From contig DAIDAG010000066.1 of assembly GCA_027310725.1 (NCBI GenBank), positions 96,828 to 160,827 on the forward strand: a stretch of 64,000 nt of DNA, written 5' to 3'. This DNA comes from Sideroxydans sp. (GTDB taxonomy: Bacteria; Pseudomonadota; Gammaproteobacteria; Burkholderiales; Gallionellaceae). Under the pieces are notes generated by a model. The model worked only from the letters and a program-made list of their open reading frames with translations, was not told where the DNA came from and did not search any database. Within the stretch, counting starts at the first letter, position 1. Each line of letters opens with the position of its first letter. Below, piece by piece: positions 1 through 64,000 of the stretch. A program made the position numbers and the translations under genes.

Positions 1-2
1 CC

Positions 3-842
3 GGTTACGGCTTTGTAGTTAATGAATGGATGAAGCTAAAAACAGGGGCACTGCGCGGGTTTATTAAGTGCTCAGATGGTCGTTTATACCACCCTGTTGT
101 GGCCGAAAAGGCCAATGAGGCTTGGATTAGCAAGCAAGCCTATCGCAAGAAACTCGAATTCGATCGCCAGCGTAAAGCGGCCAAGGCTGCTCAGGCTGAT
201 CTCAATTTTTCCGATGGAAATACGGAAGTTTCCGACGGAAACTCACACCAAGCATCACATGATTTTCCTCAATCCAATTCCTTTGGAATTAGTGACAATT
301 CCGCTGGAATTACTAAATCAACTAATTCCGCTGGAAATCTGGATATATCTGATGGAGAAACACATCACTCCGGCGGAACAAATAATGTTTCCAACGGAAT
401 TCCTGCGGAAAACGCTCTTAAAGTGACAGTGGATAGTGATAGTTATATAAAACCTACTCTCTCTACTGTTGGGTCGGCACCTGTAAATAGTTCAACTTCA
501 ATCCCGTCACCAGAAAAACCCATTCCACTTTCACGCAGAAAGCAACCTGGTGTCCCAATTCCGGAGAACTTCACGATCTCTGATCGAGTTCGGAAGTGGG
601 CACAGGAGCACGGGCATGACCGGCTGGAGGAACGATTCGATTTCTTCCTCACACGATGTCGTTCTAAGGGGTATCTGTATGTCGATTGGGATGCAGCCTT
701 TGAAGTAGCTGTAAGGGATGATTGGGGCGACTTTAACCGGACAGGTGGCGTTGGGAAACGCGGAGTCAGCAAAAATCATTCGAAGCCGGCGCGGTCAGTT
801 GTGCGGCCAGTTGGTGGATTTGGTCAATCAGGGAGAATTTGA
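3..842 (+). CDS. Phage-type replication initiator (DUF1376/YdaU-like N-terminus), 5'-truncated by the window edge
   Basis: The frame is open from position 3 (GYGFVVNEWMKLKTGALRGFIKCSDGRLYHPVVAEKANEAW). It has a low-complexity middle carrying DNA repeats and a C-terminal helical domain (YVDWDAAF), and it is coupled to a DnaC-like gene like lambdoid O/P modules. Confidence 0.75.
   Translation, partial: GYGFVVNEWMKLKTGALRGFIKCSDGRLYHPVVAEKANEAWISKQAYRKKLEFDRQRKAAKAAQADLNFSDGNTEVSDGNSHQASHDFPQSNSFGISDNSAGITKSTNSAGNLDISDGETHHSGGTNNVSNGIPAENALKVTVDSDSYIKPTLSTVGSAPVNSSTSIPSPEKPIPLSRRKQPGVPIPENFTISDRVRKWAQEHGHDRLEERFDFFLTRCRSKGYLYVDWDAAFEVAVRDDWGDFNRTGGVGKRGVSKNHSKPARSVVRPVGGFGQSGRI
209..410. repeat. 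Iteron-like palindromic repeats TTCC-N3-GGAA (putative replication origin)
   Basis: Copies at 209, 230, 278, 299, 326, 347 (degenerate), 368 (1 mismatch), 389 and 400, mostly 21 bp apart, inside the initiator gene. Confidence 0.75.
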
Positions 843-1624
843 TGAAAAGCTTGAACGGAGACAAAGTGGTTTCAATAATCAGTGAGCAAACGGTTTTTTG
901 CCCAAATCACGGGAAATACCAAAGTCGCAACGTGATCGGGAAGACGTGGACAACATGTCCGCGTTGCCAAAAAGATGAAAGTGACGCTCTTGAGGCAGTA
1001 GCCGAACAAAAGCGTCGGCAGGACAAGCAGAATGAATTGCAGCGCCGAGTTGGAGAGGCATGCATACCAGCTCGCTTTCGGGATAGAACATTCGAGGTCT
1101 TCAACGCAAATTCAGATTCGTTGCGTTTTGCACTGGATTTTGCCCTGGAATATGCAAACAACTTCGATGATGTGCTTCGTGCAGGACGAAGCGCGATCTT
1201 TCATGGCAACCCGGGCACCGGGAAAACGCATCTTTCGGTGGCGATCGGGCTGTACATCATGAGCCATGATCAAAGAACGGTGCTGTTCTCAACAGCGCTT
1301 CGCATGATCCGTCGAGTCAAAGATTGCTGGAAGCGTGATTCAGTTGATTCTGAAAGCAAGATCATTTCACTTTTTGCTTCGCCGGATCTCTTGATCGTCG
1401 ACGAAGTTGGCGTTCAGTTTGGAAGTGAGGCTGAACGCATCATCATGTTTGACATCCTGAACGAGCGATACGAAAAGCGCCGTCCGACAATATTTCTGTC
1501 AAACCTCGATCGCGAAGGGGTAGTTGAGTTCATGGGCGAGCGCGTTATTGATCGCCTGCGCGAAGATGGAGGGATGTTTATTGCGTTTGATGGCGAGAGC
1601 TATCGTCCGAATTTGGCTCCTTGA
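839..1624 (+). CDS. DnaC/IstB-like AAA+ helicase loader
   Basis: N-terminal CPNH..CPRC zinc site, IPARF motif, Walker A GNPGTGKT, Walker B LLIVDEVG, RYE..RPTIFLSNL and DRL. Confidence 0.9.
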   Translation: MMKSLNGDKVVSIISEQTVFCPNHGKYQSRNVIGKTWTTCPRCQKDESDALEAVAEQKRRQDKQNELQRRVGEACIPARFRDRTFEVFNANSDSLRFALDFALEYANNFDDVLRAGRSAIFHGNPGTGKTHLSVAIGLYIMSHDQRTVLFSTALRMIRRVKDCWKRDSVDSESKIISLFASPDLLIVDEVGVQFGSEAERIIMFDILNERYEKRRPTIFLSNLDREGVVEFMGERVIDRLREDGGMFIAFDGESYRPNLAP

Positions 1625-1641
1625 ACGAGCGGGGTAATTAA

Positions 1642-1660
1642 TGCAAGATATGCACATGCA
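1642..1660. promoter_or_regulatory. TGCA-N11-TGCA operator
   Basis: TGCAagatatgcacaTGCA, intergenic, upstream of 1688. Confidence 0.6.
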
Positions 1661-1687
1661 CAACACTAAACAAACCGGAACAGCATC

Positions 1688-2044
1688 ATGACGATGCAAA
1701 GCCTGCGCGAGATGCTTGAAGCAGCCGCGCGATATTCCGCTGAGCAGACTGCTGAGAACCGTGCCATTGAGCAGGAGAAGGCAAAGAACAGGAAAACGCG
1801 TCCGACGGCTGCTGAGAGTCGCGCGCGACGCGCCCGCAAGGCCGCTCTTGATCCTGCACTTTGCTCGACGTGTCAAAAAGAACCGAAATACAAGACCAAG
1901 GCTGGTGTGTCCTATGGGACGCAGTGCTACACATGCATTACCAAACAGCGGCTGGAGCGGGAAGCAAAAAACAAGAAACCGGGTTCTAAAGAAAAACCAG
2001 CCGGTACCAAGAACAACAAACATTTCGAGAGTGCGACATGCTGA
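1688..2044 (+). CDS. Basic hypothetical protein with CxxC...CxxC zinc-finger-like motif
   Basis: CSTC...CYTC, K/R-rich; overlaps the start of the next gene. Confidence 0.55.
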   Translation: MTMQSLREMLEAAARYSAEQTAENRAIEQEKAKNRKTRPTAAESRARRARKAALDPALCSTCQKEPKYKTKAGVSYGTQCYTCITKQRLEREAKNKKPGSKEKPAGTKNNKHFESATC

Positions 2045-2688
2045 TAATTTCGGTCAAGCGCGGCAGGTGGCGCAACAAAGGCGGCATTGAGTCCGGCGAC
2101 AAGGAATTCCAGGCCCGCAGGCCGCAGGCAATTTCTCGCGACGGTGGCCGCTGCAGGTTTTGCAGTGTCAAGCTGGAAAAGATGCACGTCCACCACAAGG
2201 ATGACGATCATGACCACAACAGCCTTCCAAACCTATGGACTGCAGACGAATTGTGCCATGCAGTGTGCCATGTAGGATTGCTTGGGAAGGCAGGGAGCAT
2301 TACCTATCTGCCGGCGATGTCGCAAGAGGATATTTCACACCTGACGCGGGCGATTATTGTCGTCATTGCACGGGGCGGCAAGGATGCTGATGATGCTCGC
2401 CAGCTTGCGCGGTACCTGATCGCGAAGTTTTCCGAGCCAGTTACATCGACGTTCGGATCCTGCAACCCAGCCGAATTAGGGAATGCGCTACTTCAGTTGT
2501 CGGATTCCAGTTACAACAGTCGCGTGACAACGATGAAGGATATGCGAGTCCTGTTCAATGTGGATGTACTGTCGAAATCAGCAGGCAGCATCGCAAAGGT
2601 GTTGTACCCCAAGTCGCAAGATGACATTGTCGGAGACTGGCAGCGAATTGCCGAAGACATTGACGCCAAGGCGGGGATGCAGGCGTGA
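2038..2688 (+). CDS. icmJ: Type IVB secretion protein IcmJ/DotN-like
   Basis: RD..RCRFC...HVHHKDDDH.HN...NL...ELCH..CH followed by ITYLPAMSQEDISHL, the pattern of DotN/IcmJ; IcmB and DotA homologs are nearby. Confidence 0.75.
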   Translation: MLIISVKRGRWRNKGGIESGDKEFQARRPQAISRDGGRCRFCSVKLEKMHVHHKDDDHDHNSLPNLWTADELCHAVCHVGLLGKAGSITYLPAMSQEDISHLTRAIIVVIARGGKDADDARQLARYLIAKFSEPVTSTFGSCNPAELGNALLQLSDSSYNSRVTTMKDMRVLFNVDVLSKSAGSIAKVLYPKSQDDIVGDWQRIAEDIDAKAGMQA

Positions 2689-3854
2689 ATACAGGCGTTG
2701 AATTCGGGGTTGCATTTTTTGACAGTACAAACACAAAGGATGGGGGTGGCTGGTACTCCATGAATGGCGAGCGTGCCATGCGGTTTAACGGCTTCTCAGA
2801 CCTTGATGCCAGGCATGTGTGGATCACCAACCTGGCCATGTCAGACTTTTATGAGCAAGGTCTATCCAAGGCGGCTCACTTGCGGAACTCCAGTTTCTTT
2901 CATCAGACTCTTCAACATATCTCGAATGATTGCGGTTTTCAGCAAGGCTCTTCTATTCCGTTAGTCGTTGAGCAACTCAGCGGGATCGCGGCGCGCGTGA
3001 TGGAAATTTCGAAGCTCTGCATGCCCGGGCTGCGTATTCTGAAATCACTGCACGACAGCATCTATGACTTTATTGGGCTTGATGACATCAAGGATGACGC
3101 AGCTTGTATGTACCAGCCGGAGTTTCAGGCGGCATTTCAGGAAAATTCGTATGTTGCCGGAATTTATTGGCCGAGAGGTATTGGTACGGCGAGGTTGTCA
3201 ATGAATCGTGTCGATTTTGCTGAAGAAGTGCTTGGATACCCTTTCCCCATAGGCGCATGGCATTACGAGCGGAGCAATATGTCTGTGGATGATTTTATCA
3301 ATCTGGACGTTCCAGCCATCGCGTGTGTTGAAGTGGATCTCAAATCGGCAAATAAGCCTGAGCTATTAGCATTCGGTGCACAGATGAGCGGTACGGCAGT
3401 GATGCGCGAGTGGATCACTCAGCCCGAAGCGGCGATGCTAAAAATGGCGGATGCGAAGATCCGTATCAGTAACATTCTGCGTGGCAGCGCGATAAACGAC
3501 AGCGTTGAATTGCCATCATTACTTACAGGGGATGCTTTGATTCGTTCATCCTATTCTGCTGGTTTGGTAGCAGAGAATTATTTGCATGCGTTGACATCGA
3601 AGCGGTACGACAAAAGAACAAGGAACTCGCGGAACACATATTTCTTTCCATCTAGAGCGGTTTACCTGAAGGCTGTTGACCGGATGTTGTCCTACAGCCT
3701 CGCCCGGCAAATGTCTGATCGAGACCATATTGTGTCGATGTATGGTTTTGGCGCGATAAACATCTTGGTGACTGAAGACTTGTTCGCAGAAGCCGTGAAG
3801 GACGCTGCTGATATGGGGTTTGCCATCGTGTCTTCGAAGTTCAAACAAGAGTAG
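2685..3854 (+). CDS. Hypothetical protein, possibly a degenerate family B DNA polymerase-like fold
   Basis: 389-aa ORF with GTG start coupled to icmJ; weak resemblance to PolB motif order (see findings). Confidence 0.6.
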   Translation: MNTGVEFGVAFFDSTNTKDGGGWYSMNGERAMRFNGFSDLDARHVWITNLAMSDFYEQGLSKAAHLRNSSFFHQTLQHISNDCGFQQGSSIPLVVEQLSGIAARVMEISKLCMPGLRILKSLHDSIYDFIGLDDIKDDAACMYQPEFQAAFQENSYVAGIYWPRGIGTARLSMNRVDFAEEVLGYPFPIGAWHYERSNMSVDDFINLDVPAIACVEVDLKSANKPELLAFGAQMSGTAVMREWITQPEAAMLKMADAKIRISNILRGSAINDSVELPSLLTGDALIRSSYSAGLVAENYLHALTSKRYDKRTRNSRNTYFFPSRAVYLKAVDRMLSYSLARQMSDRDHIVSMYGFGAINILVTEDLFAEAVKDAADMGFAIVSSKFKQE

Positions 3855-3862
3855 GGGGAATT

Positions 3863-4138
3863 GTGCAACGTCTAAATTCGTATTACTTCGCGGCCAGCAT
3901 CAACCGGCTCATGTTGTTTTCTCGTGGCAAATCGATCACCGAGATCGATCGGCTCGCGGTCGCGCACATCAAGGATCAACAGCCGCAAACCATCCTGGGG
4001 GTCGCCAAGATATTCATGGGTGGCATCAATGATCGCGATTTTGGGCAGAACATCAAAAACATCATGGCCGGCGGCATGATTGAGAGATTGAAGATCGAAG
4101 CAACAAGTATCGTTTCAACCAAGAAAGGTGAGCAATGA
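3863..4138 (+). CDS. Hypothetical protein
   Basis: RBS GGGGAA, GTG start, ATGA overlap with the next gene. Confidence 0.6.
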   Translation: MQRLNSYYFAASINRLMLFSRGKSITEIDRLAVAHIKDQQPQTILGVAKIFMGGINDRDFGQNIKNIMAGGMIERLKIEATSIVSTKKGEQ

Positions 4139-4728
4139 AGACAAAGTTGCAAGTGAGCAAAGGTGCATTGGGAGTTTTACTTCTGGCAGCGAGTAGCAGT
4201 GTATGGGCGCAAAACAGTGTGCTTGATGGTCATGTTGTTGGCGTGACTGATGGGGACACGATCACCGTGCTGGATGCGTTGAACAAGACGCATGAAATAC
4301 GTCTTGCGTGGATTGATGCCCCGGAAACGAGTTGCCATATGCGCAGACCATCGCGTTTTGATGAAGAGTGTGTTGAACACAGTCAGAACTTCGGCAAAGC
4401 CGCGAAGCGCAATTTGTCCGGCATGGTGTATGACCAGGATGTCCGCATTCATGTACTGGAAGGTTCGACATACGGCGGGGAAATCGGTGTGGTCTTTCTT
4501 GGGGCTACTGACGTGAACTACCAGCAGGTAGTCAGCGGGTACGCTTGGCACTATCAAAAATACGCCGTCATGACACAAACACCAGCTCAGTTTGACTTGT
4601 ACCGCAACGCGGAACAGGACGCCAAGCAGGGTGGGTTGGGGTTGTGGGCTGACAAGGAACCGTTGGCGCCATGGGATTTTCGGGCGATCAACCGGAAAGC
4701 AGGCGTCGATTATCGGTTTCCCCACTGA
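4135..4728 (+). CDS. Secreted thermonuclease (SNase family)
   Basis: Signal peptide, VTDGDTI, IRLAWIDAPE, GYAW, A..AK..GLGLW....PWDFR. Confidence 0.9.
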   Translation: MKTKLQVSKGALGVLLLAASSSVWAQNSVLDGHVVGVTDGDTITVLDALNKTHEIRLAWIDAPETSCHMRRPSRFDEECVEHSQNFGKAAKRNLSGMVYDQDVRIHVLEGSTYGGEIGVVFLGATDVNYQQVVSGYAWHYQKYAVMTQTPAQFDLYRNAEQDAKQGGLGLWADKEPLAPWDFRAINRKAGVDYRFPH

Positions 4729-4739
4729 GCGAAAAAAAT

Positions 4740-5840
4740 ATGATTAAGCACGTCGTTTCATTTTCCGGTGGAGTAGATAGCCTCGCAACTTTGCTTGTTG
4801 CGCTGGAAAACTGCCCACGTGAAGACATTATTCCGATCTTCTGCGACACAGGGAACGAGCACCAAGCGGTGCATGATTACCTGGTCTATGTCGAGCAGGC
4901 GCTAGACATCGAAATCGTTCGCCTCAAGGCAGACTTTGCCGAGCAGATATACGCCAAGCGCATATTCATTGCGCGCGACCAACGCCGTGGCAGAAAGCAC
5001 CGGAAAGTGCCTAAAACAGACCGCAACGGCAATCCGGTGTACGAGAAGAACAAAGACGGGTCGGTTCGCATGTATCCAATCTATGCAGACAATGAAGATG
5101 ACCTGGAAGACCCGATTGTCATTGGACAAGAGCCACGCCAGCGCATTGGTTGGGATAGCGGAAAGCGCATCCGTTGGAGCAACAAAGCGAAGCGTCGCGC
5201 GCTGGCCGCGTTGCATCCAACCGGGAATCCGTTTTTAGACCTGTGCATGTGGAAGGGGCGTTTCCCAAGCCGCAAGGCCCAGTTCTGCACCGAAGAACTG
5301 AAGCGCAACATGGCTGTTTCATTCCAGCTTGACCTGATTGACGCGGGACATCGCGTACTGAGCTGGCAGGGTGTGCGCCGGGATGAGTCAATGAACCGCC
5401 GTAATGCAAAGAAGATCGAGCGTATAGGTGGTGGAATCTGGACATTCAGACCAATTGTTGAGTGGACGAAGCTGCAGGCATTCAAGTTTTGCTCATCGCG
5501 CGGGCTGCAACCAAACCCACTCTACAAGCAGGGTATGGGGCGAGTCGGATGCATGCCGTGCATCAATGTCAACAAGGCAGAACTGGCCGAGATTTCCCGC
5601 AGATTTCCAGAGGCCATCGAAGAGAAGGCCCGATGGGAAAAGCAGGTCGCGGCATGTTCAAAACGTATGGCCGCAACATTTATCCCGGCACCCGGGATTA
5701 CTCCAAGCCAGGCGAAAGACAACACCATTTGGCATGTAGTCGAATGGGCAAAAACAACGCGCGGTGGAAGGCAGTTTGATCTGCTCGGAGATTTGGCTGA
5801 GCCAACTGCCTGCGCGTCCGCTTATGGGCTGTGCGGATGA
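4740..5840 (+). CDS. Phage/plasmid-type PAPS reductase family protein
   Basis: SFSGGVDS, FCDTGNEH, FCTEELK, GVRRDES..R, RPIVEW, NPLY..G..RVGCMPC; ATG at 4740. Confidence 0.85.
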   Translation: MIKHVVSFSGGVDSLATLLVALENCPREDIIPIFCDTGNEHQAVHDYLVYVEQALDIEIVRLKADFAEQIYAKRIFIARDQRRGRKHRKVPKTDRNGNPVYEKNKDGSVRMYPIYADNEDDLEDPIVIGQEPRQRIGWDSGKRIRWSNKAKRRALAALHPTGNPFLDLCMWKGRFPSRKAQFCTEELKRNMAVSFQLDLIDAGHRVLSWQGVRRDESMNRRNAKKIERIGGGIWTFRPIVEWTKLQAFKFCSSRGLQPNPLYKQGMGRVGCMPCINVNKAELAEISRRFPEAIEEKARWEKQVAACSKRMAATFIPAPGITPSQAKDNTIWHVVEWAKTTRGGRQFDLLGDLAEPTACASAYGLCG

Positions 5841-5862
5841 ATTCGCTGGCTAAATAATTTAA

Positions 5863-5881
5863 TGCATCATATTATCATGCA
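5863..5881. promoter_or_regulatory. TGCA-N11-TGCA operator
   Basis: TGCAtcatattatcaTGCA upstream of the 5912-icmB operon. Confidence 0.65.
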
Positions 5882-5911
5882 CTAATTGAACGGCATCAAA
5901 CAGGAGGTTGT

Positions 5912-6193
5912 ATGGCTGAAGCGGCGAAGAAATTGAACGAGTCGGAAGTTTTCATTGTTTCTGCAATTGAAAAGTCCGCCTTTAACGGGATGGGCAAGAT
6001 CAGTCCGGAAGACATCAAGCTCATCCCTGTATCCGGCGCCGAAAGCGAAGCTACTGTACATGAGCACTTTCATCAGGAAATGAAGCATCTGAAAGTCATC
6101 GGCGTGTCTTCACTTGAATACCTGCGCTTCCAGGAAAGAATCATGCTGGAGCATCTGCAAGAAAACGGTTTTGTGCTTGAGACAAACCACTAA
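5912..6193 (+). CDS. Hypothetical protein
   Basis: Strong RBS (CAGGAGG), directly upstream of icmB. Confidence 0.65.
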   Translation: MAEAAKKLNESEVFIVSAIEKSAFNGMGKISPEDIKLIPVSGAESEATVHEHFHQEMKHLKVIGVSSLEYLRFQERIMLEHLQENGFVLETNH

Positions 6194-6206
6194 AGGGAGC
6201 TAAGAC

Positions 6207-9200
6207 ATGGCCTGGATGTGGATGTTCTTGCTGGTAGCGACGTTTTTTCTGATATTGGGGTTCAGCAAACAATTCCTCGTCGGAATCGAAACGCTTGCTC
6301 AGTGGGTCTCGTCCTTTGTGAAGCAGGATTTTTCGGCGTTTGTAACGCTGGAAAGCGTTGTGGACTATACAACGTTCTTGCGCAACGACGGCGGAATGGT
6401 GACGGTGATTGAATATGCCGGCGCCACGCAGATCATGGGGCGAACTGAATTCATGCAGATGTCCTCATCCGTTGACAATTTCTTTGCGCGACAGATGGGT
6501 GGTATTGGCCACGATCTTCAGGTGGTTTATCGTCAGGACAGCGGCAGTTCAGGCGTCGCAATCCGAAACGCCCTGACGAAGACCCGCGCTACCGCCAACC
6601 GTATCGGCCTTGACATCGAAGACCTGCTTGATGCCGAAGAAGACACCTTGAAGAAGGTGGTCGTAGATGAATCGATTTGGATCGTTGTGTCCACTTCACT
6701 TGCAGTGATCGAAAATCAGGAATCACTAAAGGAAGACGCCCAGAAGAAGGCTGAATTGGCGCGAGATATGAATTTGCCGCCACTTGGCTCCGCACAGAAC
6801 CCGCTCAAAATTGTAGAAGACCTCCTGCCCAAGCACGAAGGGTTCGTCAATGAAGTCTGGAATCTGTTCAACACGAGCGGCAAGTCCTCGGCGCGAATCA
6901 TGGACTGCCACGAGGTTGTCACAGCAATCCGCCGAGAGATTCAGCCGTTATCAACCAGTCCTGATTTTATTCCATGCCTCCCGGGTGACCGCGCTCCGAT
7001 GACAACCACCTTTTATGGTGCTCGCCCGTGGGAAGATATCTATTACCCGCCAATCTGGTCTCAGGCATGCAATTCTGAAATCACCGAACACTACAGCAAC
7101 GGCATGGAGAAGGTGTTTGTCGATGGCATGTACCACGGCACTGTTGCAATGGATCTGCCCCCGCAGACTCCTGAGCGCTTTGACCTGCTGATGAAGCGCC
7201 TGCGTCATATCCCGTTCCGGATCTCGTACCGTATCTACAATAGCGGACTTGACCGGTACAAGCTGAATCACACGCTCGTTCAATTCCTGTCTTTCAATCC
7301 CAAGTCAGAGAATCGCGCCATCAAAAACGCGATAGATACGATCATGGAAAGGGCGAAAGGCAGCACGGAGGCAGAAAAAACCGATCCAGCACTCGGGCTG
7401 GCGGTAACGATTACGACCTGGTCTGAAAGCGAGAAGACCTGTATTCAGAATATGCAGCTCATTCAGCGCGCGATGCAAAGCTGGGGTGGTTGCGACGTGT
7501 TACCTCGGGCGGGCGATGCAACCGATCTGTTTGTATCATCGCTTCCAGCCTTGTCTCACAGTTCGCCGGCGCGCTTCACCCTGAATAACGGCAGCGACAT
7601 CGCCAAGATGTTGCCTCTGTTCAGGCCAGCATCGCTATGGAAAGACGGCGCGGTGATCTTTACCTCGCCGGACGGGCGAATGATGCCGTTCCAGCCGGGT
7701 TCATCGTTGCAAAATGCATGGGTCTACCTCATATTCGCAACGATGGGGTCTGGCAAATCTGTTTTGCTCAACACGATAGAGCTGGGCATGTGCCTGGCGC
7801 CAGGCTTGAGCCGCCTGCCACTGATGACCGTGATCGACGTTGGTGAATCTGTCGCCGGCATGATCTCGGTGGTGCAGTCCTCCCTCCCGGATGGGCGCAA
7901 GCACGAGGCAGGTTACTTCAAGGTGAAAATGAGCGCGGAATTCGCGTTCAACGTGTTCGATACCCAGCTCGGGTTCCGCTTCCCGTTAGCGCGCGACCGT
8001 GATTTCCTGCGCAATTTCCTGACCATGATCGCAACTCCGGCGGGCGAGAAGACCGCCGAAAAGATGACCTCAGAACTGATGGGTATGGTCGTGGACGAGG
8101 CGTACAAAGAGCGCTCAGATGACCGGAATCCCGTGAAATTCCAGTTTGGTGTTGACCAGCAGGTTGACAAATGCATCAAAGCATCCGGCATCAAGATCGA
8201 CCAGGAAACGATCTGGTGGGAAGTAGTTGATGATTTATTTGCCGCCGGGCAGGTTGATAACTCCATCCGCGCGCAGCGCTACGCAGTTCCTACACTCGGC
8301 ATGATCCCGTCCATCCTGAAGAGTGGCGTCATCATGGACATGTTCTCCAACAACAATCCGCAGGGAGCTGCGTTGATCGAGGCAGCATCCATTATGGTCA
8401 ACGCCGCTATCCGCGATTACCCGGTGTTGTCCACCGTAACGCAATGGGACATCGGTTCCTGTCGTGTTGCTGGTATCGACTTGAACGATGTGCGCGGGAA
8501 TGGCGAGTCAGGTTTCAAGCAAACCGCGTTGATGTACGCTTTCGCGCAGCAGTCGGCAGCGCGAAACTATTACATCCACCCCGACATGCTCCCTCTCTGC
8601 AAAGAGATGTACCGCGATTATCACAGCAAGCGCGTTGAAGACGTGTGGTCTGAAATCAAGGCCATCATCTACGATGAATTCCATAACACGAAAGGTATTG
8701 AAGGTATCCGCCGTATCGTGAACATCGATATTCGCGAAGGACGGAAGTGGAACATCATGACCGTGCTGTCCAGCCAGTTGATTGAGGACTTCGATTCTGA
8801 CGCGATCGACAACATGACCGGCACGTTCATCCTGTCGGCCTCGAACGAAGGGGTAGTACAGAAGTGCAAGACCACCTTCGGTTTGTCGGATTCGGCAATC
8901 ACCGCGCTCAAAACCGAAGTGATCCGTCCGGGCACCGGCATGGTGATTTTTAATACCAAAGCCGGACAGAACATACAGGTTTTCCACAACCACCTGTCGC
9001 CGATCAAGATGTGGGCCTTCACGACCACCTCCGAAGACAAGATGGTACGCAAGCTCCTGTATGACGCCATGCCAGCGTCCCATGCCCGCCGGCTGCTTGC
9101 CAAGCGCTTCCCGAGATCCGGCCAGTTCAAGTCATACATTGAGCAGCAGCGCAACCGCATGATGTCTTCCGACGATGATGGCAACGTGATCAAGATCGTG

Positions 9201-9248
9201 GCCGAAGAGATCATTTCAGACTATCACAACGGGGCACTGCAGAGTTGA
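6207..9248 (+). CDS. icmB: Type IVB secretion ATPase IcmB/DotO (TraU-like)
   Basis: 1013 aa; RPASLW..G...F.SPDG...PFQPGSS.Q, Walker A ATMGSGKS, NVFDTQLG.R.P, AQRYAVPTL, YDEFH, REGRKWN. Confidence 0.9.
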   Translation: MAWMWMFLLVATFFLILGFSKQFLVGIETLAQWVSSFVKQDFSAFVTLESVVDYTTFLRNDGGMVTVIEYAGATQIMGRTEFMQMSSSVDNFFARQMGGIGHDLQVVYRQDSGSSGVAIRNALTKTRATANRIGLDIEDLLDAEEDTLKKVVVDESIWIVVSTSLAVIENQESLKEDAQKKAELARDMNLPPLGSAQNPLKIVEDLLPKHEGFVNEVWNLFNTSGKSSARIMDCHEVVTAIRREIQPLSTSPDFIPCLPGDRAPMTTTFYGARPWEDIYYPPIWSQACNSEITEHYSNGMEKVFVDGMYHGTVAMDLPPQTPERFDLLMKRLRHIPFRISYRIYNSGLDRYKLNHTLVQFLSFNPKSENRAIKNAIDTIMERAKGSTEAEKTDPALGLAVTITTWSESEKTCIQNMQLIQRAMQSWGGCDVLPRAGDATDLFVSSLPALSHSSPARFTLNNGSDIAKMLPLFRPASLWKDGAVIFTSPDGRMMPFQPGSSLQNAWVYLIFATMGSGKSVLLNTIELGMCLAPGLSRLPLMTVIDVGESVAGMISVVQSSLPDGRKHEAGYFKVKMSAEFAFNVFDTQLGFRFPLARDRDFLRNFLTMIATPAGEKTAEKMTSELMGMVVDEAYKERSDDRNPVKFQFGVDQQVDKCIKASGIKIDQETIWWEVVDDLFAAGQVDNSIRAQRYAVPTLGMIPSILKSGVIMDMFSNNNPQGAALIEAASIMVNAAIRDYPVLSTVTQWDIGSCRVAGIDLNDVRGNGESGFKQTALMYAFAQQSAARNYYIHPDMLPLCKEMYRDYHSKRVEDVWSEIKAIIYDEFHNTKGIEGIRRIVNIDIREGRKWNIMTVLSSQLIEDFDSDAIDNMTGTFILSASNEGVVQKCKTTFGLSDSAITALKTEVIRPGTGMVIFNTKAGQNIQVFHNHLSPIKMWAFTTTSEDKMVRKLLYDAMPASHARRLLAKRFPRSGQFKSYIEQQRNRMMSSDDDGNVIKIVAEEIISDYHNGALQS

Positions 9249-9265
9249 GCGTCGCTTTTTTATTC

Positions 9266-9284
9266 TGCAAGTTTATTTCATGCA
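9266..9284. promoter_or_regulatory. TGCA-N11-TGCA operator
   Basis: TGCAagtttatttcaTGCA upstream of 9321. Confidence 0.65.
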
Positions 9285-9320
9285 AGAATTATCCTGTTTG
9301 ATGAAAAACGGAGGGATAGC

Positions 9321-10001
9321 ATGGAAATGCCTAGATTACAGAGAACCATTGCGGAGATAGGGCACCTGGCAGGCTGGTATGGCTATCTTCCTAAAGACCA
9401 CACGGATTCAACAGCGCAAATCATCGCGTGGGCTGAGGAACTTGAAGAAAAGTGGCTCAGTTACCAGAACGAAAATTGGAAAGAGACCGTTGTAGCGTTC
9501 GCTCGCGGCAAGATGTTCAACGAAGTTAATCGCAAGAACGCCTCGTTCGGCAACACCAACCCAGCCGGTATTGATGCTGTTGTGAATCGATCCAGGCAGG
9601 GGCTGACGATGGTGGATATGCCCAATCCCTTCTTTTATTGTGCCGGCGCGTGCAGGTCGCCGGTGTCTTTCCTGTCATACGACCTCTGCGTGAACGATGT
9701 TGCTGGCGTTGAAATCAAGGCGTGCCGCAGTGAGGTCGAGGATGGCGTGATTATCGCTGTCGAGGACAATGACAATCCCGAGTTTTTCGAGTTGTCCATG
9801 TATATCAGGGACGATGAAGATCCGTTTGCTCGAAAGATGCACATCGTCAATCTGCACCCGGAATCCTACGACATCGCAGTTGAATATGCGTCCAGGCTCC
9901 GCGACTTCGTTCAATCCAGCCAGTTATTTGGATTGGATCCGGTCGCGTTGATGGATGGATACAAATTTTCCAGGGAATCTACCCAAAGGAGCCGTCCATG
10001 A
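9321..10001 (+). CDS. Hypothetical protein
   Basis: RBS GGAGG, 226 aa, first gene of a coupled run. Confidence 0.7.
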   Translation: MEMPRLQRTIAEIGHLAGWYGYLPKDHTDSTAQIIAWAEELEEKWLSYQNENWKETVVAFARGKMFNEVNRKNASFGNTNPAGIDAVVNRSRQGLTMVDMPNPFFYCAGACRSPVSFLSYDLCVNDVAGVEIKACRSEVEDGVIIAVEDNDNPEFFELSMYIRDDEDPFARKMHIVNLHPESYDIAVEYASRLRDFVQSSQLFGLDPVALMDGYKFSRESTQRSRP

Positions 10002-10531
10002 GCACTGAAGTTCAGCAGATGCGTATCGTGACGATGCGCGTAGCCGTTCCAGCCGGAAGCGACGAAGAAGCCACGACCAAGTTGATCGATGTGCTTAACG
10101 CCGGTCGCATACATCCGCCGCAGACTCAGATGCTGGCCTGCACGCTTGCAAAAGAGCCGCTGAACAAGGCGTTTGCGGCAGGGGATTTTGAGCATCTTCA
10201 AGAAGTGCTGGAATATTCCCCAATCGCAATCCCGCTCGGGCAGGACTACCAGTTGGTCGACCTTGAGCATGGTGGGATGGCGGAGATCAAGTCTGGTGAA
10301 AACACCACATGGGTGGGTGTCAGCAATCCGAATCACGAAGATGGTGAACACGATGGTGCCATCTCGATTCAGATCGGGCGTTCTCAGGATGGTGTTGACG
10401 TAGATCTTTACGGCAGAGGTGCCGAAAACGAATCACTTTCCTCTTCGTTTGTTGATTACTCCGATGCGCTGGATGTGCAGAAGACAAACATGCCGTCGGC
10501 TGGCGACGCAAGTGCCGCGAAGCCGAAGTAA
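9998..10531 (+). CDS. Hypothetical protein
   Basis: ATGA overlap, 177 aa. Confidence 0.7.
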   Translation: MSTEVQQMRIVTMRVAVPAGSDEEATTKLIDVLNAGRIHPPQTQMLACTLAKEPLNKAFAAGDFEHLQEVLEYSPIAIPLGQDYQLVDLEHGGMAEIKSGENTTWVGVSNPNHEDGEHDGAISIQIGRSQDGVDVDLYGRGAENESLSSSFVDYSDALDVQKTNMPSAGDASAAKPK

Positions 10532-10548
10532 TCTACTGGAGATCGACA

Positions 10549-11373
10549 ATGAAAAATATCCTCAATCGGATCGACAATCTTGCCAAAGTGGCCGCGATGA
10601 AACGCCATCTTTCATCCCATCCCGATTGGGCTGAAAAGATCGGTAATCCTGAATTCTTTGACCAAGCGGTCATCAACAGCGGGTTGTGCGAATCTTTGAC
10701 CAAAACCCGCACTGAGTTCGTCGACTTCTTCCGCTCCAGCCTGAAATCTGCATTCACCGGTATCGACAAATTCGCGGTCAAGGCGGCGATCGGCAACGTG
10801 GTTGAGCATGCAAGGAACGAAGCGAGCTGGTTCCGTGATGGTGACGGAGCGGAGAACATCGAGAATGGCGATGACATCGCCAACGGGATCGGTCGAATCG
10901 GTGATCTGTTGGAATTATCTGAACTTGCTTGTGACGATCAGTCACTCGAAGTGCCGGGCAGCGCGCCAGAAGAAATATATGCGCCTTTCGACAGGCAAGA
11001 TCGTAACACCATGTTGGCCGCGCTTCGCTATTACCAACAGGAAGGGATGGGCAATCCAGCCGTCCGTAGCGATGTGATTAACGAGATCGCAACGGACGGC
11101 GATACCGATGTATCGATGGACGATAGCGGTATTGATGACCTGTGTGAGCGCATTAATACCGCACAACAGCCGCGCGCGCTGGTCGTAATTTTCGGCGGAA
11201 ACGCTGATTATGCGACCGATAAAGGTGTTGATCTGGAGGTCTTTGATTGGGACAACTACAACGCTGGAGACCGTGATCAGCGTGTTCCTGCGCATTTTGC
11301 GGATCTGGCAGATTTGTTCCACAACATCCCGCTCGAAGGTCAGGATGAGGTTGTGTCGGACAAACCGGTTTGA
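10549..11373 (+). CDS. Hypothetical multi-domain protein
   Basis: RBS GGAG; the C-terminal domain is shared with the next gene. Confidence 0.7.
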   Translation: MKNILNRIDNLAKVAAMKRHLSSHPDWAEKIGNPEFFDQAVINSGLCESLTKTRTEFVDFFRSSLKSAFTGIDKFAVKAAIGNVVEHARNEASWFRDGDGAENIENGDDIANGIGRIGDLLELSELACDDQSLEVPGSAPEEIYAPFDRQDRNTMLAALRYYQQEGMGNPAVRSDVINEIATDGDTDVSMDDSGIDDLCERINTAQQPRALVVIFGGNADYATDKGVDLEVFDWDNYNAGDRDQRVPAHFADLADLFHNIPLEGQDEVVSDKPV

Positions 11374-11380
11374 GGTAAAT

Positions 11381-12061
11381 ATGAGTCAGGAAAAAAATCA
11401 TGGCGTGCAGCGAAGCGAAATTGAAGATGCGATCAATGACTTGACAGCAGGTATCAATGCCAACATCTGGTATGACGCAAGGCAGTATGGCGATGCTTCG
11501 GCGGAAGAGCGGATCAGCAAGACACATAATGCCATGCGCTTCGCCGTCGAAGCCTTAAAAAAGCTCGCAGCACTAGATCAAATGAGTGCGGGTAACGCGG
11601 TGCTGAATATTCTCCGCGTTTTGGTCGTGCTCGATAGAGACGGAATATCAAGCTTCAATGCTGACAGCGGCGTTGATGTCTTCGTTTATGATCCAATGAA
11701 TCCGAAAAAGGTGCCGCCCAACTTTGCTGACCTAGCTGAGGCCTATATCGACGTTCCAGTCGAGATTGATCTTGGCGAACAGGTTAATTCTGATTCGCTG
11801 GAACAAGCATTGACGAATGAAGACTGGAAGGTTCGTTTAGCCGCCATTGAGCGCATCGAGCGCGATAACCTGGATCTTTCCGAAGATCAGCACGAACGCG
11901 CGCTGACTGATGAATCCTGTTTGGTTCGCGCTGCCGCTGTCAAGCTCGGGCAATTGAGCCCCGCGCAGTACGACAGAGCGCTGGAAGATGATAGCCGCAC
12001 CGTAGTATTGGCGGCTCAAGAGACTCCCAGATCAATCCTGTGCATGAAGCCGATGCGATGA
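11381..12061 (+). CDS. HEAT-repeat-containing protein
   Basis: RBS GAGG, ATG 11381; three repeats of the form AL.DE...VR.AA. Confidence 0.7.
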   Translation: MSQEKNHGVQRSEIEDAINDLTAGINANIWYDARQYGDASAEERISKTHNAMRFAVEALKKLAALDQMSAGNAVLNILRVLVVLDRDGISSFNADSGVDVFVYDPMNPKKVPPNFADLAEAYIDVPVEIDLGEQVNSDSLEQALTNEDWKVRLAAIERIERDNLDLSEDQHERALTDESCLVRAAAVKLGQLSPAQYDRALEDDSRTVVLAAQETPRSILCMKPMR

Positions 12062-13467
12062 CAGAACTTCGTACCGACGCCTGGATCAAGGAACTCAAAC
12101 AGAACCGGGGAATCCCCCGGATATATCTGGATGGGCTGCAGGCCATTCGCACTGGGTTTGCCCCGGGCGACAAGTATGAAATCACCATCGACGGCGACCG
12201 GCTTATTCTGTCCGCAAACAAGGATGGTTCGCGTACTGTCAGCAAACGGAAGCAACGTGATGCCGTGTACCCTGTCATCGACATCAACAGCCGTGACTTG
12301 CTCGGAATGTTCGAAGGAATGAAGGCCGTCCGGATCATAGTTCGGGATGACAAGGTCTTTATCCTGCCGATCGCATCTGAATCGCACAAACTGGAGCGGT
12401 TGGCGCGTATCAAGCGCAAGGTCAGGAACGGCGAACCCATGAACATGGGAAGTCTGGCGCACGGCGGCGGCGTTCTGACGCATGCTATCCATGCTGGGCT
12501 GAAGGCGGCTGGTATCAAGGCCAATTTGATGTTCGCCAATGAGATCCGTGAAGACCTGATTGAACGGGCGGCACAATACAATGACGCGTGGTCTGAGGGC
12601 ACGCAGATCATGAACTTGCCGATGCAGGAACTCGCGCAGGACGAGTGGCTGCTCAAGCAGTTGCCCAAACTGGAGGTATTGGAAATGGGACTGCCATGCA
12701 GCGGGGCGTCGCGCGCCGGCAAGTCCAAGCGCGGCCTTGAGATGATGGAAGCTCACCCCGAGGTCGGTCACCTGGTTGTCCCTGCTCTGATCATCGTTGA
12801 TCGCGTCCAGCCGGTCTATATCACGCTGGAGAACGTCCCTGAGTACGCCGACAGTGCATCGGCTCAGATCCTGCGGCAGCAGCTCCGCGACATGGGATAC
12901 ACAACCTGCGAAGCCATTCTGTCTGGGCGTGATTTCGGGTGCCTGGAAAACAGGGTTCGTTGGTGCATGGTAGCGCACACCGCTGGTACCACGTTTTCCT
13001 TTGAAGACATTCGCCCCAAGGTCATGATCGTCAAGATGCTGGGAGAAGTGTTGAGCGATGTTCCGTTGGATGATCCATCCTGGCGCGAGGTTGCCTACCT
13101 GAAGAAGAAACAAGAGCGCGATCATGCCGCCGGCAAGGGATTTTCCATGCAGTTCGTGACGCCTGAATCCACCAGCGTCCCGACCCTCCGCAAGGGGTAT
13201 GCCAAAGGTGGTTCCACTGACCCGCGATTGAAACACCCTGTAAATCCTGAACTATCCCGGCTGCTGACCCCAGCCGAGCATGGCCGCATCAAGGGCATGC
13301 CGCCGGCGCTGAACTATCTTTCTCATCAGGAGTTGGGGCAGGGGATCGCGTATGAGCCATTCGAGAAGGTCGGACAGCGCATCGGCGAGCACATCAATGC
13401 GTTGCAGGAGGATTTTGAGGTCGCAACGAATAGCCCGAGACGTAGCCGGTCTTTTGGGATTGGTTAG
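12058..13467 (+). CDS. DNA cytosine-5 methyltransferase with N-terminal AbrB-like extension
   Basis: SLAHGGG (motif I variant), FANE, catalytic GLPCSGAS, ENV, ENRVR, RLLTPAEH.RIKG.P. Confidence 0.85.
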   Translation: MTELRTDAWIKELKQNRGIPRIYLDGLQAIRTGFAPGDKYEITIDGDRLILSANKDGSRTVSKRKQRDAVYPVIDINSRDLLGMFEGMKAVRIIVRDDKVFILPIASESHKLERLARIKRKVRNGEPMNMGSLAHGGGVLTHAIHAGLKAAGIKANLMFANEIREDLIERAAQYNDAWSEGTQIMNLPMQELAQDEWLLKQLPKLEVLEMGLPCSGASRAGKSKRGLEMMEAHPEVGHLVVPALIIVDRVQPVYITLENVPEYADSASAQILRQQLRDMGYTTCEAILSGRDFGCLENRVRWCMVAHTAGTTFSFEDIRPKVMIVKMLGEVLSDVPLDDPSWREVAYLKKKQERDHAAGKGFSMQFVTPESTSVPTLRKGYAKGGSTDPRLKHPVNPELSRLLTPAEHGRIKGMPPALNYLSHQELGQGIAYEPFEKVGQRIGEHINALQEDFEVATNSPRRSRSFGIG

Positions 13468-13539
13468 AATAGGTGTTATACGCTTGACTATATATGTCGT
13501 GCGTATAACAATGTGGTGTCACTTTAGAGTCAAAGAATA

Positions 13540-14625
13540 ATGATCAAACGTCTACCGGAAAGCGCACAGACGCTCTATGCCGAATTGCTGCAAAAGTCTG
13601 CCATTCCTATCGAAGGCGGGGGTTCCTATGTTACCAAGAAGATCCGCGAACGTGTTTATTGGTATCACCAGACCATTACGGCTGAGGGGGTCAAGAAGCA
13701 GCATTATATTGGTGCCGATACCCCGGAGCTGCGTGAACAGATTGAAACTTTGAAGAGCGGAGGGGATGTCTCTGCGATCATCAATGCCAGAAAAAAACTG
13801 GTTTCCATGCTCGGCGCCGCTGGGGCGTTGCTGGAAAAAGGACGTTCTGCGCGCATCATCGATAAGATGTCACGTATCGGTCTATTTGAATCTGGTGGCG
13901 CAATGGTCGGGTCTTATGCATTCGCTTGTTACGGGAACATGCTGGGGGTCGAATCCGCCGCATCGTTACGAAGGACTGAAGACATCGATTTTTCAGTGGC
14001 AAGAACGATTGATATTGCGGTTCATCGCGACATACGAGCTGCACTACTGGATGTTGATGCCTCGCTCAAGGTGCCGGTACAGACGAATCCAGGAGTGTTT
14101 CCATTCGAGATGGTCTCCAAAGATGGATTCAAAATCGAATTTCTGACAACCAGGGAGTCGCCTTCTGATCGAGTTCCAGTCAGCATTGTCGAGTTCGGAG
14201 TCCATGCACAGCCGCTTGAGTTTATGGACTACCTGCTTGACGATTTACAGGAAGCGGTTGTGTTGCACGGCGCCGGCATTCCGGTCAAAGTTCCAAACCC
14301 TGCAAGATTTGCCATTCATAAACTGGCCGTCTCGCAGATACGTCCAGTAGGCATGCAGACGAAGATCAATAAGGATATTGCGCAGTCCGCATTTGTGATT
14401 GAGGTTTTAGCGCAAGACAATCCCGGTTCCTTGTCTATCGCGATTGATGACGCCGTGGATCGCGGCGACGGCCTTTGGCATTTCGCTCAAAAAGGCGTCA
14501 ACAGGCTTCCGTCGGAGATTATTTCGATACTGACGGAAAGTGTTGGAGGACCATTGCCGCATGTATCGGTTGATACTGCCAGCGGGAAATTTGTGCGCGA
14601 CAGCACCATGCTCACGCTGAAGTAA
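13540..14625 (+). CDS. GSU2403-like nucleotidyltransferase-fold protein
   Basis: TLYAELL, YWYHQ..KQHYIG.D N-terminus; VGS.AF..Y, RTEDIDF, VPNPARFAIHKL, KDI.Q. Confidence 0.75.
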   Translation: MIKRLPESAQTLYAELLQKSAIPIEGGGSYVTKKIRERVYWYHQTITAEGVKKQHYIGADTPELREQIETLKSGGDVSAIINARKKLVSMLGAAGALLEKGRSARIIDKMSRIGLFESGGAMVGSYAFACYGNMLGVESAASLRRTEDIDFSVARTIDIAVHRDIRAALLDVDASLKVPVQTNPGVFPFEMVSKDGFKIEFLTTRESPSDRVPVSIVEFGVHAQPLEFMDYLLDDLQEAVVLHGAGIPVKVPNPARFAIHKLAVSQIRPVGMQTKINKDIAQSAFVIEVLAQDNPGSLSIAIDDAVDRGDGLWHFAQKGVNRLPSEIISILTESVGGPLPHVSVDTASGKFVRDSTMLTLK

Positions 14626-14680
14626 AGCACGCGTAATCGCGGTCATAAATAAGACTGATCGTTTTATAACTTTAAAATAA

Positions 14681-14699
14681 TGCAAGTATGTATCATGCA
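14681..14699. promoter_or_regulatory. TGCA-N11-TGCA operator
   Basis: TGCAagtatgtatcaTGCA just downstream of a TAAAAT -10-like hexamer, upstream of 14726. Confidence 0.65.
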
Positions 14700-14725
14700 C
14701 ACACATCAAGAAACGTCAGGCAGGA

Positions 14726-15364
14726 ATGATCATGGCTGAAAATACGACGGCAACTATCGATGGGCAAGACTTCCAGGTTCGGCATATACCAGCGCCCGAA
14801 TCCAGATTTGTCATTTATGGTGTATTCGATGAATCCGATCAGGAGATTTCGCGCGCGGCGCGCTCCGACGTAGCTATCGCCAATGCACGCATCAACATTC
14901 TGTCCTGCAAGCCTCACCATGAGCTGACATTTGAAGAATTTAGCGAGATCGCGCTGATCATTATGGTTCGTGCGGGGCAGGGCAAGTCGGGGAATGCCAC
15001 GTCCGGCAAGATCCGCTATCTGGTCGATGATTTGTTTAGTTGGCAAGACAATCTTTTTGCCATTCGTGCCGAGGCTAATCGCTGCTATGAGAAGGCAGGA
15101 TACGCGAAGCAGCATGCCGACGGTGATCCTGATGTGTTGCCGCGTGACAAGTGGGTGTCGCAGTTCATGGATAGTGTCCTGACTTGTCACGAGTCATGCG
15201 ATGTAGTCACGACCAGCGCAACCGAAATTGGACGGCCATTTATTCTGGTCAACACCAGATCGCTCGCCGCGTCGTTGAAAAAAGACAACCTGCTCCGTTT
15301 GGGTTACGACCACTACGCGCCGCTTCCTGAACAAACATCTCCTGTTATGAAACAAAGAGGGTAA
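14726..15364 (+). CDS. Hypothetical protein
   Basis: 212 aa, first gene of a three-gene run. Confidence 0.65.
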   Translation: MIMAENTTATIDGQDFQVRHIPAPESRFVIYGVFDESDQEISRAARSDVAIANARINILSCKPHHELTFEEFSEIALIIMVRAGQGKSGNATSGKIRYLVDDLFSWQDNLFAIRAEANRCYEKAGYAKQHADGDPDVLPRDKWVSQFMDSVLTCHESCDVVTTSATEIGRPFILVNTRSLAASLKKDNLLRLGYDHYAPLPEQTSPVMKQRG

Positions 15365-15366
15365 CG

Positions 15367-15795
15367 ATGAACGACAAGAATTCAGCCTTGCAGATTGCAA
15401 CGGCTGCAGCCTTCATGATGGAGGGCTTGCACGATGCCGGATATAACGACTGTATCGCGGCGTGGGACAAGGGTTGCATAGAGATGGTTCAGAGCATTGT
15501 CAGCTATGCGCCGCTGGTCAGCCGCTTGCTTGATGCACTTGAAAAGCAGGACTTCCCGGGTGTCTTCGATTACGAAGTCTCAAGCCCCTTCGGGAAATGG
15601 TTCGGTGATTACATCCTTGAACATGGGGACGAGCCGCCGAAGCAGGATGCTTGCTCCTGGCTCTCCAAAGAAGTCGAGTCATTCTTTACACAGAAAGAGA
15701 TGACTGCACCTGAAGTCGCCGAGATCCATGCGGCCATTCATGAGGTGGTCGCGACGGAATTGGCGACGGCTTCCACATCGGGGATGAAACCATGA
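15367..15795 (+). CDS. Hypothetical protein
   Basis: RBS GAGGG, 142 aa. Confidence 0.7.
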   Translation: MNDKNSALQIATAAAFMMEGLHDAGYNDCIAAWDKGCIEMVQSIVSYAPLVSRLLDALEKQDFPGVFDYEVSSPFGKWFGDYILEHGDEPPKQDACSWLSKEVESFFTQKEMTAPEVAEIHAAIHEVVATELATASTSGMKP

Positions 15796-16529
15796 CATCT
15801 AATAATCCACTCGAATTCCTGTCGCGCATCGAGATCGCCGAAGCCGATGGCGAGATCCAGAACATCCACTGCCTGCTCAAGATGGAAAGCCTGCTTTCCG
15901 GGCTTGAGCTACGAATTTTCCGGGTGAAGCAGGGCGTTGCCGGGATTATCGCCGGCGAAGTGTCTGCGATCGCAAAGAACTTCGTGTCGGTGGACTTGTA
16001 CCAGTCGCCCAGCGAGCGCGCGGCCAAGATACAAAATACCGCCATCGTCGAAAAAGCGCATATCGACAAGTCCAATCTGACTATCGGTGATCATGTGGCA
16101 ATCCGGTATTTCGCCGACGGCAGCCGGATGGGCAACGTGATCGAGCTTGAAGAGGATGCCGAATTCGTGATGGCGGTCGACGGGGTGACTGAAGAATACC
16201 CGGAATTCAGGGCTATCTTGCTCAAGATGCTGTCTGCGTCGAGCCAGAAAGGCCGCATGATCATTCCTGACCGGGATATTCCCGGGATCATCCAGGCGGC
16301 TGTCAAGGAATTCTGTGAGCCACGCGGATTTGTGATGGATGGCGAATCAAAGGCCAGTATCGACGTGAAGCGGATTTTCACGTCGCTGCTCTCCAAGTCC
16401 GAGGTGACGGTCAAGCAGTCCGCCCTGTGCGTTGAAGCCTATAACGCCAACGAACGCCGCAACGAGAAGCCGGTGTCCGGATTCCAGCCGTTGGGAGCAA
16501 TGAAGGCAGAAAACAGGCATTTGCGGTGA
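15792..16529 (+). CDS. Hypothetical protein
   Basis: ATGA overlap, 245 aa. Confidence 0.7.
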   Translation: MTSNNPLEFLSRIEIAEADGEIQNIHCLLKMESLLSGLELRIFRVKQGVAGIIAGEVSAIAKNFVSVDLYQSPSERAAKIQNTAIVEKAHIDKSNLTIGDHVAIRYFADGSRMGNVIELEEDAEFVMAVDGVTEEYPEFRAILLKMLSASSQKGRMIIPDRDIPGIIQAAVKEFCEPRGFVMDGESKASIDVKRIFTSLLSKSEVTVKQSALCVEAYNANERRNEKPVSGFQPLGAMKAENRHLR

Positions 16530-16543
16530 AATACTTGCTTTTT

Positions 16544-16572
16544 ATTATTGCATGTGTATTACATGCAATAAT
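16544..16572. promoter_or_regulatory. Extended TGCA-N11-TGCA palindrome (best copy of the operator)
   Basis: ATTATTGCATGT-gtatt-ACATGCAATAAT, perfect arms of at least 12 bp. Confidence 0.75.
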
Positions 16573-16652
16573 AGCAGCACTCGTTAAGAGGGTAACAACG
16601 ACGCCGTGAGTAACGGCAACTTTTTTTCAACCAGTAAGAGGAGAAGTAAATC

Positions 16653-17462
16653 ATGGCAGTCAAAAACGGCAACATGTTTGGCAAGGGTGGTAAGGGTTTC
16701 GATCAACACATCAAGCACGATCTGTTGACCGGTCGCATGTTTACCCAGGGCGTCATCGAAAACCAACTGAAGGCTCTGCGTCAGGAACTGAATGTCGAGT
16801 CCAAAGCATCCATGAAGGATCCGGTCTCGTATGCCATCCGCAAGGCACTGGCTGCGCAAGGCGTCCAACCGATCGATTCCGTGAGCGGTCATTTCGTGGG
16901 TTGTAAGGTCAGCGAGCGCGAAGCAGGCGATGGTGTGGCACGCGAAGCAGCTCTCCGCTTGCAGGATGCGGACAGCGGCGACATCGATACCGTGGTTCTG
17001 AACCTGAACAGCGGCGCCGGCCAGATGGCTATCCAGAAGCTGAAACACGTCGCTCCCGGCGAGCAGATCACGCTGAAGCTATTTTCCAGCGTGTCGGAAC
17101 CGGTGGAAGAAGGCGGCAAGACTTTCGTCAACCACTACGGTGCCATCAACCGCGCCGACGGTTCCAAAGTTACGCTGGACGACGATGCGAAAGTGAAGGC
17201 GCTGAACAAGCAACTGACCGATGAGCGCAACGCTTTGACGGCGAAGAAGGCATCCAAGGAACTGGTGAGCGCAACCATCAATTCCATCAAGGTCAATGCC
17301 GCTCTGGATACCGCCAAGGGAGTTGAAGCCAAGGTGGCCAACTTCAAGCTGAATGGTCATCCGCCTGCAACCAACGAGGCGTTCAGCGAGCAGGATACCG
17401 AGTTCGGTGATGCAGGTTTCGACAACGGCGGCGCCGGCAAGTCTGCGGCACCCAAAGCCTAA
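16653..17462 (+). CDS. Hypothetical protein with acidic C-terminal region
   Basis: Strong RBS GAGGAG, own operator and terminator, biased codon usage. Confidence 0.8.
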   Translation: MAVKNGNMFGKGGKGFDQHIKHDLLTGRMFTQGVIENQLKALRQELNVESKASMKDPVSYAIRKALAAQGVQPIDSVSGHFVGCKVSEREAGDGVAREAALRLQDADSGDIDTVVLNLNSGAGQMAIQKLKHVAPGEQITLKLFSSVSEPVEEGGKTFVNHYGAINRADGSKVTLDDDAKVKALNKQLTDERNALTAKKASKELVSATINSIKVNAALDTAKGVEAKVANFKLNGHPPATNEAFSEQDTEFGDAGFDNGGAGKSAAPKA

Positions 17463-17484
17463 CTTGGCCTGGTATGCAGTACCT

Positions 17485-17514
17485 CAAAAGGGCGTGCAAC
17501 CGCCCTTTTGTTTT
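17485..17514 (+). terminator. Rho-independent terminator (potentially bidirectional)
   Basis: CAAAAGGGCG-tgcaac-CGCCCTTTTG followed by TTTT. Confidence 0.85.
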
Positions 17515-17515
17515 A

Positions 17516-17534
17516 TGCAATTATTATTTATGCA
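17516..17534. promoter_or_regulatory. TGCA-N11-TGCA operator
   Basis: TGCAattattatttaTGCA upstream of the helicase. Confidence 0.65.
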
Positions 17535-17589
17535 CTCGCATTCTGATAGATTCGTGACGTTCGATTTCAACGTTTACGGGGAGTAGAAA

Positions 17590-19167
17590 ATGGCGATCAG
17601 CTACGCAAAAGAGACATTTGACGACGAGCCTGCTGCCGTCAAACCAGCTCCATTGGTTAACTACATGCCTGAACAAAAGGCGATCATCGAGTCTCGTGAG
17701 CCTTCGATCAAGGTTTCAGCCTTTGCGGGTACGGGAAAGACGACCACTCTGGTCGGATATGCCAATAACCGCCGGAATGACAGCATGATCTACTTGGCTT
17801 TCAATAAAGCCATTCAGGAAGAAGCGGCGCGGAAATTCACCGGCAATGTCGAATGCCGCACCACGCACTCGATCGCCTACCAGGCGATGAACGTGCAGGA
17901 AAAGTATCTCAAGAAATTGTCTTTCGGTCTCAAGCCGTTCGACCTTGCCAAGCCGTTCGATGCGACCTACATCGATGCGGCGAATGCGATCCAGATCCTC
18001 AACAATTTCACATCCAGCGCCGATAGCCAGATCAGCGAGATCAATGCCATTGCGGCAAATATCAAGCCCGGCATGCGTCCCAGAGCCATTGCGCTGGCAA
18101 AGGAAGCATGGAAGCACATGATCGATCCTGACACCGACAAGGTGCCCATGACGCACGATGGCTACCTGAAACTGTTCCAGTTGTCCGGCAAGGCCATCGC
18201 CAAGAGAAATGGCGAGTTGTACAAGACCGTCCTGTTCGACGAGGCTCAGGATGCCAACCCGGTCACGACAGCGATGGTTATGGGACTGTCGGCCAACAAG
18301 GTTTTCGTTGGCGATCGCCACCAGTCGATTTATGCCTTCCGTGGCGCCAAGAATGCGATGGAGATGATGACGGGAATCGCTGAATACCCGTTGTTTTCCT
18401 CGTTCCGGTTTGGTCAGCGCGTCGCAGACGCGGCCAATATCATCCTGGGTTATACCCTGGGAGAGGAAAAGCACAGCCTGCGTGGGCTTGGCGGGCAATC
18501 GCGAGTCACCGGCGGCGGGAACGCCGCGCGCCACAGCGGCCAGATTGCGAAACTTGCGAGGACGAATGGCACGATCCTCGACATGACGGCTGAATGCATG
18601 GAGTCGAACGTGCCCTTCTACATTGTCGGGGGCACGGACTCGCTCAAGCTGAACCTGGTCATGGACACCTTCTATTTGTTCGCGAACCAGAAAGATCGGA
18701 TTGTCAACGCCCAGATCAAGCAGTTCGACAGCTTCGACGAGATGATGACATTGAGCGAAGAATCCGACGATCCCGAGTACAAGGCCATTTGCAAGGTCGT
18801 TAATCGCCACGAAGACAATACGCCCGTGTTGGTTGATTCTGTGAAGAAGGCGTGCCTGCCTTCTGCAAAGAAGGCTACTGTGGTTTTCTCGACCGCGCAC
18901 CGCAGCAAGGGACTGGAGTTCGATGCCGTGCAGCTACTCGACGACTTCACTTCGCTGACCCTGAATTCGCAGGACGAAGGCGTCGATATTCAGGAAGGCA
19001 ACCTGATTTATGTCGCCATGACGCGTGCGAAGAACACGCTTTATTTGAACGAGGATCTGGCAAATTTCCTTGAATGTCCGTCCCGCAACATCTTGCTTGA
19101 TGAGGCGGTCGGCATTAATGACCGCCTGCGCGGGGAAGTCAAGAAGGCCGTTTCGTTCAGCATCTGA
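17590..19167 (+). CDS. UvrD-like SF1 3'-5' DNA helicase
   Basis: AFAGTGKTT, YLAFNK, DEAQD, VGDRHQSIYAFRGA, SFRFG, STAHRSKGLEFD, YVAMTRA. Confidence 0.92.
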   Translation: MAISYAKETFDDEPAAVKPAPLVNYMPEQKAIIESREPSIKVSAFAGTGKTTTLVGYANNRRNDSMIYLAFNKAIQEEAARKFTGNVECRTTHSIAYQAMNVQEKYLKKLSFGLKPFDLAKPFDATYIDAANAIQILNNFTSSADSQISEINAIAANIKPGMRPRAIALAKEAWKHMIDPDTDKVPMTHDGYLKLFQLSGKAIAKRNGELYKTVLFDEAQDANPVTTAMVMGLSANKVFVGDRHQSIYAFRGAKNAMEMMTGIAEYPLFSSFRFGQRVADAANIILGYTLGEEKHSLRGLGGQSRVTGGGNAARHSGQIAKLARTNGTILDMTAECMESNVPFYIVGGTDSLKLNLVMDTFYLFANQKDRIVNAQIKQFDSFDEMMTLSEESDDPEYKAICKVVNRHEDNTPVLVDSVKKACLPSAKKATVVFSTAHRSKGLEFDAVQLLDDFTSLTLNSQDEGVDIQEGNLIYVAMTRAKNTLYLNEDLANFLECPSRNILLDEAVGINDRLRGEVKKAVSFSI

Positions 19168-19226
19168 TAAACGTGACAAGGTTTTCAAATTGAAGATCGC
19201 AAATCACAACATTTACTGGAGTAACA

Positions 19227-19505
19227 ATGGAAATTACCACGCGATGCGTTGTAGAACCAGATGAGCCTGTTGCAAAGGAATATGCGTTCGATTGCAAGTT
19301 GATTGCGGCATTGCGCGTCAAGGCGAAATCGCAGAAAGAGGCGGAGGTAATGCTCCGTGAAGTTCTGGATGCCGCAAGCTGCAATGCAGGTTGTTGGTCA
19401 GACGGAAGTCCTGTTTTATTCGAGGCGAGTCTTGATGGTGAACCGCCCCTGTTCGAAGTGGATGGAGAACCAGAAAACAGGACAGCTAAATCTCTCAAGA
19501 TGTAA
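19227..19505 (+). CDS. Hypothetical protein
   Basis: RBS GGAG, 92 aa. Confidence 0.65.
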   Translation: MEITTRCVVEPDEPVAKEYAFDCKLIAALRVKAKSQKEAEVMLREVLDAASCNAGCWSDGSPVLFEASLDGEPPLFEVDGEPENRTAKSLKM

Positions 19506-19537
19506 CAGGTTCCAAATCTGTAAGCAAAGGGGATGTC

Positions 19538-22500
19538 ATGGTACCGGACAAAAAAATGATGCAATGGGTAAGGTTGAACAAAGGCAACGCGGTCATGCTC
19601 AAGATCGAAATGCCGGACGCTTCATTCGTGATCGGCGTGGACGGCCTGCGGCCTGCCGATCCTGAATGGCAGAAGCTGGTGTCGATTTTGAATTTCCGCC
19701 CGTCGGCATCCGGGCGGCTACTGTTGCGCGCCGGCGTGGTCGTGCTGCGCGAGATCCGCGAGGTCTTTCCAAACGTCAAGGTTGATGAGAACTATCCGGT
19801 TGACCAGATATTCGTGATGCGCAGCAAGGTGGTGAACCGCGCTGTCATTCCGGATACGCAAGCCTCCATTCTCATCGGCAAGAACTATCTCGGCCAGGAC
19901 GTGTTCGTCACGGCCACTGGTGCGCGTTACATCGCCGGCAAGGATGGGACGCCCGTATCTGAAGAAAGCATCTCAGTCGCGCCGGCATTCCTGCGCGCCA
20001 AGGCCGAAGGAGACATTGATCTGTGCGCGGACGGGTTTGTCCTGCGCATGCTTGGCGAGAACCTGCGCCCCGAGGATCTGCGCAAGTTCTGCGCAATCAT
20101 CCACGGCGAGGATGAACCCGTGGAAGAGACTGATGGACGCCTGCGCGAAGTACAAGAGGCCGTTGAAGCCGCTATATTACGCAACATCCTGCGTGAATTT
20201 GCCGAACATGGGGACATTAAGCGCTCGTATGCACGCGCCAGCATGCTGTTAGGGCATCAGCCTACGTTTGCCTTCAGAACCTCTCAATCGATCGCATTGC
20301 AGCAGTATTCGACGCCATCTACGCTGTCCCTGGCGGTGCAAAACATTCTGGGCGATGTCAACGGACTGAATTTGCTGGAACCGACCATCGGTAACGCATC
20401 GCTGGTTTCGCTGTTGCGCGGCGCGAACATCACCGGAATCGAGATCGACGAAAACCGGGTTCGCCGGACGCGCAAGATGCTGTCCGAAACCGATACGTTC
20501 GGAGAGTCGAAGATCGCCGTGCATCATGCAGATTTCACTGAGTCTGACGTAATTCCCGATGGCTACGATGTGATCGTATCCAATCCGCCCTTTGGCGGGC
20601 TGGACAAGCCGTATGTGAAGGGCGGAATGAAGGTAACGCGTATTGACCAGGAGATCGTCCTGAAGTCGCTGGACTCGCGCAAAGCCAATGGCAAATCGGT
20701 ATTCATTATCAGCGCCGACCACGACAACATCTTCAAAGAGAAAGAAGGCATGGTTCTGGACGGTTCCAAGAATCTGTTCAATTGGCTGTCCGACCATTAT
20801 GAGCTGCAGGCGTTTGAAGTCAGCGGCAACCTGTACAAGAAGCAGGGCGCCGGGTATCCGGTGCGAGTGCTGATCGTGGGAAGAAAGCGTACTCAGGCCG
20901 AGGCCGAGGATGCGCGCAAGACCAAAAAATATCGCATCGACAAGTTGCCCGTCGTCAAATCGCATGACGAACTGTGGGCACAGTCCGAAGTAATGAAGTC
21001 CTTTCTTGCTCAGTCCGTTCCTTTGCTGGCGGAAAATGATGCAAGTAATAAACTTGCAGATAATACGAAGCAGGACGTTCTCAATACGCCGGCTGATACT
21101 ACCAGCGAAGAGAGCACGATCTTCGGGAACGAATATCAGGCTCAGTATGAACCCATGTCCAGCGGTGAAACAACCGCGATGATCCCCAAGAATCTGGTTG
21201 TGCCGCAGTCCATCGCTTTCAACAGATTCATCGAAGAGAACGGCGACGCTGAGGATTTTGTGCGCGCCGAGCTGGAGATTGACGATCTGGAAGCCGTCGC
21301 GCCGGGGGCACCCGAGCAGATCGACGCCATTGCGCTCGCCATTTGGAACATGAAGCGCGGTCGCGCCCTGATTCTGGCCGATCAGACAGGGATGGGGAAG
21401 GGGCGTGTGTTGGCCGCAGCGGCGAGATGGTCGGTACTGAACAACCGCCCCGTCATCTTCCTAACAGAAAAAGCCAGTCTGTTTTCCGACTTCTGGCGCG
21501 ATGTCCGCGACATCGGTAGCGAAAGCGTCTTTACACCGTTCATCTTGAATGAAGACACGGACATCCTGTCAACGGACGGAGACAGCAAGCAGGAAGTGCT
21601 CATCCCGCGTACCAGCAAGGCGACCCGCAAGCGCGTAATCGATAGCGGCGGTAGCCTGGCTGACGAAGGTTTCAATCTGATGATGGCGACCTACTCTCAA
21701 TTTAATCGCGACGAGTCGTCTTCTGCCAAGGCACGATTCATCAAAGACGTGTCCGCCGGCGCCATGATCATCCTTGATGAATCGCATAACGCAGCAGGCG
21801 ATTCAAACACCGGGCGCAATATTGCGCAGGCGGTGCAGATGTCGCATGCGGCGGTGTATTCGTCCGCAACATTTTCCAAGGATGCAACCAACATGGGGGT
21901 GTACTACAAGGCATTCCCGACCACCGTGGACATGGCAACGCTCACGAGCACGCTGCGCGCCGGCGGTGAGCCGTTGCAAGAGGTTCTGTCGTCGATGTTG
22001 TGCGAGGACGGCGTTCTTGTGCGCCGGGAGCATGATCTTTCGAACCTGAAATTCAGCACGATCCCGATTAGCGACGAGATATTGAAGCGAAATATTCGCG
22101 TATCCGACCAGGTCTCCGATGTGTTGTCCATGATGGCCTATTTGTCCGGTGACATCGAGAAAATCGCCAAAACGGAGAACAAGAAGGTTGCTGAAGCAAT
22201 GAAGAACATGAGCAACGAGGTTCGTGAGGGCAAGCGCATGGGCGTGTCCTATACGAATTTCGGTTCTCGGCTCTATACCATTTCGCGTCAGGTCGCGCTG
22301 ACGCTGACAATGGATTCTGTGATCAATGACGCGTTGGAGGGCTTAAAGGAAGGTAAAAAGCCCGTCATTGTGCTTGAGCAGACAATGGAGTCGATCATGT
22401 CGTCACAGCGCGATCTTGAAGCGGATCCGCTGGAAGAGTTCGCGCTTGGCGCCGTAGCGCAGCAACGATTGACGATCAATGGTTTGCTGCACCGAGTTCT

Positions 22501-24652
22501 CGACAAATTGACGGTCGTCAACAGAAACAACGGCTACGGCGTCGTAGAACAGGTGAATGCGTACACGATTTCCGAGGACAAGAATCAACGCAAGGCGCTG
22601 TCAGAATTCATTGAGGCGATCGAAACCAAGATCGATGCGATCGAGCACATGACGATCATGCCGCTTGACCAGATTCGTGCCGCGCTACGCAAGGAAGGCT
22701 ATACCTCTGGCGAGGTGTCGGGGCGTAGCGCCATCTACCATTTCAATGAAGACGGTACCGTTCAGAAGGAAGAGCGCAAGAACGATACCGCGACTAAATT
22801 GGCGGAAATCTTCCGGTTCAACAGTGGTGAACACGACGAAGTCGTTGTTACCCGGTCGGGCTGCACCGGTATCTCAATGCACGCTTCCTCCAAATTTGCT
22901 GATCGCAGGCAGCGCAGGCTAATTGAGGCGCAAATCGCGAACAACGTGGCGGAGCGAGTGCAGTTCTTTGGGCGCGTCAACCGTCGCGGCCAGGTTTCGT
23001 CCCCCGAGATCCGGTCGGCGACCTCCGGCATGCCGTGGGAGAACAGGCTGCTTGCCATGCAGAACATGAAGATGCGCAAGCTGACGGCAAACGTGCAGTC
23101 CAATCGCAATTCGGCTGCGGAGATGAAAGGTATTCCGGACATCCTGAACGAGGTTGGCGAGCTGGTATGCAAGGAATTCCTTTCCACCAATCCGGAGATC
23201 ATGATCCGTCTTGCGATCGACCCGGACGGCAGCGAAAACTCGCAGGCCGAGTTCTATTTCGCCAACAAGCTGACCGGGCGTATGTCCCTGTTGCCATATG
23301 TCGAGCAGGTGAGGATCTACGACGAACTGACCAAGGAATACCAGCGCGTATTCGCCGATCTCACCAATAAGGGGATCAATCCTCTGGAATCGCGCTTGCT
23401 CGATGTCAAGGCGGAAGTCGTCAAGCGCTACGAGATACTGCCCGGCGTTGAGGGCGGCAGTGCGCTGGACGCCCCCGTGTTCGCCGAGAAGATCGAATGG
23501 ATTGAGAAAATCGATCCGATCCGCAGCGCGGGGGTGGTCGAGTTGGTGGGCAAGTCGATCGAGCGCCTGGTCGCCTCGGAAAAATCATTGTTCAAGTTGC
23601 ACACCGGCTCCGTCAGGCACGATTTCATGTCGCGCCGCGAGGTGAAGGGATTTTCAGTCATTGACTGTTCCGCAATCGTCAAGAAGGCAAGGCAGCTCTA
23701 CACCGAGGCGATGATCAAATCCGTACCGGAAAGATTCACCAACCCGGATAGCCCGATGGATGGGGTAGCGGCGGCGCTGGCCGACAAGGACATGAACGCG
23801 GTGAAGCGCGTCAACAGCCGCATGACGTGGTTCAGTGCTCATGTCGAGCATTTGATGCCCGGGGATGTCATCGAGGTGACGGTAGATGATGAGAAGACCC
23901 GCGCCGTGATCACCCATCTGCTGCCGCCGGAAGAAGGCAAGGAACACCATCTTGGGCAGTGGGAGATCCGCGTCCTTCCGGTGGGTGCACAGTATCCGGT
24001 CATCATGTCCTACAACTCTCTGATTGAGGACGAGAACTATGCGCCTCTGAGGGATTCCCACAAGGCCGTGGTGCGCGAGTTCGACGCGGCGCCAGCCGGC
24101 GAACTGACTTTCTCCAAGTGGACTTTGACAGGAAACTTGTTCCGCGCTTCCGAGATGGCCGCAACGAGCCACGTTGGCCGCGCGGGCATCTACACCACAA
24201 AGGACGGCGCGCGCCATCGCGCCATCCTTTGCCGTGCCCGCGTCGATCTGGACTCCCTGATGACGATGGAAGTAGCGCTTTCGTCCGCCGATGCCCTTGA
24301 GTTCATCGAGACATTGATCGCCGACGAGCGGGAAGGCTCAGTCAGCCTGGCGAATGACATCAAGTTGTCCTGGCGCGGCCACGGAGCGCAAATGACGATC
24401 TCGACCCCGGGCACAAAAATGGGCGGCGGGCAGGTCTTCCTGAACGAGAAGCTGCTGAAGTTCACCGGCGAGTTCAGCGGATCTCGGAAGGTGATGACGG
24501 CAACGTTCGAGCGTCCCCGTCGCATGACGAACTTCATTGAAGCCATCTATGACACGGGCTGCACCTTCAAGATGAAGGTCGAGAACGTGAAGCGTGCCGC
24601 AGACGACTCCAAGAGCGGGGCAGTTCAGATCAACCGAAAATTTGGGACTTAA
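19538..24652 (+). CDS. Adenine methyltransferase / Strawberry-notch-type SF2 helicase fusion (DarB-like polyvalent protein)
   Basis: QQYSTP, LEPTIGNASL, NPPFG, then ADQTGMGKGR, TYSQ, ILDESHNA, YSSATF, TGISMHAS, QFFGRVNRRGQ. Confidence 0.88.
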   Translation: MVPDKKMMQWVRLNKGNAVMLKIEMPDASFVIGVDGLRPADPEWQKLVSILNFRPSASGRLLLRAGVVVLREIREVFPNVKVDENYPVDQIFVMRSKVVNRAVIPDTQASILIGKNYLGQDVFVTATGARYIAGKDGTPVSEESISVAPAFLRAKAEGDIDLCADGFVLRMLGENLRPEDLRKFCAIIHGEDEPVEETDGRLREVQEAVEAAILRNILREFAEHGDIKRSYARASMLLGHQPTFAFRTSQSIALQQYSTPSTLSLAVQNILGDVNGLNLLEPTIGNASLVSLLRGANITGIEIDENRVRRTRKMLSETDTFGESKIAVHHADFTESDVIPDGYDVIVSNPPFGGLDKPYVKGGMKVTRIDQEIVLKSLDSRKANGKSVFIISADHDNIFKEKEGMVLDGSKNLFNWLSDHYELQAFEVSGNLYKKQGAGYPVRVLIVGRKRTQAEAEDARKTKKYRIDKLPVVKSHDELWAQSEVMKSFLAQSVPLLAENDASNKLADNTKQDVLNTPADTTSEESTIFGNEYQAQYEPMSSGETTAMIPKNLVVPQSIAFNRFIEENGDAEDFVRAELEIDDLEAVAPGAPEQIDAIALAIWNMKRGRALILADQTGMGKGRVLAAAARWSVLNNRPVIFLTEKASLFSDFWRDVRDIGSESVFTPFILNEDTDILSTDGDSKQEVLIPRTSKATRKRVIDSGGSLADEGFNLMMATYSQFNRDESSSAKARFIKDVSAGAMIILDESHNAAGDSNTGRNIAQAVQMSHAAVYSSATFSKDATNMGVYYKAFPTTVDMATLTSTLRAGGEPLQEVLSSMLCEDGVLVRREHDLSNLKFSTIPISDEILKRNIRVSDQVSDVLSMMAYLSGDIEKIAKTENKKVAEAMKNMSNEVREGKRMGVSYTNFGSRLYTISRQVALTLTMDSVINDALEGLKEGKKPVIVLEQTMESIMSSQRDLEADPLEEFALGAVAQQRLTINGLLHRVLDKLTVVNRNNGYGVVEQVNAYTISEDKNQRKALSEFIEAIETKIDAIEHMTIMPLDQIRAALRKEGYTSGEVSGRSAIYHFNEDGTVQKEERKNDTATKLAEIFRFNSGEHDEVVVTRSGCTGISMHASSKFADRRQRRLIEAQIANNVAERVQFFGRVNRRGQVSSPEIRSATSGMPWENRLLAMQNMKMRKLTANVQSNRNSAAEMKGIPDILNEVGELVCKEFLSTNPEIMIRLAIDPDGSENSQAEFYFANKLTGRMSLLPYVEQVRIYDELTKEYQRVFADLTNKGINPLESRLLDVKAEVVKRYEILPGVEGGSALDAPVFAEKIEWIEKIDPIRSAGVVELVGKSIERLVASEKSLFKLHTGSVRHDFMSRREVKGFSVIDCSAIVKKARQLYTEAMIKSVPERFTNPDSPMDGVAAALADKDMNAVKRVNSRMTWFSAHVEHLMPGDVIEVTVDDEKTRAVITHLLPPEEGKEHHLGQWEIRVLPVGAQYPVIMSYNSLIEDENYAPLRDSHKAVVREFDAAPAGELTFSKWTLTGNLFRASEMAATSHVGRAGIYTTKDGARHRAILCRARVDLDSLMTMEVALSSADALEFIETLIADEREGSVSLANDIKLSWRGHGAQMTISTPGTKMGGGQVFLNEKLLKFTGEFSGSRKVMTATFERPRRMTNFIEAIYDTGCTFKMKVENVKRAADDSKSGAVQINRKFGT

Positions 24653-24829
24653 TGAAAGGGAAATGATGAAGATCACTTTGACTGATGCCAATGGCAATAC
24701 TTCCGGGTTGCAGTGTCAATGAGGAACAGCAAGCCAAATTTCCTGCCCGACAGGATCTGATTCGTTTCATCGAGAGCACTGATAGCCCAGCCGCTTCCTC
24801 CGCGATGCGGATTTGACAAGGAGAGTCGT

Positions 24830-25388
24830 GATGGCGCAAACCGTATACACCGGCGAAAGCTATGTGATCAAAACCGAATTCAGCGGCCTGAACGTAATTA
24901 TTGAGCGCGTAGCCGATGGAAAGGATGTTCTTCTTCAGGGTGATGATGCGACTCAGTTCTTGACCGAGTATGACAACTGTCATGGTGACGACAAGCTGCT
25001 TCAGATTGTGTGCTCTGCTTATGACGAGGTGATGACTGAAAGGCGCTCTGGCGTCAATTCAGTTCTGTTGGTGCCAACGCTGGGTGAAACCATCCGGTGC
25101 ATGAAGGACGAAATTTTGTCCGATGTGCGCGCCGGTAAAGTTCCGGCTGATGTCAAATCGTTCAGCGAGCTTCACGACTATGTGGATGCCAATGAGTATG
25201 GTGGTTTTTGCAAAGAAGCATTTTCAGCCGCGTTGATCAATCACTTCGGCGGTCGCGATGAGAATGAGGGTATGCCAGATGGCATGATGAATTACACGAA
25301 CGATGCACAGAATGCCATTAACCAGTGGATCAAAGCTGGCGGAATTTCTGAGCAGCTTAAGGCGATTCCATCCGCGATGAAGATGTAA
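24830..25388 (+). CDS. Hypothetical protein
   Basis: RBS AGGAG before GTG/ATG near 24828-24833; contains SFSELHDYVDANEYGG. Confidence 0.7.
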
Positions 25389-25412
25389 AACTGAATTTCG
25401 CCGGGAGTAAAT

Positions 25413-26165
25413 ATGAGCAAAATGATCGTTGGAGCTGGTGCGTTCAAAGTGGTGAGTAATGATCGATTTGAACGGTTATTCAATTCCGCCGCAGCAACTC
25501 TTGGTGAATATCCAGGCGTATTGTCCAACAAAATTCTTTTCGGGCAGATCAAGCAAAGTGTTATTGCGAAATACGCTTTCCCGGACACAGGTAATGACCA
25601 GATCGACTTTGAGTGTTTGAGAGATGCCATCGAAGGACACATCATCAATTTTAAGGACAGTGAAGTGCTTGGACTTGATCAGGTTGGCTCTGTTATCCAG
25701 TGGAATGCCCATGAACTAGCCGCTTACATTAGCGGTGAAAAGCTTGAAGAATTCGGAATCGACAACCTCTCAGAAGTCGAGCGCATTCGGGTTGGCCTTC
25801 AGCCTTCGGTTGGCAACACGATTCCTGCTGGCGTTACCATACTGACATCTTGCGAATTCGGAGAGGTGTTCAGTGCAAATATACGGCACAAATCAGGTAA
25901 TCTGGGCAGTATGACAAAACGTAATCGTTTGGAAATTCGTAAAATCGACAAGTCTTTCCAGGTATTTTTGATCGAGCGGCGTTATGACAATTTGAAGGAA
26001 GAGGAACCAAAGGATGTTCGCCTGCAGCAAGAAGGCACATTCGAGAATATTGGTAAAGCTGCCGAGTTTGTAGGCCAGTATATTTCCGACTATCAGGGTG
26101 CAGTAATAGATGATCATGCCGAGGCTGTTGAAGTCGAGGCCTCATCAAATAAGATGAGGATGTAA
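25413..26165 (+). CDS. Hypothetical protein
   Basis: RBS GGGAG, 250 aa. Confidence 0.7.
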   Translation: MSKMIVGAGAFKVVSNDRFERLFNSAAATLGEYPGVLSNKILFGQIKQSVIAKYAFPDTGNDQIDFECLRDAIEGHIINFKDSEVLGLDQVGSVIQWNAHELAAYISGEKLEEFGIDNLSEVERIRVGLQPSVGNTIPAGVTILTSCEFGEVFSANIRHKSGNLGSMTKRNRLEIRKIDKSFQVFLIERRYDNLKEEEPKDVRLQQEGTFENIGKAAEFVGQYISDYQGAVIDDHAEAVEVEASSNKMRM

Positions 26166-26219
26166 TCCGAATAAACAAAGAGCGACCTGGTGGCGAGCTA
26201 ACAAAGGAAGGAACAACAC

Positions 26220-26675
26220 ATGAATCAACGGGATTTGATCTTGAATCACTTGTGTTCAAGGATTTTTGAACGCAATGATTTTGAAAGCGCGGAAGCATTG
26301 ATCGATGCGATCAATATGGCATCGTCTATTCCTTCCGAAACACAGTGGAGGAAGCGCAAGGATGCATTCAACCAGATAGGCGAGAAAGCCCCAATGAAGA
26401 ATGGCGGCTATTGCCTGACCTATGAGGAAGTGCCGTCATTTCTGAATACGGAAACAGACGCTTTCGTAGAGGCAATGAAAAGCGAGGCCGCATCCAAACA
26501 AATGGTGGGGGCGACAGTCAAGTCACCTGAGAGCCTGCAGCAGCCACACAGGTTTTCGAGCGTGGTTCGTAATGACACCAAAGCGCACCTCGCGGTTTTT
26601 CGTGATAGCCGTTCAGCCAGCCAGGCGGGTGATCAGGTGCGCGAACACCTTGGCATGAAGCCTAGCGCGAAGTAG
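26220..26675 (+). CDS. Hypothetical protein
   Basis: RBS AAGGA, 151 aa. Confidence 0.65.
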   Translation: MNQRDLILNHLCSRIFERNDFESAEALIDAINMASSIPSETQWRKRKDAFNQIGEKAPMKNGGYCLTYEEVPSFLNTETDAFVEAMKSEAASKQMVGATVKSPESLQQPHRFSSVVRNDTKAHLAVFRDSRSASQAGDQVREHLGMKPSAK

Positions 26676-26777
26676 GAGTGAACCATGCCGTAGGTATTGG
26701 CTAAATTGGAGCCTAATGGGCAATCTGCCCCAGGCTGTTGGTGTAGAATTCGCAGCTATTTTTGATAGGAGAACGAT

Positions 26778-26981
26778 GTGGAAGCTGGACTGAGAATCAA
26801 GATGGATAATGCAGCATTCGAGGATGATCCCGGCGAACTTGCAAGAATTCTGCGGGATCTGGCCGACAAGGTCGAGAACGGCGTCACCGATGGTGACCAG
26901 TTCGTGGCGCGAGACATCAACGGCAACAAGGTCGGATCTCTGGAGATCGTGGCCGAGCCGCGTGCCGCGCACAAGATGTAA
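26778..26981 (+). CDS. Small phage/plasmid hypothetical protein
   Basis: RBS AGGAG; DNAAF...ELARILR.LA...RDINGNKVG. Confidence 0.65.
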   Translation: MEAGLRIKMDNAAFEDDPGELARILRDLADKVENGVTDGDQFVARDINGNKVGSLEIVAEPRAAHKM

Positions 26982-27014
26982 GCGTCAAAGGCCTAATCAT
27001 TTGGGGAATTAGTT

Positions 27015-27650
27015 ATGGAAGCTAAATTAGATGCCGATCTAAATGCCGGGAATGCTTCTTTGCGCAATGCTGTTGGTGAAATTATTCATCGAATAAGCAA
27101 ATCATTGCCAGACATCAGGGAACCAATCAAGATGTACCTTGCTGGTGGCGTGGCAGTGAATTTCTATACTGGCTATCGAGCAACCGATGATGTCGATGCA
27201 TCGTTTTCGCACAAAATCATTTTGCCTAATGCCAACGAGCTGGTTGTCTCATACGATGACGAGAACGGCAAGCACAAAATGGTGTACTTCGATATGAACT
27301 ACAACCCGACTTTCGCTTTGATGCACCCTGATTTTGAGAAAGATGCTGCATTGGTCGAGGGAAATGAGTTTAAGGACGACAAAATCAAGTTGTATATCTT
27401 GTCCCCTGTTGATCTGGCGCTTAGTAAAGTTTCAAGATTAGAGGGTAACGACAGAGAAGACATAGCCGAGCTTGCAAAACGCAAATTAATTTCGTCGAAA
27501 GAACTGGAAGAACGTGCAGAGGAAGCACTTTCATATTATATTGGCAATCAAGCGATGTTGAGAGTGAACATTCAGGACGTGCTGGAGGTCATAGAGACGG
27601 TACAGCAGGGCTTGAATCATGGCATAAATGGAAAAGGATATGGGCGCTAA
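27015..27650 (+). CDS. Nucleotidyltransferase-fold protein (DUF6036/AbiEii-like)
   Basis: YLAGGVAV..Y...RATDDVD, LSPVDLALSK..R....DREDI. Confidence 0.75.
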   Translation: MEAKLDADLNAGNASLRNAVGEIIHRISKSLPDIREPIKMYLAGGVAVNFYTGYRATDDVDASFSHKIILPNANELVVSYDDENGKHKMVYFDMNYNPTFALMHPDFEKDAALVEGNEFKDDKIKLYILSPVDLALSKVSRLEGNDREDIAELAKRKLISSKELEERAEEALSYYIGNQAMLRVNIQDVLEVIETVQQGLNHGINGKGYGR

Positions 27651-27990
27651 TCCGTTTAACAAACAACAATTCAATGCCTACCGGGATTGGGAGCAATCCT
27701 TGGTGGAGTTTTTTGTGCGCGAAGCAAAAAAGCCGAACATGGTGAATTGGTTATCAATGGTCAATGGCGCGGACTCGCCGAGGTCAGTAGCGTATTCGGC
27801 CTTGCTTTTATCTAACCTTGTTAGCAGCAAGCCGAACTATACGGAATCTGCCAAGGCGTTATATTCCGTCTATGAGAGGCTTACTGAGCAAAGAGGCAAC
27901 GCCTCCGAATTTGAAGAATGGCTGCACTCTGATTGGCTGAACGTATCGCGAGTGGCAAATATGTTCAAGGCCGAATTGATGCACCACTAA
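27628..27990 (+). CDS. Hypothetical protein overlapping the NTase gene (possible partner)
   Basis: Overlapping ORF with the same AT-richer composition. Confidence 0.6.
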   Translation: MEKDMGANPFNKQQFNAYRDWEQSLVEFFVREAKKPNMVNWLSMVNGADSPRSVAYSALLLSNLVSSKPNYTESAKALYSVYERLTEQRGNASEFEEWLHSDWLNVSRVANMFKAELMHH

Positions 27991-28140
27991 TTTTTTTCCA
28001 TAACACTGGATTCTCGCCTATCCCACTAAGTTGCGCAAAATCGCAAACTGAATTAAATGGTTGGCCTGGATAGTCAAATTTTCAAGTAACATCTAGTCGT
28101 CCTTCTACCTCTTCCAGCGATATAAATTTCTTCGCACGCC

Positions 28141-28191
28141 TTGTCCGAAAAAAACGTCGGTGCTATAGTTGGTGCATAATTACTACTTGCA
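28141..28191 (+). promoter_or_regulatory. Sigma70-like promoter with downstream TGCA-N11-TGCA operator
   Basis: TTGTCC-N17-TATAGT (28141-28169) with extended -10 TG; operator TGCAtaattactactTGCA at 28173-28191. Confidence 0.65.
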
Positions 28192-28203
28192 CTAATTATA
28201 CGC

Positions 28204-29721
28204 ATGAGACTGTTTGTTGCAGAAAAACCTGATGTAGCAAGAGAGCTTGCAGCGTTTATCGGCAAGCGCAATAAGGCATCCCCCAAAAAAGAGGCTCGGT
28301 ACATTGAAGTAGGAGACACAATCGTAACCTGGGCGCGCGGGCATCTGCTTGAACAGGGAGAGGTCGATGACTACTTCCTCGACGTTCCCAGGACGAAAGA
28401 AAATTCCAGCCGTGGCCGTCTCTACTGGCAGCACGTGCCGTTACCCATTCTCCCCAAAAAGTTCTTGTACGTCCCCTCAAAAGAGGATTCCGACCGCTCC
28501 GCGCAACTCAAGGAAATCGGCAGGCTGATGAAGTCGGCCACTGATATCTTCAACGCCGCCGACCGTGACCGGGAAGGGCAACTGATCTTCGACGAGATCA
28601 TTGAGCATTTCGGAATTTCAGGAAAACCGATCAAGCGGCTGATCTTCTCGTCATTGGACGATGCGGCGCTGGAACGCGCGTTCAACAGCGCGGTAGATAA
28701 CAAAACGCCCGGCATCTTCAACATGGGTCTTGCGGCAAAGACGCGTGGGCAGGCCGACTGGCTAATTGGCATGAACGGCACCCGCGCCATGACGCTGGCA
28801 CACGTAACGCCGGCCAAGGGCGCCGGCTCCCTGAATGTTGGCCGCGCGATGACGCCGACGATGTCGGTTGTAGTGCGCCGTCACCTAGAGATTCTGAATT
28901 TCAAATCCTCCGCCTTTTACGTGCCAATGGTGGAGCTGCCCGATGGCACTGTTCTGGAGTGGAAAAAGCGCCTGGACGAAAGCGACACCAAAGGGCTGGA
29001 CGCCAACGGCAAGATCATCGATCGTGCGCTGGCCGAGCGTATCGTCAAGGCGATCAACGACGGTCTGGAAGGGGAAATTACCGAGGCCAAGTCCACCGAA
29101 AGGCGGGAGGAGCCACCGCTGCCGTTCTCCCTGCCGTCAATACAGTCCGAACTGTCCAAGAAATACGGGCTGACCGTAGAAGAGATCACGGAGGCGTGTC
29201 AGTCGCTCTACCAGAAGAAAATGCAAACCTATGTCGGTACCGATTGTCCATACTTGCCGGAGGCGATGCATGGAGAGGCATCGGATGTGCTGAACGGGCT
29301 AAAGGCGATGTTCGGCAAGGCCGTGAGCGGCACGAACGTAACGCGCAAGTATGGCTGCTGGAATGACAAAAAGCTGTCCGGCGAAGGCGGTGCCGCCCAC
29401 CACGGGATCATTCCGACCGGAATTAAGGGGTCAATCAGCTCGGAAGCAGAGCGGCTTGTGTACCAAGCCGTGTGCAACCGCTATATCGCTCAGTTCTATC
29501 CAGAACACCGTTACCTGGCGATTTCGCTCAAGGCAGCGTTTGGCGGTGCAACCGGTGACGAGTTCAACGCAACCGCCAAGGCGGTAATCTCAAACGGCTG
29601 GAAAGACGTGGAGGGAGAAGGCGATACGAACGAGGATCGAACCACAGACAATGATCGCACGGCGCCGGACAGCAAAGCTGGCGCGCAAAAACCGTCCGAT
29701 ATGGGCGGACGCAAAGGATGA
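28204..29721 (+). CDS. topB: DNA topoisomerase III, N-terminal part (TOPRIM plus catalytic Tyr region)
   Basis: AEKP, TWARGHL, AADRDREG, ADWLIGMNGTRA, VGRAMTPT, PPLPFSL, AQ-equivalent CQSLYQKK..TYVGTD, AHHGIIPT; ends before the GT..TR motif. Confidence 0.88.
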   Translation: MRLFVAEKPDVARELAAFIGKRNKASPKKEARYIEVGDTIVTWARGHLLEQGEVDDYFLDVPRTKENSSRGRLYWQHVPLPILPKKFLYVPSKEDSDRSAQLKEIGRLMKSATDIFNAADRDREGQLIFDEIIEHFGISGKPIKRLIFSSLDDAALERAFNSAVDNKTPGIFNMGLAAKTRGQADWLIGMNGTRAMTLAHVTPAKGAGSLNVGRAMTPTMSVVVRRHLEILNFKSSAFYVPMVELPDGTVLEWKKRLDESDTKGLDANGKIIDRALAERIVKAINDGLEGEITEAKSTERREEPPLPFSLPSIQSELSKKYGLTVEEITEACQSLYQKKMQTYVGTDCPYLPEAMHGEASDVLNGLKAMFGKAVSGTNVTRKYGCWNDKKLSGEGGAAHHGIIPTGIKGSISSEAERLVYQAVCNRYIAQFYPEHRYLAISLKAAFGGATGDEFNATAKAVISNGWKDVEGEGDTNEDRTTDNDRTAPDSKAGAQKPSDMGGRKG

Positions 29722-30086
29722 CCGATATGTTGTTGGCGACGGAAACGCCGTTCATCGGCAGGAAGAAGGGTGCGTTTGCAGGGGTACGGAACCGGGTTTT
29801 GCTGAGTCAGCAGCAGGAACGGATGACCCAGATCGCAGCTTTGATCGAAGCTGCCGTATCGAAGTTGGGGCACGATCCCATTGCGGTCAGCGATTTGATC
29901 GAAATTTCTAAAAAAGTGACGTACATGCTTGGGGCGATGAACGACATCATGGAAAGCGGTCGTTCTGGGGAGATCCACACAACTGATTTTGATGATGAAA
30001 ATTTGGACGCTTTTTTGAAAAACACATCAATTATTGCATCGATAATCGAATCACATTTACATAGACCCAAGGACGGTCAATCATGA
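29718..30086 (+). CDS. Hypothetical protein
   Basis: ATGA overlap with topB-N. Confidence 0.65.
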   Translation: MTDMLLATETPFIGRKKGAFAGVRNRVLLSQQQERMTQIAALIEAAVSKLGHDPIAVSDLIEISKKVTYMLGAMNDIMESGRSGEIHTTDFDDENLDAFLKNTSIIASIIESHLHRPKDGQS

Positions 30087-30310
30087 AATCAACGATGAAT
30101 TTTCTCAGGGTGCAAGTGGACACCGTCTTCGACCACGCGACCGCAGAACTTCAAGCCGGCAAGCAAATGCTGCAAAACGCTGCGCTGGCCGGACAATCGG
30201 CGATGAGCAGCTTTGTGGCCGATTTATCGATGAGCCGCAATAACATCGGCACCGCCATCGTTCGCTCTGCCGAAAAGCCCATCGATGACCGTCTGAAGTT
30301 GAGGGGATGA
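30083..30310 (+). CDS. Small hypothetical protein
   Basis: ATGA overlaps at both ends. Confidence 0.55.
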   Translation: MKSTMNFLRVQVDTVFDHATAELQAGKQMLQNAALAGQSAMSSFVADLSMSRNNIGTAIVRSAEKPIDDRLKLRG

Positions 30311-31185
30311 TGACTGCGATACCGAACGATCCGCTTGCACCGGATACCGTCATCCGTTACCTGATGCTGGATTTGACCAGCGGGACGGAGTTTTTCTGGA
30401 TGTCGGCCAAGGATATGTATGTGAAAGCCAAGACACCTGCGAACGCCCCGATGGCGCCGTTATCTCCTCCCTTGCTGCGCGACGCGCTAACCGTCAATCC
30501 TGACGCGATGCGCTGGGCACTCAATCGGCTGACCGAAAAGACCCCCCGTATTCTGTTCTTCGATTCGGTTGCCGATGCGGCGAGCCGCGATGGTGTTGCC
30601 AGCATCCTGGCCGCGCCGGCGCCGGCGGAATGGACGCTCTCAGCCCGAGTGAAGCTGCAACAGGCCATGTTGTACGCATTGAATTACGCCAGCACGATCA
30701 TTGAGCAGCATGATTGGCGTATTGCCGACACGATACTGATTCGGGCAAGCATCCCGGGGCTTGATTTCAAACATGCCGTGGAAATCGTAACCGGGAAAAC
30801 GCTTGCCGATTACACAGCGGCGATCGAGAGCTATATTACGGATGTCAGAGACCACGATAGCGATTACCTCGGATTCTGCAATAGCGCGCTGGCCGTGCAT
30901 GACCCTGCGGTAAAAATGCCGGCGTTCGACATCCATAACGCCTACGAGGCGCTGCTATTCCTCGCAAGAAACGATTATCAGGTCGCAACAAAGGACATGA
31001 TCACTCATCGCGATATTCAGTCCGGGCTAAAAAAGTCCGGGGCGGGGGCGGAGTTTATCTTGACGCCAGCCATGAATAGACCGCTGGCCGACATCGAGAA
31101 AAATTCGTTCAAGATCGACGGCAGGATATTTAATGCCTCTACGGACGGCGTGACCAATGGAATGACGGTGGAAGGCGTTCACTGA
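30307..31185 (+). CDS. Hypothetical protein
   Basis: 292 aa, translationally coupled. Confidence 0.7.
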   Translation: MMTAIPNDPLAPDTVIRYLMLDLTSGTEFFWMSAKDMYVKAKTPANAPMAPLSPPLLRDALTVNPDAMRWALNRLTEKTPRILFFDSVADAASRDGVASILAAPAPAEWTLSARVKLQQAMLYALNYASTIIEQHDWRIADTILIRASIPGLDFKHAVEIVTGKTLADYTAAIESYITDVRDHDSDYLGFCNSALAVHDPAVKMPAFDIHNAYEALLFLARNDYQVATKDMITHRDIQSGLKKSGAGAEFILTPAMNRPLADIEKNSFKIDGRIFNASTDGVTNGMTVEGVH

Positions 31186-31187
31186 AG

Positions 31188-31925
31188 ATGGCAAATGCAC
31201 TCGACATCAGCAAGTTCGAAGTGGGAAGCGCGGTGCGCGGGCGAGCCTACGTGCGCGAAGGGAAGACGGTTCCTCCGCGCTACTTTGTCGAGGGTGACCT
31301 GATCCTGATCATGGATGACATCGGGCGCTACGCGAACATTGGTAAGGAGGATGCGGCAATCCTGCGCGAGAAGAACAGCACGGGCAGCGGCAAAGCCGGG
31401 ATCGGCACGGCCAGAACGCGCGGCGAGGTCATCAAGAAGTTGTTCGATGACGGGTTCTTGTACAAGGAAAAGGCCAAGGGCAAGAAATCGCCGATCGTGA
31501 TGCCTAGCGAGAAGAGCATCGCCCTCTACGAAAAGTTGTCGCAATGCGGCACTGCCAAGGTGCTGATTTCACCGGAGATGACGGCGAAGTGGGAAACCGG
31601 ACTGACGATGATCGAGCGCGGGGAGATCACGCCAGCTCAGTTCATGGATCAACTGTATAAGTTCATCATGCAGTTGACGACGGACATGACAGCCAATCCA
31701 ACCAACCCGTATTTCGGCAAGCCGCGCGCAGCCGCCGGCGACGGTACGGTCAAATCCAATTGCGACGAAAAGCATCCGAAGGACGGTCAGTTGTGCGACA
31801 AGTGCAAGGACGGTCAGTTGCTCACAATGAAGGTGGTCAAAAAGGAAAGCTCCGCGTTCGGCAAGCTGTACGTGAAGTGCGATAACAAGAAGTGCGATTA
31901 CTTTGGAGAGTTCATCAAACTATGA
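31188..31925 (+). CDS. topB: DNA topoisomerase III, C-terminal part with zinc ribbon
   Basis: KTVPPRYFVEGDL, GIGTARTRGEVIKKL, SPEMTAKWE..L..IE.G, CDKC...CDNKKCDY. Confidence 0.85.
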   Translation: MANALDISKFEVGSAVRGRAYVREGKTVPPRYFVEGDLILIMDDIGRYANIGKEDAAILREKNSTGSGKAGIGTARTRGEVIKKLFDDGFLYKEKAKGKKSPIVMPSEKSIALYEKLSQCGTAKVLISPEMTAKWETGLTMIERGEITPAQFMDQLYKFIMQLTTDMTANPTNPYFGKPRAAAGDGTVKSNCDEKHPKDGQLCDKCKDGQLLTMKVVKKESSAFGKLYVKCDNKKCDYFGEFIKL

Positions 31926-32389
31926 GCCAAAATGCGCAAAACGGTCAGGGCGACAACTCAGCGAACAGCGCAGTAGCTGTTGCCGAGAAGTGCATGTTCA
32001 GACCAACGATTGAAGAAATCATGGCTGAAATTTTTGCAAAATACAATTTTGCATTAGACAGCAATCCTATTTTGCCATCGGAGGTCTTTGCGGCTGATTC
32101 TTTCCTGCCGTTGTTTTCGTCTATTGCGATCAGCCGTGCTGAAAGCATCTTCGGTTTCCCGTTCTATATCGAGGAAATCGAAGACGAAAATGCACTGTTC
32201 GGCATGACGATTGCCCCCGAGTTTCCGTCCGCTGCGCCATTCCTGATCTACACGCTGCAGATGATGAATGTGGCGACGGATATTTTCGGGAGGGTTCCCT
32301 GCAAGATCGAGCTGGATGAGCTGTATGCATGGGCGACCAGCCGCGAATTGCAAGAGGCCGGGCTTCCATATTTGGGTATCAAACACTGA
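31922..32389 (+). CDS. IcmS-like type IVB adaptor/chaperone
   Basis: F.L....I...EVF....FLP, G......E.ENALFG and C-terminal LDELY align by eye with Legionella IcmS as I recall it (FYLN...DEVFSETGLLP...EGALLG...LDELMY). Confidence 0.6.
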   Translation: MSQNAQNGQGDNSANSAVAVAEKCMFRPTIEEIMAEIFAKYNFALDSNPILPSEVFAADSFLPLFSSIAISRAESIFGFPFYIEEIEDENALFGMTIAPEFPSAAPFLIYTLQMMNVATDIFGRVPCKIELDELYAWATSRELQEAGLPYLGIKH

Positions 32390-32401
32390 ACGGAGAGGAT
32401 C

Positions 32402-32953
32402 ATGATCAACTATGCGAAAGAAACTTTTGACGATGAATCGACAAGCAATAAGGCGGTATCGATTCGCGAATTGATGAACGGGGTCATGGCTACTGAAGAC
32501 GCGATGGAACAGCGGGAAGAGACACCCGCACCTCACGCGAAATACGTGCCGTATCTCAAGCCTGCGAAGAAGCGCACTGCTACGCCCGTCGAGCAGACCA
32601 CAGATGCCCCGTTGCCTGTCGCAAATGATCTGGTTTCGCAAGCGAAGGCGCGCTTGTCCGCGCTTGTTCAGCGCCGGGACCAGGCTACCGGCGACACCGT
32701 TTACTTGGAGCGCGATTCCGAGCGCGCTGTACTGCGTGACACGGGTTCGAAGATCTGCGTTACCGAGGACAAACCCTCTGACGAAGATATTCTGCTGATG
32801 CTGGTTGCCGCGCAGGAAAAGTTTGGCGACAAGTTCAAGGTGTTCGGTACTGACGAATTTGTCGAGCGTTGTTCGCGCATCGCATTGATGCATGATATAA
32901 AAATGCAGAATACGCAGCGCGAAACAACGTCCCGCAGCCCGAAGGTTTCCTGA
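32402..32953 (+). CDS. LPD7-like domain protein
   Basis: LRDTGSKI.V...DEDI...L..AQEKFG....V.GT.EF. Confidence 0.65.
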   Translation: MINYAKETFDDESTSNKAVSIRELMNGVMATEDAMEQREETPAPHAKYVPYLKPAKKRTATPVEQTTDAPLPVANDLVSQAKARLSALVQRRDQATGDTVYLERDSERAVLRDTGSKICVTEDKPSDEDILLMLVAAQEKFGDKFKVFGTDEFVERCSRIALMHDIKMQNTQRETTSRSPKVS

Positions 32954-32961
32954 CAGGAGAT

Positions 32962-33942
32962 GTGATCATGGCAGAGCACGCAAAACTGGTGCCACCGACA
33001 GCACCTCAAGCGGTGGTGATCAACGACCACCGACGGGTCATGTCGGCTCTCAAGGCATCTTCTCCGATCATCCAGGCAATGATCGTTGCCCCGGGAAGCA
33101 ATGCGGATGCCGGAATGCGTGCGGCGGCTATTTCGGACATGGTCAAGGCCTCTCACGTTGCCGCCGAATGCATGATCGATACGCTCGCGCCGGACTTGAA
33201 AGGCAAGGGATGGGCCAGATCCGATGCGTTTCTGTTCTGCGCCGGCGTCATCGCCGAAGAATGGAAGGCAACGAAGAATATCGGCCTGGCTACTTCTATC
33301 ATTGACGAAGAGCTGCTGGGGCAAATGCAGGCATCCGTCCTCGGATCCGATTCCAAGGCGCTGAACTGGATGGACAGAGTAAACGAATATCCGCCCATCA
33401 TTGATCATTGCGATGCGGCAACCAGGTTGCGCATGAGCCTGATGAAGGCGTCTACCCCGATGGTCATGGAGATCAACCGTTTTGCCTTCTGGCAAAACGC
33501 GGAGAAGCGCACCCAGTTCATCGAGAGCATGGTCAGCAATATCAGCGAACTGGCCGCGAGTCACGCCAACGAGATGGCCGACAAGTTTGCCATGAGTCCC
33601 GAGGATCGGATCAGCTTATGGCAAGGCGACTTGCAGCGCGTTTTTGTGTTCGCGATAGAAGAGTACCGTTGCGTCGCGCAGATCGCGACCAGCAATGTCG
33701 AGGCAATTGCCAAAGATACGATCGACGAAAGTCTGGTCAGGAACGAGCAGGTCACCTGGTTCAGAAAAGCTGCGTCGGGCGAGATCCAACGCGACATCCT
33801 GAGCAAAGTCACCTCCAATTTCGCCATTCTGGATGGTGTCGCCAATCGCCTCGCCATGACGATGGCTGGCGCCCAGAACCGCAATTCGGCCAGTGCCGAA
33901 GCCCGTTCAATCGAGAATCAGGAGGTATCGCATCATGCGTAA
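32962..33942 (+). CDS. Hypothetical helical protein
   Basis: RBS AGGAG, 326 aa, in the transfer operon. Confidence 0.7.
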   Translation: MIMAEHAKLVPPTAPQAVVINDHRRVMSALKASSPIIQAMIVAPGSNADAGMRAAAISDMVKASHVAAECMIDTLAPDLKGKGWARSDAFLFCAGVIAEEWKATKNIGLATSIIDEELLGQMQASVLGSDSKALNWMDRVNEYPPIIDHCDAATRLRMSLMKASTPMVMEINRFAFWQNAEKRTQFIESMVSNISELAASHANEMADKFAMSPEDRISLWQGDLQRVFVFAIEEYRCVAQIATSNVEAIAKDTIDESLVRNEQVTWFRKAASGEIQRDILSKVTSNFAILDGVANRLAMTMAGAQNRNSASAEARSIENQEVSHHA

Positions 33943-34516
33943 ATTGAAATCGTTTTTGCTGGTAGTGGTGGCCGTTACTGCCGCAGCATTCCCTCCCTGT
34001 GCTGCGGCAGGTTTTTTGGTCAAAACCGGTCAGGCGCTGGTCGATCTCGGATCGCCGGATGCCGGCAAACCTGCGACCGCGACGGCGCCAGTTCCAACCG
34101 CCAAAGCTGCACCAAATTGCGATCCGGTCAAGGAAGCTCAGACCAAGAAAGATGCTGATCAATCCGAAGTACAAAACGGCCTCACGAACCACGTAAATTT
34201 GTCATGCTTGGAAAAGTACAAAAAATTCAGCATGGGTACTTCGCTGGGTTATCCGAACCCGTGGGATCTGTTGCAGCAGATGATCGGGCAGGTGTGTTCT
34301 GCAGCCGACATGAAGGTGCAAGGCGCGACCGCACCCCTGAATCAGGGTTTGCCGCTCCCGGGCGGTGTCGGGCGCGTGAACACCGGAGCTGTGTTCGGTA
34401 GCAGCGCGCCATCGGGAGCGGGCGTTTCAGTAGGAAGTGGTGGAACTAGCACTTCGACTACTGGCGCGGTAAATCAAGGTGGGACGGGCTACACCGTTCC
34501 GCCACTTTGGAAATGA
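33935..34516 (+). CDS. Exported Cys-containing transfer-region protein
   Basis: RBS GGAGG, ATG 33935, signal peptide MRKLKSFLLVVVAVTAAAF, Gly/Ser-rich tail. Confidence 0.65.
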   Translation: MRKLKSFLLVVVAVTAAAFPPCAAAGFLVKTGQALVDLGSPDAGKPATATAPVPTAKAAPNCDPVKEAQTKKDADQSEVQNGLTNHVNLSCLEKYKKFSMGTSLGYPNPWDLLQQMIGQVCSAADMKVQGATAPLNQGLPLPGGVGRVNTGAVFGSSAPSGAGVSVGSGGTSTSTTGAVNQGGTGYTVPPLWK

Positions 34517-34532
34517 TCAGGGGAACCGAGAC

Positions 34533-35819
34533 ATGAAAAATCGCATTGTTGTTGCACTGATCGCGCTGATCTACTCGTCCGCTTCGTCGGCTGCGCTCGT
34601 CGGGACGTGTTCCGGCGTCAATATCGGTATCGACGGGACGATGACCACTCCGGACTTCTACCAGAGCGTGACGCAGCCGGTAACGAGCGCGATCAGCTCG
34701 TTGTCGACCAGTTTGACCAGCAGCATCCAGACCAACCTGAACCAGACTGTCAGGGATCTATCGAAAGTCATCGAGGCGACTGGCAAGGCGCAGATGGCGC
34801 ACATCGAAAAGATTCACGAAGCCGATCGGACGAATACGCTCGAAGTCGAAAAACAAAAGGTGATCACGCAGAAGTCGATGGATGGCGCTTATCTGCCGGC
34901 GGGCAATACCTGTGCTGACCGGGCAGCGGCGGCGACCGCGAGTGCGTCGGACGGGACGGTTGCATATCAGGCGAAACGCTATGGCGCTGCTATGCGGTAC
35001 CGAGCGGCTAAGGCGCCTGATACACGCGAACAGCTCAATGACGCCGTCGAGAATCACAGGATCTACTACTGCGATCCAGCAACCGACCCATTGCGATGCA
35101 ACGGTCACGCCCCGGCCAAGACTTTTAGCAAGAACGGGAAGCAGATCACGATGCCGGACGCCGATAGTTCCGCTAAAACATTGTTCGACGGCGCCGGCAA
35201 TGGTGAGCACATCTCGAACCTGACATACGTCCCGGAACAAATGGATGCGGCGGGCGCGTATATCAACAGCGCTCTTGCCGTTGGGGACACGCCTCGTGCG
35301 TTGTCGCCGGCTGAGGCCAAGACGGACGAAGGGCAGGTTTATCAAGGGTTGAAGCTGGCCTACGAGTCGCGTATCAGCCTGTCTCGCGAGGTGTTGCTTC
35401 AGATTCAAGGATCGCGTGCCCCGATCGAAGGCTCCGACCAGTTGCTGCAGGGCATGGTCGATAGTACGAGTGCCGATTACGGCATGAAGGATTACGTCCA
35501 GGGGCGGGTTAAAGAGATCCAGAAATTTCAGGCATTCAACAGTAGCCCGAAGGTTTCGCCTATGGAGCTGCTGGATATTCAGGTCAAAAGTCGCTCGGAC
35601 AACCCCGGCTGGCTGGCCTATATCAACAATGCAGAGCGAGACCAGGTCGTTAAAGAGCAGACGGTCATGATGTCGTTGCAGTTGCGCATGCAGTACATGC
35701 AACTGCGTCAGCAGGAAATGACTTCTGCCTTGCTTGCGATCAATTCCGCAGAGACAACCAAGGCCAATTTGCTGCCGAAGATCAATATCACGATGAGCAA
35801 TTTGACGCGTCATCAATAA
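34533..35819 (+). CDS. TraW/IcmX-like periplasmic transfer protein
   Basis: Signal peptide, YYC...C, C-terminal S..ELL..QV..R..NPGW...LRQQE..ALLA; synteny upstream of dotA/traY. Confidence 0.6.
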   Translation: MKNRIVVALIALIYSSASSAALVGTCSGVNIGIDGTMTTPDFYQSVTQPVTSAISSLSTSLTSSIQTNLNQTVRDLSKVIEATGKAQMAHIEKIHEADRTNTLEVEKQKVITQKSMDGAYLPAGNTCADRAAAATASASDGTVAYQAKRYGAAMRYRAAKAPDTREQLNDAVENHRIYYCDPATDPLRCNGHAPAKTFSKNGKQITMPDADSSAKTLFDGAGNGEHISNLTYVPEQMDAAGAYINSALAVGDTPRALSPAEAKTDEGQVYQGLKLAYESRISLSREVLLQIQGSRAPIEGSDQLLQGMVDSTSADYGMKDYVQGRVKEIQKFQAFNSSPKVSPMELLDIQVKSRSDNPGWLAYINNAERDQVVKEQTVMMSLQLRMQYMQLRQQEMTSALLAINSAETTKANLLPKINITMSNLTRHQ

Positions 35820-35838
35820 CGAAGCCCGGAGATCAACC

Positions 35839-36315
35839 ATGAGTTTTGTGCCGCAACCAAAAGAAAAGACAACCCAAGTCTTCTTTCCGCGACTGGCGCA
35901 TCTGCCCGAAGTCGAGCAGCAAGCTTCCGTTCGTCTGGGTAAGTTGCGGACGAAGCGTGCTGCCAAGGCGGTCGAAACGATGAAGCGTCTCATGACGAAC
36001 TTTGCCGACCATATTGGACTGATGAAGGAAAAGAAGGTCGCGCCAGTGTCTTTTGCGTATGCCTTCGGCACCTATATGGCCGGGATCAAGGCATTCAGGG
36101 AAACGGCTGGGGTCACTCAGCATGCGCTCAGCGACGGGAGCGCCTCGCCGGAATTGAAGAGCGCCGGCGAAGTGCTCAAGCGTTTCGCCGATGAATTCAA
36201 GGCCGAGTCCCAGCGTTTGTTAAGTGATGCGTCCGAATTCCTGAACGAGATCGGTATCTCGCCATTCGGCGAGGACAACGCAGCGCGGAGTTATGCGCGG
36301 CATCAAGTGGAGTAA
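35839..36315 (+). CDS. Hypothetical protein between traW-like and dotA
   Basis: RBS GGAG, 158 aa. Confidence 0.6.
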   Translation: MSFVPQPKEKTTQVFFPRLAHLPEVEQQASVRLGKLRTKRAAKAVETMKRLMTNFADHIGLMKEKKVAPVSFAYAFGTYMAGIKAFRETAGVTQHALSDGSASPELKSAGEVLKRFADEFKAESQRLLSDASEFLNEIGISPFGEDNAARSYARHQVE

Positions 36316-36320
36316 CAATT

Positions 36321-38453
36321 ATGGCCGCTGCAACACCTACGCTAACGACTGACGGTCTCGTCGGCGCAGCAAACCAGGCGTCAGGGATGGCGCCCATCGG
36401 GGGCGGTGAAGGCGGCGTTTCCGCGCAGATGATGCTGAAGATGATCTTCGGCGATGTCGCGCAGAATCCACTTGCCGCGCTGACTTCGCTTAATGCTGGT
36501 AATACCGCGCTGTCGGTTATCTTCATGTACATCAACATCGGCTTACTGACGCTGGGATCAATCTACCTAACCTACAAGACGTTGGCCGCTGTCACCCAGA
36601 CTGCGCACGACGGCGACTTCATCGGCAAAGCGTTCCATACGGTCTGGGTGCCGATCCGCGTTACGACCGGTATTCTGACCCTTGTCCCGATTGCGGGCGG
36701 CTGGAACGCCCTGCAAGTCATCATGTTGTGGATCGGCGTCATGGGTGCCGGTCTCGGCAATTTGGGCTGGCAGGCTGTAGTGAATGGCTGGTTGGGGGAA
36801 GGCGGCAAGATGCAACGCACCAACGTTGCGGCCACGATTCGGTTCGGAAACGGCAACATGGTGGCGAGTAAGGCGTTCGAGGCCTTGCTGTGCGATGAAG
36901 CATATATCAGGACATCCGGCGGCAGTCCAAACTCGACAAGCGCGCTTGTTTTCAATGGTGGGGGAAGAGATTGCGGCGAGATCAAGATCGCCGACACCAA
37001 TCAGGTTGCTGGCGCTGCCGTGTCCAGCAATAGTCTTGCGCTGAGCGCGCGCGCCGTTGCCAAGTCCGCTGCTGAGGACATGGTTCGCGAAATGCGTATT
37101 GTCGCTCAGAACGCCATCACGGACGTTGAGACGAATCTGCGCGCTGCGCAGGATCCTAATGCTCCGCTTGATACACCTCTTCCCGATTTCAGGAAGTATT
37201 TGGCTCAAGTGAGGCAGATTGGTACTGTTTACCAGATCAAACTCAACGAGGGCGTGTATCGGGTGCTGAACAGCGCCGCGAAAGCCGACGGTACATCAGG
37301 TATTGTCGAAAAAGCCGCCAAGGATTACGGCTTCGTCTCTGCCGGATCGTTCTATACGGCCTACGCCAATTCATCTTATTCCATCAAGTCGGTTGAGGAT
37401 GCATCCGGTGTAACGGATGTGAGGGTTAATGCGAGTGGGCACACAAATTCCCTCTACACTGCAACGATGAATTACTACTCGGCAGCGCAGAACAAAACCG
37501 CTGTCAGTAGTGCGTCGGTAAATGAATCCGATTCCGAGCAGGGCGCATTCGCTCTTCTCAAAGATCACATGGGATTTGGTGGAGATCGTTTGGTCAGTTC
37601 ATTTATACGCCATGACCTGGACACGCCGGCGCTCGTCAATATCAAGAACACTGCCGACGATGTCGTGATGTTTGCAGGAGTCGGGGTTACTGCCGTCGGA
37701 GCAATCATGGGCATGAAAGACAGCTTGTTGGGCAAGCTGGCTGACAACGCGACCGGCGGCATTATAGGCGGTGCGATGACCCCCTGGCTGGAAATGGCGA
37801 AATTCGTCATGCAAATGTCCCTTGGTTTCTTTCTGATGTGCGCCATCTATATGCCGCTTGTCCCCTACATCGTTTTCATGGGACAGGTGATGGAGTGGCT
37901 GTCGTCAGTCATGCTGGGCGTCGCTTCAGCACCGTTTTTGGCCTTCGCCCACTTCGACACAGACGGTGAAGGACTTGGGCAACGCACAACGTATGGCTAT
38001 TCGTTTATGTTGCAAAGTTTTATGCGCCCCATTATGCTGATCTTGGGCTTTATCTTTGCGTCGGCGATGATAGAAGTTTCTATCTATTTCTTGACCGCGA
38101 CGTACAGTTTTGCTGTGCATGATGCTCAAGTGCATAGCGTGACCGGTCTGTTCAGCATCTTCGGCTATATCGCGCTATACATGGTGTTGGCTGTCGGGCT
38201 GGTTAATACCAGTTGCAGTTTGATTTATCTCTTGCCTGACGCGATATTTGAGTTCATGGGAGCGAAAGCAGTGGGATTAGGATTCGCTAACAATACCTCG
38301 CACGATGCGATGAACAAGGCTCTGGCTGGTGCCGGTGTCTCACGCACCATCGGTGGCATGCCATCCGGCGGTGGGGGCGGGAAGTCCAAGTCGATCGCAG
38401 GTGGTGTGCAAGGTGTTGAGAACAAGGTGTCTGGCGGTGCTGAAAAAGGTTGA
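36321..38453 (+). CDS. dotA: DotA/TraY integral membrane protein
   Basis: TAHDG..IG......WVPIR, multiple transmembrane segments, Y.P..PY..F, AP....AH..GEG.G, RP.ML.LGF. Confidence 0.88.
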   Translation: MAAATPTLTTDGLVGAANQASGMAPIGGGEGGVSAQMMLKMIFGDVAQNPLAALTSLNAGNTALSVIFMYINIGLLTLGSIYLTYKTLAAVTQTAHDGDFIGKAFHTVWVPIRVTTGILTLVPIAGGWNALQVIMLWIGVMGAGLGNLGWQAVVNGWLGEGGKMQRTNVAATIRFGNGNMVASKAFEALLCDEAYIRTSGGSPNSTSALVFNGGGRDCGEIKIADTNQVAGAAVSSNSLALSARAVAKSAAEDMVREMRIVAQNAITDVETNLRAAQDPNAPLDTPLPDFRKYLAQVRQIGTVYQIKLNEGVYRVLNSAAKADGTSGIVEKAAKDYGFVSAGSFYTAYANSSYSIKSVEDASGVTDVRVNASGHTNSLYTATMNYYSAAQNKTAVSSASVNESDSEQGAFALLKDHMGFGGDRLVSSFIRHDLDTPALVNIKNTADDVVMFAGVGVTAVGAIMGMKDSLLGKLADNATGGIIGGAMTPWLEMAKFVMQMSLGFFLMCAIYMPLVPYIVFMGQVMEWLSSVMLGVASAPFLAFAHFDTDGEGLGQRTTYGYSFMLQSFMRPIMLILGFIFASAMIEVSIYFLTATYSFAVHDAQVHSVTGLFSIFGYIALYMVLAVGLVNTSCSLIYLLPDAIFEFMGAKAVGLGFANNTSHDAMNKALAGAGVSRTIGGMPSGGGGGKSKSIAGGVQGVENKVSGGAEKG

Positions 38454-38484
38454 GCTGATAGATAACGAATATAGGAGTTAAACC

Positions 38485-39228
38485 GTGAACGAAAACAATG
38501 CGGGTGCAGGTGTTCTTGTAATGGGCGAACTCAGGCACATAGAGAACAAGTCTAAAAGGGCTGTTCAAGCGGCTGCTATAGAAGCGCAGGAAGCCTATGC
38601 TGAGCGTGACGCAGCTATCGAGCGTAAAAACCAACTTGAATTTTCGGCCAAGTCGCAGATTCATGGTCTGCGAGCCTTAATTGCAGCCCATGCACACGTT
38701 GAAGATAGGTTGATTGATGCCTTGAAAGCAGCAAATCCAAATCACCCATTAGCAAGTCGTGCGGCTGTCGATACGATGTGTGATCAACTTAGCATGAAAG
38801 CATCATTCGATTCGGAAGTGATCAAGAAGACTTATCCTTCCGGAGTCGTCCCGGAAGGTGCGATTCCGATTGTGAACGGAAAGCCTGGAGTCGTCGGCGG
38901 ACAACCCGCTTATTCCGATCCAACTCCCGAACAGCGCCTTACCATTCAGGAGCACGCGGCTATGCTCAAGGCCACTGGGTTGGATGGCTACACGATCCTT
39001 GACCCCGTCGAAGTTAAATTGGCGATCGATACGATGAAGACTGCGTCCACGACGATCGGACAGCGCTTGGTCGAGGACGACCAGAAGGGCTTTTTCGGTC
39101 GCATGAAGAAAGGCGACAGGGCACAGGTCGAGACGGACTTCGCGAGCACTACTCGGTACGTTTCCATGCTGCAAGAAGCCCTCGTGAAAGCCGAAGCTCA
39201 TCATGACAATCATGGGGACAAGGCCTGA
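38485..39228 (+). CDS. Hypothetical coiled-coil protein downstream of dotA/traY
   Basis: RBS AGGAG, GTG start; the C-terminal domain is paralogous to 59580-59984. Confidence 0.7.
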   Translation: MNENNAGAGVLVMGELRHIENKSKRAVQAAAIEAQEAYAERDAAIERKNQLEFSAKSQIHGLRALIAAHAHVEDRLIDALKAANPNHPLASRAAVDTMCDQLSMKASFDSEVIKKTYPSGVVPEGAIPIVNGKPGVVGGQPAYSDPTPEQRLTIQEHAAMLKATGLDGYTILDPVEVKLAIDTMKTASTTIGQRLVEDDQKGFFGRMKKGDRAQVETDFASTTRYVSMLQEALVKAEAHHDNHGDKA

Positions 39229-39251
39229 TGGAAAGCTATAAATAAATAAGT

Positions 39252-39278
39252 AATCCCCCGGCTTAGCCGGGGGATTTC
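39252..39278 (+). terminator. Perfect 11-bp hairpin (terminator or IS200/605-like end)
   Basis: AATCCCCCGGC-tta-GCCGGGGGATT directly after the operon. Confidence 0.6.
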
Positions 39279-39509
39279 AACACATGAACAAGCTTTACTG
39301 CTAATAAATAGCTTGACGCCGATTGGCAGTAATTGGATGAGTAAGGGTTTCATTGGGGACTATCGAATGGTTCAGAACATCCCATTGGATTTTTTTGATG
39401 CCAATTCCGAAATTGACCTCAGGTCCCTTTTTTATAACGGGTATTACGAGCAACAAGAAACATAACAAGTTGGTCCTCCACCGTGAGAATTTTGTACGAT
39501 GAGGAATAA

Positions 39510-40046
39510 ATGATCGAAGCACCTATTAGCACTCCACCGCAAGCCTACATGGATATCATCAGTCCGCTGATCGACACGTCGAGGGGTTATTTGGAGAACG
39601 GCGATAAGCTTCAGGCGATGGCCTTCGTGGGCAACCTGACCACTAAGCAGGTCATCCCCGTGATGATTCAGCCAGGTAGCGGCGAGGACAAAGACCAGTC
39701 TTCACGGAATATCCAGTCTGTAGCGCAAATATCGGAAGCTGATTTCGTGTTTACTATCATGGAGGCGTGGTCGCTTCGCCGAGACAAAATATCGAAGATG
39801 GACGCCATCATGGACAAGTACGGAAGCATCGGCGCATCGCCATATGCGGTAGATGTGTGCTCGATTGCGCTGGAAACGCGACATGGCGTGTGGGTTGCGC
39901 AGCAGCAGATCAAGCCAAAGGGGATTTCCAAGAAGAAACGGACAATTGGGGTAGTCGAGTTCCGCCATTTCACGGAAGTTGCAGGCAGATTTATGCACCT
40001 GCTGCCGAAGAAGGAAGACGACGAGCCGGCAACGACTTTGCATTGA
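39510..40046 (+). CDS. Hypothetical protein
   Basis: RBS GAGGA, 178 aa. Confidence 0.75.
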   Translation: MIEAPISTPPQAYMDIISPLIDTSRGYLENGDKLQAMAFVGNLTTKQVIPVMIQPGSGEDKDQSSRNIQSVAQISEADFVFTIMEAWSLRRDKISKMDAIMDKYGSIGASPYAVDVCSIALETRHGVWVAQQQIKPKGISKKKRTIGVVEFRHFTEVAGRFMHLLPKKEDDEPATTLH

Positions 40047-40188
40047 GGTTGCAGGCATATACCCGACATAAGCAAAGAGGGTTATTATCCTGCAACACAA
40101 AACCAACAATAAATCGGGGAAATAGATTGGCAATCAATTTGAATAGAAGCATATCTGTTGATGGCATAGAAAATATCAGACTCTCAGC

Positions 40189-43100
40189 ATGAGGTTTCTG
40201 AAAAATGCCGGTACTGAGCGTACCCTCGATCTAATCAAGCCCCTTTTACTGAACGGCAGTAGCATGGACATAGCGACCTCGTCATTGTCTCTATTCGCCT
40301 TCGCCGAGCTACTCAGCGAGCTGTCCTCGATACAAAATACCCGCCTCCTGCTTCCCAGCGAAGAACACGACCTGAAGTTGTTTGGTACAGAACATGACCG
40401 CGCCGCGCGGAATCGCCTTCAAGTGCGCTGGCTGGCACTGCGGCTCGCACAGTGGTTACAAGGTAAATCCGAGTTGCGGCGAGTAAGTGGCGCTGTTCCA
40501 CAGGGCGCGGCAGTGCTGCGCAACGCAGATGCCGCACCCCAGCTTGGCATCATGGGTTCATTCTCTTTCAGTACCGATGGGTTGGGCATTACACCTGGTA
40601 ACCCGCTCAATCTTATTCAGTCATCGGAAACCGAAGAAGAGAGCCGGCGGCTCAATGACTGGTTCGATGTCCAATGGAACACCCTAAAGGAACAACCTGA
40701 GGCGAAGGCTGCTTTACTCGCAAAACTCAAGTCAATCACTGACCACCGCGATCCTTACAGCATTTACGTGCTGATGCTGCATCATCTATTCCAGACCAAC
40801 AGCGACGAGATGGACGAAGATCGCATCGTCAAGTCAGCCACTGGAATACGAAATACACTGGTCTGGAAGAAGCTCTACAAGTTCCAGCGTGACGGTGTAG
40901 TGGGGGCGATAGACAAACTCAATCGATTCGGCGGCTGCATCATCGCCGATAGCGTAGGCTTGGGCAAAACCTTCGAGGCGTTGGCCATCATCAAATACCA
41001 TGAACTACGCAACGACCGAGTGCTGGTGTTATGCCCAAAACGGCTGCGCGAAAACTGGACGCTCTACAAGACTAACGACAAGCGCAATGTGCTGGCCGCC
41101 GACCGACTTAATTACGACGTATTGAATCACACCGATCTTTCCCGTGACGCGGGGAGTTCCGGCGACATCGACCTGTCTCACGTTAACTGGGGTAACTACG
41201 ACCTGGTTGTGATTGATGAATCCCACAATTTCCGCAACAAGGCCACGCACAAAGACAAAGAATCGCGCTACGACCGCCTGATGCGCCGCATTATCAAGGA
41301 AGGCGTAAAGACCCGCGTGCTCATGTTGTCGGCCACACCAGTCAATAACCGGCTCGCCGACCTGAAGAATCAGATCGCATTCGTCACCGAAGGCGATGAC
41401 GCGGCGCTGTCCGATCATGGCATAGATAGCATTGATAGCACGACCCGCTTGGCTCAGAAGCAGTTCAACCGCTGGTTGGAAATGGATGAGGCGGAGAAAA
41501 CACCGGCGAAATTGATCGAGATGCTCGGCTTCGATTATTTCACCTTACTGGATCATCTCACCATCGCACGCTCGCGCAGGCACATCGAAAAATACTATGG
41601 CATCACCGAAACAGGCCGCTTCCCGGATCGTCTGCCGCCTATCAACATCAAGGCGGACGTGGATAGAGCAGGGGAATTCCGCTCCATTCGCGACATCAAC
41701 ATGGAAATCCGCCGCCTGAACCTGGCCAGCTACGCACCATTGCGCTACGTACTACCGCACAAGCAGGCGGCATACGATGCCAAATACAGCACGCAGATTC
41801 GTGGCGGCGAGAGCTTCTTCCGCCAGGTTGACCGCGAAGAAAGTTTGATTCACCTGCTACGCGTCAACGTGCTCAAGCGCATGGAAAGCGCGGTCTCTTC
41901 GTTCCGGCTCACGGTTCAGCGGCAACTGAAAGATGTCGAAGCAGTGCTGGAACGCATCGAGTCCCAAACCGGGGAACTCGAAGAGCTGGACATCACCGAC
42001 GTGGACATCGAAGACCCAACCTTCGAGAGCTTGCTGGTGGGCAGAAAAGTGAAAGTCTTGCTGGGGGATGTTGACCTCATCCGCTGGAAGCAAGACCTCA
42101 TTGAAGACCGCAACCGCCTTGCTACGCTGTTAGCCGCAGCCATGCAGGTTGATCCAGATCGGGATGCCAAGCTGCATGAGTTGCGCGAGATGATAAAGAA
42201 CAAGTGCCACAATCCCATCAATGACGGCAACCGAAAGATGATCGTCTTCACAGCGTTCAGCGATACGGCGCAATATCTTTACGAACAAATTGCCGGTTGG
42301 GCAAAGAAGGAACTTGGCATCGAGGCGGCGTTGGTTACGGGCTCAGGCCGCAATCAAACCACCATTCCAGGTATGCGCAAAGACCTGGCTACCATCCTCA
42401 CAGCCTTCTCGCCGCGCTCCAAAGAGCGCCCGGAAGAGCTGGCTCACGAGGGCACGCTGGACTTGCTGATCGCAACCGACTGCATCTCCGAAGGTCAAAA
42501 CCTTCAGGATTGCGACTGGCTCATCAACTATGACATTCACTGGAACCCGGTGCGCATCATTCAACGCTTTGGCCGGATAGACCGTATTGGTTCACCCAAC
42601 CAGCGCATCCAGCTTGTTAACTTCTGGCCCAACATGGAGCTGGAGGAATACATCAACCTCGAACAACGCGTCAGCGGGCGCATGGTTCTGCTGGACATTT
42701 CCGCTACCGGCGAAGAAAACCTCATCGAGCAGCAATCCGGCAACCAGATGAACGATCTGGAATACCGTCGTAAGCAACTGCTCAAACTGCAAGACACTGT
42801 GATTGATCTGGAAGACCTCTCAACTGGCGTTTCCATTACCGACCTCACGCTCACCGATTTTCGCATCGACCTTGCCCAGTATTTCAAGGCGCATCCGGGT
42901 AAGCTGGAAAACATGCCGCTGGGCGCGTGCGCCGTAACCACCAGCGAGGATGCCGACATTCCACCGGGAATCGTGTTCTGCCTGCGTGCCGAAGGTGCGG
43001 CTGCAGGGAAGATCGCTGATTCTGGCTACCCACTCGCACCACATTACCTCGTGCATGTTGGCGAAGATGGCAGCGTCCTGTTGCCCTACACTCAAGCAAA

Positions 43101-43383
43101 GCTCATTCTGGACCGGCTAAAACGTCTGAGCTTGGGGCGAGACCTGCCTGACGCTAGCGCCTGTGCTCGGCACGATAAAGAAACCAAGCAAGGCGAAGTC
43201 ATGCACCACGCCCAGCAACTGCTTGCAGCAGCTGTCGCCTCGGTTGTGGGCAAGAGCGAAGAGCGCGCAGTCGCCAGTTTGTTTTCTCCGGGTGGAACGC
43301 ATGCCATGAAGGGCGAGTTTGCCGGGAGTAATGACTTTGAAGTGGTGGCATTCCTGGTGGTGCTGCCGGAGGCGAGGGCATGA
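40189..43383 (+). CDS. SNF2-family helicase with degenerate N-terminal PLD-like domain
   Basis: ADSVGLGKT, VIDESHNFRN, LSATPVNN, TDCISEGQNLQ, NYDIHWNPVRIIQRFGRIDRIG. Confidence 0.9.
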   Translation: MRFLKNAGTERTLDLIKPLLLNGSSMDIATSSLSLFAFAELLSELSSIQNTRLLLPSEEHDLKLFGTEHDRAARNRLQVRWLALRLAQWLQGKSELRRVSGAVPQGAAVLRNADAAPQLGIMGSFSFSTDGLGITPGNPLNLIQSSETEEESRRLNDWFDVQWNTLKEQPEAKAALLAKLKSITDHRDPYSIYVLMLHHLFQTNSDEMDEDRIVKSATGIRNTLVWKKLYKFQRDGVVGAIDKLNRFGGCIIADSVGLGKTFEALAIIKYHELRNDRVLVLCPKRLRENWTLYKTNDKRNVLAADRLNYDVLNHTDLSRDAGSSGDIDLSHVNWGNYDLVVIDESHNFRNKATHKDKESRYDRLMRRIIKEGVKTRVLMLSATPVNNRLADLKNQIAFVTEGDDAALSDHGIDSIDSTTRLAQKQFNRWLEMDEAEKTPAKLIEMLGFDYFTLLDHLTIARSRRHIEKYYGITETGRFPDRLPPINIKADVDRAGEFRSIRDINMEIRRLNLASYAPLRYVLPHKQAAYDAKYSTQIRGGESFFRQVDREESLIHLLRVNVLKRMESAVSSFRLTVQRQLKDVEAVLERIESQTGELEELDITDVDIEDPTFESLLVGRKVKVLLGDVDLIRWKQDLIEDRNRLATLLAAAMQVDPDRDAKLHELREMIKNKCHNPINDGNRKMIVFTAFSDTAQYLYEQIAGWAKKELGIEAALVTGSGRNQTTIPGMRKDLATILTAFSPRSKERPEELAHEGTLDLLIATDCISEGQNLQDCDWLINYDIHWNPVRIIQRFGRIDRIGSPNQRIQLVNFWPNMELEEYINLEQRVSGRMVLLDISATGEENLIEQQSGNQMNDLEYRRKQLLKLQDTVIDLEDLSTGVSITDLTLTDFRIDLAQYFKAHPGKLENMPLGACAVTTSEDADIPPGIVFCLRAEGAAAGKIADSGYPLAPHYLVHVGEDGSVLLPYTQAKLILDRLKRLSLGRDLPDASACARHDKETKQGEVMHHAQQLLAAAVASVVGKSEERAVASLFSPGGTHAMKGEFAGSNDFEVVAFLVVLPEARA

Positions 43384-44141
43384 TCCTGCAAGACCTGATT
43401 GCTGCACTAGAGCTACCTGCAAGCAGCCGTGTCGATCAGCGTATCCCCAAAAAATTGCTGGTGGAAAACGGCGCGCCCACGTCCGCCGACAAGCGAAACA
43501 TCAACGAGGGAATCGAAGAAATACAATGGGTGGCTTCGTTGAAGCCCTCAACCATTGGCATACCGGAATTTCGGGATGAGACCCGTGAGTATCTCGAAAT
43601 AGCCGTAATGCACATCGCATTGCGGCAGGGCGCCAAAGCAGCTCGTATCGTCGAACTTACGCACCGGGCAGTGCCTTATCCGCTGGTGTTGCTGCTGACG
43701 GCACAAAACCAGTTGACTCTCTCAATGGCACATATCCGCTGGGCACAAAACGAAGCTGGTAAAGTCGTACTGGATGGCGAACCTGTCGTCGTGACCTTAG
43801 CTGGGGATTCGATCTCGCAGGGTGTTTTGCCCGCTTTCCTTCAGGCTTTATCCATCACGCGCCAGCCGCGTGCAAATTTGAGGGTGCTCTATCAAGGCTG
43901 GTTGGATACACTAGCAGCTTTTCAGGCAGCACAGATGACTGGGGTGTTTGCTCAAAGCAAGACGGATGAACAGGCAGCAGCAAGGCGCGCTAGTTTGTTG
44001 GCCTGCCGAGAGCTTGAGCAGAAAATCGCTACCCTGCGGGCAGCAGCAGCCAAAGAAAAGCAACTCGCTCGCCAAGTGGCACTGAATCTCGAAATCAAAC
44101 AATTACAGGCAAGACAACAGCAAGCCAGTACGCTGCTGTAA
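43380..44141 (+). CDS. DUF4391-like protein
   Basis: RIPKK, EEIQW.ASLKP, HRAVPYP, C-terminal KEKQLARQVALN; usual position between SNF2 and mod. Confidence 0.8.
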   Translation: MILQDLIAALELPASSRVDQRIPKKLLVENGAPTSADKRNINEGIEEIQWVASLKPSTIGIPEFRDETREYLEIAVMHIALRQGAKAARIVELTHRAVPYPLVLLLTAQNQLTLSMAHIRWAQNEAGKVVLDGEPVVVTLAGDSISQGVLPAFLQALSITRQPRANLRVLYQGWLDTLAAFQAAQMTGVFAQSKTDEQAAARRASLLACRELEQKIATLRAAAAKEKQLARQVALNLEIKQLQARQQQASTLL

Positions 44142-44159
44142 CCAGAAGGACTGAGAAAA

Positions 44160-46070
44160 ATGATGCAGAAACTCACCGCACAAGACAACGAAACACAATC
44201 CGCTAACATCACTATGGAGAACATTGCCCAGCTCAAGGCTCTGTTTCCCGAACTGCTAACGGAAAGTGCTAGTGGCGTCGCTATCAATGTGGACGTACTC
44301 AAACAGCTGGTGGGGGATGCGGTCGTTACCGATGCGGAGGAAAAATACGGCCTCAACTGGCATGGCAAGCGTCGTGCTCGACAGATTGCGTTGACTCCCA
44401 GCAACGGCACGCTGCGGCCATGCCCGGATGAGAGCGTGGACTGGGACACAACGCAAAACCTGATGATTGAGGGTGACAACTTGGAGGTGTTGAAGCTGTT
44501 GCAAAAGAGCTATGCGGGTAAGGTCAAGCTCATCTCCATCGATCCGCCCTACAACACCGGTAAGGATTTCGTTTACCCCGACAATTTTCAGGACAATATC
44601 AAGAACTATCTAGAGCTTACCGGTCAGGTTGAGGGCGGCCAAAAGATTAGCAGCAACACCGAATCTAACGGGCGGTTTCATACCGACTGGCTGAATATGA
44701 TGTATCCGCGATTGAAGCTTGCGAGAAACTTGCTTGGAGCTGACGGTGTTATTTTCATTACCATTGACGATAGTGAGGTCGCCAACCTCAAGATTATCTG
44801 CGACGAAATATTTGGCGAAGAAAACTTAAAAGGCTTGCTCATTTGGCAACATAGCCTACAGCCAAAGGGATACTCTGGAACGTTTTCGGTTCACCACAAC
44901 TATATTCTTTGCTATCAGAAGAGTGACGATTTCGAGCTCGTAAATCTTGATCGAACAGATGAGCACAATATAAATTATTCCAATCCAGATAACGACCCTA
45001 ACGGATCGTGGCGTACAGGTGATGTGCGAAACGCGCTCTATCGTCCAAATCTGATTTATCAGATCACAACACCGTCTGGAAAGACAATAGAACCACCTCC
45101 CAATGGATGGCGGTGGAGCAAGGAGACTATTGCTGCAAAAATTCAATCTGGAGAGATCATTTTTTCTACAGATGAAACTCGGATAATTAGGAAAATCTAT
45201 CTAAATACACTTGATGGCAGGACGCCCGAAACGATCCTTTTTGGAAAAGATGTTGGCACAACACGTGATGCTGCAGGTGAAATCAAACTGCTGTTCGATG
45301 GCAGTGTCCCATTTGATACCCCAAAGCCGACTAGATTAATTCAGCATCTTATTGCACTGTCCGGGGCAAAGAATCAAGACATCGTAATGGACTTCTTTGC
45401 CGGTTCAGGCACTACAGGGCAGGCTGTCCTAGATTATAACTTTGCCAACCGTCTGCATTTACGAACCATCCTTGTTCAGTTACCTGAGCCCCTCGATAGG
45501 GAAAACAAGGATCAAAGGGACGCGGCAAATTATTGCGATCAACTTGGCAAAGCGAGAACTATTGCTGAACTAACAAAAGAACGACTGCGCCGCTCAGGAC
45601 AGAAGATCAAGACTGAAAGCCCAATATTTGACGTTGATATTGGTTTTCGCGTCTTTAAGCTAGCTACATCAAATATACGTGCTTGGAATCCAGAAAGGGA
45701 TAATCTCGAGAAAACGCTCTTTGCGCATCAAGAGCATCTCCTCCCTGGCCGAATTGCTGCAGATATTCTTACTGAGCTGCTGCTCAAGTGGGGGGTTGAC
45801 CTATGCGTGCAGGTGGAAACTCGTGTGTTTGCAGACAAGGAAATTTGTGCTATTGGCGGCGGCGTATTGTTCGCATGTTTGAGTGATGAGCTCACACGGG
45901 ATGATATCGAGCCTTTGGCTGCAGGCATTTGTGCGTGGCGACAAGAGCTTTCGCCTTCTGGAGATACTACATGCGTATTCAAAGATAGTGCTTTTGTTGA
46001 CGATGTAGCCAAGACCAACCTTGCAGCCATTTTGCAGCAGCAAGGTATTGAGAATGTGCGTAGCCTTTGA
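44160..46070 (+). CDS. mod: Type III restriction-modification methyltransferase Mod
   Basis: YGLNWHGK, IEGDNLEVLK, DPPYNTG, WLNMMYPRL, FDTPKP, DFFAGSGTT. Confidence 0.95.
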   Translation: MMQKLTAQDNETQSANITMENIAQLKALFPELLTESASGVAINVDVLKQLVGDAVVTDAEEKYGLNWHGKRRARQIALTPSNGTLRPCPDESVDWDTTQNLMIEGDNLEVLKLLQKSYAGKVKLISIDPPYNTGKDFVYPDNFQDNIKNYLELTGQVEGGQKISSNTESNGRFHTDWLNMMYPRLKLARNLLGADGVIFITIDDSEVANLKIICDEIFGEENLKGLLIWQHSLQPKGYSGTFSVHHNYILCYQKSDDFELVNLDRTDEHNINYSNPDNDPNGSWRTGDVRNALYRPNLIYQITTPSGKTIEPPPNGWRWSKETIAAKIQSGEIIFSTDETRIIRKIYLNTLDGRTPETILFGKDVGTTRDAAGEIKLLFDGSVPFDTPKPTRLIQHLIALSGAKNQDIVMDFFAGSGTTGQAVLDYNFANRLHLRTILVQLPEPLDRENKDQRDAANYCDQLGKARTIAELTKERLRRSGQKIKTESPIFDVDIGFRVFKLATSNIRAWNPERDNLEKTLFAHQEHLLPGRIAADILTELLLKWGVDLCVQVETRVFADKEICAIGGGVLFACLSDELTRDDIEPLAAGICAWRQELSPSGDTTCVFKDSAFVDDVAKTNLAAILQQQGIENVRSL

Positions 46071-46086
46071 TGAATCGGAAGCTAAA

Positions 46087-47103
46087 ATGAAAAAGGCCAA
46101 ATCGACACCGCCTGTAGTTCTTCCTACTGGTAAGTTTGATACATGGACTGTTACCTCACTGCGTGATTCATTTATCGATGAACTTGCAAAAGATCGAGTA
46201 TCAATTACGCTTCAAATGTTTTTCTATGCAATTACCTACGCTGGCTGGGCAGAGGTGCAGAGATCAGTATCGCAGTGGGTTAAAGCAAAGACCGGTCGGT
46301 GTGTAACCGTCTTTGTTGGCACCGATCACGCAATAACTGATCCTTCGGTGATAGAGGTGATGCATAGACAGGGGATTAATGTTCGCTTGATGAACTCCTA
46401 TTCTGGGGTGTTCCATCCAAAAGTAATTTGGATGTCGGGTAAGTCAAGAAATCTTGTTTGGGTGGGCAGCAATAATCTTACTAAAGACGGCCTTCTTAAT
46501 AACATTGAGTTCGCCGTCCTAATAAAGTCTCATACAGTTCCTGCGGATTTAAATCTTTGGGCGAAGTCCGTCGAGGCTGGGAGTAGTGAAATTACTGATG
46601 AGCTGATTGACTCTTACAAAGAAGAGCGTGAGCTGTTTGAACGAAATCGCGCGGCAGCTAAGTCAACAACTTTTACTTGGAGCCGTAGAGGGGGTCCTAA
46701 ATCAGAAACCAAAAAAACAGCACAATCGGGGGATTTGATTGTTGAAATCATGCCAGAGGAAACGCGAGGCGGGAATCAAATCCAGTTTCCTAAAGCAGCA
46801 GTCAAGAGTTTTTTTGGTTTAGATATGCCGGGAGATCAAACAACAATCAACCTGCAGCGGAAGGGATCGAAGGACGTTCGACAGCTTGTGATAACTGTTT
46901 TTTCAAACAACACGGTGCGCCTTTCGGTTAATGAGCTTGAATACCGCGACAGACCTTGTGTAATCGTTTTTCACAGAGCAAGAGGGGGCCGTGTTGTATT
47001 TGAGATTGTCTCGGAAAGCATCTTCCCCTCTCGATATCGCGCACTTATTTCAACTTGCACGCACCAAACTCGCCAAGGGAGCCGCCGGTGGAATATTCTT
47101 TGA
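46087..47103 (+). CDS. Phospholipase D-family (HKD) nuclease, BfiI/NgoFVII-like
   Basis: FHPK...WVGSNNLT..GL..NIE; putative C-terminal DNA-recognition domain; ATG 46087. Confidence 0.75.
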   Translation: MKKAKSTPPVVLPTGKFDTWTVTSLRDSFIDELAKDRVSITLQMFFYAITYAGWAEVQRSVSQWVKAKTGRCVTVFVGTDHAITDPSVIEVMHRQGINVRLMNSYSGVFHPKVIWMSGKSRNLVWVGSNNLTKDGLLNNIEFAVLIKSHTVPADLNLWAKSVEAGSSEITDELIDSYKEERELFERNRAAAKSTTFTWSRRGGPKSETKKTAQSGDLIVEIMPEETRGGNQIQFPKAAVKSFFGLDMPGDQTTINLQRKGSKDVRQLVITVFSNNTVRLSVNELEYRDRPCVIVFHRARGGRVVFEIVSESIFPSRYRALISTCTHQTRQGSRRWNIL

Positions 47104-47113
47104 GAGATGATCA

Positions 47114-50100
47114 ATGAAGCTGCACTTCGAGCCCAACCTCGACTATCAATTGGACGCTATTGAAGCGGTGTGCGATCTGTTTCGCGGGCAGGAAATTTGC
47201 CGTTCTGAATTTACCGTGACTATGCGTTCCCCAACCACTCAGACAGCGGATGATTTATTCCCCGGCGCTACGCCTCAGCAAATGAGTCTAGGCGTTGCCG
47301 AGTCTGATTTGGGTATCGGTAACAAGCTCACTTTGCTGGATGATGAAATCACCGAGAATCTGCACGCAATCCAGTTGCGTGGGGGATTGCCCCCTTCGGG
47401 AATGTTGGCCTCTGGAGACTTCACCGTGGAAATGGAGACCGGCACGGGCAAGACCTACGTCTATCTGCGTAGTATCTTCGAGCTGAATAAGCGCTACGGC
47501 TTCACCAAGTTCGTCATTGTGGTGCCGTCCGTAGCGATCAAAGAGGGTGTCTATAAGTCCTTGCAAATCACCGAGGAACATTTCAAAGCTCTGTACGCGG
47601 GAGCCCCGTTGGATTACTTCATTTACGATTCTGCCAAGCTGGGCCAGGTGCGCAACTTCGCCACCAGCTCGAACATTCAGATCATGGTGGTAACGGTTGG
47701 CGCGATCAACAAGTTTGGCGACGAAGCAGAGGCCAAGGCGGAAGAGTCCGACGAGACCAAGGCACGCCAGAAATCGCAGAACGTGATGTACCGGCACAGC
47801 GAGAAAACAGGCGGCGAGCGCCCCATCGACCTAATTCGTGCGACCAGTCCCATTGTCATCGTGGATGAACCTCAATCGGTGGATGGTGGCCTCGACGGCA
47901 AGGGCAAGAAGGCCATGCAGCAGTTGAACCCGCTCTGCACCTTGCGTTATTCGGCTACCCATGTGGATAAGCATCACATGATCTATCGCCTTGACGCGGT
48001 GGATGCCTACGAGCGCAAGCTGGTGAAACAGATCGAGGTGGCGGCGGCAACGGTACAAGGCGGAAACAACAGGCCATATGTGCGCGTGCTATCAGTGAGC
48101 AACAAAAAGGGCGTTCCTGTTGCCCGAGTGGAATTGGATGTTGAAACGCTGGCTGGCGTGCAAAGACAGGACGTGCCGGTGGAAGATGGCGACGACCTGG
48201 AGCAGACAACCGGCCGGGCGATATACGCCAATTTCCGGATCGGCGAGATCAAGGCCGGGAAGGGTGATGCCTTTGTCGAGCTGCGCTACCCAGGAGGAGA
48301 GAAATATCTGCAGGTTGGAGAGGCGCATGGCGATGTGGAACCGCTGGCGATCCAGCGCGAGATGATCCGCCGCACCATCAAAGAGCACCTGGATAAGGAA
48401 AAACGGCTACGTCCGCAAGGCATCAAGGTGTTGTCGCTGTTTTTCATCGACGCGGTGGACAAATATCGCCAGTACGACGCTGACGGCAACCCGGTCAAAG
48501 GCGACTACGCCCGGATATTCGAGGAAGAGTACCGGCGAATTGCCAAGCATCCCGATTATCTGAGTCTGTTTACCGAAGTGGATTTGGCGACTGCCGCCGA
48601 AGAAGTGCACAACGGCTACTTTTCAATCGACAAGAAGAAGGTTGGCAATAAATCGGTCGAGGTAATCAAGGACACGCGCGGAGACACCAAGGCGGACGAC
48701 GATACCTACAACCTGATTATGCGCGATAAGGAGAAGCTGCTGGGCTTTGAGACGCCGCTGAAATTCATCTTTTCGCACTCTGCCTTGCGCGAGGGATGGG
48801 ACAACCCGAACGTATTCCAGATATGCACGCTGCGTGACATCCAATCCGAGCGCGAGCGCCGCCAGACCATCGGGCGCGGCTTGCGCCTTTGTGTGAATCA
48901 GGAAGGCCAACGGTTACGTGGCTTTGACATAAATACGCTGACGGTAATCGCCACGGAAAGCTATGAGCAGTTTGCAGATAACCTGCAAAAAGAGATTGAA
49001 GCAGATACCGGCATCCGGTTTGGTATCGTGCAAGACCATCAATTTGCAGCGGTGGTAGTCAAGGGAGTGGATGGTAAAGAAGCGCCCTTGGGTTTTGAGA
49101 AATCCAAAGCGTTGTGGGCGCACCTGATGGCTCAGGGTTACATCGATGCCAAAGGAAAGGTTCAGGATTCACTCAAGGTGGCACTGAAGAACGGCACGCT
49201 GGTTGTGCCTGCCGAGTTTGAAGCGCAACGTGCACAGATTGCCGAGATGCTGCGTAAACTGTCCGGCAAGTTGGAAATCAAGAATGCTGACGAGCGTAAA
49301 CAGATACGCACCCGCCAAGCGGTATTGAACAGCCCGGAGTTCAAGGCGCTGTGGGATCGCATCAAGCACAAGACGACCTATCGCGTGCAATTCGACAACG
49401 AGAAGCTGATCCACAATTGCGTGGATGTCCTGCGCAGCGACCAGTTCCAGATAACAAAGACGCGCCTGCAATGGCGCAAGGCGGACATTTCCATCGGTAA
49501 GGGAGGGATCGACGCCAAGGAAAAGAAGGGCGCTGACATCGTGACGCTGAATGAAGGCGACATCGAGTTGCCAGATTTGCTCACCGACCTGCAAGACCGC
49601 ACCCAACTGACCCGCAAGACCATCACGCGCATCCTGACTGAAAGCGGGCGGCTGAATGACTTCAAGCGCAACCCGCAGCAGTTTATCGAATTGACCGGCG
49701 AGATCATCAACCGCCAGAAGCGCATGGCGTTGGTGGACGGCATCAAGTATCAGCGCTTGGGCGAGGATCAGTTCTATGCCCAGGAGCTGTTCTCGCATGA
49801 GGAGTTGACCGGCTATCTGAAGAATCTACTGGATGCCGAAAAATCGGTGTACGAACAGGTCGTCTATGACTCTGGAACTGAGCGCGACTTCGCCACCCAG
49901 TTAGAGATGAACAACGCCATCAAGGTGTATGCCAAGTTGCCTGGCTGGTTCAAGGTACCAACCCCGCTAGGTAGCTATAACCCTGACTGGGCGGTGCTCG
50001 TGGAGCAGGATGGGGGAGAGCGGCTATACTTTGTTGTTGAGACGAAGAGCAGCCTGTTCACGGACGACCTGCGCGACAAGGAAAGCTCCAAGATCGAATG

Positions 50101-50191
50101 CGGCAAGGCACATTTCACTGCGCTGGCAACCGGCGAAAATCCGGCCAAGTATCTGGTGGCGACGAAGTTTGAGGATTTGGTGAGTCAATAG
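47114..50191 (+). CDS. res: Type III restriction endonuclease Res
   Basis: EMETGTGKTYVY, DEPQ, LRYSATH, ALREGWDNPNVFQIC, QTIGRGLR, YNPDWA..VVETK. Confidence 0.95.
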   Translation: MKLHFEPNLDYQLDAIEAVCDLFRGQEICRSEFTVTMRSPTTQTADDLFPGATPQQMSLGVAESDLGIGNKLTLLDDEITENLHAIQLRGGLPPSGMLASGDFTVEMETGTGKTYVYLRSIFELNKRYGFTKFVIVVPSVAIKEGVYKSLQITEEHFKALYAGAPLDYFIYDSAKLGQVRNFATSSNIQIMVVTVGAINKFGDEAEAKAEESDETKARQKSQNVMYRHSEKTGGERPIDLIRATSPIVIVDEPQSVDGGLDGKGKKAMQQLNPLCTLRYSATHVDKHHMIYRLDAVDAYERKLVKQIEVAAATVQGGNNRPYVRVLSVSNKKGVPVARVELDVETLAGVQRQDVPVEDGDDLEQTTGRAIYANFRIGEIKAGKGDAFVELRYPGGEKYLQVGEAHGDVEPLAIQREMIRRTIKEHLDKEKRLRPQGIKVLSLFFIDAVDKYRQYDADGNPVKGDYARIFEEEYRRIAKHPDYLSLFTEVDLATAAEEVHNGYFSIDKKKVGNKSVEVIKDTRGDTKADDDTYNLIMRDKEKLLGFETPLKFIFSHSALREGWDNPNVFQICTLRDIQSERERRQTIGRGLRLCVNQEGQRLRGFDINTLTVIATESYEQFADNLQKEIEADTGIRFGIVQDHQFAAVVVKGVDGKEAPLGFEKSKALWAHLMAQGYIDAKGKVQDSLKVALKNGTLVVPAEFEAQRAQIAEMLRKLSGKLEIKNADERKQIRTRQAVLNSPEFKALWDRIKHKTTYRVQFDNEKLIHNCVDVLRSDQFQITKTRLQWRKADISIGKGGIDAKEKKGADIVTLNEGDIELPDLLTDLQDRTQLTRKTITRILTESGRLNDFKRNPQQFIELTGEIINRQKRMALVDGIKYQRLGEDQFYAQELFSHEELTGYLKNLLDAEKSVYEQVVYDSGTERDFATQLEMNNAIKVYAKLPGWFKVPTPLGSYNPDWAVLVEQDGGERLYFVVETKSSLFTDDLRDKESSKIECGKAHFTALATGENPAKYLVATKFEDLVSQ

Positions 50192-50274
50192 GCAGTGGTT
50201 GATTGCGGGGTTGGGCAAACTAGAAACTGTCAGCTCCAAGGTGGAGCGTAGTGGTTATTTGAAGGGAGAGATTT

Positions 50275-51540
50275 GTGCGTTTCATACATTGTGCCGACCT
50301 TCATCTTGATAGTCCGCTACGGGGTTTGGAACGCTATGAAGGTGCTCCGGCGCAAGATATGCGGGAAGCTACACGGCGCTCGTTTGCCAACATCATAGAT
50401 CTCGCGCTAGAGCGGGAGGTCGATTTTGTTCTGATAGCCGGAGATGTGTTTGATGGTGATTGGCTCGACTTCAACACAGGGCTGTTTTTTGCGAATCAAC
50501 TGCGTCGTCTTGCCGATGCCGATATTCTTGCTTTCATTGTGCGTGGCAATCACGATGCCCTGAGCAAGATTTCTAAAGCTGTGACGCTGCCGAAGAATGT
50601 GCATGTGTTCAAATCGTCCAAGCCCGAGACGGTGGTTGATGAACATATCGGCTACGCAATCCACGGCCAGAGCTTTGCCACCGGCGTGGTCACGGATGAT
50701 CTGGCTGCCCAGTATCCAGATGCCCACCCCGGACTGCTCAACATCGGTCTGCTGCACACAGCACTCGCTGGCCGCGAGGGGCACGAATCTTACGCGCCGA
50801 CAACATCAGAAAAGCTTTCCAGCAAGGGATACCACTACTGGGCGCTTGGTCATGTACATAATCGAGAGATTGTGCGTGAGAATCCCTGGATCGTGTTTCC
50901 AGGGAATACTCAAGGAAGACACGCACGCGAACTTGGAGAGAAAGGCTGCATGGTCGTCGAAGGCGATGCGGATGAGGGCATCCGCTCAGTGGAGTTCGTC
51001 GCGACGGATGTTGCACGCTGGCAGCAGTTGACGATTGATGCTACCGACGCTACAACCCTGGACGATCTTCAGGAATCAGTTCAGCAAGCCATTCGTGGTG
51101 CAGTTTTGGAGTCCGGTGACCGTCTGCTCGCTTTTCGGCTATCGATTGGGGGGCGGACGTCGTTGCACGGAAGGATTGCCGGCAGTCCTGAAAGTTTTCG
51201 AGCGGATATTTGCGCATGGCTGAATGAAGCTTCGAGTGGTACAGCTTGGTTGGAAAAGATCAAGCTTTCAGTGTCAGCTCCATTGGACCTTGCTGTTTTG
51301 GCGAAACGAGATGATCCGTTCGGCATGCTGTTGAAGAAGCTCGACGAGCTTGCTGCCGACCCAGAGGCATTGGCGATGTTGGCGGAATCCGTTCTATCGG
51401 AACTCGAACAGAAGATCCCTGCCGAGTTACGCGAGCGGGAGTCGTCGCTAAAGCCGCTTTCGGATGAGGTTCGCATTGAGGCACTGGCAGCGGCGCGCGA
51501 GCGGCTCCTAGCCGCAATTTCTCTTGAGGCCGAGCAATGA
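50275..51540 (+). CDS. SbcD/Mre11-family metallophosphoesterase nuclease (YhaO-like)
   Basis: ADLHLD, AGDVFD, GNHD, LLHT, ALGHVH, PGNTQGRH..E.G.KG. Confidence 0.9.
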   Translation: MRFIHCADLHLDSPLRGLERYEGAPAQDMREATRRSFANIIDLALEREVDFVLIAGDVFDGDWLDFNTGLFFANQLRRLADADILAFIVRGNHDALSKISKAVTLPKNVHVFKSSKPETVVDEHIGYAIHGQSFATGVVTDDLAAQYPDAHPGLLNIGLLHTALAGREGHESYAPTTSEKLSSKGYHYWALGHVHNREIVRENPWIVFPGNTQGRHARELGEKGCMVVEGDADEGIRSVEFVATDVARWQQLTIDATDATTLDDLQESVQQAIRGAVLESGDRLLAFRLSIGGRTSLHGRIAGSPESFRADICAWLNEASSGTAWLEKIKLSVSAPLDLAVLAKRDDPFGMLLKKLDELAADPEALAMLAESVLSELEQKIPAELRERESSLKPLSDEVRIEALAAARERLLAAISLEAEQ

Positions 51541-54500
51541 GAATCTCACAACTCGACCTGAAGGCGTTTGGCCACTTTACTGATCGCAGCATCGTATTCG
51601 ATGGGGGAAAAGATTTTCATATTGCATACGGTCCTAACGAGGCCGGGAAGACGACAATTTCCCGTGCGTTGAGAGCAGCCCTGTTCGGCGTTCCAGAGCG
51701 GACGACCGATAATCACTTGCATGCCAATCCGAATATGCGCGTTGGTGTAGTGCTTGAGCTCAACGGTGAGCGGCTTGCAGCCATGCGGCGCAAGGCTCGC
51801 AAAAATAGTTTGATTAAGTACGATCCTCTGACTGGCGAGGAACTCGGTGAAGCGATTTCCGACGAGATAATGACTGCATGGATGGGTGGTCTAACAGAAG
51901 GTCTCTACACGTCAATGTTTGGCCTCGATCACGACGAGTTGGTCGCCGGAGGCAAGGCGTTGAGCGAGGGTAAAGGGGAGCTTGGGCAGAGTTTGTTCGA
52001 GGCTGGAGCGGGCCTTTCTTCGGTCAGGGCTCTGCGCGAGCGTCTTGCGAAAGAAGCTGAAGATTTGTTCCGACCCCGCGCGTCGAGTTCGGTTATTCAC
52101 AAGGTACTGGAGCAATACAGTGATGCGCGCAAGGAAGCCAAGGAAGCGCAGACCAAGCCAGCTGAATGGGAAACACTGCGAAAGGCAGCAGAAGTGGCGA
52201 GGGCTGCTTATGACGCGGCGAGATCGGAGCAAGAGGTACTTCAGCGTGAGGCTCGCCGACTTGAGCGTCTGGCCGCCGTTCTGCCTGATGTTGCGTCGCG
52301 GTCGTTTGCATTAGATCACCTCGCCATCTTGGGTGATGTGACGAAGTTACCTCATGAAGCATCAGCCGAGCGTATTGCTGCAGAAACACGATTGAGGCAG
52401 GCAGAGCAAACTGGTAGAGACGCAGCCGCCAACATGGCAGAGTTACAGGCAGAACTGGAAGCAATTAATCTGCCCCAAACAATCTTGGACGAAAGCGGGT
52501 CGATTGAGTCTCTTTATTTCACGCTTGATGCTTTCAGATCTGCACGCGATTTAGCCGCGAGCGCAAGGGGCCGCGTAGAGCAGGCCGACTCTCATATCGA
52601 CTTTCTGTTGTCAGAGATCGGTGAGTCCAGACAGGATAACCTACGTTCGTTTGTTCCGAGCGCAACCTTGCGCGCTAGAGTCCAGAGTTTGGTCACCAAA
52701 GGCGCTACGCTTCAGACTGAACTGGATGCTACGACCAGGCTTGCCGCAACAACGAAGAAAGAGCTGGAGGAGCTGAATAACGAGTTGGCTGATTTGGGGT
52801 TGCAGGATGTGCCTGCTCCTTTGATCGCAGCTATCAGCGTATTTGAGGCTCAAGGCAATCCGGAATCTAAAGCAGAAGAACTATCGCAGCAAGCTGCGAG
52901 ATTGGAAACTGCTCTGGTTCGGGACGCGGCAGCGCTGGCAGGCAGTAGCATTGATGAACTCGTTTCGATGGGGATTCCATTACCGGCAGAACTTCAACGT
53001 TTCCGTACTGCCCGTGAAGAAATCGAAACGAGGAGGCGGCTCCTCAAGGACAAGATAGAGGGCATTGAAAACGATATCGCAACTGTGAAAGGTGAGCTCG
53101 AAGGACTCATGCAGCAAGGTGAGGTTCCTACTGCAGAACACCTTGCTGAACAGCGCGGTCTTCGCGAAAGCCTCTGGCATAAGATTCGCAGCAAGGTGTT
53201 TCCTGCACCAAACGAGCAACAGTTTGAAGGTGTCCTTCCGACATCAGCGGAATACGAGTTTTCTGTTCAGGCTGCAGACGTGACGGCAGACAGCCGTTTT
53301 GCAGACGCTGCACGAGTATCTCTGTACACGGAACTACTCAAACGCCAAGCCCAGATGCAGAATGCCATAGAATTGGAAAGCGGCCGTTTGGTTTCACTCG
53401 ATACAGAGGCAAGCGATGTGAAGTTGCAGTGGCAGGCACTTATCGACAAGCATAGTCTTCCTTCTATCGGTGTTGCCGAGATGACAGATTGGCTAACTAA
53501 GCGAGAACTCTTTTTACAGCGTCACCAAGCTTATGCAGATGTTAAACATCAGGCAAGCATGCTTACAGAGCGAGCTGTGACAATGCGTACCAGTCTGTCG
53601 TTGGCATTATCAGAGGCGAAGCTGGCAGCTTGTGGTGAGAACGAGATGCTAGCTCAAGCAATTGGTCGGGCAAGGGTTTTTGTTGACCATGCGAACACCG
53701 CCGCTACCAGTCAAAAGGTGCTTGCCAGAAAGAAGAAAAGCGCCGATGAAAAGCTCGCCGACGCCGATAGACAGGCCGAAAGAGGCAATAAGCAACTGGA
53801 AGAATGGAGAGTCGGCTGGAGTGAATCCATGCAGGCAATTCGTCTTGCCCCAGACTCTGGCGGGGAAGAGGCTGCCGCGAGACTTGGACAGTTCGAAGAC
53901 TTCGAGGATGCAGTGGACTCGCTGGAAGCAGCTCGCGCCGAATTAGATTCTGCATCCTGCACTCTTACAAGGGTCGAAAAGGAAGCCGCGCGACTCTGCG
54001 AGATAACAGGTTACATCCGTGCGAATAGGCCAGATGATGCCGTGATTGAAACACTCTATGAGCGTTTGAGCGAAGCGAAAGAACTTGCACAGCGTCGGAA
54101 GTCACTTGAAGAAAGGATTAAGGAAGCTGGAAATGCTGCTACTCAGGCCGATCAAACAACCGGTTTGGCAAATCAGGAATTGGCTCGGTTAAAGTCTGTA
54201 GCCGGTTGTGAAACTCTCGCGGAGCTGGTTGATGCAGAAAATCGAAGTGCCGAACATATAAAGCTTGAAATAGAAATTGCTGCGATTGAGGCAAGGCTGG
54301 TGGTGGCATCGGCCCTTCCGCTTCAGCAGCTGTTAGAACAAGCCGCAGGGCAAGACCTGGCATTGGTTCGGGTGGCGCTTGAGCGTGCAGGCGAAGATCT
54401 TCAGACATGCACACCTCAAGTGGAGGAGAGGCACGGGAAGTTGATCGAGGCAGAGGCGGCACTTGGCAAGGTTGATGGAGATGCGAATGCGGCGGATGCA

Positions 54501-55025
54501 GAGCAAAGAGCAGCAGAAGCGGCGGCTAGGCTTTCAAATCTAATCGCCGAATATGCATCAGTACGACTCTCGTCGTCCATTATTTCGGAGGTTATCGAAA
54601 CCTACCAGCAACGCTATCAAGGGCCTCTGTTGGCGCGCGCCTCTGAACTATTTTCCACTATTACAGGCGGACGATTCTCCAAAGTCGCAACAGACTTCGA
54701 TGACGATATGACGATCCTTGTTGGCGTTCGAGCCAATGGCAAACGAGAAACCGTCAGCAATCTAAGCTCGGGTACACGGGATCAGCTTTTCCTGGCATTG
54801 CGCTTGGCCGCAATTGAGAGCCATGTTGCTAATCAGGAGCCAATGCCGGTTGTGGTGGACGACATCGTTATCAATTTTGACGACGCATCAGCGAGCGCAA
54901 CCTTCAAAGTGCTGGCGGAATTATCCAAGAAGACGCAGGTATTGTTTTTTACTCACCATGAACACTTGTTGGAAAGAGCGAAAAATGCAATAGGCTCAGG
55001 ATCATTCATGGCTCACAAGCTATAG
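51537..55025 (+). CDS. SMC/Rad50-like coiled-coil ATPase (YhaN-like, AAA_27)
   Basis: GPNEAGKTT, long coiled coil, LSSGTRDQLFLALRLA, VVDD..INFDD, FTHH. Confidence 0.9.
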   Translation: MRISQLDLKAFGHFTDRSIVFDGGKDFHIAYGPNEAGKTTISRALRAALFGVPERTTDNHLHANPNMRVGVVLELNGERLAAMRRKARKNSLIKYDPLTGEELGEAISDEIMTAWMGGLTEGLYTSMFGLDHDELVAGGKALSEGKGELGQSLFEAGAGLSSVRALRERLAKEAEDLFRPRASSSVIHKVLEQYSDARKEAKEAQTKPAEWETLRKAAEVARAAYDAARSEQEVLQREARRLERLAAVLPDVASRSFALDHLAILGDVTKLPHEASAERIAAETRLRQAEQTGRDAAANMAELQAELEAINLPQTILDESGSIESLYFTLDAFRSARDLAASARGRVEQADSHIDFLLSEIGESRQDNLRSFVPSATLRARVQSLVTKGATLQTELDATTRLAATTKKELEELNNELADLGLQDVPAPLIAAISVFEAQGNPESKAEELSQQAARLETALVRDAAALAGSSIDELVSMGIPLPAELQRFRTAREEIETRRRLLKDKIEGIENDIATVKGELEGLMQQGEVPTAEHLAEQRGLRESLWHKIRSKVFPAPNEQQFEGVLPTSAEYEFSVQAADVTADSRFADAARVSLYTELLKRQAQMQNAIELESGRLVSLDTEASDVKLQWQALIDKHSLPSIGVAEMTDWLTKRELFLQRHQAYADVKHQASMLTERAVTMRTSLSLALSEAKLAACGENEMLAQAIGRARVFVDHANTAATSQKVLARKKKSADEKLADADRQAERGNKQLEEWRVGWSESMQAIRLAPDSGGEEAAARLGQFEDFEDAVDSLEAARAELDSASCTLTRVEKEAARLCEITGYIRANRPDDAVIETLYERLSEAKELAQRRKSLEERIKEAGNAATQADQTTGLANQELARLKSVAGCETLAELVDAENRSAEHIKLEIEIAAIEARLVVASALPLQQLLEQAAGQDLALVRVALERAGEDLQTCTPQVEERHGKLIEAEAALGKVDGDANAADAEQRAAEAAARLSNLIAEYASVRLSSSIISEVIETYQQRYQGPLLARASELFSTITGGRFSKVATDFDDDMTILVGVRANGKRETVSNLSSGTRDQLFLALRLAAIESHVANQEPMPVVVDDIVINFDDASASATFKVLAELSKKTQVLFFTHHEHLLERAKNAIGSGSFMAHKL

Positions 55026-55115
55026 ATTGATCTCTGCTGTTCAAGCATAGATATGATCTCGCTTCTCCATCACAATAGAACGGTCAGAAGCAGCAGAAAC
55101 TAGGGGAGCTGGGCT

Positions 55116-57173
55116 TTGTATATATCGAAAATAAAGATTGAGAATTTCCGCCTCTTCGGCTCGGGCGACCATGCATTCGTCCTTTACCTTAACCCAGGAC
55201 TTACCGCTCTGGTTGGCGAGAACGATGCTGGCAAGACGGCAGTTATCGATGCCCTTCGTCTGGTACTTGGAACTACAGATCAAGAGTATCTCCGGCTTGA
55301 ACCGGCAGACTTTCATCAGCCACCGGATGGTGGTAACCGAGCTGCACAGATATTGATTTCTTGCACGTTTGAAGGTCTTACAGCCCATGACCGAGGAGCA
55401 TTTGCAGAGTACCTGACCTATCGTACGACCGGTGCTGGCACCGAAACCGTCCTGCAAGTTACATGGATTGCGAAAAGGGATGAGAAGGAAGGAGCCACAC
55501 GCCGCTATCTCCCAATCGAGTGGCGATCTGGCTCTGAGGGCGATGGGCCGCATCTCGATCCAGGCGCAAAGTTTCTGCTGATGGCGACGTATCTGCGCCC
55601 ATTGAGGGATGCAGAGCGATCTATGTCAGCTGGTCGAGGATCCAGACTTTCGCAGATTCTTCAACACACCCACGAAATAAAGAATAAGGGTGAGCCATTC
55701 ATGAAGTCAGCAAACCCCACGCCAGACCCCAACAAATTGAGTGTGCTTGGCCTTGGAGACTATGCCAACTATCTGCTTGGAGAGAACGAAGGGATCAAGA
55801 ACACACGCAAGAAGCTGAACACCGACTATCTCTCACCTCTTTCCTTCAGCGGAGACCCACTGGATGCCAAAATATCCGTTAGTGGCATCTCTGATGACAG
55901 CACACGTCTGCGGCAACTCCTCGAAAAGTTGGAAGTTAGCCTGAGCGCTACAGGGCTGACTGACGAGATTCATCGTCGTGGACTCGGATCGAACAATCTA
56001 CTTTTTATGGCGTGCGAATTACTATTGCTGGCGACGGAGGAGGAAGGGTTTCCGCTGCTACTCATTGAAGAGCCGGAGGCACATCTTCATCCGCAACGCC
56101 AGTTGCGCCTTATGGGGTTTCTTCAGGATCAAGCCAATATACAACGCGCCGATGGTCAGCAGATTCAAATAATTGTTACGACGCACAGTCCAAACCTTGC
56201 GTCCGATATCAAACTCGATAACCTTGTGCTTATGCGTGATGGCAAGGCTTTCTCGATGGCACGTAAAATGACTAAGCTTGAGTCAACAGACTACAGCTTT
56301 CTCAAGCGCTTCCTTGATGTCACGAAAGCGAATCTTTTCTTCGCAAGAGGTGTAATCATCGTTGAAGGTGATGCAGAGAACATTCTTTTGCCGACGCTCG
56401 CGCGCTTAATTGGGCGCGATCTTCGCGAGCATGGAGTATCACTAATCAATGTAGGCGGTGTTGGCCTTCGCCGGTACGCCAATATTTTCCAACGTGCCGA
56501 TGCCGTTAAGGATGGCGAGCTAAAAATCCCAGTGGCGTGCATTACGGATGTGGACGTGATGCCCGACTGCGCACCTTGGATTGTCGGCAAGCTCAAGGAG
56601 GGGGAGGCCATCCCGAAGATCAGCGAATCAACACGGAAGTGGCGTGTTAAACAGGACTTTCCGGGAGATGGCCTCGCTACCCATCGGGATACCATTGGAG
56701 CAAAGGCAAGCGGCCAGTGGGTCAAGACGTTTATTGCTGGTGAATGGACCCTTGAGTATGACCTCGCATTCTTTGGGCTAGGGGAAGAGGTCTGGATTGC
56801 AGCACACCTCGCCGCGAAAGACGAGAAAATCCACTTGGGGACAGCATCATTAGAGACGGAATCTGCATCAGCAGGTGCTGTATATTCAGAGTTGGCAACA
56901 AAGGGGTTATCTAAGGAAGAGCTCGCGTCCCACGTCTATGCAAAGATCACAAGCAACGGCGTCTCAAAGCCCATCGCTGCACAGTACCTCGCCGAAATTC
57001 TGGAGAATAGATTTCAAAAAAATGAACTAAACGCCAAAACCCTTCGCAGTAAGTTGCCCGTCTATTTGGTGCAGGCGATTGCCTATGTGACTAGCTCGTT
57101 TGATGAAGTAAATACGTCAGGCTTGGTAGGTGAAGATGGTGCGAAGAACTTCGGAGACGCAACTAGTGCCTAA
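55116..57173 (+). CDS. gajA: OLD-family ATP-dependent nuclease, Gabija GajA-like
   Basis: GENDAGKT, GLGSNN, IEEPEAHLHPQ, TTHSP, TOPRIM VEGDAE...DVD, TLEY. Confidence 0.88.
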   Translation: MYISKIKIENFRLFGSGDHAFVLYLNPGLTALVGENDAGKTAVIDALRLVLGTTDQEYLRLEPADFHQPPDGGNRAAQILISCTFEGLTAHDRGAFAEYLTYRTTGAGTETVLQVTWIAKRDEKEGATRRYLPIEWRSGSEGDGPHLDPGAKFLLMATYLRPLRDAERSMSAGRGSRLSQILQHTHEIKNKGEPFMKSANPTPDPNKLSVLGLGDYANYLLGENEGIKNTRKKLNTDYLSPLSFSGDPLDAKISVSGISDDSTRLRQLLEKLEVSLSATGLTDEIHRRGLGSNNLLFMACELLLLATEEEGFPLLLIEEPEAHLHPQRQLRLMGFLQDQANIQRADGQQIQIIVTTHSPNLASDIKLDNLVLMRDGKAFSMARKMTKLESTDYSFLKRFLDVTKANLFFARGVIIVEGDAENILLPTLARLIGRDLREHGVSLINVGGVGLRRYANIFQRADAVKDGELKIPVACITDVDVMPDCAPWIVGKLKEGEAIPKISESTRKWRVKQDFPGDGLATHRDTIGAKASGQWVKTFIAGEWTLEYDLAFFGLGEEVWIAAHLAAKDEKIHLGTASLETESASAGAVYSELATKGLSKEELASHVYAKITSNGVSKPIAAQYLAEILENRFQKNELNAKTLRSKLPVYLVQAIAYVTSSFDEVNTSGLVGEDGAKNFGDATSA

Positions 57174-59169
57174 AGCAAAGATGTTTCAGCATCCGATTAT
57201 GGAAGCGGCGGATGTCGCATGGGTTTGTGGTGTGATGGGTCTTCCGCAGACGGCATTTACTGGTGTTGATGGAACTGATCCGCGCCTTGCCGCACTTAGG
57301 TCTACAGAAACACTGGACATAGAGGCGTGCCCCGGAAGCGGCAAGACGACACTCCTTGTTGCAAAGCTGGCAATCCTTGCTAACAAGTGGCCTTATCGGC
57401 GGCAAGGTATTTGCGTGGTCTCGCATACCAACGCTGCACGAAATGAAATCGAGACGAAGCTTAGCTCCTGTTCAGCGGGAAGCTCTCTTCTTCGCTATCC
57501 TCATTTCGTTGGCACCATCCATTCTTTCGTTAATGAATTTCTCGCCATTCCGTGGCTTAGATCGCAGGGGCTGGCAATCAAGGCAATCGATACTGAGATT
57601 GCGCTCAATGTGCGCTGGAGCAGGGTGCCTATTGCGACCAAGAACTATCTGAAAAATAAAATGCGCGACAAATACTGCCTTTCCTATGATCGCGCAGATT
57701 TTGGAGGCGGTGATAAAAAATCATTGGGAGAACATACGCCCACTTATAAAGCTCTTGTGAAAATCTGCGAAGAAACGAGCAGGAGCGGCTACTTCTGTTA
57801 TGACGAGATGTTCGTGTGGGCTAGTCAGCTTCTTGACTCAGACCCGAATGTTCTTGATACATTGCGTTTTCGATTTCCCCTCGTCTTCATCGACGAAGTT
57901 CAAGACAACAGTGAACAACAATCTGCCTTTCTTCATCGGGTGTTCTCCGCCGGACAAAGCCCGGTGATTCGTCAGCGCTTTGGCGATTCCAATCAGGCGA
58001 TCTATCAGCACGCAGATCAAAGCGGAGCAACAACGGATCCATTCCCCGGCTCCGTGAAGGCGGATTTGCCGCACAGTTTTCGGTTTGGGCAACGTATCGC
58101 CGATCTTGCAAACCCGCTGGGTGTTGTGCCGCAAGGGTTGGTAGGTCGTGGTCCACTTCAGGAGCAAGTAACGGTCAAAAGCAGGCCGAGTGTGCTTTTT
58201 CTCTTCGATGACCAGACAATCCTTTCTGTTCTCCCTGTGTACGCTAATTACCTTCTAAATACGTTTTCTGCCGATGAACTGGCAGTTGGCATCTTCACGG
58301 CTGTTGCCGGCGTACACAAATCAGAGAAGTCTGACGAGGCTCCTCGTTTTCTCGGGCACTATGCCCCAGCATATAATCCTGCCATCAGTAGTAAGGGATC
58401 GAGCCTGGATACATTTATCCAATACATTCTGTCAGCACGGCTTGAAACTGCTGGCCATGTTGATGTATATCCAATCGTCTCAAAAACAGGGGCTGCCATT
58501 CTGCGATTGGCGCAGATCGCTGGTGCAGATATATCCTTCGCGAGGCGCAAAAGTTCCCATCGCTACGTTCTGGAGTTATTGGAAGGAAGGCCCGAACAGC
58601 ATCAATCGTATCTCAGGCTCATTGATCGTCTCATCCGTGATGGCGGTGAGATAACCCAGGCGTACTGGAACGACGAATGCAAGTCCTGCGTTTCTGCAAT
58701 TGCAGCTGCGATTGCAGACAAACCTGCTACTTCGAGCGAATGCGCCAAATTCCTTGAATGGGTGTCGTCAACAGCGGCATCCGCAGCCCAGATTCCAGAA
58801 ACGCCAGAGAATGTGTACCGCTATCCGCCAGAGGCACCAAGGGTCAATGTTCGGCTGGGTTCCATTCACTCAGTGAAGGGGGAGACTCATACTGCGACAC
58901 TTGTGTTGGAATCCTATTTCCATTCCCATCATTTGCAAGAGCTAAAGCCTTGGCTATTGGGTATGAAAACTGGCGGCACAGGGCAAAAAGTGAGAATGAC
59001 CGGGCGGCTCAAACTCCACTATGTCGCCATGACCCGTCCCTCCCACCTCCTTTGCCTTGCGATGCGCCGAGACTCTCTTGATGCTGCAGAGATAACAACG
59101 CTTGCAGGGCGTGGATGGCATATCATCGACTGCACTGGAAATAACAAAACGGCCAGTGAAGGCGCATAA
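57166..59169 (+). CDS. gajB: UvrD-like helicase, Gabija GajB-like
   Basis: [47 protein letters not shown]; overlaps the gajA stop. Confidence 0.85.
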
Positions 59170-59225
59170 CTGAAATTCACGATTATCCATGCTGGGTAAT
59201 AACCGGATGCTACATGCCTGTAAAC

Positions 59226-59444
59226 CGACAGAAGCCCGCGTTCAGCAAAGCTGATCACTGATCCTCCTGCCACAATGATATGGTCGAGCACACGAACATC
59301 CACCAGCGATAAAGCCTGCTTGAGTGCCTGTGTCAGCAGTTCATCACATTTGCTGGGCTCTGCAACGCCGCTGGGATGATTGTGTGCAAATATCACGGCA
59401 ACGGCATTGTGATGGAGAGCTGCCTTGACCACCTCACGTGGAAC
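59226..59444 (-). pseudogene. radC: RadC (JAB domain) C-terminal fragment
   Basis: [45 protein letters not shown]...SFAERGLL; no N-terminus and no stop at the usual end. Confidence 0.85.
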
Positions 59445-59579
59445 TGCCTGACGATGTTTGTGTGATCACCGAAGCCATTGAAAATTATGGAAGGCCGCAG
59501 GGATGCGACTTTTTTTCTGCCATTCGGGCTGGGTGGTAAGATTTCGCAATAATTATTGCAACATGGCGGAGGTTTTTTC

Positions 59580-59984
59580 ATGTCAAGTATGAACTGGTTG
59601 CCATTACCGCGATCGCGCGGCGCCTTCGGACAGACTCTGTCCGAGGATGGGCTGCTCCTCGCGCTGCAGGCTGAAAATGCCGGGCGCTCATTCGCCGGCG
59701 GCGAGCATGAGGCAATGCTGCTGGCCGTCGGGCTGGATGCAGTCACGGTCACCGATCCGGCGCGGGTAAAGCTGGCGCTTATTGATCAACACCAGGCGAA
59801 AGAGGCGCTGGGCAGCGTCCTGGCCTCCGACGATTCCGCCGGCTTCATGGGGCGCATGAAAAAGAAAGACCGGCAGGCGATCGAGGAACAGCGCGCAAAA
59901 GTAGGGCGCTATATCGAACTGCTTGACGTGGCGCTCAGGAAGGCAGAGGAGCGGGTTGGAATGGGGCAGGAGAGGTTGGAATAG
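59580..59984 (+). CDS. Hypothetical protein, paralog of the C-terminal domain of 38485-39228
   Basis: RBS GGAGG; HEAMLLAVGLD...DP..VKLA...DD..GFMGRMKK.DR. Confidence 0.65.
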   Translation: MSSMNWLPLPRSRGAFGQTLSEDGLLLALQAENAGRSFAGGEHEAMLLAVGLDAVTVTDPARVKLALIDQHQAKEALGSVLASDDSAGFMGRMKKKDRQAIEEQRAKVGRYIELLDVALRKAEERVGMGQERLE

Positions 59985-60228
59985 AGTTCCCGCCGTATTA
60001 TGGATTGACTATGAGAGCGGAAACGAAGTCCAATCTCTCGACGAGGCGTCACCGGCGATCCAGGAGGCTGTTGAGTGGCTGCAGGCGCGTGGTGACTACA
60101 TTGAAATAGGCATCCGCTGATGGCGGCGAGCATGTTTTGGTGAAAAACAAACCGGGCGACGACAGTCTGGACTTCAAGCGTCCTTGAAGTGCCCAGCACG
60201 AAGCCGGAAGTTCTGCCAGCTTCGTGCC

Positions 60229-60465
60229 TTACTCGGGGTTAAAAGGCGCAACGGTGACGCCTTCACAGCGGATTCCTCTCGCCACGTCAAATCCGGATCC
60301 ACCCATCAGCGATTTGATATGAACAAAATCTGGCTGATGAACGTACAGCCTGGATGGTTTGTTTTGCGACGACGTGATCTGTGTGCGCAGCAGCGTAACG
60401 ATCTTTCTCCCGCGACTATCGAGGCATTTGGTGTGTTCGGCTACATCCGGTATCGAGCGACCCAT
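60229..60465 (-). CDS. Small hypothetical protein (possibly truncated)
   Basis: RBS GGGGGA before the ATG at 60465; divergent from 60574. Confidence 0.35.
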   Translation of the reverse strand: MGRSIPDVAEHTKCLDSRGRKIVTLLRTQITSSQNKPSRLYVHQPDFVHIKSLMGGSGFDVARGIRCEGVTVAPFNPE

Positions 60466-60497
60466 GATTCCCCCCTGAAAATGTGCGGACATATTAA

Positions 60498-60531
60498 CGC
60501 AAGAGTTAATAATGCACCAATTACCTACGCA
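60498..60531. promoter_or_regulatory. Tandem degenerate operator CGCA-N11-TGCA-N11-CGCA
   Basis: Lies between divergent ORFs and has the exact 11-nt spacing twice. Confidence 0.5.
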
Positions 60532-60573
60532 TGCTAGAATTCCTTCATCACAGATTCGCAGAAAGGAAATGTC

Positions 60574-60852
60574 ATGCAAATTAAGAGTTTCCCTATTCAA
60601 AATGGCAATTCATACAGCATTCGCAGCGGCGGGGCGCTAATTGATCTTGAGATCGAGGACACGCCGGCCAAGGCGGCGAGTTTTTACGCCGACGACAACT
60701 TCAGAGTCGGCAATCTCGGTATCTATGAGAACGGCGAGCTGCTGAAAAACTGGCAGGTATACATCACAGAGAACGGCGCGGTGTTCTGCATGGAGGACGA
60801 CTTCTACCGGGCACTGGATCTGTTTGTAACCCTGTCCAACAGTCAGAAATAG
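60574..60852 (+). CDS. Hypothetical protein
   Basis: RBS AAGGA, 92 aa. Confidence 0.6.
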   Translation: MQIKSFPIQNGNSYSIRSGGALIDLEIEDTPAKAASFYADDNFRVGNLGIYENGELLKNWQVYITENGAVFCMEDDFYRALDLFVTLSNSQK

Positions 60853-61046
60853 CATGCCTAGTCTCGAAAAACGGAAGTGGTGCTACGTTCTGCCGCCGGC
60901 AACATACGAGATGGCGCCATGCACGTGCGGCAACGCCGATACACAGTGGTCGGAGTTCGTCGGTAAAAAAAACCGGTGCGATGGCGATGACATCATCGTC
61001 AGTCAAAGGACGGTGAATCATTTTCATAAAACCAAGGGGGTGTTAA

Positions 61047-61556
61047 ATGCTTAACCTGGTACGCGTCGTTTCACTGTGTCTTGCGCTGGCTGTCGCCACG
61101 ACGGGTTGGACTTCTGACTTGCCCGACCCGGTCCTAACGCCGGGACGAACCAATCCCGACGTTACCCAGGACAACATCCGGCAGACTATATGCGTGCGTG
61201 GCTACTCGAAGTCGATCCGCCCGCCCGCATACTTCACCAATAAGCTAAAACACAACCAGATGCGCGAGTACGGCTATACCGATACCAACCCAAGGGACTA
61301 CGAAGAAGATCACCTTATCGCGCTCTCAATTGGTGGCGCTCCCGACGATCCCAAGAACCTCTGGCCGCAGCCTTGGCATAGCGAGTGGAATGCGGAGAAG
61401 AAAGATCAACTGGAGTTCGTGCTTTTCCGGATGGTGTGCGAGCGGGAAATATCACTGGCCGATGCACAGCAAGCGATGGCAAGGAACTGGATTAAGGCAT
61501 GGAAAGAGCACGTCCCGAACCACCCGAGTTACAGGTATAAAGGCGGACGTGATTGA
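61047..61556 (+). CDS. Secreted HNH-like nuclease-fold protein
   Basis: Signal peptide, LPDPVLTPG, YEEDHLI.LSIGG......NLWPQ, KDQLE. Confidence 0.65.
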   Translation: MLNLVRVVSLCLALAVATTGWTSDLPDPVLTPGRTNPDVTQDNIRQTICVRGYSKSIRPPAYFTNKLKHNQMREYGYTDTNPRDYEEDHLIALSIGGAPDDPKNLWPQPWHSEWNAEKKDQLEFVLFRMVCEREISLADAQQAMARNWIKAWKEHVPNHPSYRYKGGRD

Positions 61557-61562
61557 AGCGAC

Positions 61563-62936
61563 TTATAGGCAGACTTGGTTGACCTCTTCCTTCAGGAAGC
61601 GGATGAAGTGATGATCCGATCCTGACATGTGAGACTCAAACCAGTCCAGGATCAGCATCTTCCCTCTGAATGCCAGATAGCTGAATTCGGATTCCTTTTC
61701 CTCCATCTGCGCCGTAAGCGATTCAAGTTCTACGGCAAACCGTCGGTGCGCGTGGACATGGTGTTCGGCCAGTGGGTACCGGTGTTCTTTCATGAGCGAT
61801 TCTTCAATGGGAAATACGCCGTCGCAATGCCAGCGCAAGAACTTGAGGATGCGCAGCATTGAACCTCGATCGCCATTGGCAACGCTCAACGTCAGTTCGT
61901 TGAGCTTGTTCACTACTTCGCGGGATGCGACATCGAGATCTTCGATTCCGGAACTATGCCTGGGCTTCCATTCAAGCTTCACAGTCATCTCACCGGTACC
62001 GTGATGAATGCCGGAGGCGTGGTAATCCTCGCAACGCCGGAGATAGATTCGCGCCTGTTCGTCTTCCGGAGTGATTTCAAGGCATTCTGAGAACAGGACG
62101 TGGGCATCTTCAATGTTGCGCATGTGATAGAAGGAAACCGCCTTCTCGAACATGGAAATGGTAGTAATTTTAGACCTGCGCAGTACGTGATCGTCACAGT
62201 CGAATACTTCGTATATCGAAACGGGCTGTGTCCGTCCCTTAACCTTGATGCGATCGAGGAAGCGAACGCAGTATTGATCGTTATCAGCCAGGTCGTTCAG
62301 CGTGCTCTGGCTGATAACGATCGGGGTGTGGTACATCTTGGTCGCCTCTTCCAGCCTTGATGCTAGATTGACCGCATCTCCGATTACCGTACTGCTCATA
62401 CGGTGCTCGCCGCCTACGATGCAAACCATGACGATCCCCGTATTCAAGCCGATCCCGATCTGGATGGGGTCGTAATTAGCACGAACTCGTCCCTCGTTGT
62501 AATGGCGTACATGCATGATCATGTCGATCGCGCCGCGCAGCGCATCGTCGGCGCTGGAGGGGAACAGCGCCATTATCCCGTCGCCGATGAACTTGTCCAC
62601 GATTCCGTTACTGTGGGCAATAACGGAATCCATCTGCCCAAAGTAGGAGTTGATGAACCGAAGGCTTTGGCGGGTCGTCATTCCTTCCGTAAGTGACGTG
62701 AAGTTCCTGATGTCGGAAAACATGACAGTCATCTGTTTTTCCGTATGGTCACCCAGCTCAACGCTCAGGATGTCGTGGTCGCCATCCTTCTCGCTGCCGC
62801 AGATCTCCATCAAACGAACCGGTATCAGTTTGCCGTACACCGCGCTTGCCTGGCTGAGCGCAGAGGACAGTTTACCAACAGCAGCGCACTCGCCGGCCAG
62901 ATGGCAGGCAAATTGTTGTGAGAAGGCGGCGTCCAT
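61563..62936 (-). CDS. Class III adenylate/guanylate cyclase with TPR-like linker and C-terminal hemerythrin-like domain
   Basis: FSDIRNFT, DKFIGDGIMALF, IGIGLNTG, GDAVNLASRLE, VKGR; C-terminal W....SSGI..LD...EE.LM...YP...H...H...W...H....D. Confidence 0.88.
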   Translation of the reverse strand: MDAAFSQQFACHLAGECAAVGKLSSALSQASAVYGKLIPVRLMEICGSEKDGDHDILSVELGDHTEKQMTVMFSDIRNFTSLTEGMTTRQSLRFINSYFGQMDSVIAHSNGIVDKFIGDGIMALFPSSADDALRGAIDMIMHVRHYNEGRVRANYDPIQIGIGLNTGIVMVCIVGGEHRMSSTVIGDAVNLASRLEEATKMYHTPIVISQSTLNDLADNDQYCVRFLDRIKVKGRTQPVSIYEVFDCDDHVLRRSKITTISMFEKAVSFYHMRNIEDAHVLFSECLEITPEDEQARIYLRRCEDYHASGIHHGTGEMTVKLEWKPRHSSGIEDLDVASREVVNKLNELTLSVANGDRGSMLRILKFLRWHCDGVFPIEESLMKEHRYPLAEHHVHAHRRFAVELESLTAQMEEKESEFSYLAFRGKMLILDWFESHMSGSDHHFIRFLKEEVNQVCL

Positions 62937-63243
62937 CCCCGACTTAGTCCTGAATTACGCCGTGGTCATTTAAAGGCCGATTTCCACCCTGCATCGTCGG
63001 AAAGAACATATTTTTTTAATCCCTATTATTAGTGTATTGCATATACTTGCACCATGCAATATAGTTTAGCACAACAACATTTTTACGGGGTGATTGCTAT
63101 GTTATTTGGAATACTGGTCGATGGAAGAAGCGAAAACGAGCGTGGAAGCGCGTCTACGCGCCATGTTGGCTTAGTCAGGGTGTTTTTCAGGTTCACCAGG
63201 ATGAAGCTGGCGGATTTTTTCAAGCAAAAAGGGAGGAAGTGAA

Positions 63244-63618
63244 ATGTCTGATATGCAAGCAGTCAAACAACGGATTTCGGTCGGCGACGCGCGGGTTTTC
63301 ATAGCCAAGAACTTTCAGATTGGCGATCTCGTGACAACACGTAGTTTCGAGAAGAGCGGCTTTCGCTGCGACACCAATGTCCTCAACGCTTTGACCGATA
63401 GCGGCGAACTCTCCAGAAAAGGTAGTAAATTTGCCGTTGGCTCGGCCAGAAAGGGGATTGTCCGGGTGGTTGAGTTGAATTGCTACGAAGTAGCCGTTAT
63501 CCGTGAAGAAAAGGAAATCGTTTTTAGTTCCGATGCTCTTCTGTCTGCTATGCCCATTTCCCATCCTGCATTTCACCCCGAAAACTGCTCAACCAGGGTA
63601 AATCGGCTACGCGGATAA
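63244..63618 (+). CDS. Hypothetical protein
   Basis: RBS GGAGG, 124 aa. Confidence 0.55.
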   Translation: MSDMQAVKQRISVGDARVFIAKNFQIGDLVTTRSFEKSGFRCDTNVLNALTDSGELSRKGSKFAVGSARKGIVRVVELNCYEVAVIREEKEIVFSSDALLSAMPISHPAFHPENCSTRVNRLRG

Positions 63619-63645
63619 ATTCAGCTTGTGCCCTTTCTTACGTTG

Positions 63646-63664
63646 CGCAATTATAACACTTGCA
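63646..63664. promoter_or_regulatory. Operator variant CGCA-N11-TGCA
   Basis: Immediately upstream of the methylase at 63688. Confidence 0.5.
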
Positions 63665-63687
63665 CGAAATAACAAGGACGCACCGAT

Positions 63688-64000
63688 ATGAGCATTATCA
63701 CTAAAGAAATTCTACACGGGCATCTATTCTGCGGTCTAGGCGGCGGCACCGCCGGATTCAATGATGGCGAAGCTCGCGTCGGGAACGTAAGAGCAATGTT
63801 CCGCTGCGTGGGCGGGATCGATGTAAATGCTGCCGCGATCAAGGACTTCAAAAAGCTCGTCGGCATGCCCGGCACAGTGTTGGACATGTTTGATCGTGCC
63901 CAATACAAGGCGTTCCACGGTATCGAACCGCCAGTCGGCTGGCGGGAGGCTACACCGGACGATATTCGCCGCGCGATGGGCAATGAGCGTCCTAATATTT
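63688..64000 (+). CDS. DNA cytosine-5 methyltransferase, 3'-truncated by the window edge (absent from the ORF track)
   Basis: MSIITKEILHGHLFCGLGGGTAGF...FRCVGGIDV.AAAI.DF; FxGxGG motif I; frame open to the end. Confidence 0.85.
   Translation, partial: MSIITKEILHGHLFCGLGGGTAGFNDGEARVGNVRAMFRCVGGIDVNAAAIKDFKKLVGMPGTVLDMFDRAQYKAFHGIEPPVGWREATPDDIRRAMGNERPNI

What the first reader, a model, noticed from the sequence alone, without database searches (positions are those of the whole stretch)
1642..63664. Element-wide regulon: TGCA-N11-TGCA palindromic operator ahead of most backbone operons
Seen: exact TGCA-N11-TGCA with an AT-rich spacer at 1642, 5863, 9266, 14681, 16549, 17516 and 28173, all intergenic and upstream of operon starts. 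One-mismatch variants occur at 60498/60513 (tandem), 63033 and 63646. At 28173 the site lies 3 bp after a TTGTCC-N17-TATAGT promoter, a repressor position. I saw none in intergenic DNA of the defence island. Inference: a single dimeric repressor (functionally KorA/ArdK-like) co-controls transfer and cargo genes and would allow zygotic induction in a naive recipient. The regulator is not evident in this window.
Basis: partly seen in the sequence, partly recalled or inferred. Interest (0 to 1): 0.75.

Follow-up and report, generated by a model that had tools for sequence, protein, structure and literature searches.

The report
Shared operator of rare conjugative element
One 25-base mirror-image DNA site stands in front of most transfer, replication and excision genes of a rare kind of chromosome-integrated conjugative element and is kept in related elements; it is likely the binding site of one element-encoded repressor that switches these genes together, a familiar design in an unstudied element.

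Summary
Confirmed and extended. There are 13 exact TGCA-N11-TGCA copies against 2.6 expected; 7 lie in the 5.6% of the window that is intergenic. The full site is T-NN-TGCAW-N9-WTGCA-NN-A. It is confined to a Dot/Icm-type (MPF-I) conjugative element with a type IVb pilus. All 13 strict matches in the genome lie on this contig, and other family genomes have 0-3 unless they carry a related element. Sites recur at orthologous promoters in four other genomes and precede three unrelated excisionase genes at three integration sites. They overlap predicted core promoters, 12-85 bp before start codons, which fits repression; the promoters are weak, so an activator is not excluded. The best candidate binder lies 32 kb upstream of the window: a 179-aa XRE-type helix-turn-helix protein with operator-like sites in its own promoter. 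This assignment is about even odds. The design resembles KorA/ArdK regulons. A side lead may matter more: a tyrosine-recombinase-like gene sits beside traH, where related plasmids carry their relaxase, also in pALWED1.1, whose relaxase was reported missing.

The parts
1642..1660 (.). operator core (25-bp site 1639-1663), 27 bp before the operon 1688-5840 (118-aa ORF, IcmJ/TraT-like, 389-aa, 91-aa winged-helix-like, nuclease, PAPS-reductase-like)
5863..5881 (.). operator core, 30 bp before the 93-aa ORF and traU/icmB (VirB4-like ATPase 6207-9248)
9266..9284 (.). operator core, 36 bp before ORF 9321; same place in G201 and G202; right half changed (9282 G>T) in 2 of 4 laid metagenome runs
14681..14699 (.). 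operator core, 26 bp before ORF 14726; G201 has a site after its cytosine methylase gene
16549..16567 (.). operator core, 85 bp before ORF 16653; matching site in G602
17516..17534 (.). operator core directly after a terminator-like hairpin (17485-17510), 55 bp before uvrD-like 17590; conserved in G602
28173..28191 (.). operator core 3 bp after TTGTCC-N17-TATAGT and 12 bp before the topoisomerase N-terminal half; conserved in G602
32035..32053 (.). exact site inside ORF 31892-32389; degenerate at the same place in G602; uncertain
60498..60516 (.). one-mismatch site; its right half is the -35 of ATGCAC-N17-TAGAAT, before the 92-aa ORF 60574
63033..63051 (.). borderline one-mismatch site between the cyclase gene and ORF 63244
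   Evidence: score 14.2, background level
63646..63664 (.). one-mismatch site 23 bp before a short second cytosine-methylase-like ORF (63688, 119 aa)
3..1624 (+). DUF1376 protein (begins before the window) and DnaC/IstB-like ATPase: phage-like replication pair; its operator lies at G000:C36:96336, 491 bp before the window
6207..9248 (+). TraU/IcmB, VirB4-like ATPase of the MPF-I system
34479..38453 (+). traW, traX-like and traY/dotA genes
39510..59169 (+). defence island without intergenic operators (negative control)

Best explanation
The 25-bp palindrome T-NN-TGCAW-N9-WTGCA-NN-A is a conserved, element-specific site in front of the backbone operons of an integrated Dot/Icm-type (MPF-I) conjugative element, and is likely the operator of one element-encoded repressor, probably the 179-aa XRE-type protein at G000:C36:64847-65386. 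Shown: the motif, its confinement to the element, its conservation at orthologous promoters, its place before pilus, T4SS, coupling-protein, replication, DNA-processing and excisionase genes, and an XRE helix-turn-helix fold in the candidate's model. Inferred: a dimer binds the two TGCA half-sites 15 bp apart, blocks RNA polymerase and limits its own gene. When repressor is lacking (a fresh recipient) or is neutralised, perhaps by the element's AntA/KilA-C antirepressor, excision, replication and mating-pore genes would switch on together.
For: Motif statistics. The strict pattern over 317 family genomes gives G000 13, G688 (=G201) 5, G602 4 and all others 0-3; the G688 and G602 matches cluster in related elements. 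In 12 orthologous site pairs the TGCA cores are 95% identical, positions -3/+21 92%, the inner spacer 68% and the flanks 46%. Site-to-start distances are 12, 23, 26, 27, 30, 36, 54, 55, 57 and 85 bp (57 recounted from 60516); six are too short for an upstream activator site plus a promoter and leader. Sites lie downstream of the -10, contain it, or supply the -35. Three unrelated excisionase-like genes in G000, G201 and G078 are each preceded by the site. Candidate binder: Atlas score 0.95 to XRE-family regulators; model pLDDT 92.7; residues 14-80 match the HigA2 HTH domain at Z 5.2, rmsd 2.2 A, 65 aligned. A site scoring 20.6 follows TTGACT-N17-TAGCAT in front of the gene in G078 and L015, and a conserved TGTA-N11-TACA variant covers its -35 in both G000 and G078. 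G078 (99% complete) keeps this gene and the sites, while TraU, TrbC, the recombinase-like gene and the 91-aa ORF were not found there. The gene is present in 4 of 4 laid runs, at matching depth in the 3 also laid on the window. Its plasmid homologues are on MPF-I plasmids where checked.
Against: There are no binding or expression data. Predicted promoters are mostly weak (4-11 bits with recalled sigma-70 weights). The tool's consensus scan found only 4 promoter-like sites in window 1-18000 against 14.3 in shuffles, none on the + strand at the six operators there. In G000 the two sites before the XRE gene are degenerate (8.1 and 6.1). The gene was not found in G201, G202 or G602, which carry the motif, though neighbouring genes are also unassembled or cut by contig ends there. 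Five partial plasmid regions with a homologue of the gene (pXF64-HB, pBXO1-1, RPME01, pACP3.1, pG69) gave no element-wide palindrome. In the C. gilardii plasmid, which has its own palindrome, a second HTH gene also has a site upstream. pALWED1.1 has a repeated palindrome and no homologue in 90 kb scanned. One site is broken in 2 of 4 near-identical strains (only 40 of 373 differences were displayed). Core conservation is partly circular because sites in relatives were found with the matrix.
Confidence: 0.55

Rival explanations
1. The site is a repressor operator, but another element protein binds it: the 91-aa winged-helix-like ORF (window 3863-4138), the AntA/KilA-C protein, the HigA-like ORF at C36:161159, or a gene on an unassembled part. 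The XRE protein and its ~200-aa partner would then be a separate module.
For: The 91-aa ORF is 71% identical in G201 and G202 and lies in an operator-headed operon. The XRE gene has a ~200-250-aa partner in all 8 elements aligned and occurs on plasmid regions with no evident palindrome. Other MPF-I plasmids have palindromes without it.
Against: The 91-aa ORF was not found in G078 (99% complete), which keeps the sites, and its Atlas hits are leads only (0.87-0.90). The XRE gene is the only backbone regulator-like gene seen with sites in its own promoter.
Confidence: 0.23
2. The binder is an activator or dual-function regulator, in the manner of SetCD/AcaCD or lambda CI at PRM (recalled examples), that turns on otherwise weak promoters.
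For: Few consensus promoters. At the pilS, rep, alpA and 92-aa promoters the right half-site forms the -35 (TTGCAC or ATGCAC) with a -10 at exactly +37, which puts the dyad centre near -41, a class II activator position; this geometry is conserved in G201 for pilS and rep. Excisionase control is typical of ICE activators (recalled).
Against: Six of ten window sites end 36 bp or less before the start codon, and the topoisomerase site lies downstream of a good -10. The site is symmetric and its position relative to promoters varies.
Confidence: 0.16
3. A host-encoded factor or nucleoid protein recognises the site and the element has adapted to it.
For: 104 of 317 family genomes have at least one strict match; TGCA is over-represented in the genome (17119 against 11619 expected).
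Against: 213 of 317 family genomes have none and genomes without a known related element have at most 3. All 13 strict matches of G000 are on C36. Near-identical elements (98.5%) with the sites sit in genomes titled as different groups.
Confidence: 0.05
4. Chance: TGCA-rich, AT-rich intergenic DNA.
For: Three of the 13 exact matches score as background and a fourth (21040) is not conserved.
Against: Shuffle tests, the held-out matrix and conservation in four other genomes.
Confidence: 0.01

Closest known systems
IncP-1 RP4/RK2 global regulators KorA, KorB, KorC, TrbA
   Same: Element-encoded repressors binding repeated operators across the backbone (KorA 7 and KorB 12 operators), with zygotic induction after transfer (PMC7314908, passages read).
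   Different: Different operator sequence and protein family; MPF-I rather than an IncP mating system; integrated element; the operator also precedes excisionase genes; no KorA/KorB/TrbA family hit among the scanned ORFs.
IncW R388 repressor network (ArdK, StbA, KorA)
   Same: All-repressor negative feedback with overshoot after conjugation (PMC3937220, passages read).
   Different: R388 splits control among six repressors acting on strong promoters; here one motif spans all backbone modules and the predicted promoters are weaker.
SXT/R391 SetCD and IncC AcaCD activator boxes (recalled, not read here)
   Same: One motif couples excision and transfer genes in an integrating element.
   Different: Those are FlhDC-like activators acting upstream of -35; no such family was hit here, and many sites are too close to start codons.
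MPF-I plasmids without a recognised relaxase: C. gilardii WM2 plasmid, pND6-2, pALWED1.1
   Same: Same T4BSS gene set and the same tyrosine-recombinase-like gene near traH/icmL. The C. gilardii plasmid and pALWED1.1 have their own repeated intergenic palindromes.
   Different: They are plasmids, TraU is only about 34% identical to the closest, and their palindromes differ (YGTATCG-N6-CGATACR; GTATATAC).
MOB_M relaxases (TcpM, MobK, MpsA)
   Same: Tyrosine-recombinase-related proteins that act as relaxases and are often annotated as integrases (bioRxiv 10.64898/2026.01.13.699239, passages and section 22 read).
   Different: Membership not tested (the MOB_M profile was not available); the passage read links them to MPF-G and does not mention MPF-I.

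Membership tests
Global repressor regulon of a conjugative element (KorA/ArdK-like function) | Repeated operator at several backbone promoters, absent from the host chromosome | tested here: met
Global repressor regulon of a conjugative element (KorA/ArdK-like function) | Operator overlaps the core promoter or start site | tested here: inconclusive
   Distances and predicted promoters fit, but promoters are weak and start sites are unmapped
Global repressor regulon of a conjugative element (KorA/ArdK-like function) | Element-encoded DNA-binding protein that is autoregulated | tested here: inconclusive
   XRE-fold candidate with a strong site in G078 and L015 and weak sites in G000
Global repressor regulon of a conjugative element (KorA/ArdK-like function) | Repression and zygotic induction shown by expression data | not testable with these tools
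   One RNA run held only 0.05 of the words, as contigs
IncP KorA/KorB/TrbA or IncW ArdK proper | Homology to these proteins | tested here: inconclusive
   No such family among Pfam/NCBIfam hits of the scanned ORFs; no direct alignment was run
XRE (Cro/C1-type) helix-turn-helix proteins | XRE HTH fold in the candidate regulator | tested here: met
   pLDDT 92.7; Z 5.2, rmsd 2.2 A over 65 residues to the HigA2 HTH domain, with the other top rows XRE-like; HTH_31 in 12 of 65 family members. The second HTH is read from helix pattern and sequence only.
MPF-I (type IVB) conjugative system | TraU/IcmB, DotA/TraY, DotL/TrbC, DotM, IcmL, IcmK, DotD, TraI, TraW | tested here: met
Integrative conjugative element | Chromosomal location beside an integrase, excisionase and tRNA att site | tested here: met
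   Relatives G201 and G078 end at integrase + excisionase + tRNA sequence followed by chromosomal genes. G000 C36 starts with a tRNA-Glu 3' copy and an AlpA gene; which integrase serves it is unresolved.
Integrative conjugative element | Relaxase of a known family | tested here: inconclusive
   PF03432 and PF07514 not found in G000, which is 65% complete; other MOB families not searched genome-wide; candidate recombinase-like gene present
MOB_M relaxase | Tyrosine-recombinase catalytic residues | tested here: met
   R, K, R-H, H and Y conserved in 5 aligned homologues
MOB_M relaxase | Score above the MOB_M profile cut-off, and oriT nicking | not testable with these tools

The most novel reading that the evidence does not exclude
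This is a family of relaxase-less MPF-I integrating elements in which one previously undescribed double-HTH repressor gates the whole life cycle. Its operator is re-attached to whichever integrase-excisionase module the element picks up (three unrelated excisionases at three tRNA sites). DNA transfer is started by a tyrosine-recombinase-like relaxase encoded divergently from traH, which would also be the relaxase reported missing from pALWED1.1-family Acinetobacter mega-plasmids and unrecognised in pND6-2.
Probability: 0.3. Interest if true: 0.78.

Novelty: new variant of a known kind. Interest (0 to 1): 0.5.

Why it matters
MPF-I systems are described as extremely rare among ICEs (PMC5587801, passages read). 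In the paper searches run I found no description of this motif or of a regulatory map for such an element. The operator gives a ready list of co-regulated promoters and a named candidate regulator, so the switch that links excision, replication and mating can be tested in a laboratory strain. The element is widespread: 19 runs from 12 studies (one study may be the source of this DNA) hold more than half of an 8-kb probe, in mine drainage, soil, peat, aquatic and bioreactor metagenomes. The side lead, a recombinase-like gene at the relaxase position, offers a testable answer to a stated open question: the relaxase of pALWED1.1-family mega-plasmids (PMC8490738, passages read).

Tried and rejected
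Complex prediction of the XRE protein with its 205-aa partner gave no answer (score 0.00, partner fold uncertain); it is used neither way. The partner's model was poor (pLDDT 46). Its fold search gave only tied weak rows (best Z 3.5, IcmQ among them), and profile searches of PDB, Pfam and NCBIfam gave nothing useful, so the RES/ADP-ribosyltransferase-like reading I considered is unsupported. Foldseek on the XRE model had no match at E <= 0.001. The viral contig scan with TraU found nothing. An order-wide search of 401 genomes with the XRE alignment found only G000 and one weak HTH hit; the family-wide search found G000, G078 and nine weak hits near E 1e-6. Searches of earlier findings by place and by sequence were empty. 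Known host-factor motifs (NtrC TGCA-N9-TGCA, Mur/Fur TGCA-N7-TGCA, sigma-54, LysR T-N11-A; all recalled) were rejected on spacing and on element specificity. G203, G650 and G167 loci with distant homologues had no site above 12 in six short loci, too little sequence to count. L017 was checked as a possible G202-type XRE and is not one (79% DNA identity). A literal search for the motif in papers found 0; closed bioRxiv supplements and subscription papers could hold it.
Full report
Observation. The pattern TGCA-N11-TGCA occurs 13 times in the window against 2.6+/-1.8 in dinucleotide shuffles. Intergenic DNA is 5.6% of the window (p 2e-6), and shuffled intergenic DNA yields 0.13 on average and at most 2 in 500. 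Spacer 11 stands out in the window (13 against 0-7 for the other spacers) but not in the genome, where codon-phase spacers such as 5 and 8 are commoner. The one-mismatch class as a whole is only mildly enriched (65 against 45.8). The defence island has no intergenic site.

The motif is longer than reported. Thirteen intergenic sites on contig C36 give T at -3, A at +21, W next to each TGCA, and a G/C preference at +5/+13. The 17 best matrix hits in the 3.0-Mb genome are all on C36, four of them not in the training set. The strict 25-bp pattern matches G000 13 times, all on C36 by the listing. Across 317 genomes of the family it matches G688 5 times, G602 4 times and all others 0-3 times; 104 genomes have at least one match.

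The element. The window is G000:C36:96828-160827. C36 from about 55 kb to 164 kb encodes a type IVB (MPF-I) system (TrbC/DotL, DotM, TraI, DotD, IcmL, IcmK, TraO-like, IcmJ, TraU, TraW, DotA), a type IVb pilus, an AntA/KilA-C antirepressor, a DUF1376 + DnaC-like pair, helicases, a split topoisomerase and a defence island. Further sites lie before the trb operon, pilS, traH, the recombinase-like gene, the icmG region and the replication pair, and two flank an AlpA-like gene beside a tRNA-Glu 3' copy at the contig start. The host is a betaproteobacterium: G201, titled so, has the same contig coordinates as G688 of the same family. I did not determine the family name. G201 and G078 carry related elements that end at an integrase and tRNA sequence followed by chromosomal genes (gene names and the tRNA-Ser label for G201 are my reading of the sequence). 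A survey found MPF-I systems extremely rare among ICEs (PMC5587801, passages).

Conservation. Sites recur at orthologous promoters in G201, G202, G602 and G078. In 12 pairs the cores are 95% identical against 46% for flanks; this is partly circular, since relatives' sites were found with the matrix, but their positions are independent evidence. The in-gene site 32889 is kept in G602, as is a degenerate form of 32035; 21040 is not. Three excisionase-like genes with no significant mutual BLASTP similarity (G000 AlpA, G201, G078) each have the site just upstream. Against strict constraint: in two of four near-identical strains laid from metagenomes a G>T change at 9282 breaks one half-site (40 of 373 differences shown).

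Repressor or activator. Site ends lie 12-85 bp before the start codons I picked, six of ten within 36 bp, which leaves no room for a promoter downstream of the site. Predicted promoters place the site after the -10 (topoisomerase; XRE gene in G078; excisionase in G201), around the -10, or as the -35 (recalled weights). That mix is typical of repressors (established knowledge). Two results cut the other way. Consensus promoters are scarce (4 found against 14.3 in shuffles in window 1-18000). And at four promoters the right half-site is the -35 with the -10 at exactly +37, a class II activator geometry conserved for pilS and rep in G201. I put repression at about 0.8.

The binder. No regulator family was hit among window ORFs; a 91-aa ORF looks winged-helix-like but has only lead-level support. 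The best candidate is C36:64847-65386. It belongs to a family of 124 representatives, scores 0.95 to XRE regulators, folds confidently into nine helices and matches XRE HTH domains over residues 14-80. A second HTH-like motif (GRELSAYVRWF) is strongly conserved. Its promoter carries a strong site in G078 and L015, and weaker ones in G000, including a TGTA-N11-TACA variant within a 33-bp stretch 94% identical between the two genomes. G078 retains it and the sites, while TraU, TrbC, the recombinase-like gene and the 91-aa ORF were not found. It is present in all four laid runs. Against: it was not found in three incomplete motif-bearing genomes. Homologues occur in 66 plasmid records, and five partial regions examined show no element-wide palindrome. 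The C. gilardii plasmid has one (YGTATCG-N6-CGATACR; 7 intergenic segments, p 2e-12) but also a second HTH gene with a site upstream. pALWED1.1 has repeated GTATATAC without a homologue in 90 kb, and pND6-2 has no homologue. Given repression, I put this protein at about 0.65-0.7, hence 0.55 overall.

Mechanism. Shown: motif, specificity, conservation, gene context and fold. Inferred: a dimer binds the operator and silences backbone promoters and its own; absence of repressor in a new recipient, or antirepression, releases excision, replication and transfer genes together, as measured for RP4 and R388 (PMC7314908 and PMC3937220, passages). No expression data bear on this.

Side lead. Neither PF03432 nor PF07514 relaxase was found in G000, which is 65% complete. 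A 316-aa tyrosine-recombinase-like gene (C36:88822-89772) lies divergent from the traH operon and directly before icmL, with operators in the intergenic region. It keeps the catalytic residues. It has homologues in 147 plasmid records, 73 typed non-mobilizable, against 316 of 3780 for TraU-bearing records. The same divergent arrangement holds in pALWED1.1 and pND6-2, whereas pXF64-HB and pG69 have a MOB_P relaxase directly before traH. The relaxase of pALWED1.1 was reported as unidentified (PMC8490738, passages), and recombinase-like MOB_M relaxases are known. Against: 74 of the 147 records are typed mobilizable or conjugative, and MOB-suite lists MOB_P for pALWED1.1. The protein could instead be a resolvase.

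Verdict. The feature is real and conserved, and its logic is familiar. What is new is the operator, the candidate regulator family, the rare element type and the coupling to swapped excision modules. Earlier AI notes describe similar regulons in other elements (not checked here). Novelty: new variant of a known kind. Interest 0.5, raised by the testable relaxase lead.

Noticed in passing
L005:10822-11772 (G000:C36:88822-89772): Tyrosine-recombinase-like gene divergent from traH and fused to the icmL operon, with the same position beside traH in pALWED1.1 and pND6-2; candidate for the missing relaxase.
   Followed up: partly
L004:4060-5386 (C36:64060-65386): The XRE-type gene has a ~200-250-aa partner of unknown fold in all 8 elements aligned, divergent in some and in one operon in others.
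   Followed up: partly
L005:17120-19669 and window 3-1624: Phage-like module inside a conjugation operon: AntA/KilA-C antirepressor, DUF1376 protein and DnaC-like ATPase; conserved in G201 and G202.
   Followed up: partly
window 28204-29721 and 31188-31925: Type IA topoisomerase split into two genes with three ORFs between; the split is also seen in G602, and the halves lie about 35 kb apart in the C. gilardii plasmid.
   Followed up: partly
window 39510-59169: Defence island: SNF2 helicase, DUF4391, type III methylase and restriction subunit, PLD-like nuclease, metallophosphatase + AAA_27 pair, OLD nuclease + UvrD pair. G602 has a different island at this spot.
   Followed up: no
L013, L032, L033 (NZ_OP484953.1): C. 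gilardii plasmid has its own element-wide palindrome YGTATCG-N6-CGATACR: 10 exact GTAT-N10-ATAC copies and several near matches.
   Followed up: partly
L041, L067 (pALWED1.1): GTATATAC occurs 7 times in intergenic DNA of 41 kb and 12 times in a further 49 kb; possible global operator.
   Followed up: no
window 63688-64000: Short (119-aa) ORF whose start looks like a cytosine methylase, with its own operator; the full-length methylase is at 12040-13467.
   Followed up: no
window 61563-62936: Adenylate/guanylate cyclase fused to hemerythrin, 69% identical near the integrase end of the G078 and G201 elements.
   Followed up: no
L004:1953-3959: OLD-family ATPase/nuclease gene is a variable insert: not covered in any of 4 laid runs, and replaced by about 1 kb in contigs of 3 of them.
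   Followed up: no
L001-L002 (C36:7000-40000): Cobalamin biosynthesis cluster and a heavy-metal efflux operon (names read from protein starts) lie between the att-like end and the backbone and carry no high-scoring operator.
   Followed up: no
L018, L019: Elements in genomes titled Oxalobacteraceae bacterium and uncultured beta proteobacterium are about 98.5% identical, suggesting recent transfer or mis-binning.
   Followed up: no
window 2685-3854: 389-aa ORF after icmJ with no family hit, conserved in G201 and the C. gilardii plasmid.
   Followed up: no

Follow-up and report, generated by a model that had tools for sequence, protein, structure and literature searches.

A short C-terminal tail shared by accessory proteins beside a Dot/Icm machine in Sideroxydans: a candidate export label

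Why should unrelated proteins encoded beside a type IVB secretion machine end in similar residues? The question is raised by a 64,000-nt stretch of Sideroxydans sp. DNA (the window), which sits inside a large mobile element that encodes a Dot/Icm (MPF-I) machine. A first-pass annotation of positions 9321..32953 had proposed that a basic, Met-rich tail directs the injection of many proteins into the recipient. Our analysis partly supports this reading. Some 10 to 15 of the element's soluble accessory proteins share a short disordered C-terminal tail, and their translocation is predicted from sequence. The element has a GC content of 53%, below that of the host's main contigs. Its contig is open-ended, with no tRNA genes and no detected overlap of its ends, and the host genome is 65% complete. 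All window genes given below lie on the plus strand.

The presence of a type IVB machine adjoining the cargo region was confirmed by homology with machine families. The core channel and ATPases are represented by DotA, B, C, D, F, G, H, I, O and IcmX, most matches being significant and under the equivalog cut-offs. They include the IcmB/DotO (TraU) ATPase (6207..9248), whose homologues are named IcmB/TraU and which has no tail (36th percentile), TraW/IcmX (34479..35819; NF033888, E=1.9e-20) and DotA/TraY (36321..38453; TIGR04346, E=8e-73, over the cut-off). The coupling complex comprises DotL (NF041447, E=5e-136, residues 24-688 of 840), DotM (NF033890, E=1e-31) and a DotN/IcmJ-like subunit (2038..2688; NF038221, E=1.5e-13, under the family cut-off). 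A tailless IcmS homologue (31922..32389) gave E=0.27 with IcmS as top rows when searched alone, and its 4-sequence profile matches IcmS chains only (E=8.5e-6). A profile of three plasmid proteins matches IcmW (E=1.6e-5), and the element's own IcmW candidate (C36:72041-72538) is only 18-21% identical to them. This candidate had no match in a single-sequence search and gave a poor model with which Foldseek returned nothing; its predicted complex with the IcmS-like protein, folded without alignments, scored 0.00 and counts neither for nor against the assignment. An IncI-like type IVb pilus is also encoded.

All sixteen C-termini quoted in the first-pass annotation are present at the positions given. 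They were scored with a motif trained on 17 other elements alone, and an end passes when it lies above the host 95th percentile, as 5% of host genes do. Left out of the training were viral-contig loci (L028-L031), short loci (L009, L011, L022, L025) and close relatives (L008, L010). A motif specific to the element could not be trained because close relatives are scarce: 400 genomes of the order yielded no IcmB orthologue and only six weak matches (E about 1e-4), and IcmB was found in two of 300 genomes of the bacterial family, at 27-37% identity. The motif consists of a Ser/Pro/Ala linker followed by basic residues that alternate with Met, Pro or hydrophobic residues. The sets scored were 26 genes in range, 39 machine genes, 8 defence genes and 2434 host proteins. 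The suggested comparison of element ends with host ends revealed an enrichment, with 9/26 in-range genes passing (p=4e-6, overstated, like the other p-values, because elements share ancestry), against 1/39 machine genes. The defence island (40189..59169; SNF2 helicase, DUF4391, type III R-M, SbcCD-like pair, OLD/UvrD pair), used as negative control, ends without the tail as had been observed (0/8). No run of 26 host genes held more than five passing ends, a leave-one-out profile of the in-range ends outscored 300/300 runs of 26 host genes, and merging K and R in the scoring left the counts unchanged. Among accessory genes of the same contig outside the range, 5/7 pass.

The shared tail is real but less widespread than proposed: only six of the sixteen quoted ends pass (15795, 19505, 24816, 25388, 26165 and 26981). 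Three are near misses at the 84th-92nd percentile (15364, 26675 and 32953), and seven score like host ends, at the 11th-77th percentile (12061, 13467, 14625, 19167, 24652, 27650 and 30310). Passing tails that had gone unlisted end at 10001, 10531, 17462 and 29721, with five more on the same contig outside the range. The proposed composition stood in two respects: Met lies within the last six residues in 11/26 in-range genes vs 223/2434 host genes (p=1e-5), and a hydrophobic-K/R-hydrophobic end occurs in 8/26 vs 102/2434 (p=1e-5). Richness in Ser/Pro/Ala, in contrast, does not reach significance (11/26 vs 667/2434, p=0.074). All three features were picked after viewing the quoted list.

Most of the passing proteins are uncharacterised. 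The first two cargo genes encode a 226-aa protein with no Pfam match (9321..10001; TQRSRP, 98.9th percentile) and a 177-aa protein (9998..10531; SAAKPK, 99.7th). They are joined by proteins of 142 aa (15367..15795; TSGMKP, 99.8th), 92 aa (19227..19505; AKSLKM, 95.3rd), 185 aa (24831..25388; PSAMKM), 250 aa (25413..26165; SNKMRM, 97.4th) and 67 aa (26778..26981; RAAHKM, 99.6th). A 43-aa ORF (24685..24816; SSAMRI) also passes and, having been missed by the gene caller, is not among the 26. A partial homologue of the 185-aa protein on host contig C58, 66% identical, lacks the tail. A predicted OB-fold, weakly SSB-like protein (16653..17462) passes with KSAAPKA at its disordered acidic end, and 5/5 members of its family lie above the threshold. 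It is the sole protein modelled for tail disorder (pLDDT 72.6, residues 236-269 below 50). The best Foldseek rows for this model are SSBs (E 2.5e-3), and a VIA search returned helix matches only (best Z 7.0). ESM Atlas yielded clusters without names, mostly from phages. The N-terminal half of a split type IA topoisomerase (28204..29721; Toprim, catalytic Tyr in YVGTD) passes with DMGGRKG, and the C-terminal half (31188..31925) has no tail.

Near-miss tails end the protein at 14726..15364 (PVMKQRG, 88th percentile), a 151-aa protein (26220..26675; GMKPSAK, 84th) and an LPD7-domain protein (32402..32953; SRSPKVS) whose close relatives end APRLKI. A 75-aa protein (30083..30310; RLKLRG) is borderline at the 66th-87th percentile, the 87th with K=R, and the CMKPMR quoted for a 226-aa protein with weak HEAT repeats (11381..12061) fails.

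The methylase, helicases and nucleotidyltransferases, singled out earlier as tail bearers, did not hold up: the motif is weak or absent in this window's copies. Failing ends belong to the C5 cytosine methyltransferase (12040..13467; PF00145), the NTP_transf_8 nucleotidyltransferase (13540..14625; PF12281), which extends beyond its last helix, the UvrD-like helicase (17590..19167), the DUF6036 nucleotidyltransferase (27015..27650) and a 1704-aa methylase and strawberry-notch helicase (19538..24652), which we take to be DarB-like. In relatives, the methyltransferase orthologue of a C. gilardii plasmid ends STRVRM, 8/11 members of the UvrD-like family pass, and so do 53/109 distinct ends of DarB-like homologues vs 7/118 IcmB homologues; the 12 closest DarB-like homologues all fail. 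Among nucleotidyltransferase homologues from DotA-negative genomes, 19/29 stop at the last helix and 1/29 passes. The failure of 10/16 quoted tails, those of all the enzymes named earlier included, was weighed against an export label.

Could the tails be by-products: low-complexity ends, under weak selection, of accessory genes that evolve fast, their apparent frequency raised by GC bias and by the choice of examples? The motif letters A, P, R and G are GC-favoured, 10-14% of genes pass in two chromosomes at 57-67% GC (12/88 in the one of 67%), and host ends are not free of structure in an unsupervised fit either (0.22-0.33 vs 0.70 log-likelihood per sequence). Moreover, the tail of the topoisomerase N-half lies at the site of an internal LPxM[KR] motif of intact enzymes and may be a remnant of it. 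However, the element's GC is lower than that of the main host contigs. With each element left out in turn, 15/51 non-machine proteins of the present element pass vs 0/35 machine proteins, and 96/386 (25%) vs 11/113 (10%) in 11 other elements pooled; stretches taken from inside these proteins pass in no more than 6% of cases overall (66/1141). The tip is retained across whole families whose linkers cannot be aligned (10/10, 5/5 and 7/8), and Met is terminal in 10% of tailed proteins vs 1% in chromosomes. Taken together, these data make a by-product origin improbable. A DNA-level origin (shared cassette, gene overlap or ribosome-site spill-over) was also considered and rejected, given that codon choice differs and the DNA beyond the stop codon shows no relatedness; the four KM/RM ends are separated from the next gene by 24-150 bases.

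Membrane-like segments occur in 11/163 tailed element proteins, compared with 93/394 untailed ones and 22/80 chance-scoring host proteins. The short flexible tail is found on roughly one in three of the unrelated soluble proteins encoded next to the machine. In the present and related elements, only soluble proteins outside the machine bear it, which is what an export signal would predict. The tail recurs in elements of other genera, and its tip drifts across lineages, being K/M-rich here, R/P-rich elsewhere and absent in Acinetobacter. A Cupriavidus plasmid has the near-identical tips PAMKM, PRMRM and TMKM, and the element family is present in Pseudomonas, Xanthomonas, Cupriavidus and others.

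ClpX signals include ssrA- and MuA-type motifs, which a free, unstructured basic-hydrophobic end would also suit. The tail might thus be a protease tag of the ClpXP, Lon or Tsp type, which keeps early establishment proteins short-lived in a new host and involves no injection. DarB-like homologues fit this idea, with 38/109 ends finishing in AA and 66/109 in A. In contrast, just 15 of the 163 tailed element proteins end in AA, the last residues being dominated by Pro, Ala, Met, Arg and Gln, and none of the present element's passing tails has an ssrA-like terminal Ala-Ala. Drift of the tip would also be easier to reconcile with a reader that the element encodes than with a protease conserved in hosts. 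The position of a palindrome, TGCA-N11-TGCA, was counted in favour of the export label. It occurs between genes 14 times within 164 kb, against 4 times in the other 2.86 Mb, and lies, operator-like, upstream of cargo operons as well as transfer operons: the icmB-containing operon (5863..5881), the first cargo operon (9266..9284), another cargo operon (14681..14699), the OB-fold gene (16549..16567), uvrD (17516..17534), the split topoisomerase operon (28173..28191) and, within the LPD7 gene end, the traW-dotA operon (32889..32907; also in L008 and L010). A shared operator also fits zygotic induction, and ArdC of R388 is described as functioning upon expression in the recipient and not in the donor (PMC7213743). 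On balance we regard a protease tag, the main rival of an export label, as unlikely.

Short C-terminal linear motifs after acidic linkers are typical of docking, and acidic residues are enriched upstream of the tip (0.18 vs 0.14). The tail could accordingly anchor proteins to a partner that they share inside the cell, such as a scaffold or a replication hub, in the manner of the SSB C-terminal tip and with no export. Yet the coupling complex is the only candidate scaffold found, and the acidic end of the OB-fold protein is lengthened by the tail and not left free. Such docking appears very improbable.

Does the machine move DNA at all? A genome-wide search for MOB-P, H, F and Q relaxases (PF03432, PF07514, PF08751, PF03389) found none in the 65%-complete genome; co-transfer with DNA therefore rests on relatives. 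Among 159 plasmids with the family's tyrosine-recombinase-like marker, 140 are not typed conjugative. The relevant sections on pALWED1.1 (PMC8490738) and pVM82 (PMC13664640) report a known relaxase for neither, and the papers differ: pALWED1.1, which carries the same marker genes as the present family, is self-transmissible at up to 8e-3, and the authors of pVM82 argue against conjugation, citing the lack of a relaxase. The machine might then be a protein-only translocator, with the tailed proteins as effectors against competitor bacteria or eukaryotic cells. The IcmS homologue fits this, Pseudomonas putida IsoF is described as killing bacteria via a T4BSS (PMC9519443), and two nucleotidyltransferases could be toxins. 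Nevertheless, both nucleotidyltransferases fail the motif, the recognisable cargo handles DNA (methylases, helicases, topoisomerase, OB fold, LPD1/LPD7), the type IVb pilus is IncI-like and pALWED1.1 transfers. We consider a protein-only machine quite unlikely. In the experiments described for pVM82, three reporter fusions were secreted neither into the medium nor into HeLa cells (PMC13664640); this, the lack of a detected relaxase and the varied or internal signals of F substrates were also weighed against an export label. So were the GC bias of the motif, the failure of the 12 closest DarB-like homologues and the nearly tail-free pALWED1.1, in which 1/67 ORF ends passes (99 of 288 kb examined), LPD1, UvrD and DarB-like proteins being among the 67.

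The reading we favour, with somewhat better than even confidence, is that the tail labels establishment proteins at their C-terminus for export, so that they are co-transferred during conjugation. Cargo would be made together with the machine. Its free tail, made up of an acidic stretch, a Ser/Pro/Ala linker and a basic-hydrophobic tip, would be recognised by DotL/DotM, which IcmS might assist as an adaptor. Tailed proteins could then be threaded by the coupling complex of the element itself into the recipient, where they would help incoming DNA to establish. The delivered set would include the OB-fold SSB-like protein, LPD proteins, the topoisomerase half and many uncharacterised proteins, and in relatives UvrD and DarB-like enzymes. 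An icmS-type mutant test may mislead here, because RalF of Legionella has a signal at its extreme C-terminus that works independently of IcmSW (PMC7251119). More speculatively, and with considerable doubt on our part, the family may link IncI conjugation to the effector machine of Legionella as an intermediate, IcmS-equipped and injecting 15-20 labelled proteins. Its relaxase would be a repurposed tyrosine-recombinase-like protein, fixed beside dotI/dotD, or a tailed type IA topoisomerase piloting DNA (here the N-half of a split enzyme with the catalytic tyrosine).

C-terminal T4SS signals and protein co-transfer are already known as a principle; our literature searches, mostly of open-access main texts, found no description of the tail for this element family. 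A scoreable tail provides ranked candidate substrates, mostly uncharacterised, for plasmid-borne Dot/Icm systems whose natural substrates are essentially unknown. If the export label is real, a substantial payload of proteins is delivered here by conjugation with a common label. Such a payload would be a place to look for new anti-defence and establishment proteins, and the Legionella effector system could plausibly have started from such a state.

Known systems share parts of this arrangement. IncI plasmids have a MOB-P relaxase, whereas none was found in the present genome. Substrates of Agrobacterium VirB/VirD4 reportedly follow the Vergunst consensus, a positively charged C-terminal signal. 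Its basic residues stand in a free C-terminal tail, as here, but the present tip is shorter (about 5-7 residues), alternates with Met/Pro and belongs to a type IVB, not IVA, machine. This signal class is also cited in work on the F system (PMC11288057), whose substrates are described as having varied C-terminal or internal signals, whereas a single motif is common to many unrelated proteins here. F and ColIb systems are reported to co-transfer SSB, PsiB, Par proteins and SogL (PMC8406263). The role proposed here, to aid the establishment of incoming ssDNA, is shared with ColIb-P9 SogL and the SSB, PsiB and ParA/B of F/pED208 (PMC8406263, PMC11288057), and an SSB-like fold occurs among the tailed proteins. 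Legionella Dot/Icm is of the same machine class, and its coupling complex is given as DotL-DotM-DotN-IcmSW (PMC7251119); the element has homologues of DotL, DotM, DotN and IcmS. The effector signals described there (RalF hydrophobic end, E-block, FxxxLxxxK) are likewise at the extreme C-terminus, hydrophobic near the end and acidic upstream. Unlike that system, the present one lies on a mobile element, has a type IVb pilus and a basic Met/Pro tip, and its cargo is apparently DNA-directed. DarB-like and tyrosine-recombinase-like genes are shared with the Dot/Icm plasmids pALWED1.1 (PMC8490738), pXCV183 (PMC10432156) and pVM82 (PMC13664640); pALWED1.1 differs in that the basic tail is absent from the part examined. 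Finally, Iyer et al. 2017 predicted that LPD proteins of conjugative elements enter with the DNA (PMC5512222). These polyvalent proteins comprise LPD1, LPD7 and methylase-helicase giants, as in the present element. No targeting signal is named in the relevant sections of that paper; the tail would fill this role and would add small uncharacterised proteins to the set.

The first-pass annotation reported a shared basic, Met-rich C-terminal tail among the cargo genes at window positions 9321-32953 (26 genes in our own calls, made with a self-trained script), and the 16 C-termini quoted for it are all correct in the sequence. Compared with 2434 host proteins, Met occurs in the last six residues in 11 of the 26 genes (223 host proteins) and a hydrophobic-basic-hydrophobic end in 8 (102 host proteins). 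The proposed enrichment holds for these two features and is unclear for Ser/Pro/Ala richness (p=0.074); all three were picked with the first list in view. A leave-one-out profile of the 26 genes exceeded all 300 host control runs. An independent motif was obtained by expectation-maximisation, with a training set of 565 C-termini taken from 14 loci around the giant gene described below and from three plasmids (99, 130 and 99 kb taken). The element on contig C36 was excluded, as were L008 and L010, which are closely related to it, and the background took in a third of the host proteins. This motif, approximately [AP][ASP][RAG][PM][RAK][PAM] floating 0-3 residues from the C-terminus, places above the host 95th percentile (hereafter, passing) 9/26 genes of the range, versus 1/39 machine genes and 0/8 genes of the defence island, whose proteins had indeed been said to end without the tail. 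Elsewhere on C36, 5/7 accessory genes pass, including an LPD1 protein (PLRLRA) and ends like SPGMKLR and PSMKM, and nowhere in the host gene runs do more than five of 26 consecutive genes pass.

When each element was left out of the fit in turn, 15/51 non-machine versus 0/35 machine genes passed in the C36 element, and 96/386 versus 11/113 in 11 other elements, with 66/1141 for internal segments; p-values for these counts are overstated because the elements are related. The motif has a GC bias (on a chromosome with 67% GC, 12/88 genes pass), as would be expected of a compositional by-product; set beside the machine-gene and internal-segment counts, we consider that explanation quite improbable. 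The tail is a real feature, partly over-counted at first: 6 of the 16 quoted ends pass, 3 are near misses and 7 resemble host ends.

The enzymes proposed as a tailed payload do not bear it here, since the methylase, both nucleotidyltransferases, UvrD and the giant (a 1704-aa methylase and strawberry-notch helicase, window 19538-24652, which we take to be DarB-like) end like host proteins. In the UvrD family the tail passes in 8/11 members, and among DarB-like homologues in 53/109 distinct ends, versus 7/118 IcmB homologues. All 12 of the closest DarB-like proteins fail, and of 67 ORFs on the Acinetobacter plasmid pALWED1.1 (99 of 288 kb examined) 1 passes; therefore, either the label is lineage-variable or the enzymes use another signal. 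The 29 nucleotidyltransferase homologues from genomes negative in a DotA search with a positive control comprise 19 that end at the last helix and 10 extended, 1 passing, a weak control because the copy in the window has an extension yet fails the motif. The clearest tail array was seen in an element of a Chloroflexota-labelled MAG (L012:3258-20403), where from icmB onward most genes have a basic C-terminal tip (for example PKMKR, PRLRAA or SRPRMR).

Tailed proteins are predicted to be soluble, with a membrane-like segment in 11/163, versus 93/394 untailed element proteins and 22/80 chance high scorers on chromosomes. The acidic fraction 10-20 residues upstream is 0.18 in tailed proteins versus 0.14, and 0.15 in chance high scorers (p=0.053). 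In the sole protein modelled (window 16653-17462), pLDDT is <50 over the C-terminal 34 residues and the core shows a weak likeness to SSB OB folds (E 2.5e-3). The tail is a feature of the protein and not a DNA repeat. Ends of this sort on soluble proteins might act as a degron, which we find unlikely, or as an intracellular docking motif, which we find very improbable. From the distribution of the tail, the machine and a shared palindrome, we infer that the tail is probably an export label: the coupling complex would read it on the cargo proteins, which would be injected and then act in the recipient.

Contig C36 (164 kb, 53% GC), of which the window is positions 96828-160827, belongs to a 3.0 Mb, 65%-complete assembly, and L010, from a Gallionella MAG, is the closest named relative of its element (73% identity). 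Profile and homologue searches found on it DotA, DotB, DotC, DotD, DotF, DotG, DotH, DotI, IcmB and TraW/IcmX, together with DotL, DotM and DotN of the coupling complex and a cluster for a type IVb pilus, bearing out the Dot/Icm machine proposed beside the cargo; the majority of these genes lie left of the window. The ORF at window 31922-32389 is an IcmS homologue: searched alone, it has IcmS as its top PDB matches (E=0.27), and a profile with three relatives matches IcmS only (E=8.5e-6). A tentative IcmW candidate lies at C36:72041-72538. Two element proteins, at window 10549-11373 and, directly downstream of dotL, C36:65410-65979, have a C-terminal domain in common. The tra operon ahead of icmB (window 4135-5840) contains a staphylococcal-nuclease-like gene and a PAPS-reductase-domain gene.

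The remainder of C36 carries integrases, a gene for AlpA, a cobalamin-type cluster, genes for metal efflux and the defence island (window 40189-59169), the latter with an SNF2 helicase, DUF4391, a type III R-M system with a PLD-domain gene, an SbcCD-like pair and an OLD-family ATPase with UvrD, the last two presumably Gabija-like. The cluster at C36:7780-27228 (L001, L002), on one contig with the transfer machine, begins with a siroheme synthase, lies near genes for a nickel/cobalt transporter and for Cus-type efflux and, from some genes scanned, apparently encodes cobalamin synthesis. A phage-like module inside the element (window 30-1624 and C36:95348-96112), with a 270-aa ORF of no assigned function, a DnaC/IstB-like ATPase and an AntA/KilAC antirepressor, is possibly its replicon.

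A palindrome of the form TGCA-N11-TGCA, its spacer AT-rich and its pattern derived from the C36 element itself, occurs 19 times on C36 (14 intergenic) versus 24 times (4 intergenic) in the remaining 2.86 Mb; L008 and L010 have it too. It lies upstream of cargo operons and of the icmB, pilin and dotA operons. Sites on the element include window 5863, 9266, 14681, 16549, 17516, 28173, 32889, 60498 and 63646 and C36:443, 61578, 64811, 73087, 78061 and 96336. This distribution suggests one regulon, which may be active already in the donor or solely in new recipients. Candidate regulators are encoded at C36:64847-65386 or by AlpA at C36:525.

Searches of the 65%-complete genome for MOB-P, H, F and Q relaxases found none, as a protein-only weapon would predict; we hold such a machine to be improbable, given that pALWED1.1 is described as self-transmissible without a known relaxase (PMC8490738). 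Conjugation via Dot/Icm homologues is reported for Acinetobacter pAB3 (PMC10746170). The best candidate for the missing relaxase is a tyrosine-recombinase-like protein without the tail (10th percentile), encoded at C36:88942-89772 (L005:12942-13772), and the intergenic gap beside its gene is a possible oriT. The gene adjoins dotI or dotD in the C36 element and four plasmids examined, and is placed in this way across the family, including in pALWED1.1. Of 159 plasmids with a homologue, 19 are typed conjugative. Tyrosine-recombinase relaxases exist, namely MOB-M, according to PMC12857230.

The second candidate for DNA transfer is a type IA topoisomerase, split in C36 into a tailed N-half (window 28204-29721), with the catalytic tyrosine in YVGTD instead of YPR[TS]D, and a C-half adjoining icmS (window 31188-31925). 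It is also split in L008, L010 and a C. gilardii plasmid, where the halves are 37 kb apart, and N-halves occur in two further loci (L013, L014). Y[VI]GTD replaces YPR[TS]D in all N-halves, and the C-half reads GTARTR in the C36 element, L008 and L010; the arginine of YPR[TS]D, which we take to be an active-site residue, may have shifted to the C-half. One locus (L023) has an intact enzyme with the same pair of changes. Elements with an intact topoisomerase often have a second, shortened, tailed one, within the icmS-dotM-dotL cluster in two plasmids examined (L035:36627-38201, minus strand, and L037:32479-34035). This shortened form, which has homologues in 60 plasmids (46 of these are typed non-mobilizable), is a candidate pilot protein. 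The tail on the N-half may be left over from a motif that was once internal.

Among family members, the natural substrates of pXCV183 and pVM82 are not known according to PMC10432156 and PMC13664640, the latter reporting no secretion for three pVM82 candidates; PMC10488154 concerns another plasmid group. It is already established that T4SS substrates can carry C-terminal signals and that proteins are transferred along with DNA (PMC7251119, PMC8406263, PMC11288057, PMC5512222). Literature searches of main texts found no published account of the tail.

What the first reader, a model, noticed from the sequence alone, without database searches (positions are those of the whole stretch)
17602..32437. 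Identical N-terminal tag YAKETFDDE on two unrelated proteins, conserved through synonymous changes
Seen: the UvrD helicase starts MAISYAKETFDDE (tag at 17602-17628) and the LPD7-like protein starts MINYAKETFDDE (32411-32437). Six of the nine codons differ synonymously (TAC/TAT, GCA/GCG, GAG/GAA, ACA/ACT, GAC/GAT, GAG/GAA), so the peptide, not the DNA, is conserved. Both tags are followed by a disordered linker containing PAP. Inference: an undescribed short linear docking motif that recruits both proteins to a common partner (coupling complex/IcmS, relaxosome, primase or clamp).
Basis: partly seen in the sequence, partly recalled or inferred. Interest (0 to 1): 0.75.

Follow-up and report, generated by a model that had tools for sequence, protein, structure and literature searches.

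The report
Shared start tag on unrelated proteins
Two unrelated proteins of a bacterial mating element begin with the same nine amino acids, and their relatives carry matching start tags that change together from lineage to lineage, likely because both dock onto the same partner, possibly the export machine.

Summary
YAKETFDDE opens both the UvrD-like helicase (17602-17628) and a stand-alone LPD7 protein (32411-32437). Six of 9 codons differ silently, and the two proteins share nothing else. Chance expectation is about 1e-5. Both lie on a Dot/Icm-type (type IVB) conjugative element.

The exact 9-mer is not conserved: the nearest syntenic relative has VSHTKFNDDDF and IHYGNYEDKIE. What is conserved is a looser family-wide tag, roughly M-[AG]-[VI]-x4-[FY]-x-D-D. 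It is found on both families but rarely on other UvrD or LPD7 proteins. It shifts by lineage in both at once (MGVR/MGVR, MAIKNI/MAIKNI).

Best reading: a selected N-terminal docking peptide for one element-encoded partner, most likely at the secretion coupling complex. The partner is not identified, and the neighbouring 'IcmS-like' call is weak. The PAP claim fails, and 8 of 20 helicase relatives lack any tail. Not found in the papers searched.

The parts
17590..17628 (+). N-terminal tag of the UvrD-like helicase, MAISYAKETFDDE (shared 9-mer at 17602-17628)
   Evidence: SD-like GGGGAG upstream; ortholog starts at the same place
17590..19167 (+). UvrD/Rep-type SF1 helicase, 525 aa; element-specific subfamily of 20 clusters at 41-72% identity
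   Evidence: Pfam PF00580 and PF13361
32402..32437 (+). N-terminal tag of the stand-alone LPD7 protein, MINYAKETFDDE (shared 9-mer at 32411-32437)
32456..32485 (+). Second short conserved word of the LPD7 protein (VSIRELMNGV; NGV invariant in 4 of 4 close relatives); not shared with the helicase
   Evidence: alignment A2
32402..32953 (+). Stand-alone LPD7 protein, 183 aa: tag, low-complexity linker, LPD7 domain (32687-32923), basic C-tail
   Evidence: PF18821 E 6.6e-12
31922..32389 (+). Possible IcmS-like protein directly upstream of the LPD7 gene (candidate partner; identity weak)
   Evidence: IcmS chains are the top four PDB rows but at E 0.31-0.55; not found by profile or PF12608; same gene order in G237 and L102
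32962..33942 (+). Unknown 326-aa protein that follows the LPD7 gene in three element lineages (candidate partner)
   Evidence: no family found
16653..17462 (+). Predicted OB-fold, SSB-like protein upstream of the helicase, with an acidic tail; its start MAVKNG resembles the tag class of other lineages (candidate partner or third tagged protein)
   Evidence: low-confidence model, pLDDT 39; RPA/SSB hits; N-terminus in the top 0.16% of background
36321..38453 (+). DotA/TraY of the element's type IVB secretion system (context)
   Evidence: TIGR04346 246 bits, cut-off 100
2038..2688 (+). DotN/IcmJ-like coupling-complex subunit (context)
   Evidence: NF038221 E 1.5e-13, 50.8 bits, below the cut-off of 100

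Best explanation
The nine identical residues are the best-matched case of a selected N-terminal tag carried by two unrelated protein families of one Dot/Icm-type conjugative element, and the tag likely docks both proteins on one element-encoded partner, most likely an adaptor of the type IVB coupling complex that would load them for transfer with the DNA. Shown: the identity, the silent-only change, the family-wide tag and its absence from most outside relatives. Inferred: that lineage-matched drift reflects co-evolution with one binding site. Occasional short copying between the two 5' ends may have re-synchronised them. Guessed: that the site is on the coupling complex (the IcmS-like neighbour, DotL or DotN) and that the tag works beside the basic C-tail as a second export signal.
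For: (1) Over 11 codons there are 6 silent and 1 amino-acid changes. P(6 or more of 7 silent) under neutral change is 0.00015-0.0015 (the stretch was chosen after the fact). Silent sites look saturated (4.7 differences expected from independent codons), so the peptide has been held for a long time. (2) M[AG][VIL][KR] starts 6 of 20 subfamily helicases and 7 of 18 stand-alone LPD7 proteins. It starts 1 of 100 other UvrD hits, 0 of 34 other LPD7-bearing hits and 7 of 1294 genome ORFs. (3) Cross-family scoring: 8 of 12 tailed helicases score in the top 5% of background against LPD7 tags, against 0 of 8 tailless and 3 of 100 generic helicases (one tailed row was missed by the script's regex and added by hand). 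In reverse, 7 of 18 stand-alone LPD7 proteins reach the top 1%, against 0 of 34 others. (4) Matched element pairs: MAIKNIGE/MAIKNIDF, MGVRVS/MGVRTS, MAVRKS/MGVRLK, MGARAS/MGVRLL; permutation p 0.009-0.013 for all 7 pairs. (5) Context: a full type IVB system. The LPD7 gene sits in the icmS-like to traW-dotA run in two lineages. Most relatives of both families end in basic tails. (6) Precedent: an N-terminal, IcmSW-dependent signal (PMC10100965, abstract and discussion read), LvgA reading linear motifs (PMC7251119, abstract), and predicted co-transfer of helicases and LPD proteins (PMC5512222, passages).
Against: The exact peptide is absent from the nearest syntenic relative, whose two tags barely resemble each other (alignment score 2-3). 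Without this element the pairing test weakens to p 0.06-0.09, and for the four pairs B-E alone it is 0.04-0.25. Kin are not independent, and five of seven pairs are linked only by equal contig length. 8 of 20 subfamily helicases have no tail, including one whose paired LPD7 is tagged. This element's helicase tag is only in the top 9% when scored against other lineages' LPD7 tags. At the 5% level 8 of 34 control LPD7-bearing proteins also pass. The motifs and the 18-member set were chosen after seeing the sequences. IcmS and IcmW Pfam families were not found in G000 or G237. No other element ORF starts with the full tag, although a general export signal should be commoner.
Confidence: 0.42

Rival explanations
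1. The tag docks both proteins on a DNA-processing hub rather than on the secretion machine. The hub could be the SSB-like OB-fold protein upstream of the helicase, or a non-canonical relaxase. The tags would then replace the covalent relaxase-helicase and relaxase-LPD7 fusions seen elsewhere.
For: The SSB-like gene precedes the helicase in both sequenced lineages, and its own start matches the tag class. Its acidic tail (FSEQDTEF; FNDGDVAF in G237) resembles the FSDDEF/FNDGKF words of other tags. Only two or three proteins carry the tag. LPD7 is usually fused to relaxases, and no PF03432 relaxase was found here.
Against: The OB-fold call rests on a pLDDT 39 model (best Z 7.6, rmsd 3.0, 86 aligned). 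The start of this protein did not shift to the local YAKETFDDE form. The LPD7 gene lies among secretion genes. The genome is 65% complete, so a relaxase may be unassembled.
Confidence: 0.27
2. The tag is read by a host factor, such as a protease or adaptor (an N-terminal degron) or a replisome protein. It sets the turnover or localisation of both proteins, and it varies by lineage because the hosts differ.
For: The register from the mature N-terminus is nearly constant (small residue, then V/I), as in N-terminal recognition motifs (recalled knowledge). Acidic-aromatic words resemble SSB tails (recalled).
Against: Host factors change slowly, yet two elements from one host family (G000, G237) have quite different tags. 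No chromosomal protein of the genome carries the tag.
Confidence: 0.12
3. The identity is a relic of a short gene-conversion event between two 5' ends and has no shared function now.
For: Nine of nine identity is more than convergence usually gives. The helicase tag aligns to its ortholog only with a two-codon gap, while the LPD7 tag is colinear with its ortholog, so the shared form looks like a hybrid. Six silent differences fit an old event (P 0.13 at the divergence between the two lineages).
Against: A neutral relic would have gathered amino-acid changes (P at most 0.0015). The flanks show no DNA homology. Matching tags recur in other lineages. Copying may explain the exact match, but not its persistence.
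Confidence: 0.1
4. The similar starts only reflect selection for efficient translation initiation and Met removal (A-rich early codons), plus chance.
For: M[AG][VIL][KR] also begins some unrelated chromosomal proteins (6 of the 7 genome matches).
Against: It cannot give nine identical residues (expectation about 1e-5). The codons differ at six silent sites, and the class is tens of times commoner in these two families than in the genome.
Confidence: 0.04

Closest known systems
IcmSW/LvgA-read signals of the Legionella Dot/Icm type IVB system (FxxxLxxxK in VpdB and SidH; N-terminal NLuc signal)
   Same: Short linear motif in a type IVB context, shared by unrelated proteins, acidic or aromatic, in addition to a C-terminal signal. 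N-terminal placement has a precedent (PMC10100965, abstract and discussion).
   Different: This is a conjugative element and the cargo is DNA-handling proteins. The tag lacks FxxxLxxxK and sits at the extreme N-terminus. The NLuc signal depends on helix shape more than sequence. IcmW and LvgA were not identified, and IcmS only weakly.
Polyvalent proteins and LPD domains of conjugative elements (PMC5512222, passages)
   Same: LPD domains, SF1 and SNF2-type helicases and methylase-helicase fusions on a conjugative element, predicted to enter the recipient with the DNA.
   Different: Here LPD7 and UvrD are solo proteins joined by a common peptide rather than fused. The passages seen describe no shared N-terminal tag, and the string LPD7 does not occur in the main text (supplements not seen).
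Translocation signals of conjugation-machine substrates (F/pED208 'conjutome', PMC11288057, passages)
   Same: Plasmid proteins such as SSB and Sog primase are transferred, and signals can be multiple.
   Different: The signals described are C-terminal or internal, and N-terminal ones are 'of unspecified sequence characteristics'. This tag is sequence-defined and lineage-matched.
SSB C-terminal acidic tip (recalled, not from a call)
   Same: Short acidic-aromatic peptide used as a docking motif in DNA metabolism.
   Different: The SSB tip needs a terminal Phe carboxylate and sits on one hub protein. This tag is N-terminal and sits on two different clients.

Membership tests
Type IVB (Dot/Icm, MPF-I) conjugative element | DotA/TraY, DotB, DotC, DotD, DotG, DotH, DotI, DotL, DotM, DotO core set | tested here: met
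   DotA above cut-off; DotC, DotD, DotH, DotI and DotM Pfam hits above cut-off; DotL/TrbC E 4.8e-136 (below cut-off); DotO weak VirB4 hit; type IVb pilus cluster
Type IVB (Dot/Icm, MPF-I) conjugative element | Relaxase and oriT | tested here: inconclusive
   PF03432 0 of 2 genomes; no HUH motif in element ORFs; genome 65% complete; other relaxase families not searched genome-wide
IcmSW/LvgA-dependent substrate signal | IcmS present | tested here: inconclusive
   IcmS chains top four rows, E 0.31-0.55 over about 100 aa; profile, PF12608 and fold search gave nothing (model pLDDT 51)
IcmSW/LvgA-dependent substrate signal | IcmW and LvgA present | tested here: inconclusive
   PF23130 IcmW 0 of 2 genomes; the 326-aa neighbour matches neither; divergent forms not excluded
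IcmSW/LvgA-dependent substrate signal | FxxxLxxxK motif | tested here: not met
   neither tag contains it
IcmSW/LvgA-dependent substrate signal | Adaptor-dependent translocation or binding | not testable with these tools
   needs a bench assay
Short linear docking motif | Recurs on non-homologous proteins beyond chance | tested here: met
Short linear docking motif | Under selection at the peptide level, outside folded domains | tested here: met
   6 silent to 1 replacement change; lies before the Pfam domains, which start at residues 27 and 96
Short linear docking motif | Fixed consensus conserved across homologs | tested here: inconclusive
   exact 9-mer only in this lineage (6 of 6 helicase and 5 of 5 full-length LPD7 cluster members); looser consensus in part of each family
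Short linear docking motif | Binds a defined partner | not testable with these tools
   needs pull-down or structure
SSB C-terminal tip motif | At the extreme C-terminus, ending in Phe | tested here: not met
   both tags are N-terminal

The most novel reading that the evidence does not exclude
These type IVB conjugative elements use a private, lineage-coded N-terminal address. Unrelated cargo proteins (helicase, LPD7 adaptor, perhaps the SSB-like protein) carry a tag that co-evolves with one element-encoded receptor, and the tags are kept in step by selection or short gene conversion, so each element exports or assembles only its own proteins.
Probability: 0.3. Interest if true: 0.8.

Novelty: new variant of a known kind. 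Interest (0 to 1): 0.6.

Why it matters
How conjugation machines choose protein cargo is an open question, and the N-terminal signals reported so far are sequence-unspecified. A 9-12-residue tag with natural lineage variants on two unrelated proteins gives a ready swap experiment: tag against receptor across lineages. It would also give the first handle on what stand-alone LPD7 proteins do, and a small natural case of concerted motif evolution across unrelated genes.

Tried and rejected
Co-folding the IcmS-like protein, the 326-aa neighbour and the LPD7 protein gave no verdict (score 0.00); alignments had 3-4 rows, and this is no evidence either way. The IcmS-like model (pLDDT 51) gave no match at Z 5 or more.

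The back-translated 9-mer found 0 matches in viral contigs. The LPD7 protein found no relative there, and the 18-row alignment was too loose to search with. A DNA-level scan for the helicase subfamily in the large collections was not done, so further same-contig pairs remain unexamined.

Genome samples gave one syntenic relative. Family: 2 of 300, one of them generic. Order: 0 of 400 for the 326-aa ORF and 3 of 400 helicase hits, all generic and tailless. Class: 1 of 399, a fused LPD7. Plasmid searches found only distant helicases and fused LPD7 domains, and none for the 326-aa or IcmS-like ORFs. The Azotobacter plasmid region was fetched but its helicase start was not examined.

Strain variants in four public runs are mostly 95-99% identical and show no change in either tag (one run covers only part of the helicase tag), which is too close to inform. 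PAP was rejected as part of the motif. The LPD7 tree is mostly unresolved, with 1 of 18 branches well supported. In one search the genome-wide shared-9-mer control dropped the LPD7 ORF through an overlap filter; the only other pair found was a Rossmann motif.

Literature: no paper holds the peptide; searches showed no description of such a tag in their listings. Subscription journals and supplements were not covered. Earlier scan findings: nothing.
Full report
OBSERVATION. The helicase ORF 17590-19167 begins MAISYAKETFDDE and the ORF 32402-32953 begins MINYAKETFDDE. Six of the nine shared codons differ silently, as stated. No other place in the window exceeds 5 of 9. In the whole genome the two score 59 and 57, and the next place scores 32. 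BLASTP and profile comparison show no other likeness between the proteins. Chance expectation among the element's 90 ORF starts is 6e-6 to 1.5e-5. DNA likeness is confined to the tag: 26 of 33, against 12 of 30 and 9 of 30 in the flanks. With the Ile codon and the one differing residue included, there are 6 silent and 1 replacement changes; neutral change gives this with P 0.00015-0.0015 (boundaries chosen after the fact). Silent sites are about as different as independent codons would be (4.7 expected). PAP is not conserved (4 of 13).

CONTEXT. The window is part of contig C36 of a 65%-complete genome. From about 53 to 137 kb the contig encodes a type IVB system and a type IVb pilus: DotA/TraY, TraW, DotN, DotL/TrbC, DotM, DotB/C/D/G/H/I and a DotO-like ATPase. 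No PF03432 relaxase or HUH motif was found. The LPD7 gene lies between a 155-aa ORF and a 326-aa unknown, ahead of traW and dotA. The 155-aa ORF's best PDB rows are IcmS, but only at E 0.31, and profile, Pfam and fold checks did not confirm it. The helicase follows a predicted OB-fold, SSB-like gene (low-confidence model).

RELATIVES: THE EXACT PEPTIDE IS LOCAL. Within the 90% clusters the 9-mer is invariant, but these are near-identical strains. One syntenic relative was found among 300 family genomes (G237; helicase about 71% identical). NCBI labels its LPD7 cluster Gallionella sp.. Its helicase starts MRVSHTKFNDDDF and its LPD7 protein starts MIHYGNYEDKIES. The two fit [VI]x[HY]xx[FY]xD in register but score only 2-3 against each other. 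dS between the two elements is 1.2-2.2 and dN is 0.1-0.5.

RELATIVES: A LOOSER TAG IS FAMILY-WIDE. Of the best 120 listed of 1262 helicase hits, 20 form an element subfamily; 12 have an N-tail and 8 do not. A profile search gave 51 LPD7 hits. From these and earlier hits I took 18 short stand-alone proteins, partly by eye. The two families share start classes. LPD7: MGVRLK, MGVRLL, MGVRYAK, MGVRTS, MAIKNIDFNDG, MAVKNLNFSDDEF, MAVKNICFSDDE, MPVKNIIFDD. Helicases: MGVRVS, MAVRKS, MGARAS, MALKNI, MAVKNIF, MAIKNI. M[AG][VIL][KR] occurs in 6 of 20 and 7 of 18, against 1 of 100 generic helicases, 0 of 34 other LPD7-bearing hits and 7 of 1294 genome ORFs (pattern chosen after the fact). Scored against the other family's tags, 8 of 12 tailed helicases reach the top 5% of 1226 background starts, against 0 of 8 tailless and 3 of 100 generic ones; this element's own helicase does not (9%). 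In reverse, 7 of 18 reach the top 1% and 11 of 18 the top 5%, against 0 of 34 and 8 of 34 controls. YAK survives in an outgroup LPD7 (P0165) and F-x-DDE in the other clade, so this element may simply keep much of an old shared consensus (inference).

CO-VARIATION. Seven helicase/LPD7 pairs could be formed. Two are shown on DNA. Five rest on identical longest-contig lengths of 55169, 24388, 23353, 110015 and 26514. The method reproduces the two known pairs (173241; and 132267, 101277, 72246, 65072, 29050, 26989). Four of the five show matching classes, best MAIKNIGE with MAIKNIDF; in the fifth the helicase has no tail. Matched pairs beat shuffled ones at p 0.009-0.013. Without this element p is 0.056-0.088; without it and the tailless pair, 0.008-0.067; for B-E alone, 0.04-0.25. 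The KN class maps to one supported clade in the LPD7 tree and to one side of the helicase tree, so much of the signal is one or two concerted shifts, not seven.

MECHANISM. Shown: a peptide-level constraint shared by two unrelated proteins, and a related tag across both families. Inferred: one binding site reads both, and because the tag shifts by element lineage, even within one host family, the site is probably element-encoded. The exact match here may have been set by an old short copying event: the helicase tag needs a two-codon gap against its ortholog while the LPD7 tag is colinear. Copying alone does not explain the lack of amino-acid drift. For the partner I favour the type IVB coupling complex (0.42). 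The reasons are gene position, basic C-tails in most relatives, and precedent: an N-terminal IcmSW-dependent signal (PMC10100965, abstract and discussion), motif reading by LvgA (PMC7251119, abstract) and predicted co-transfer of such proteins (PMC5512222, passages). A DNA-processing hub such as the SSB-like protein is the main rival (0.27), then a host protease or other host factor (0.12), a neutral relic (0.10) and translation bias (0.04). I put the chance that the tag is functional in some form at about 0.85.

KNOWN AND NEW. It works like a short linear docking or secretion signal. It is not a member of the FxxxLxxxK or SSB-tip classes (features not met), and membership in the IcmSW-dependent class is inconclusive. 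PMC11288057 (passages) describes N-terminal signals as of unspecified sequence. PMC13627098 (passages) mentions LPD7 only by annotation. The peptide is in no searched paper, and searches listed no such tag; subscription journals and supplements were not seen.

VERDICT. New variant of a known kind; interest 0.6.

Noticed in passing
G000:C36 53000-137000 (window 1-40000 and upstream): Dot/Icm plus type IVb pilus element with a phage-like replication module (DUF1376 initiator, IstB/DnaC-like loader, antirepressor) and no canonical relaxase detected.
   Followed up: partly
L006:12822-13772 (+): Tyrosine-recombinase-like ORF at the head of the dotI-dotH-dotG operon, divergent from dotD/C/B. It could be a recombinase-type relaxase or a resolvase (literature seen as listing only).
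   Followed up: no
window 16653-17462: SSB-like OB-fold protein with phage look-alikes of no named family. A RecE-like exonuclease precedes it in G237. Two public runs have a divergent allele of its acidic tail.
   Followed up: partly
window 28204-29721 and 31188-31925: Type IA topoisomerase split into two ORFs with two genes between them; same split in G237.
   Followed up: no
element ORF ends, e.g. window 24813-25388, 25413-26165, 15367-15795: Tails such as AMKM, KMRM and GMKP: 8 of 83 element ORFs against 45 of 2712 others match a pattern chosen after the fact, typical of export signals. The two tagged proteins end in basic but non-matching tails.
   Followed up: partly
window 40189-59169: Defence-like cargo after dotA: SNF2 helicase, DUF4391, type III restriction-modification, Mre11/Rad50-like pair, OLD nuclease plus UvrD (Gabija-like). 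G237 has different cargo at the same site.
   Followed up: no
window 32456-32485 and LPD7 relatives P0170, P0173, P0177, P0180, P0195: Stand-alone LPD7 proteins carry further short linker words: NGV in one group, and SG[VI]R plus a DYxxLDxPxF-like word in another.
   Followed up: no
P0174, P0178, P0183, P0190, P0203, P0209: Large LPD7-bearing proteins that look like relaxases start with M[IL][IVT].{2}.GG, which scores in the top 1-2% against the helicase tails. The tag might descend from or mimic a relaxase first strand; untested.
   Followed up: no
window 19538-24652; L106:6885-9569 and 4504-6327 (-): Methylase plus Strawberry-notch helicase fusion (1704 aa), an LPD1 protein and a PRTase-like polyvalent protein; none carries the tag.
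   Followed up: no

Follow-up and report, generated by a model that had tools for sequence, protein, structure and literature searches.

A diverged IcmS homologue, recognised by profile and predicted fold, in a Dot/Icm-like transfer region integrated in a Sideroxydans sp. contig

IcmS and IcmW are known from intracellular pathogens, where they serve as adaptors for effectors. In Legionella, the IcmSW pair binds residues 671-753 of DotL, and plasmid mobilisation is described as independent of IcmS (PMC3441705, in excerpt); the pair is required for a subset of effectors (PMC3441705; PMC9302130; PMC7251119), and IcmS is a small and acidic protein (PMC9302130). Excerpts of a further source describe a Yersinia pVM82 system without icmS and icmW and a bacterium-killing type IVB secretion system (T4BSS) of P. 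putida with icmW (PMC13664640). For IncM conjugation, represented by pCTX-M3, the remaining components of the coupling complex are said still to await characterisation (PMC6112013, in excerpt). Here we report an icmS-like gene in an MPF-I/Dot-Icm-like region that is integrated in a chromosomal contig of Sideroxydans sp. (GenBank assembly GCA_027310725.1, contig DAIDAG010000066.1, hereafter C36). The window, i.e. the whole stretch of DNA that was analysed, comprises 64,000 nucleotides (C36:96828-160827); coordinates preceded by C36 are contig positions and all others are window positions. The genome is 65% complete, and the element is contained on one contig.

The icmS-like gene is located on the forward strand and extends from ATG 31922, which shares bases with the stop codon of the preceding topoisomerase gene, to TGA 32389, giving a product of 155 amino acids. 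The mechanical open reading frame begins at GTG 31892, and the start was placed near 31922 from homologues of 151-163 aa. In a comparison of 135 codons with the orthologue of genome G046, 64 were identical, 45 differed synonymously and 26 non-synonymously; the base differences were distributed over the codon positions as 16/10/60, i.e. 60 of 86 fell on third positions. The differences are thus mostly synonymous and in third positions, and the open reading frame is therefore a real, conserved gene under purifying selection. The product is acidic (pI 4.2; 21 D+E versus 8 K+R) and its model is compact and of the soluble type; size and charge are as for IcmS, and the location is predicted to be cytoplasmic.

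Scans with Pfam and NCBIfam assigned the protein to no family, and the IcmS model PF12608.13 matched neither this protein at its curated cut-off nor any other in the genome. A single-sequence phmmer search of the PDB ranked IcmS first, weakly (E 0.27); with a profile of four sequences the value was E 0.0027, and with five sequences of close relatives IcmS was the sole match (E 1.1e-5). An AlphaFold2 model (pLDDT 80.7), built from a 14-row alignment that held no canonical IcmS, showed the IcmS fold at residues 27-138, preceded by an additional N-terminal helix and followed by a conserved C-terminal extension. Comparison of this model with IcmS structures by Foldseek, a check proposed in an earlier note on this DNA, returned a match (E 3.3e-7, TM 0.83 by target, rmsd 2.4 A). 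VIA gave Z 14.7 and rmsd 2.3 A over 109 aligned residues spanning all 114 of IcmS, the runner-up among 48,161 chains reaching Z 4.8; identity to Legionella IcmS in the structural alignment is 25%. The motifs that the earlier note had named by eye were all present and align with IcmS: EVF..xxLP at residues 54-63, E.ALFG (for E.AL(F/L)G) at 89-94 and LDEL at 131-134, the last corresponding to the LDELMYD-type end of canonical IcmS. The end-to-end alignment claimed in the same note holds for the whole of IcmS but not for the query, which has about 26 surplus N-terminal and 17 surplus C-terminal residues.

The relationship was also recovered in the reverse direction. The 14-row query alignment retrieved canonical IcmS, with matches in 67 of the 399 other genomes of the class that were scored: all 29 of the 67 proteins that were examined have 112-140 aa and an LDELMYD-like C-terminal motif, the three that were tested against PF12608 all passed, and IcmW was above its cut-off in each of 30 canonical-IcmS genomes tested. 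With an HMM of 29 canonical IcmS, the query was the top match among 19,511 ORFs of the genome (E 5e-5; runner-up 0.85), a check that is not fully independent, as those 29 sequences had been found with an alignment including the query. Judged by profile comparison and modelled fold, the proposal of an IcmS-like ORF at 31922-32389 is confirmed, and the gene is predicted to encode a diverged IcmS homologue whose signal, at 23 bits, is barely detectable.

Legionella pneumophila IcmS (PF12608; PDB 5X1E, 5XNB, 5X90) and the predicted protein share the fold, the F-x-L, EVF, LP, G and LDEL motifs and a small, acidic character, and here DotL, DotM and DotN are encoded on the same contig. In contrast to Legionella IcmS, the protein falls below the PF12608.13 threshold, carries the additional N-terminal helix and the 17-residue C-terminal extension, and is encoded outside the canonical icmT-icmS neighbourhood, without a clear IcmW, together with a DotL whose tail has no detectable similarity to the canonical one, and on a mobile element instead of a chromosomal virulence locus.

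A search of 1.84 billion representatives yielded 29 proteins at E up to 0.001, most of which have in common a short helix at the N-terminus and, at the C-terminus, an extension that is absent from canonical IcmS and terminates in a GxP motif; P149 in this extension is nearly invariant, and the model has a confident helix at 141-146. Two of the 29 are fused to unrelated domains: in P0028 (673 aa) the IcmS-like domain is fused N-terminally to an AAA ATPase, and in P0039 (873 aa), a singleton that may be an artefact, C-terminally to TIR-NACHT. The gene is rare; it was found in two of 317 genomes of the family, the present one counted, and in a profile search in none of 400 other genomes of the order. 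The genome collection contributed one named relative, from a Gallionella MAG (74% identity). A tblastn search of plasmids with the query matched nothing, and the ESM Atlas returned no useful match (best 0.87). Precomputed PF12608.15 matches exist for eight more distant proteins of a type found in Cupriavidus, but not for the close group of the query. In a tree of 35 rows, the ten chromosomal IcmS clustered together (98/96) on a long branch, with the Cupriavidus-type proteins as their nearest neighbours (92/88, not starred); the tree is unrooted, contains two plasmid rows with very long branches and gives no order of descent.

The transfer region is Dot/Icm-like and IncI-like and spans about 64 to 137 kb of C36. 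Upstream of the window lie DotL/TrbC (C36:66015-68537, 840 residues, of which 5-620 align with Legionella DotL at E 4.5e-99), which the earlier note had suggested seeking in the rest of the replicon, and DotM (C36:69738-70970; PF23127, E 5e-32), in the gene order SLT-dotM-trbB-dotL. Other genes upstream of the window encode TrbB, a lytic transglycosylase, DotB/C/D, DotI/H/G/F, a TraQ-like protein and type IVB pilus proteins (PilN/PilS/PilV-like). One PilV-like pilin (C36:74763-76421, reverse strand) carries a C-terminal Gp38 domain of phage tail-fibre adhesins (PF05268, E 6e-12). Within the window follow, on the forward strand, a DotN/IcmJ-like subunit of the coupling complex (2038-2688; NF038221 at E 1.5e-13, under the curated cut-off; Cupriavidus plasmid orthologue E 1e-29), a VirB4-family ATPase that is likely TraU/DotO (6207-9248; TIGR00929 E 1.1e-6; Cupriavidus plasmid orthologue E 1e-180), and a cargo region in which family scans found a methylase, helicases, nucleotidyltransferases and many ORFs of no assigned family (9321-27990). 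A phage-like module (antirepressor, DUF1376 protein, DnaC-like loader) occupies window 1-1624 plus C36:95120-97669, between the traQ-like genes and dotN. Directly after dotN, a 389-aa ORF of no family (2685-3854) has a counterpart in the same place on a Cupriavidus plasmid (E 3e-43). Immediately 3' of the icmS-like gene and on the same strand is an LPD7-domain protein (32402-32953; PF18821 E 6.6e-12), followed, likewise on the forward strand, by a 326-aa protein without family match that is kept in G046 (32962-33942; 66% identity), an ORF placed as traV by position only, i.e. upstream of traW as in R64, and matching no family (33893-34516), a TraW-like protein (34479-35819; NF033888 E 1.9e-20, under cut-off) and DotA/TraY (36321-38453; TIGR04346 E 8e-73, over cut-off). 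Further downstream, window 40189-59169 holds a defence-like island with an SNF2 helicase, DUF4391, a type III RM methylase and endonuclease, a PLD protein, an Mre11/Rad50-like pair and an OLD-like ATPase with UvrD helicase; an adenylate/guanylate cyclase fused to hemerythrin is encoded at 61563-62936 on the reverse strand. DotL was found in the present genome only among the 317 of the family, and the G046 contig ends inside the element.

A phage-integrase gene lies at C36:42618-43643, neither a tRNA nor a clear att repeat was found on C36, and some ORFs at the left end of the contig look, judged by eye, like cobalamin-synthesis genes. No MOB family was found among the element ORFs scanned, and a weak NF041893 match falls on the LPD7 protein. 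Because no relaxase family was found, the conjugative nature of the region is inferred from gene content only; where the earlier note had called it a conjugative element, the MPF-I core and pil genes agree with that term, and conjugation itself is not established. The machine might instead be a protein injector, used for bacterial killing or directed at eukaryotes, in which IcmS serves effectors as in Legionella. This is consistent with the missing relaxase families, with the typing of the Cupriavidus plasmid and of P. putida plasmid pND6-2 as non-mobilizable by MOB-suite, and with the killing T4BSS of P. putida, but pND6-2 is reported second-hand to be conjugative despite that typing (PMC6133989, in excerpt, citing Li 2013), effector-like families were not seen in the scans, and the IncI-like type IVB pili, TrbB, LPD1/LPD7 proteins, helicases, methylase and topoisomerase III are mobile-element cargo; a relaxase could moreover be present in unrecognised form. 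We consider an injector unlikely. A tyrosine-recombinase-like gene is found directly upstream of dotI (C36:88822-89772), and on the Cupriavidus plasmid its counterpart (E 5e-28) lies two genes upstream of dotI, divergent from an stbB-family operon. No known relaxase is present on the element or on that plasmid, and the recombinase-like gene may be an unrecognised one.

The gene immediately upstream of the icmS-like gene encodes part of a topoisomerase III that is split in two (28204-29721, N-terminal part, PF01751 and PF01131 positions 5-303; 31188-31925, C-terminal part, PF01131 positions 298-411; both on the forward strand), with three ORFs in between. The split is the same in G046, and on the Cupriavidus plasmid the halves are about 41 kb apart; its recurrence in both suggests a functional two-chain enzyme. 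The stop/start overlap with the C-terminal topB gene and the same gene order in G046, along with the fusions of P0028 and P0039 to other domains, would suit an IcmS fold recruited for a non-secretion job, for example as partner of the translationally coupled topoisomerase. On the Cupriavidus plasmid, pND6-2 and Acidovorax pACP3.1, however, the gene adjoins genes of the traW region or dotM/dotL and not topB, and a DotL-type system accompanies it in every context examined except G046, where the contig ends; a role outside secretion thus appears very improbable.

The closest DotL in PLSDB (38%) is that of Cupriavidus oxalaticus X32 plasmid unnamed2 (NZ_CP038637.1). Two genes upstream of its traV/traW position, this plasmid encodes an IcmS-like protein of 136 aa that is annotated as 'hypothetical' (WP_135707202.1; 21.6 bits against the query profile, profile-profile probability 95.5, and E 2.8e-6 to IcmS in the PDB), and three Cupriavidus plasmids carry this gene. 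The plasmid resembles the present element in the split topB, the recombinase-like gene upstream of dotI, the lack of an IcmW HMM match and the presence of a candidate partner gene upstream of SLT-dotM; it differs in being a free plasmid with an IcmS-like protein that is only about 25% identical, lies nearer to canonical IcmS in the tree and, unlike the query group, belongs to a cluster that already has a precomputed PF12608.15 match.

A canonical-only IcmS HMM (790 ORFs) matched unannotated genes on P. putida pND6-2 (E 1.6e-5) and Acidovorax pACP3.1 (E 2.3e-9), two to three genes upstream of dotM-dotL, and both plasmids also have IcmW above the Pfam cut-off. The unannotated IcmS-like and IcmW genes are located at 17798-18223 and 4666-5163 of pND6-2 and at L108:11860-12372 and L107:11956-12465 of pACP3.1, and the case is less isolated than the earlier note implied. 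These plasmids, too, are MPF-I/T4BSS plasmids with an unannotated IcmS-like gene, but their icmS lies near dotM/dotL and their icmW before a traV-like gene, whereas the present element shows the reverse, with the icmS-like gene close to traV/traW and the IcmW candidate close to dotM. All three plasmids on which an IcmS-like gene was examined have a DotL-type system. An IcmW query found full-length homologues on plasmids of Pseudomonas, Acidovorax and Piscirickettsia (of 68 matched records, 39 had a query coverage of 80% or more). Nine plasmids were searched whole for IcmS-like proteins: the Cupriavidus plasmid, pND6-2 and pACP3.1 matched by construction, as they or their cluster are in the query alignment, and none was found on R64, pLMG930.1, pD2RT, pPALA50, pPME5 and a Piscirickettsia plasmid. 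IcmW is present on pPALA50, pPME5 and the Piscirickettsia plasmid, all without an IcmS-like match; the pair is thus not always detectable together. The present element has counterparts of TrbABC, TraH-J, TraM-Q, TraU, TraW, TraY and the type IVB pil genes of R64, an IncI1 plasmid that differs in its MOBP relaxase. The view that IcmS is not among the classical IncI1 tra proteins agrees with the negative search for an IcmS-like gene on R64, and an unfiltered search of 50 of its 121 kb revealed neither an IcmS-like nor an IcmW-like protein.

The present element yielded no match to PF23130 (IcmW) and two custom IcmW HMMs, nor did the rest of the genome or the Cupriavidus plasmid; NF038223 was rejected as an IcmW model because it represents IcmN. 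Compared by hhalign with canonical IcmW, none of 89 element ORFs matched as single sequences. Among 48 ORFs of the Cupriavidus plasmid, the best value (E 0.0016) belonged to an unrelated 171-aa ORF. A 158-aa ORF between traW and dotA, an IcmW candidate by position, gave no useful match in the ESM Atlas. Since IcmS itself is barely detectable, a diverged IcmW could be missed. The search of the rest of the replicon that the earlier note had suggested produced one weak candidate, a 165-aa ORF (C36:72041-72538) upstream of SLT-dotM-trbB-dotL, recognised by eye. A weakly similar 135-aa ORF occupies the same place upstream of SLT-dotM on the Cupriavidus plasmid; by eye, the two share an IcmW-like spacing of Pro, Arg and Phe-Ser, and their families align by profile-profile comparison over 123 columns (E 0.0027). 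Over 110 columns, the merged family aligned with an IcmW profile to which five plasmid sequences had been added (E 5e-4, hhalign probability 31-36%); the score was 29.6-29.9, whereas 100 column shuffles reached at most 18.8 and reversal gave 16.2. The candidate had been selected by eye among about 90 ORFs and succeeded only with this second IcmW profile, and the E-value is borderline after correction. Canonical-only IcmW profiles did not match it. Its predicted model is all-helical and mediocre (pLDDT 73.6, pTM 0.54), and IcmW is absent from the Foldseek, VIA wide and VIA second-look listings obtained with that model (best Z 5.7); the profile of its family matched only DotF in the PDB (E 0.46). 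Co-folding of residues 12-155 of the IcmS-like protein with residues 1-145 of the candidate gave scores of 0.30 and 0.27 versus a mark of 0.32, without controls, and is counted neither for nor against the pair. On these sequence comparisons, the chances that the 165-aa ORF encodes an IcmW-like partner are roughly even.

An IcmS-like adaptor of the coupling complex might also function without IcmW, its N-terminal helix and C-terminal extension covering the surface otherwise covered by IcmW. The lack of an IcmW HMM match on both the element and the Cupriavidus plasmid would fit, as would the GxP extension of most representatives with its nearly invariant P149 and confident helix, but all 30 canonical genomes tested contain both IcmS and IcmW, as do pND6-2 and pACP3.1, a weak IcmW candidate is present in syntenic position, and an IcmW as diverged as this IcmS could escape detection. 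We regard an IcmW-free adaptor as rather unlikely.

The DotL of the element extends about 220 residues past the region aligned to Legionella DotL. Compared with the IcmSW-binding tails of 13 canonical DotL, obtained from 18 regions, this tail showed no similarity that could be detected, and its one match on plasmids was by chance. Of the IcmS-IcmW recruitment module postulated in the earlier note, the IcmS identity and the presence of DotL, DotM and DotN stand; IcmW is represented by a weak candidate only, and the DotL tail has no detectable resemblance to the canonical ones. General family scans of the element named neither LvgA nor DotY or DotZ. Possible cargo is suggested by the C-termini of the ORFs at 9321-33942, between traU and the traV position: in nine of 26, the final six positions include Met and Lys/Arg and are free of acidic residues, compared with 56 of 1,308 background ORFs; the pattern was defined post hoc, after the tails had been seen, and the background consists of mechanical ORFs of at least 200 aa. 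The final eight residues carry on average a net charge of +1.15 in the element ORFs and +0.36 in the background (p 6e-4). Basic, Met-containing tails are therefore a suggestive mark of candidate cargo substrates, and nothing ties them directly to the IcmS-like protein.

By analogy with Legionella, the IcmS-like protein would be an adaptor in the cytoplasm that sits on the C-terminal tail of DotL, the coupling ATPase of the element, would probably pair with a diverged IcmW-like protein, for which the 165-aa ORF is a weakly supported candidate, and would recruit the element's own protein cargo, possibly including the ORFs with basic tails, for delivery to recipient bacteria; the analogy also points to the transfer of proteins, and not of DNA, as its task. 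The distance of about 57 kb between the icmS-like gene and dotM/dotL and its coupling to a topoisomerase fragment count against this reading. In our judgement, the probability of such a coupling-complex adaptor, likely with an IcmW-like partner, is evenly balanced. A protein that merely stabilises or assembles the DotL tail, with no cargo recruitment, has a slim chance: segments of the Legionella DotL tail are described as unfolded and unstable when DotN or IcmSW is missing, and VpdB is given as an example of effectors that bind LvgA and not IcmSW (PMC9302130, in excerpt), and general family scans of the element named no LvgA-like gene; against this, IcmSW binds some effectors directly (SidF, SdeA; PMC7251119, PMC9302130, in excerpt), and a cohort of element ORFs has similar basic tails.

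Beyond the adaptor reading itself, we tentatively propose, with more doubt than confidence, that the IcmS-IcmW pair may belong, so far unrecognised, to a lineage of conjugative MPF-I plasmids and integrated elements, in which it would route the element's own proteins into recipient bacteria, and that the effector adaptor of Legionellales may descend from it, a very diverged pair having been kept here (31922-32389 and C36:72041-72538). The titles and abstract openings covered contained no report of IcmS on a conjugative element, and excerpts of PMC10432156 and PMC11338181 held nothing further on the subject. Priority for an IcmS of plasmids or mobile elements is nevertheless uncertain, because precomputed PF12608.15 matches already mark the eight Cupriavidus-type proteins and distribution tables of type IVB surveys may already list plasmid icmS.

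The surprise is tempered, as some plasmid members are already recognised by the newer Pfam model and IcmW has already been reported outside Legionellales. IcmS-fold genes on plasmids and integrated elements of environmental bacteria, one of them reportedly conjugative, offer a tractable system for the role of the adaptor before or outside the infection of eukaryotes, and they hint at a dedicated path for protein cargo in some conjugative elements.
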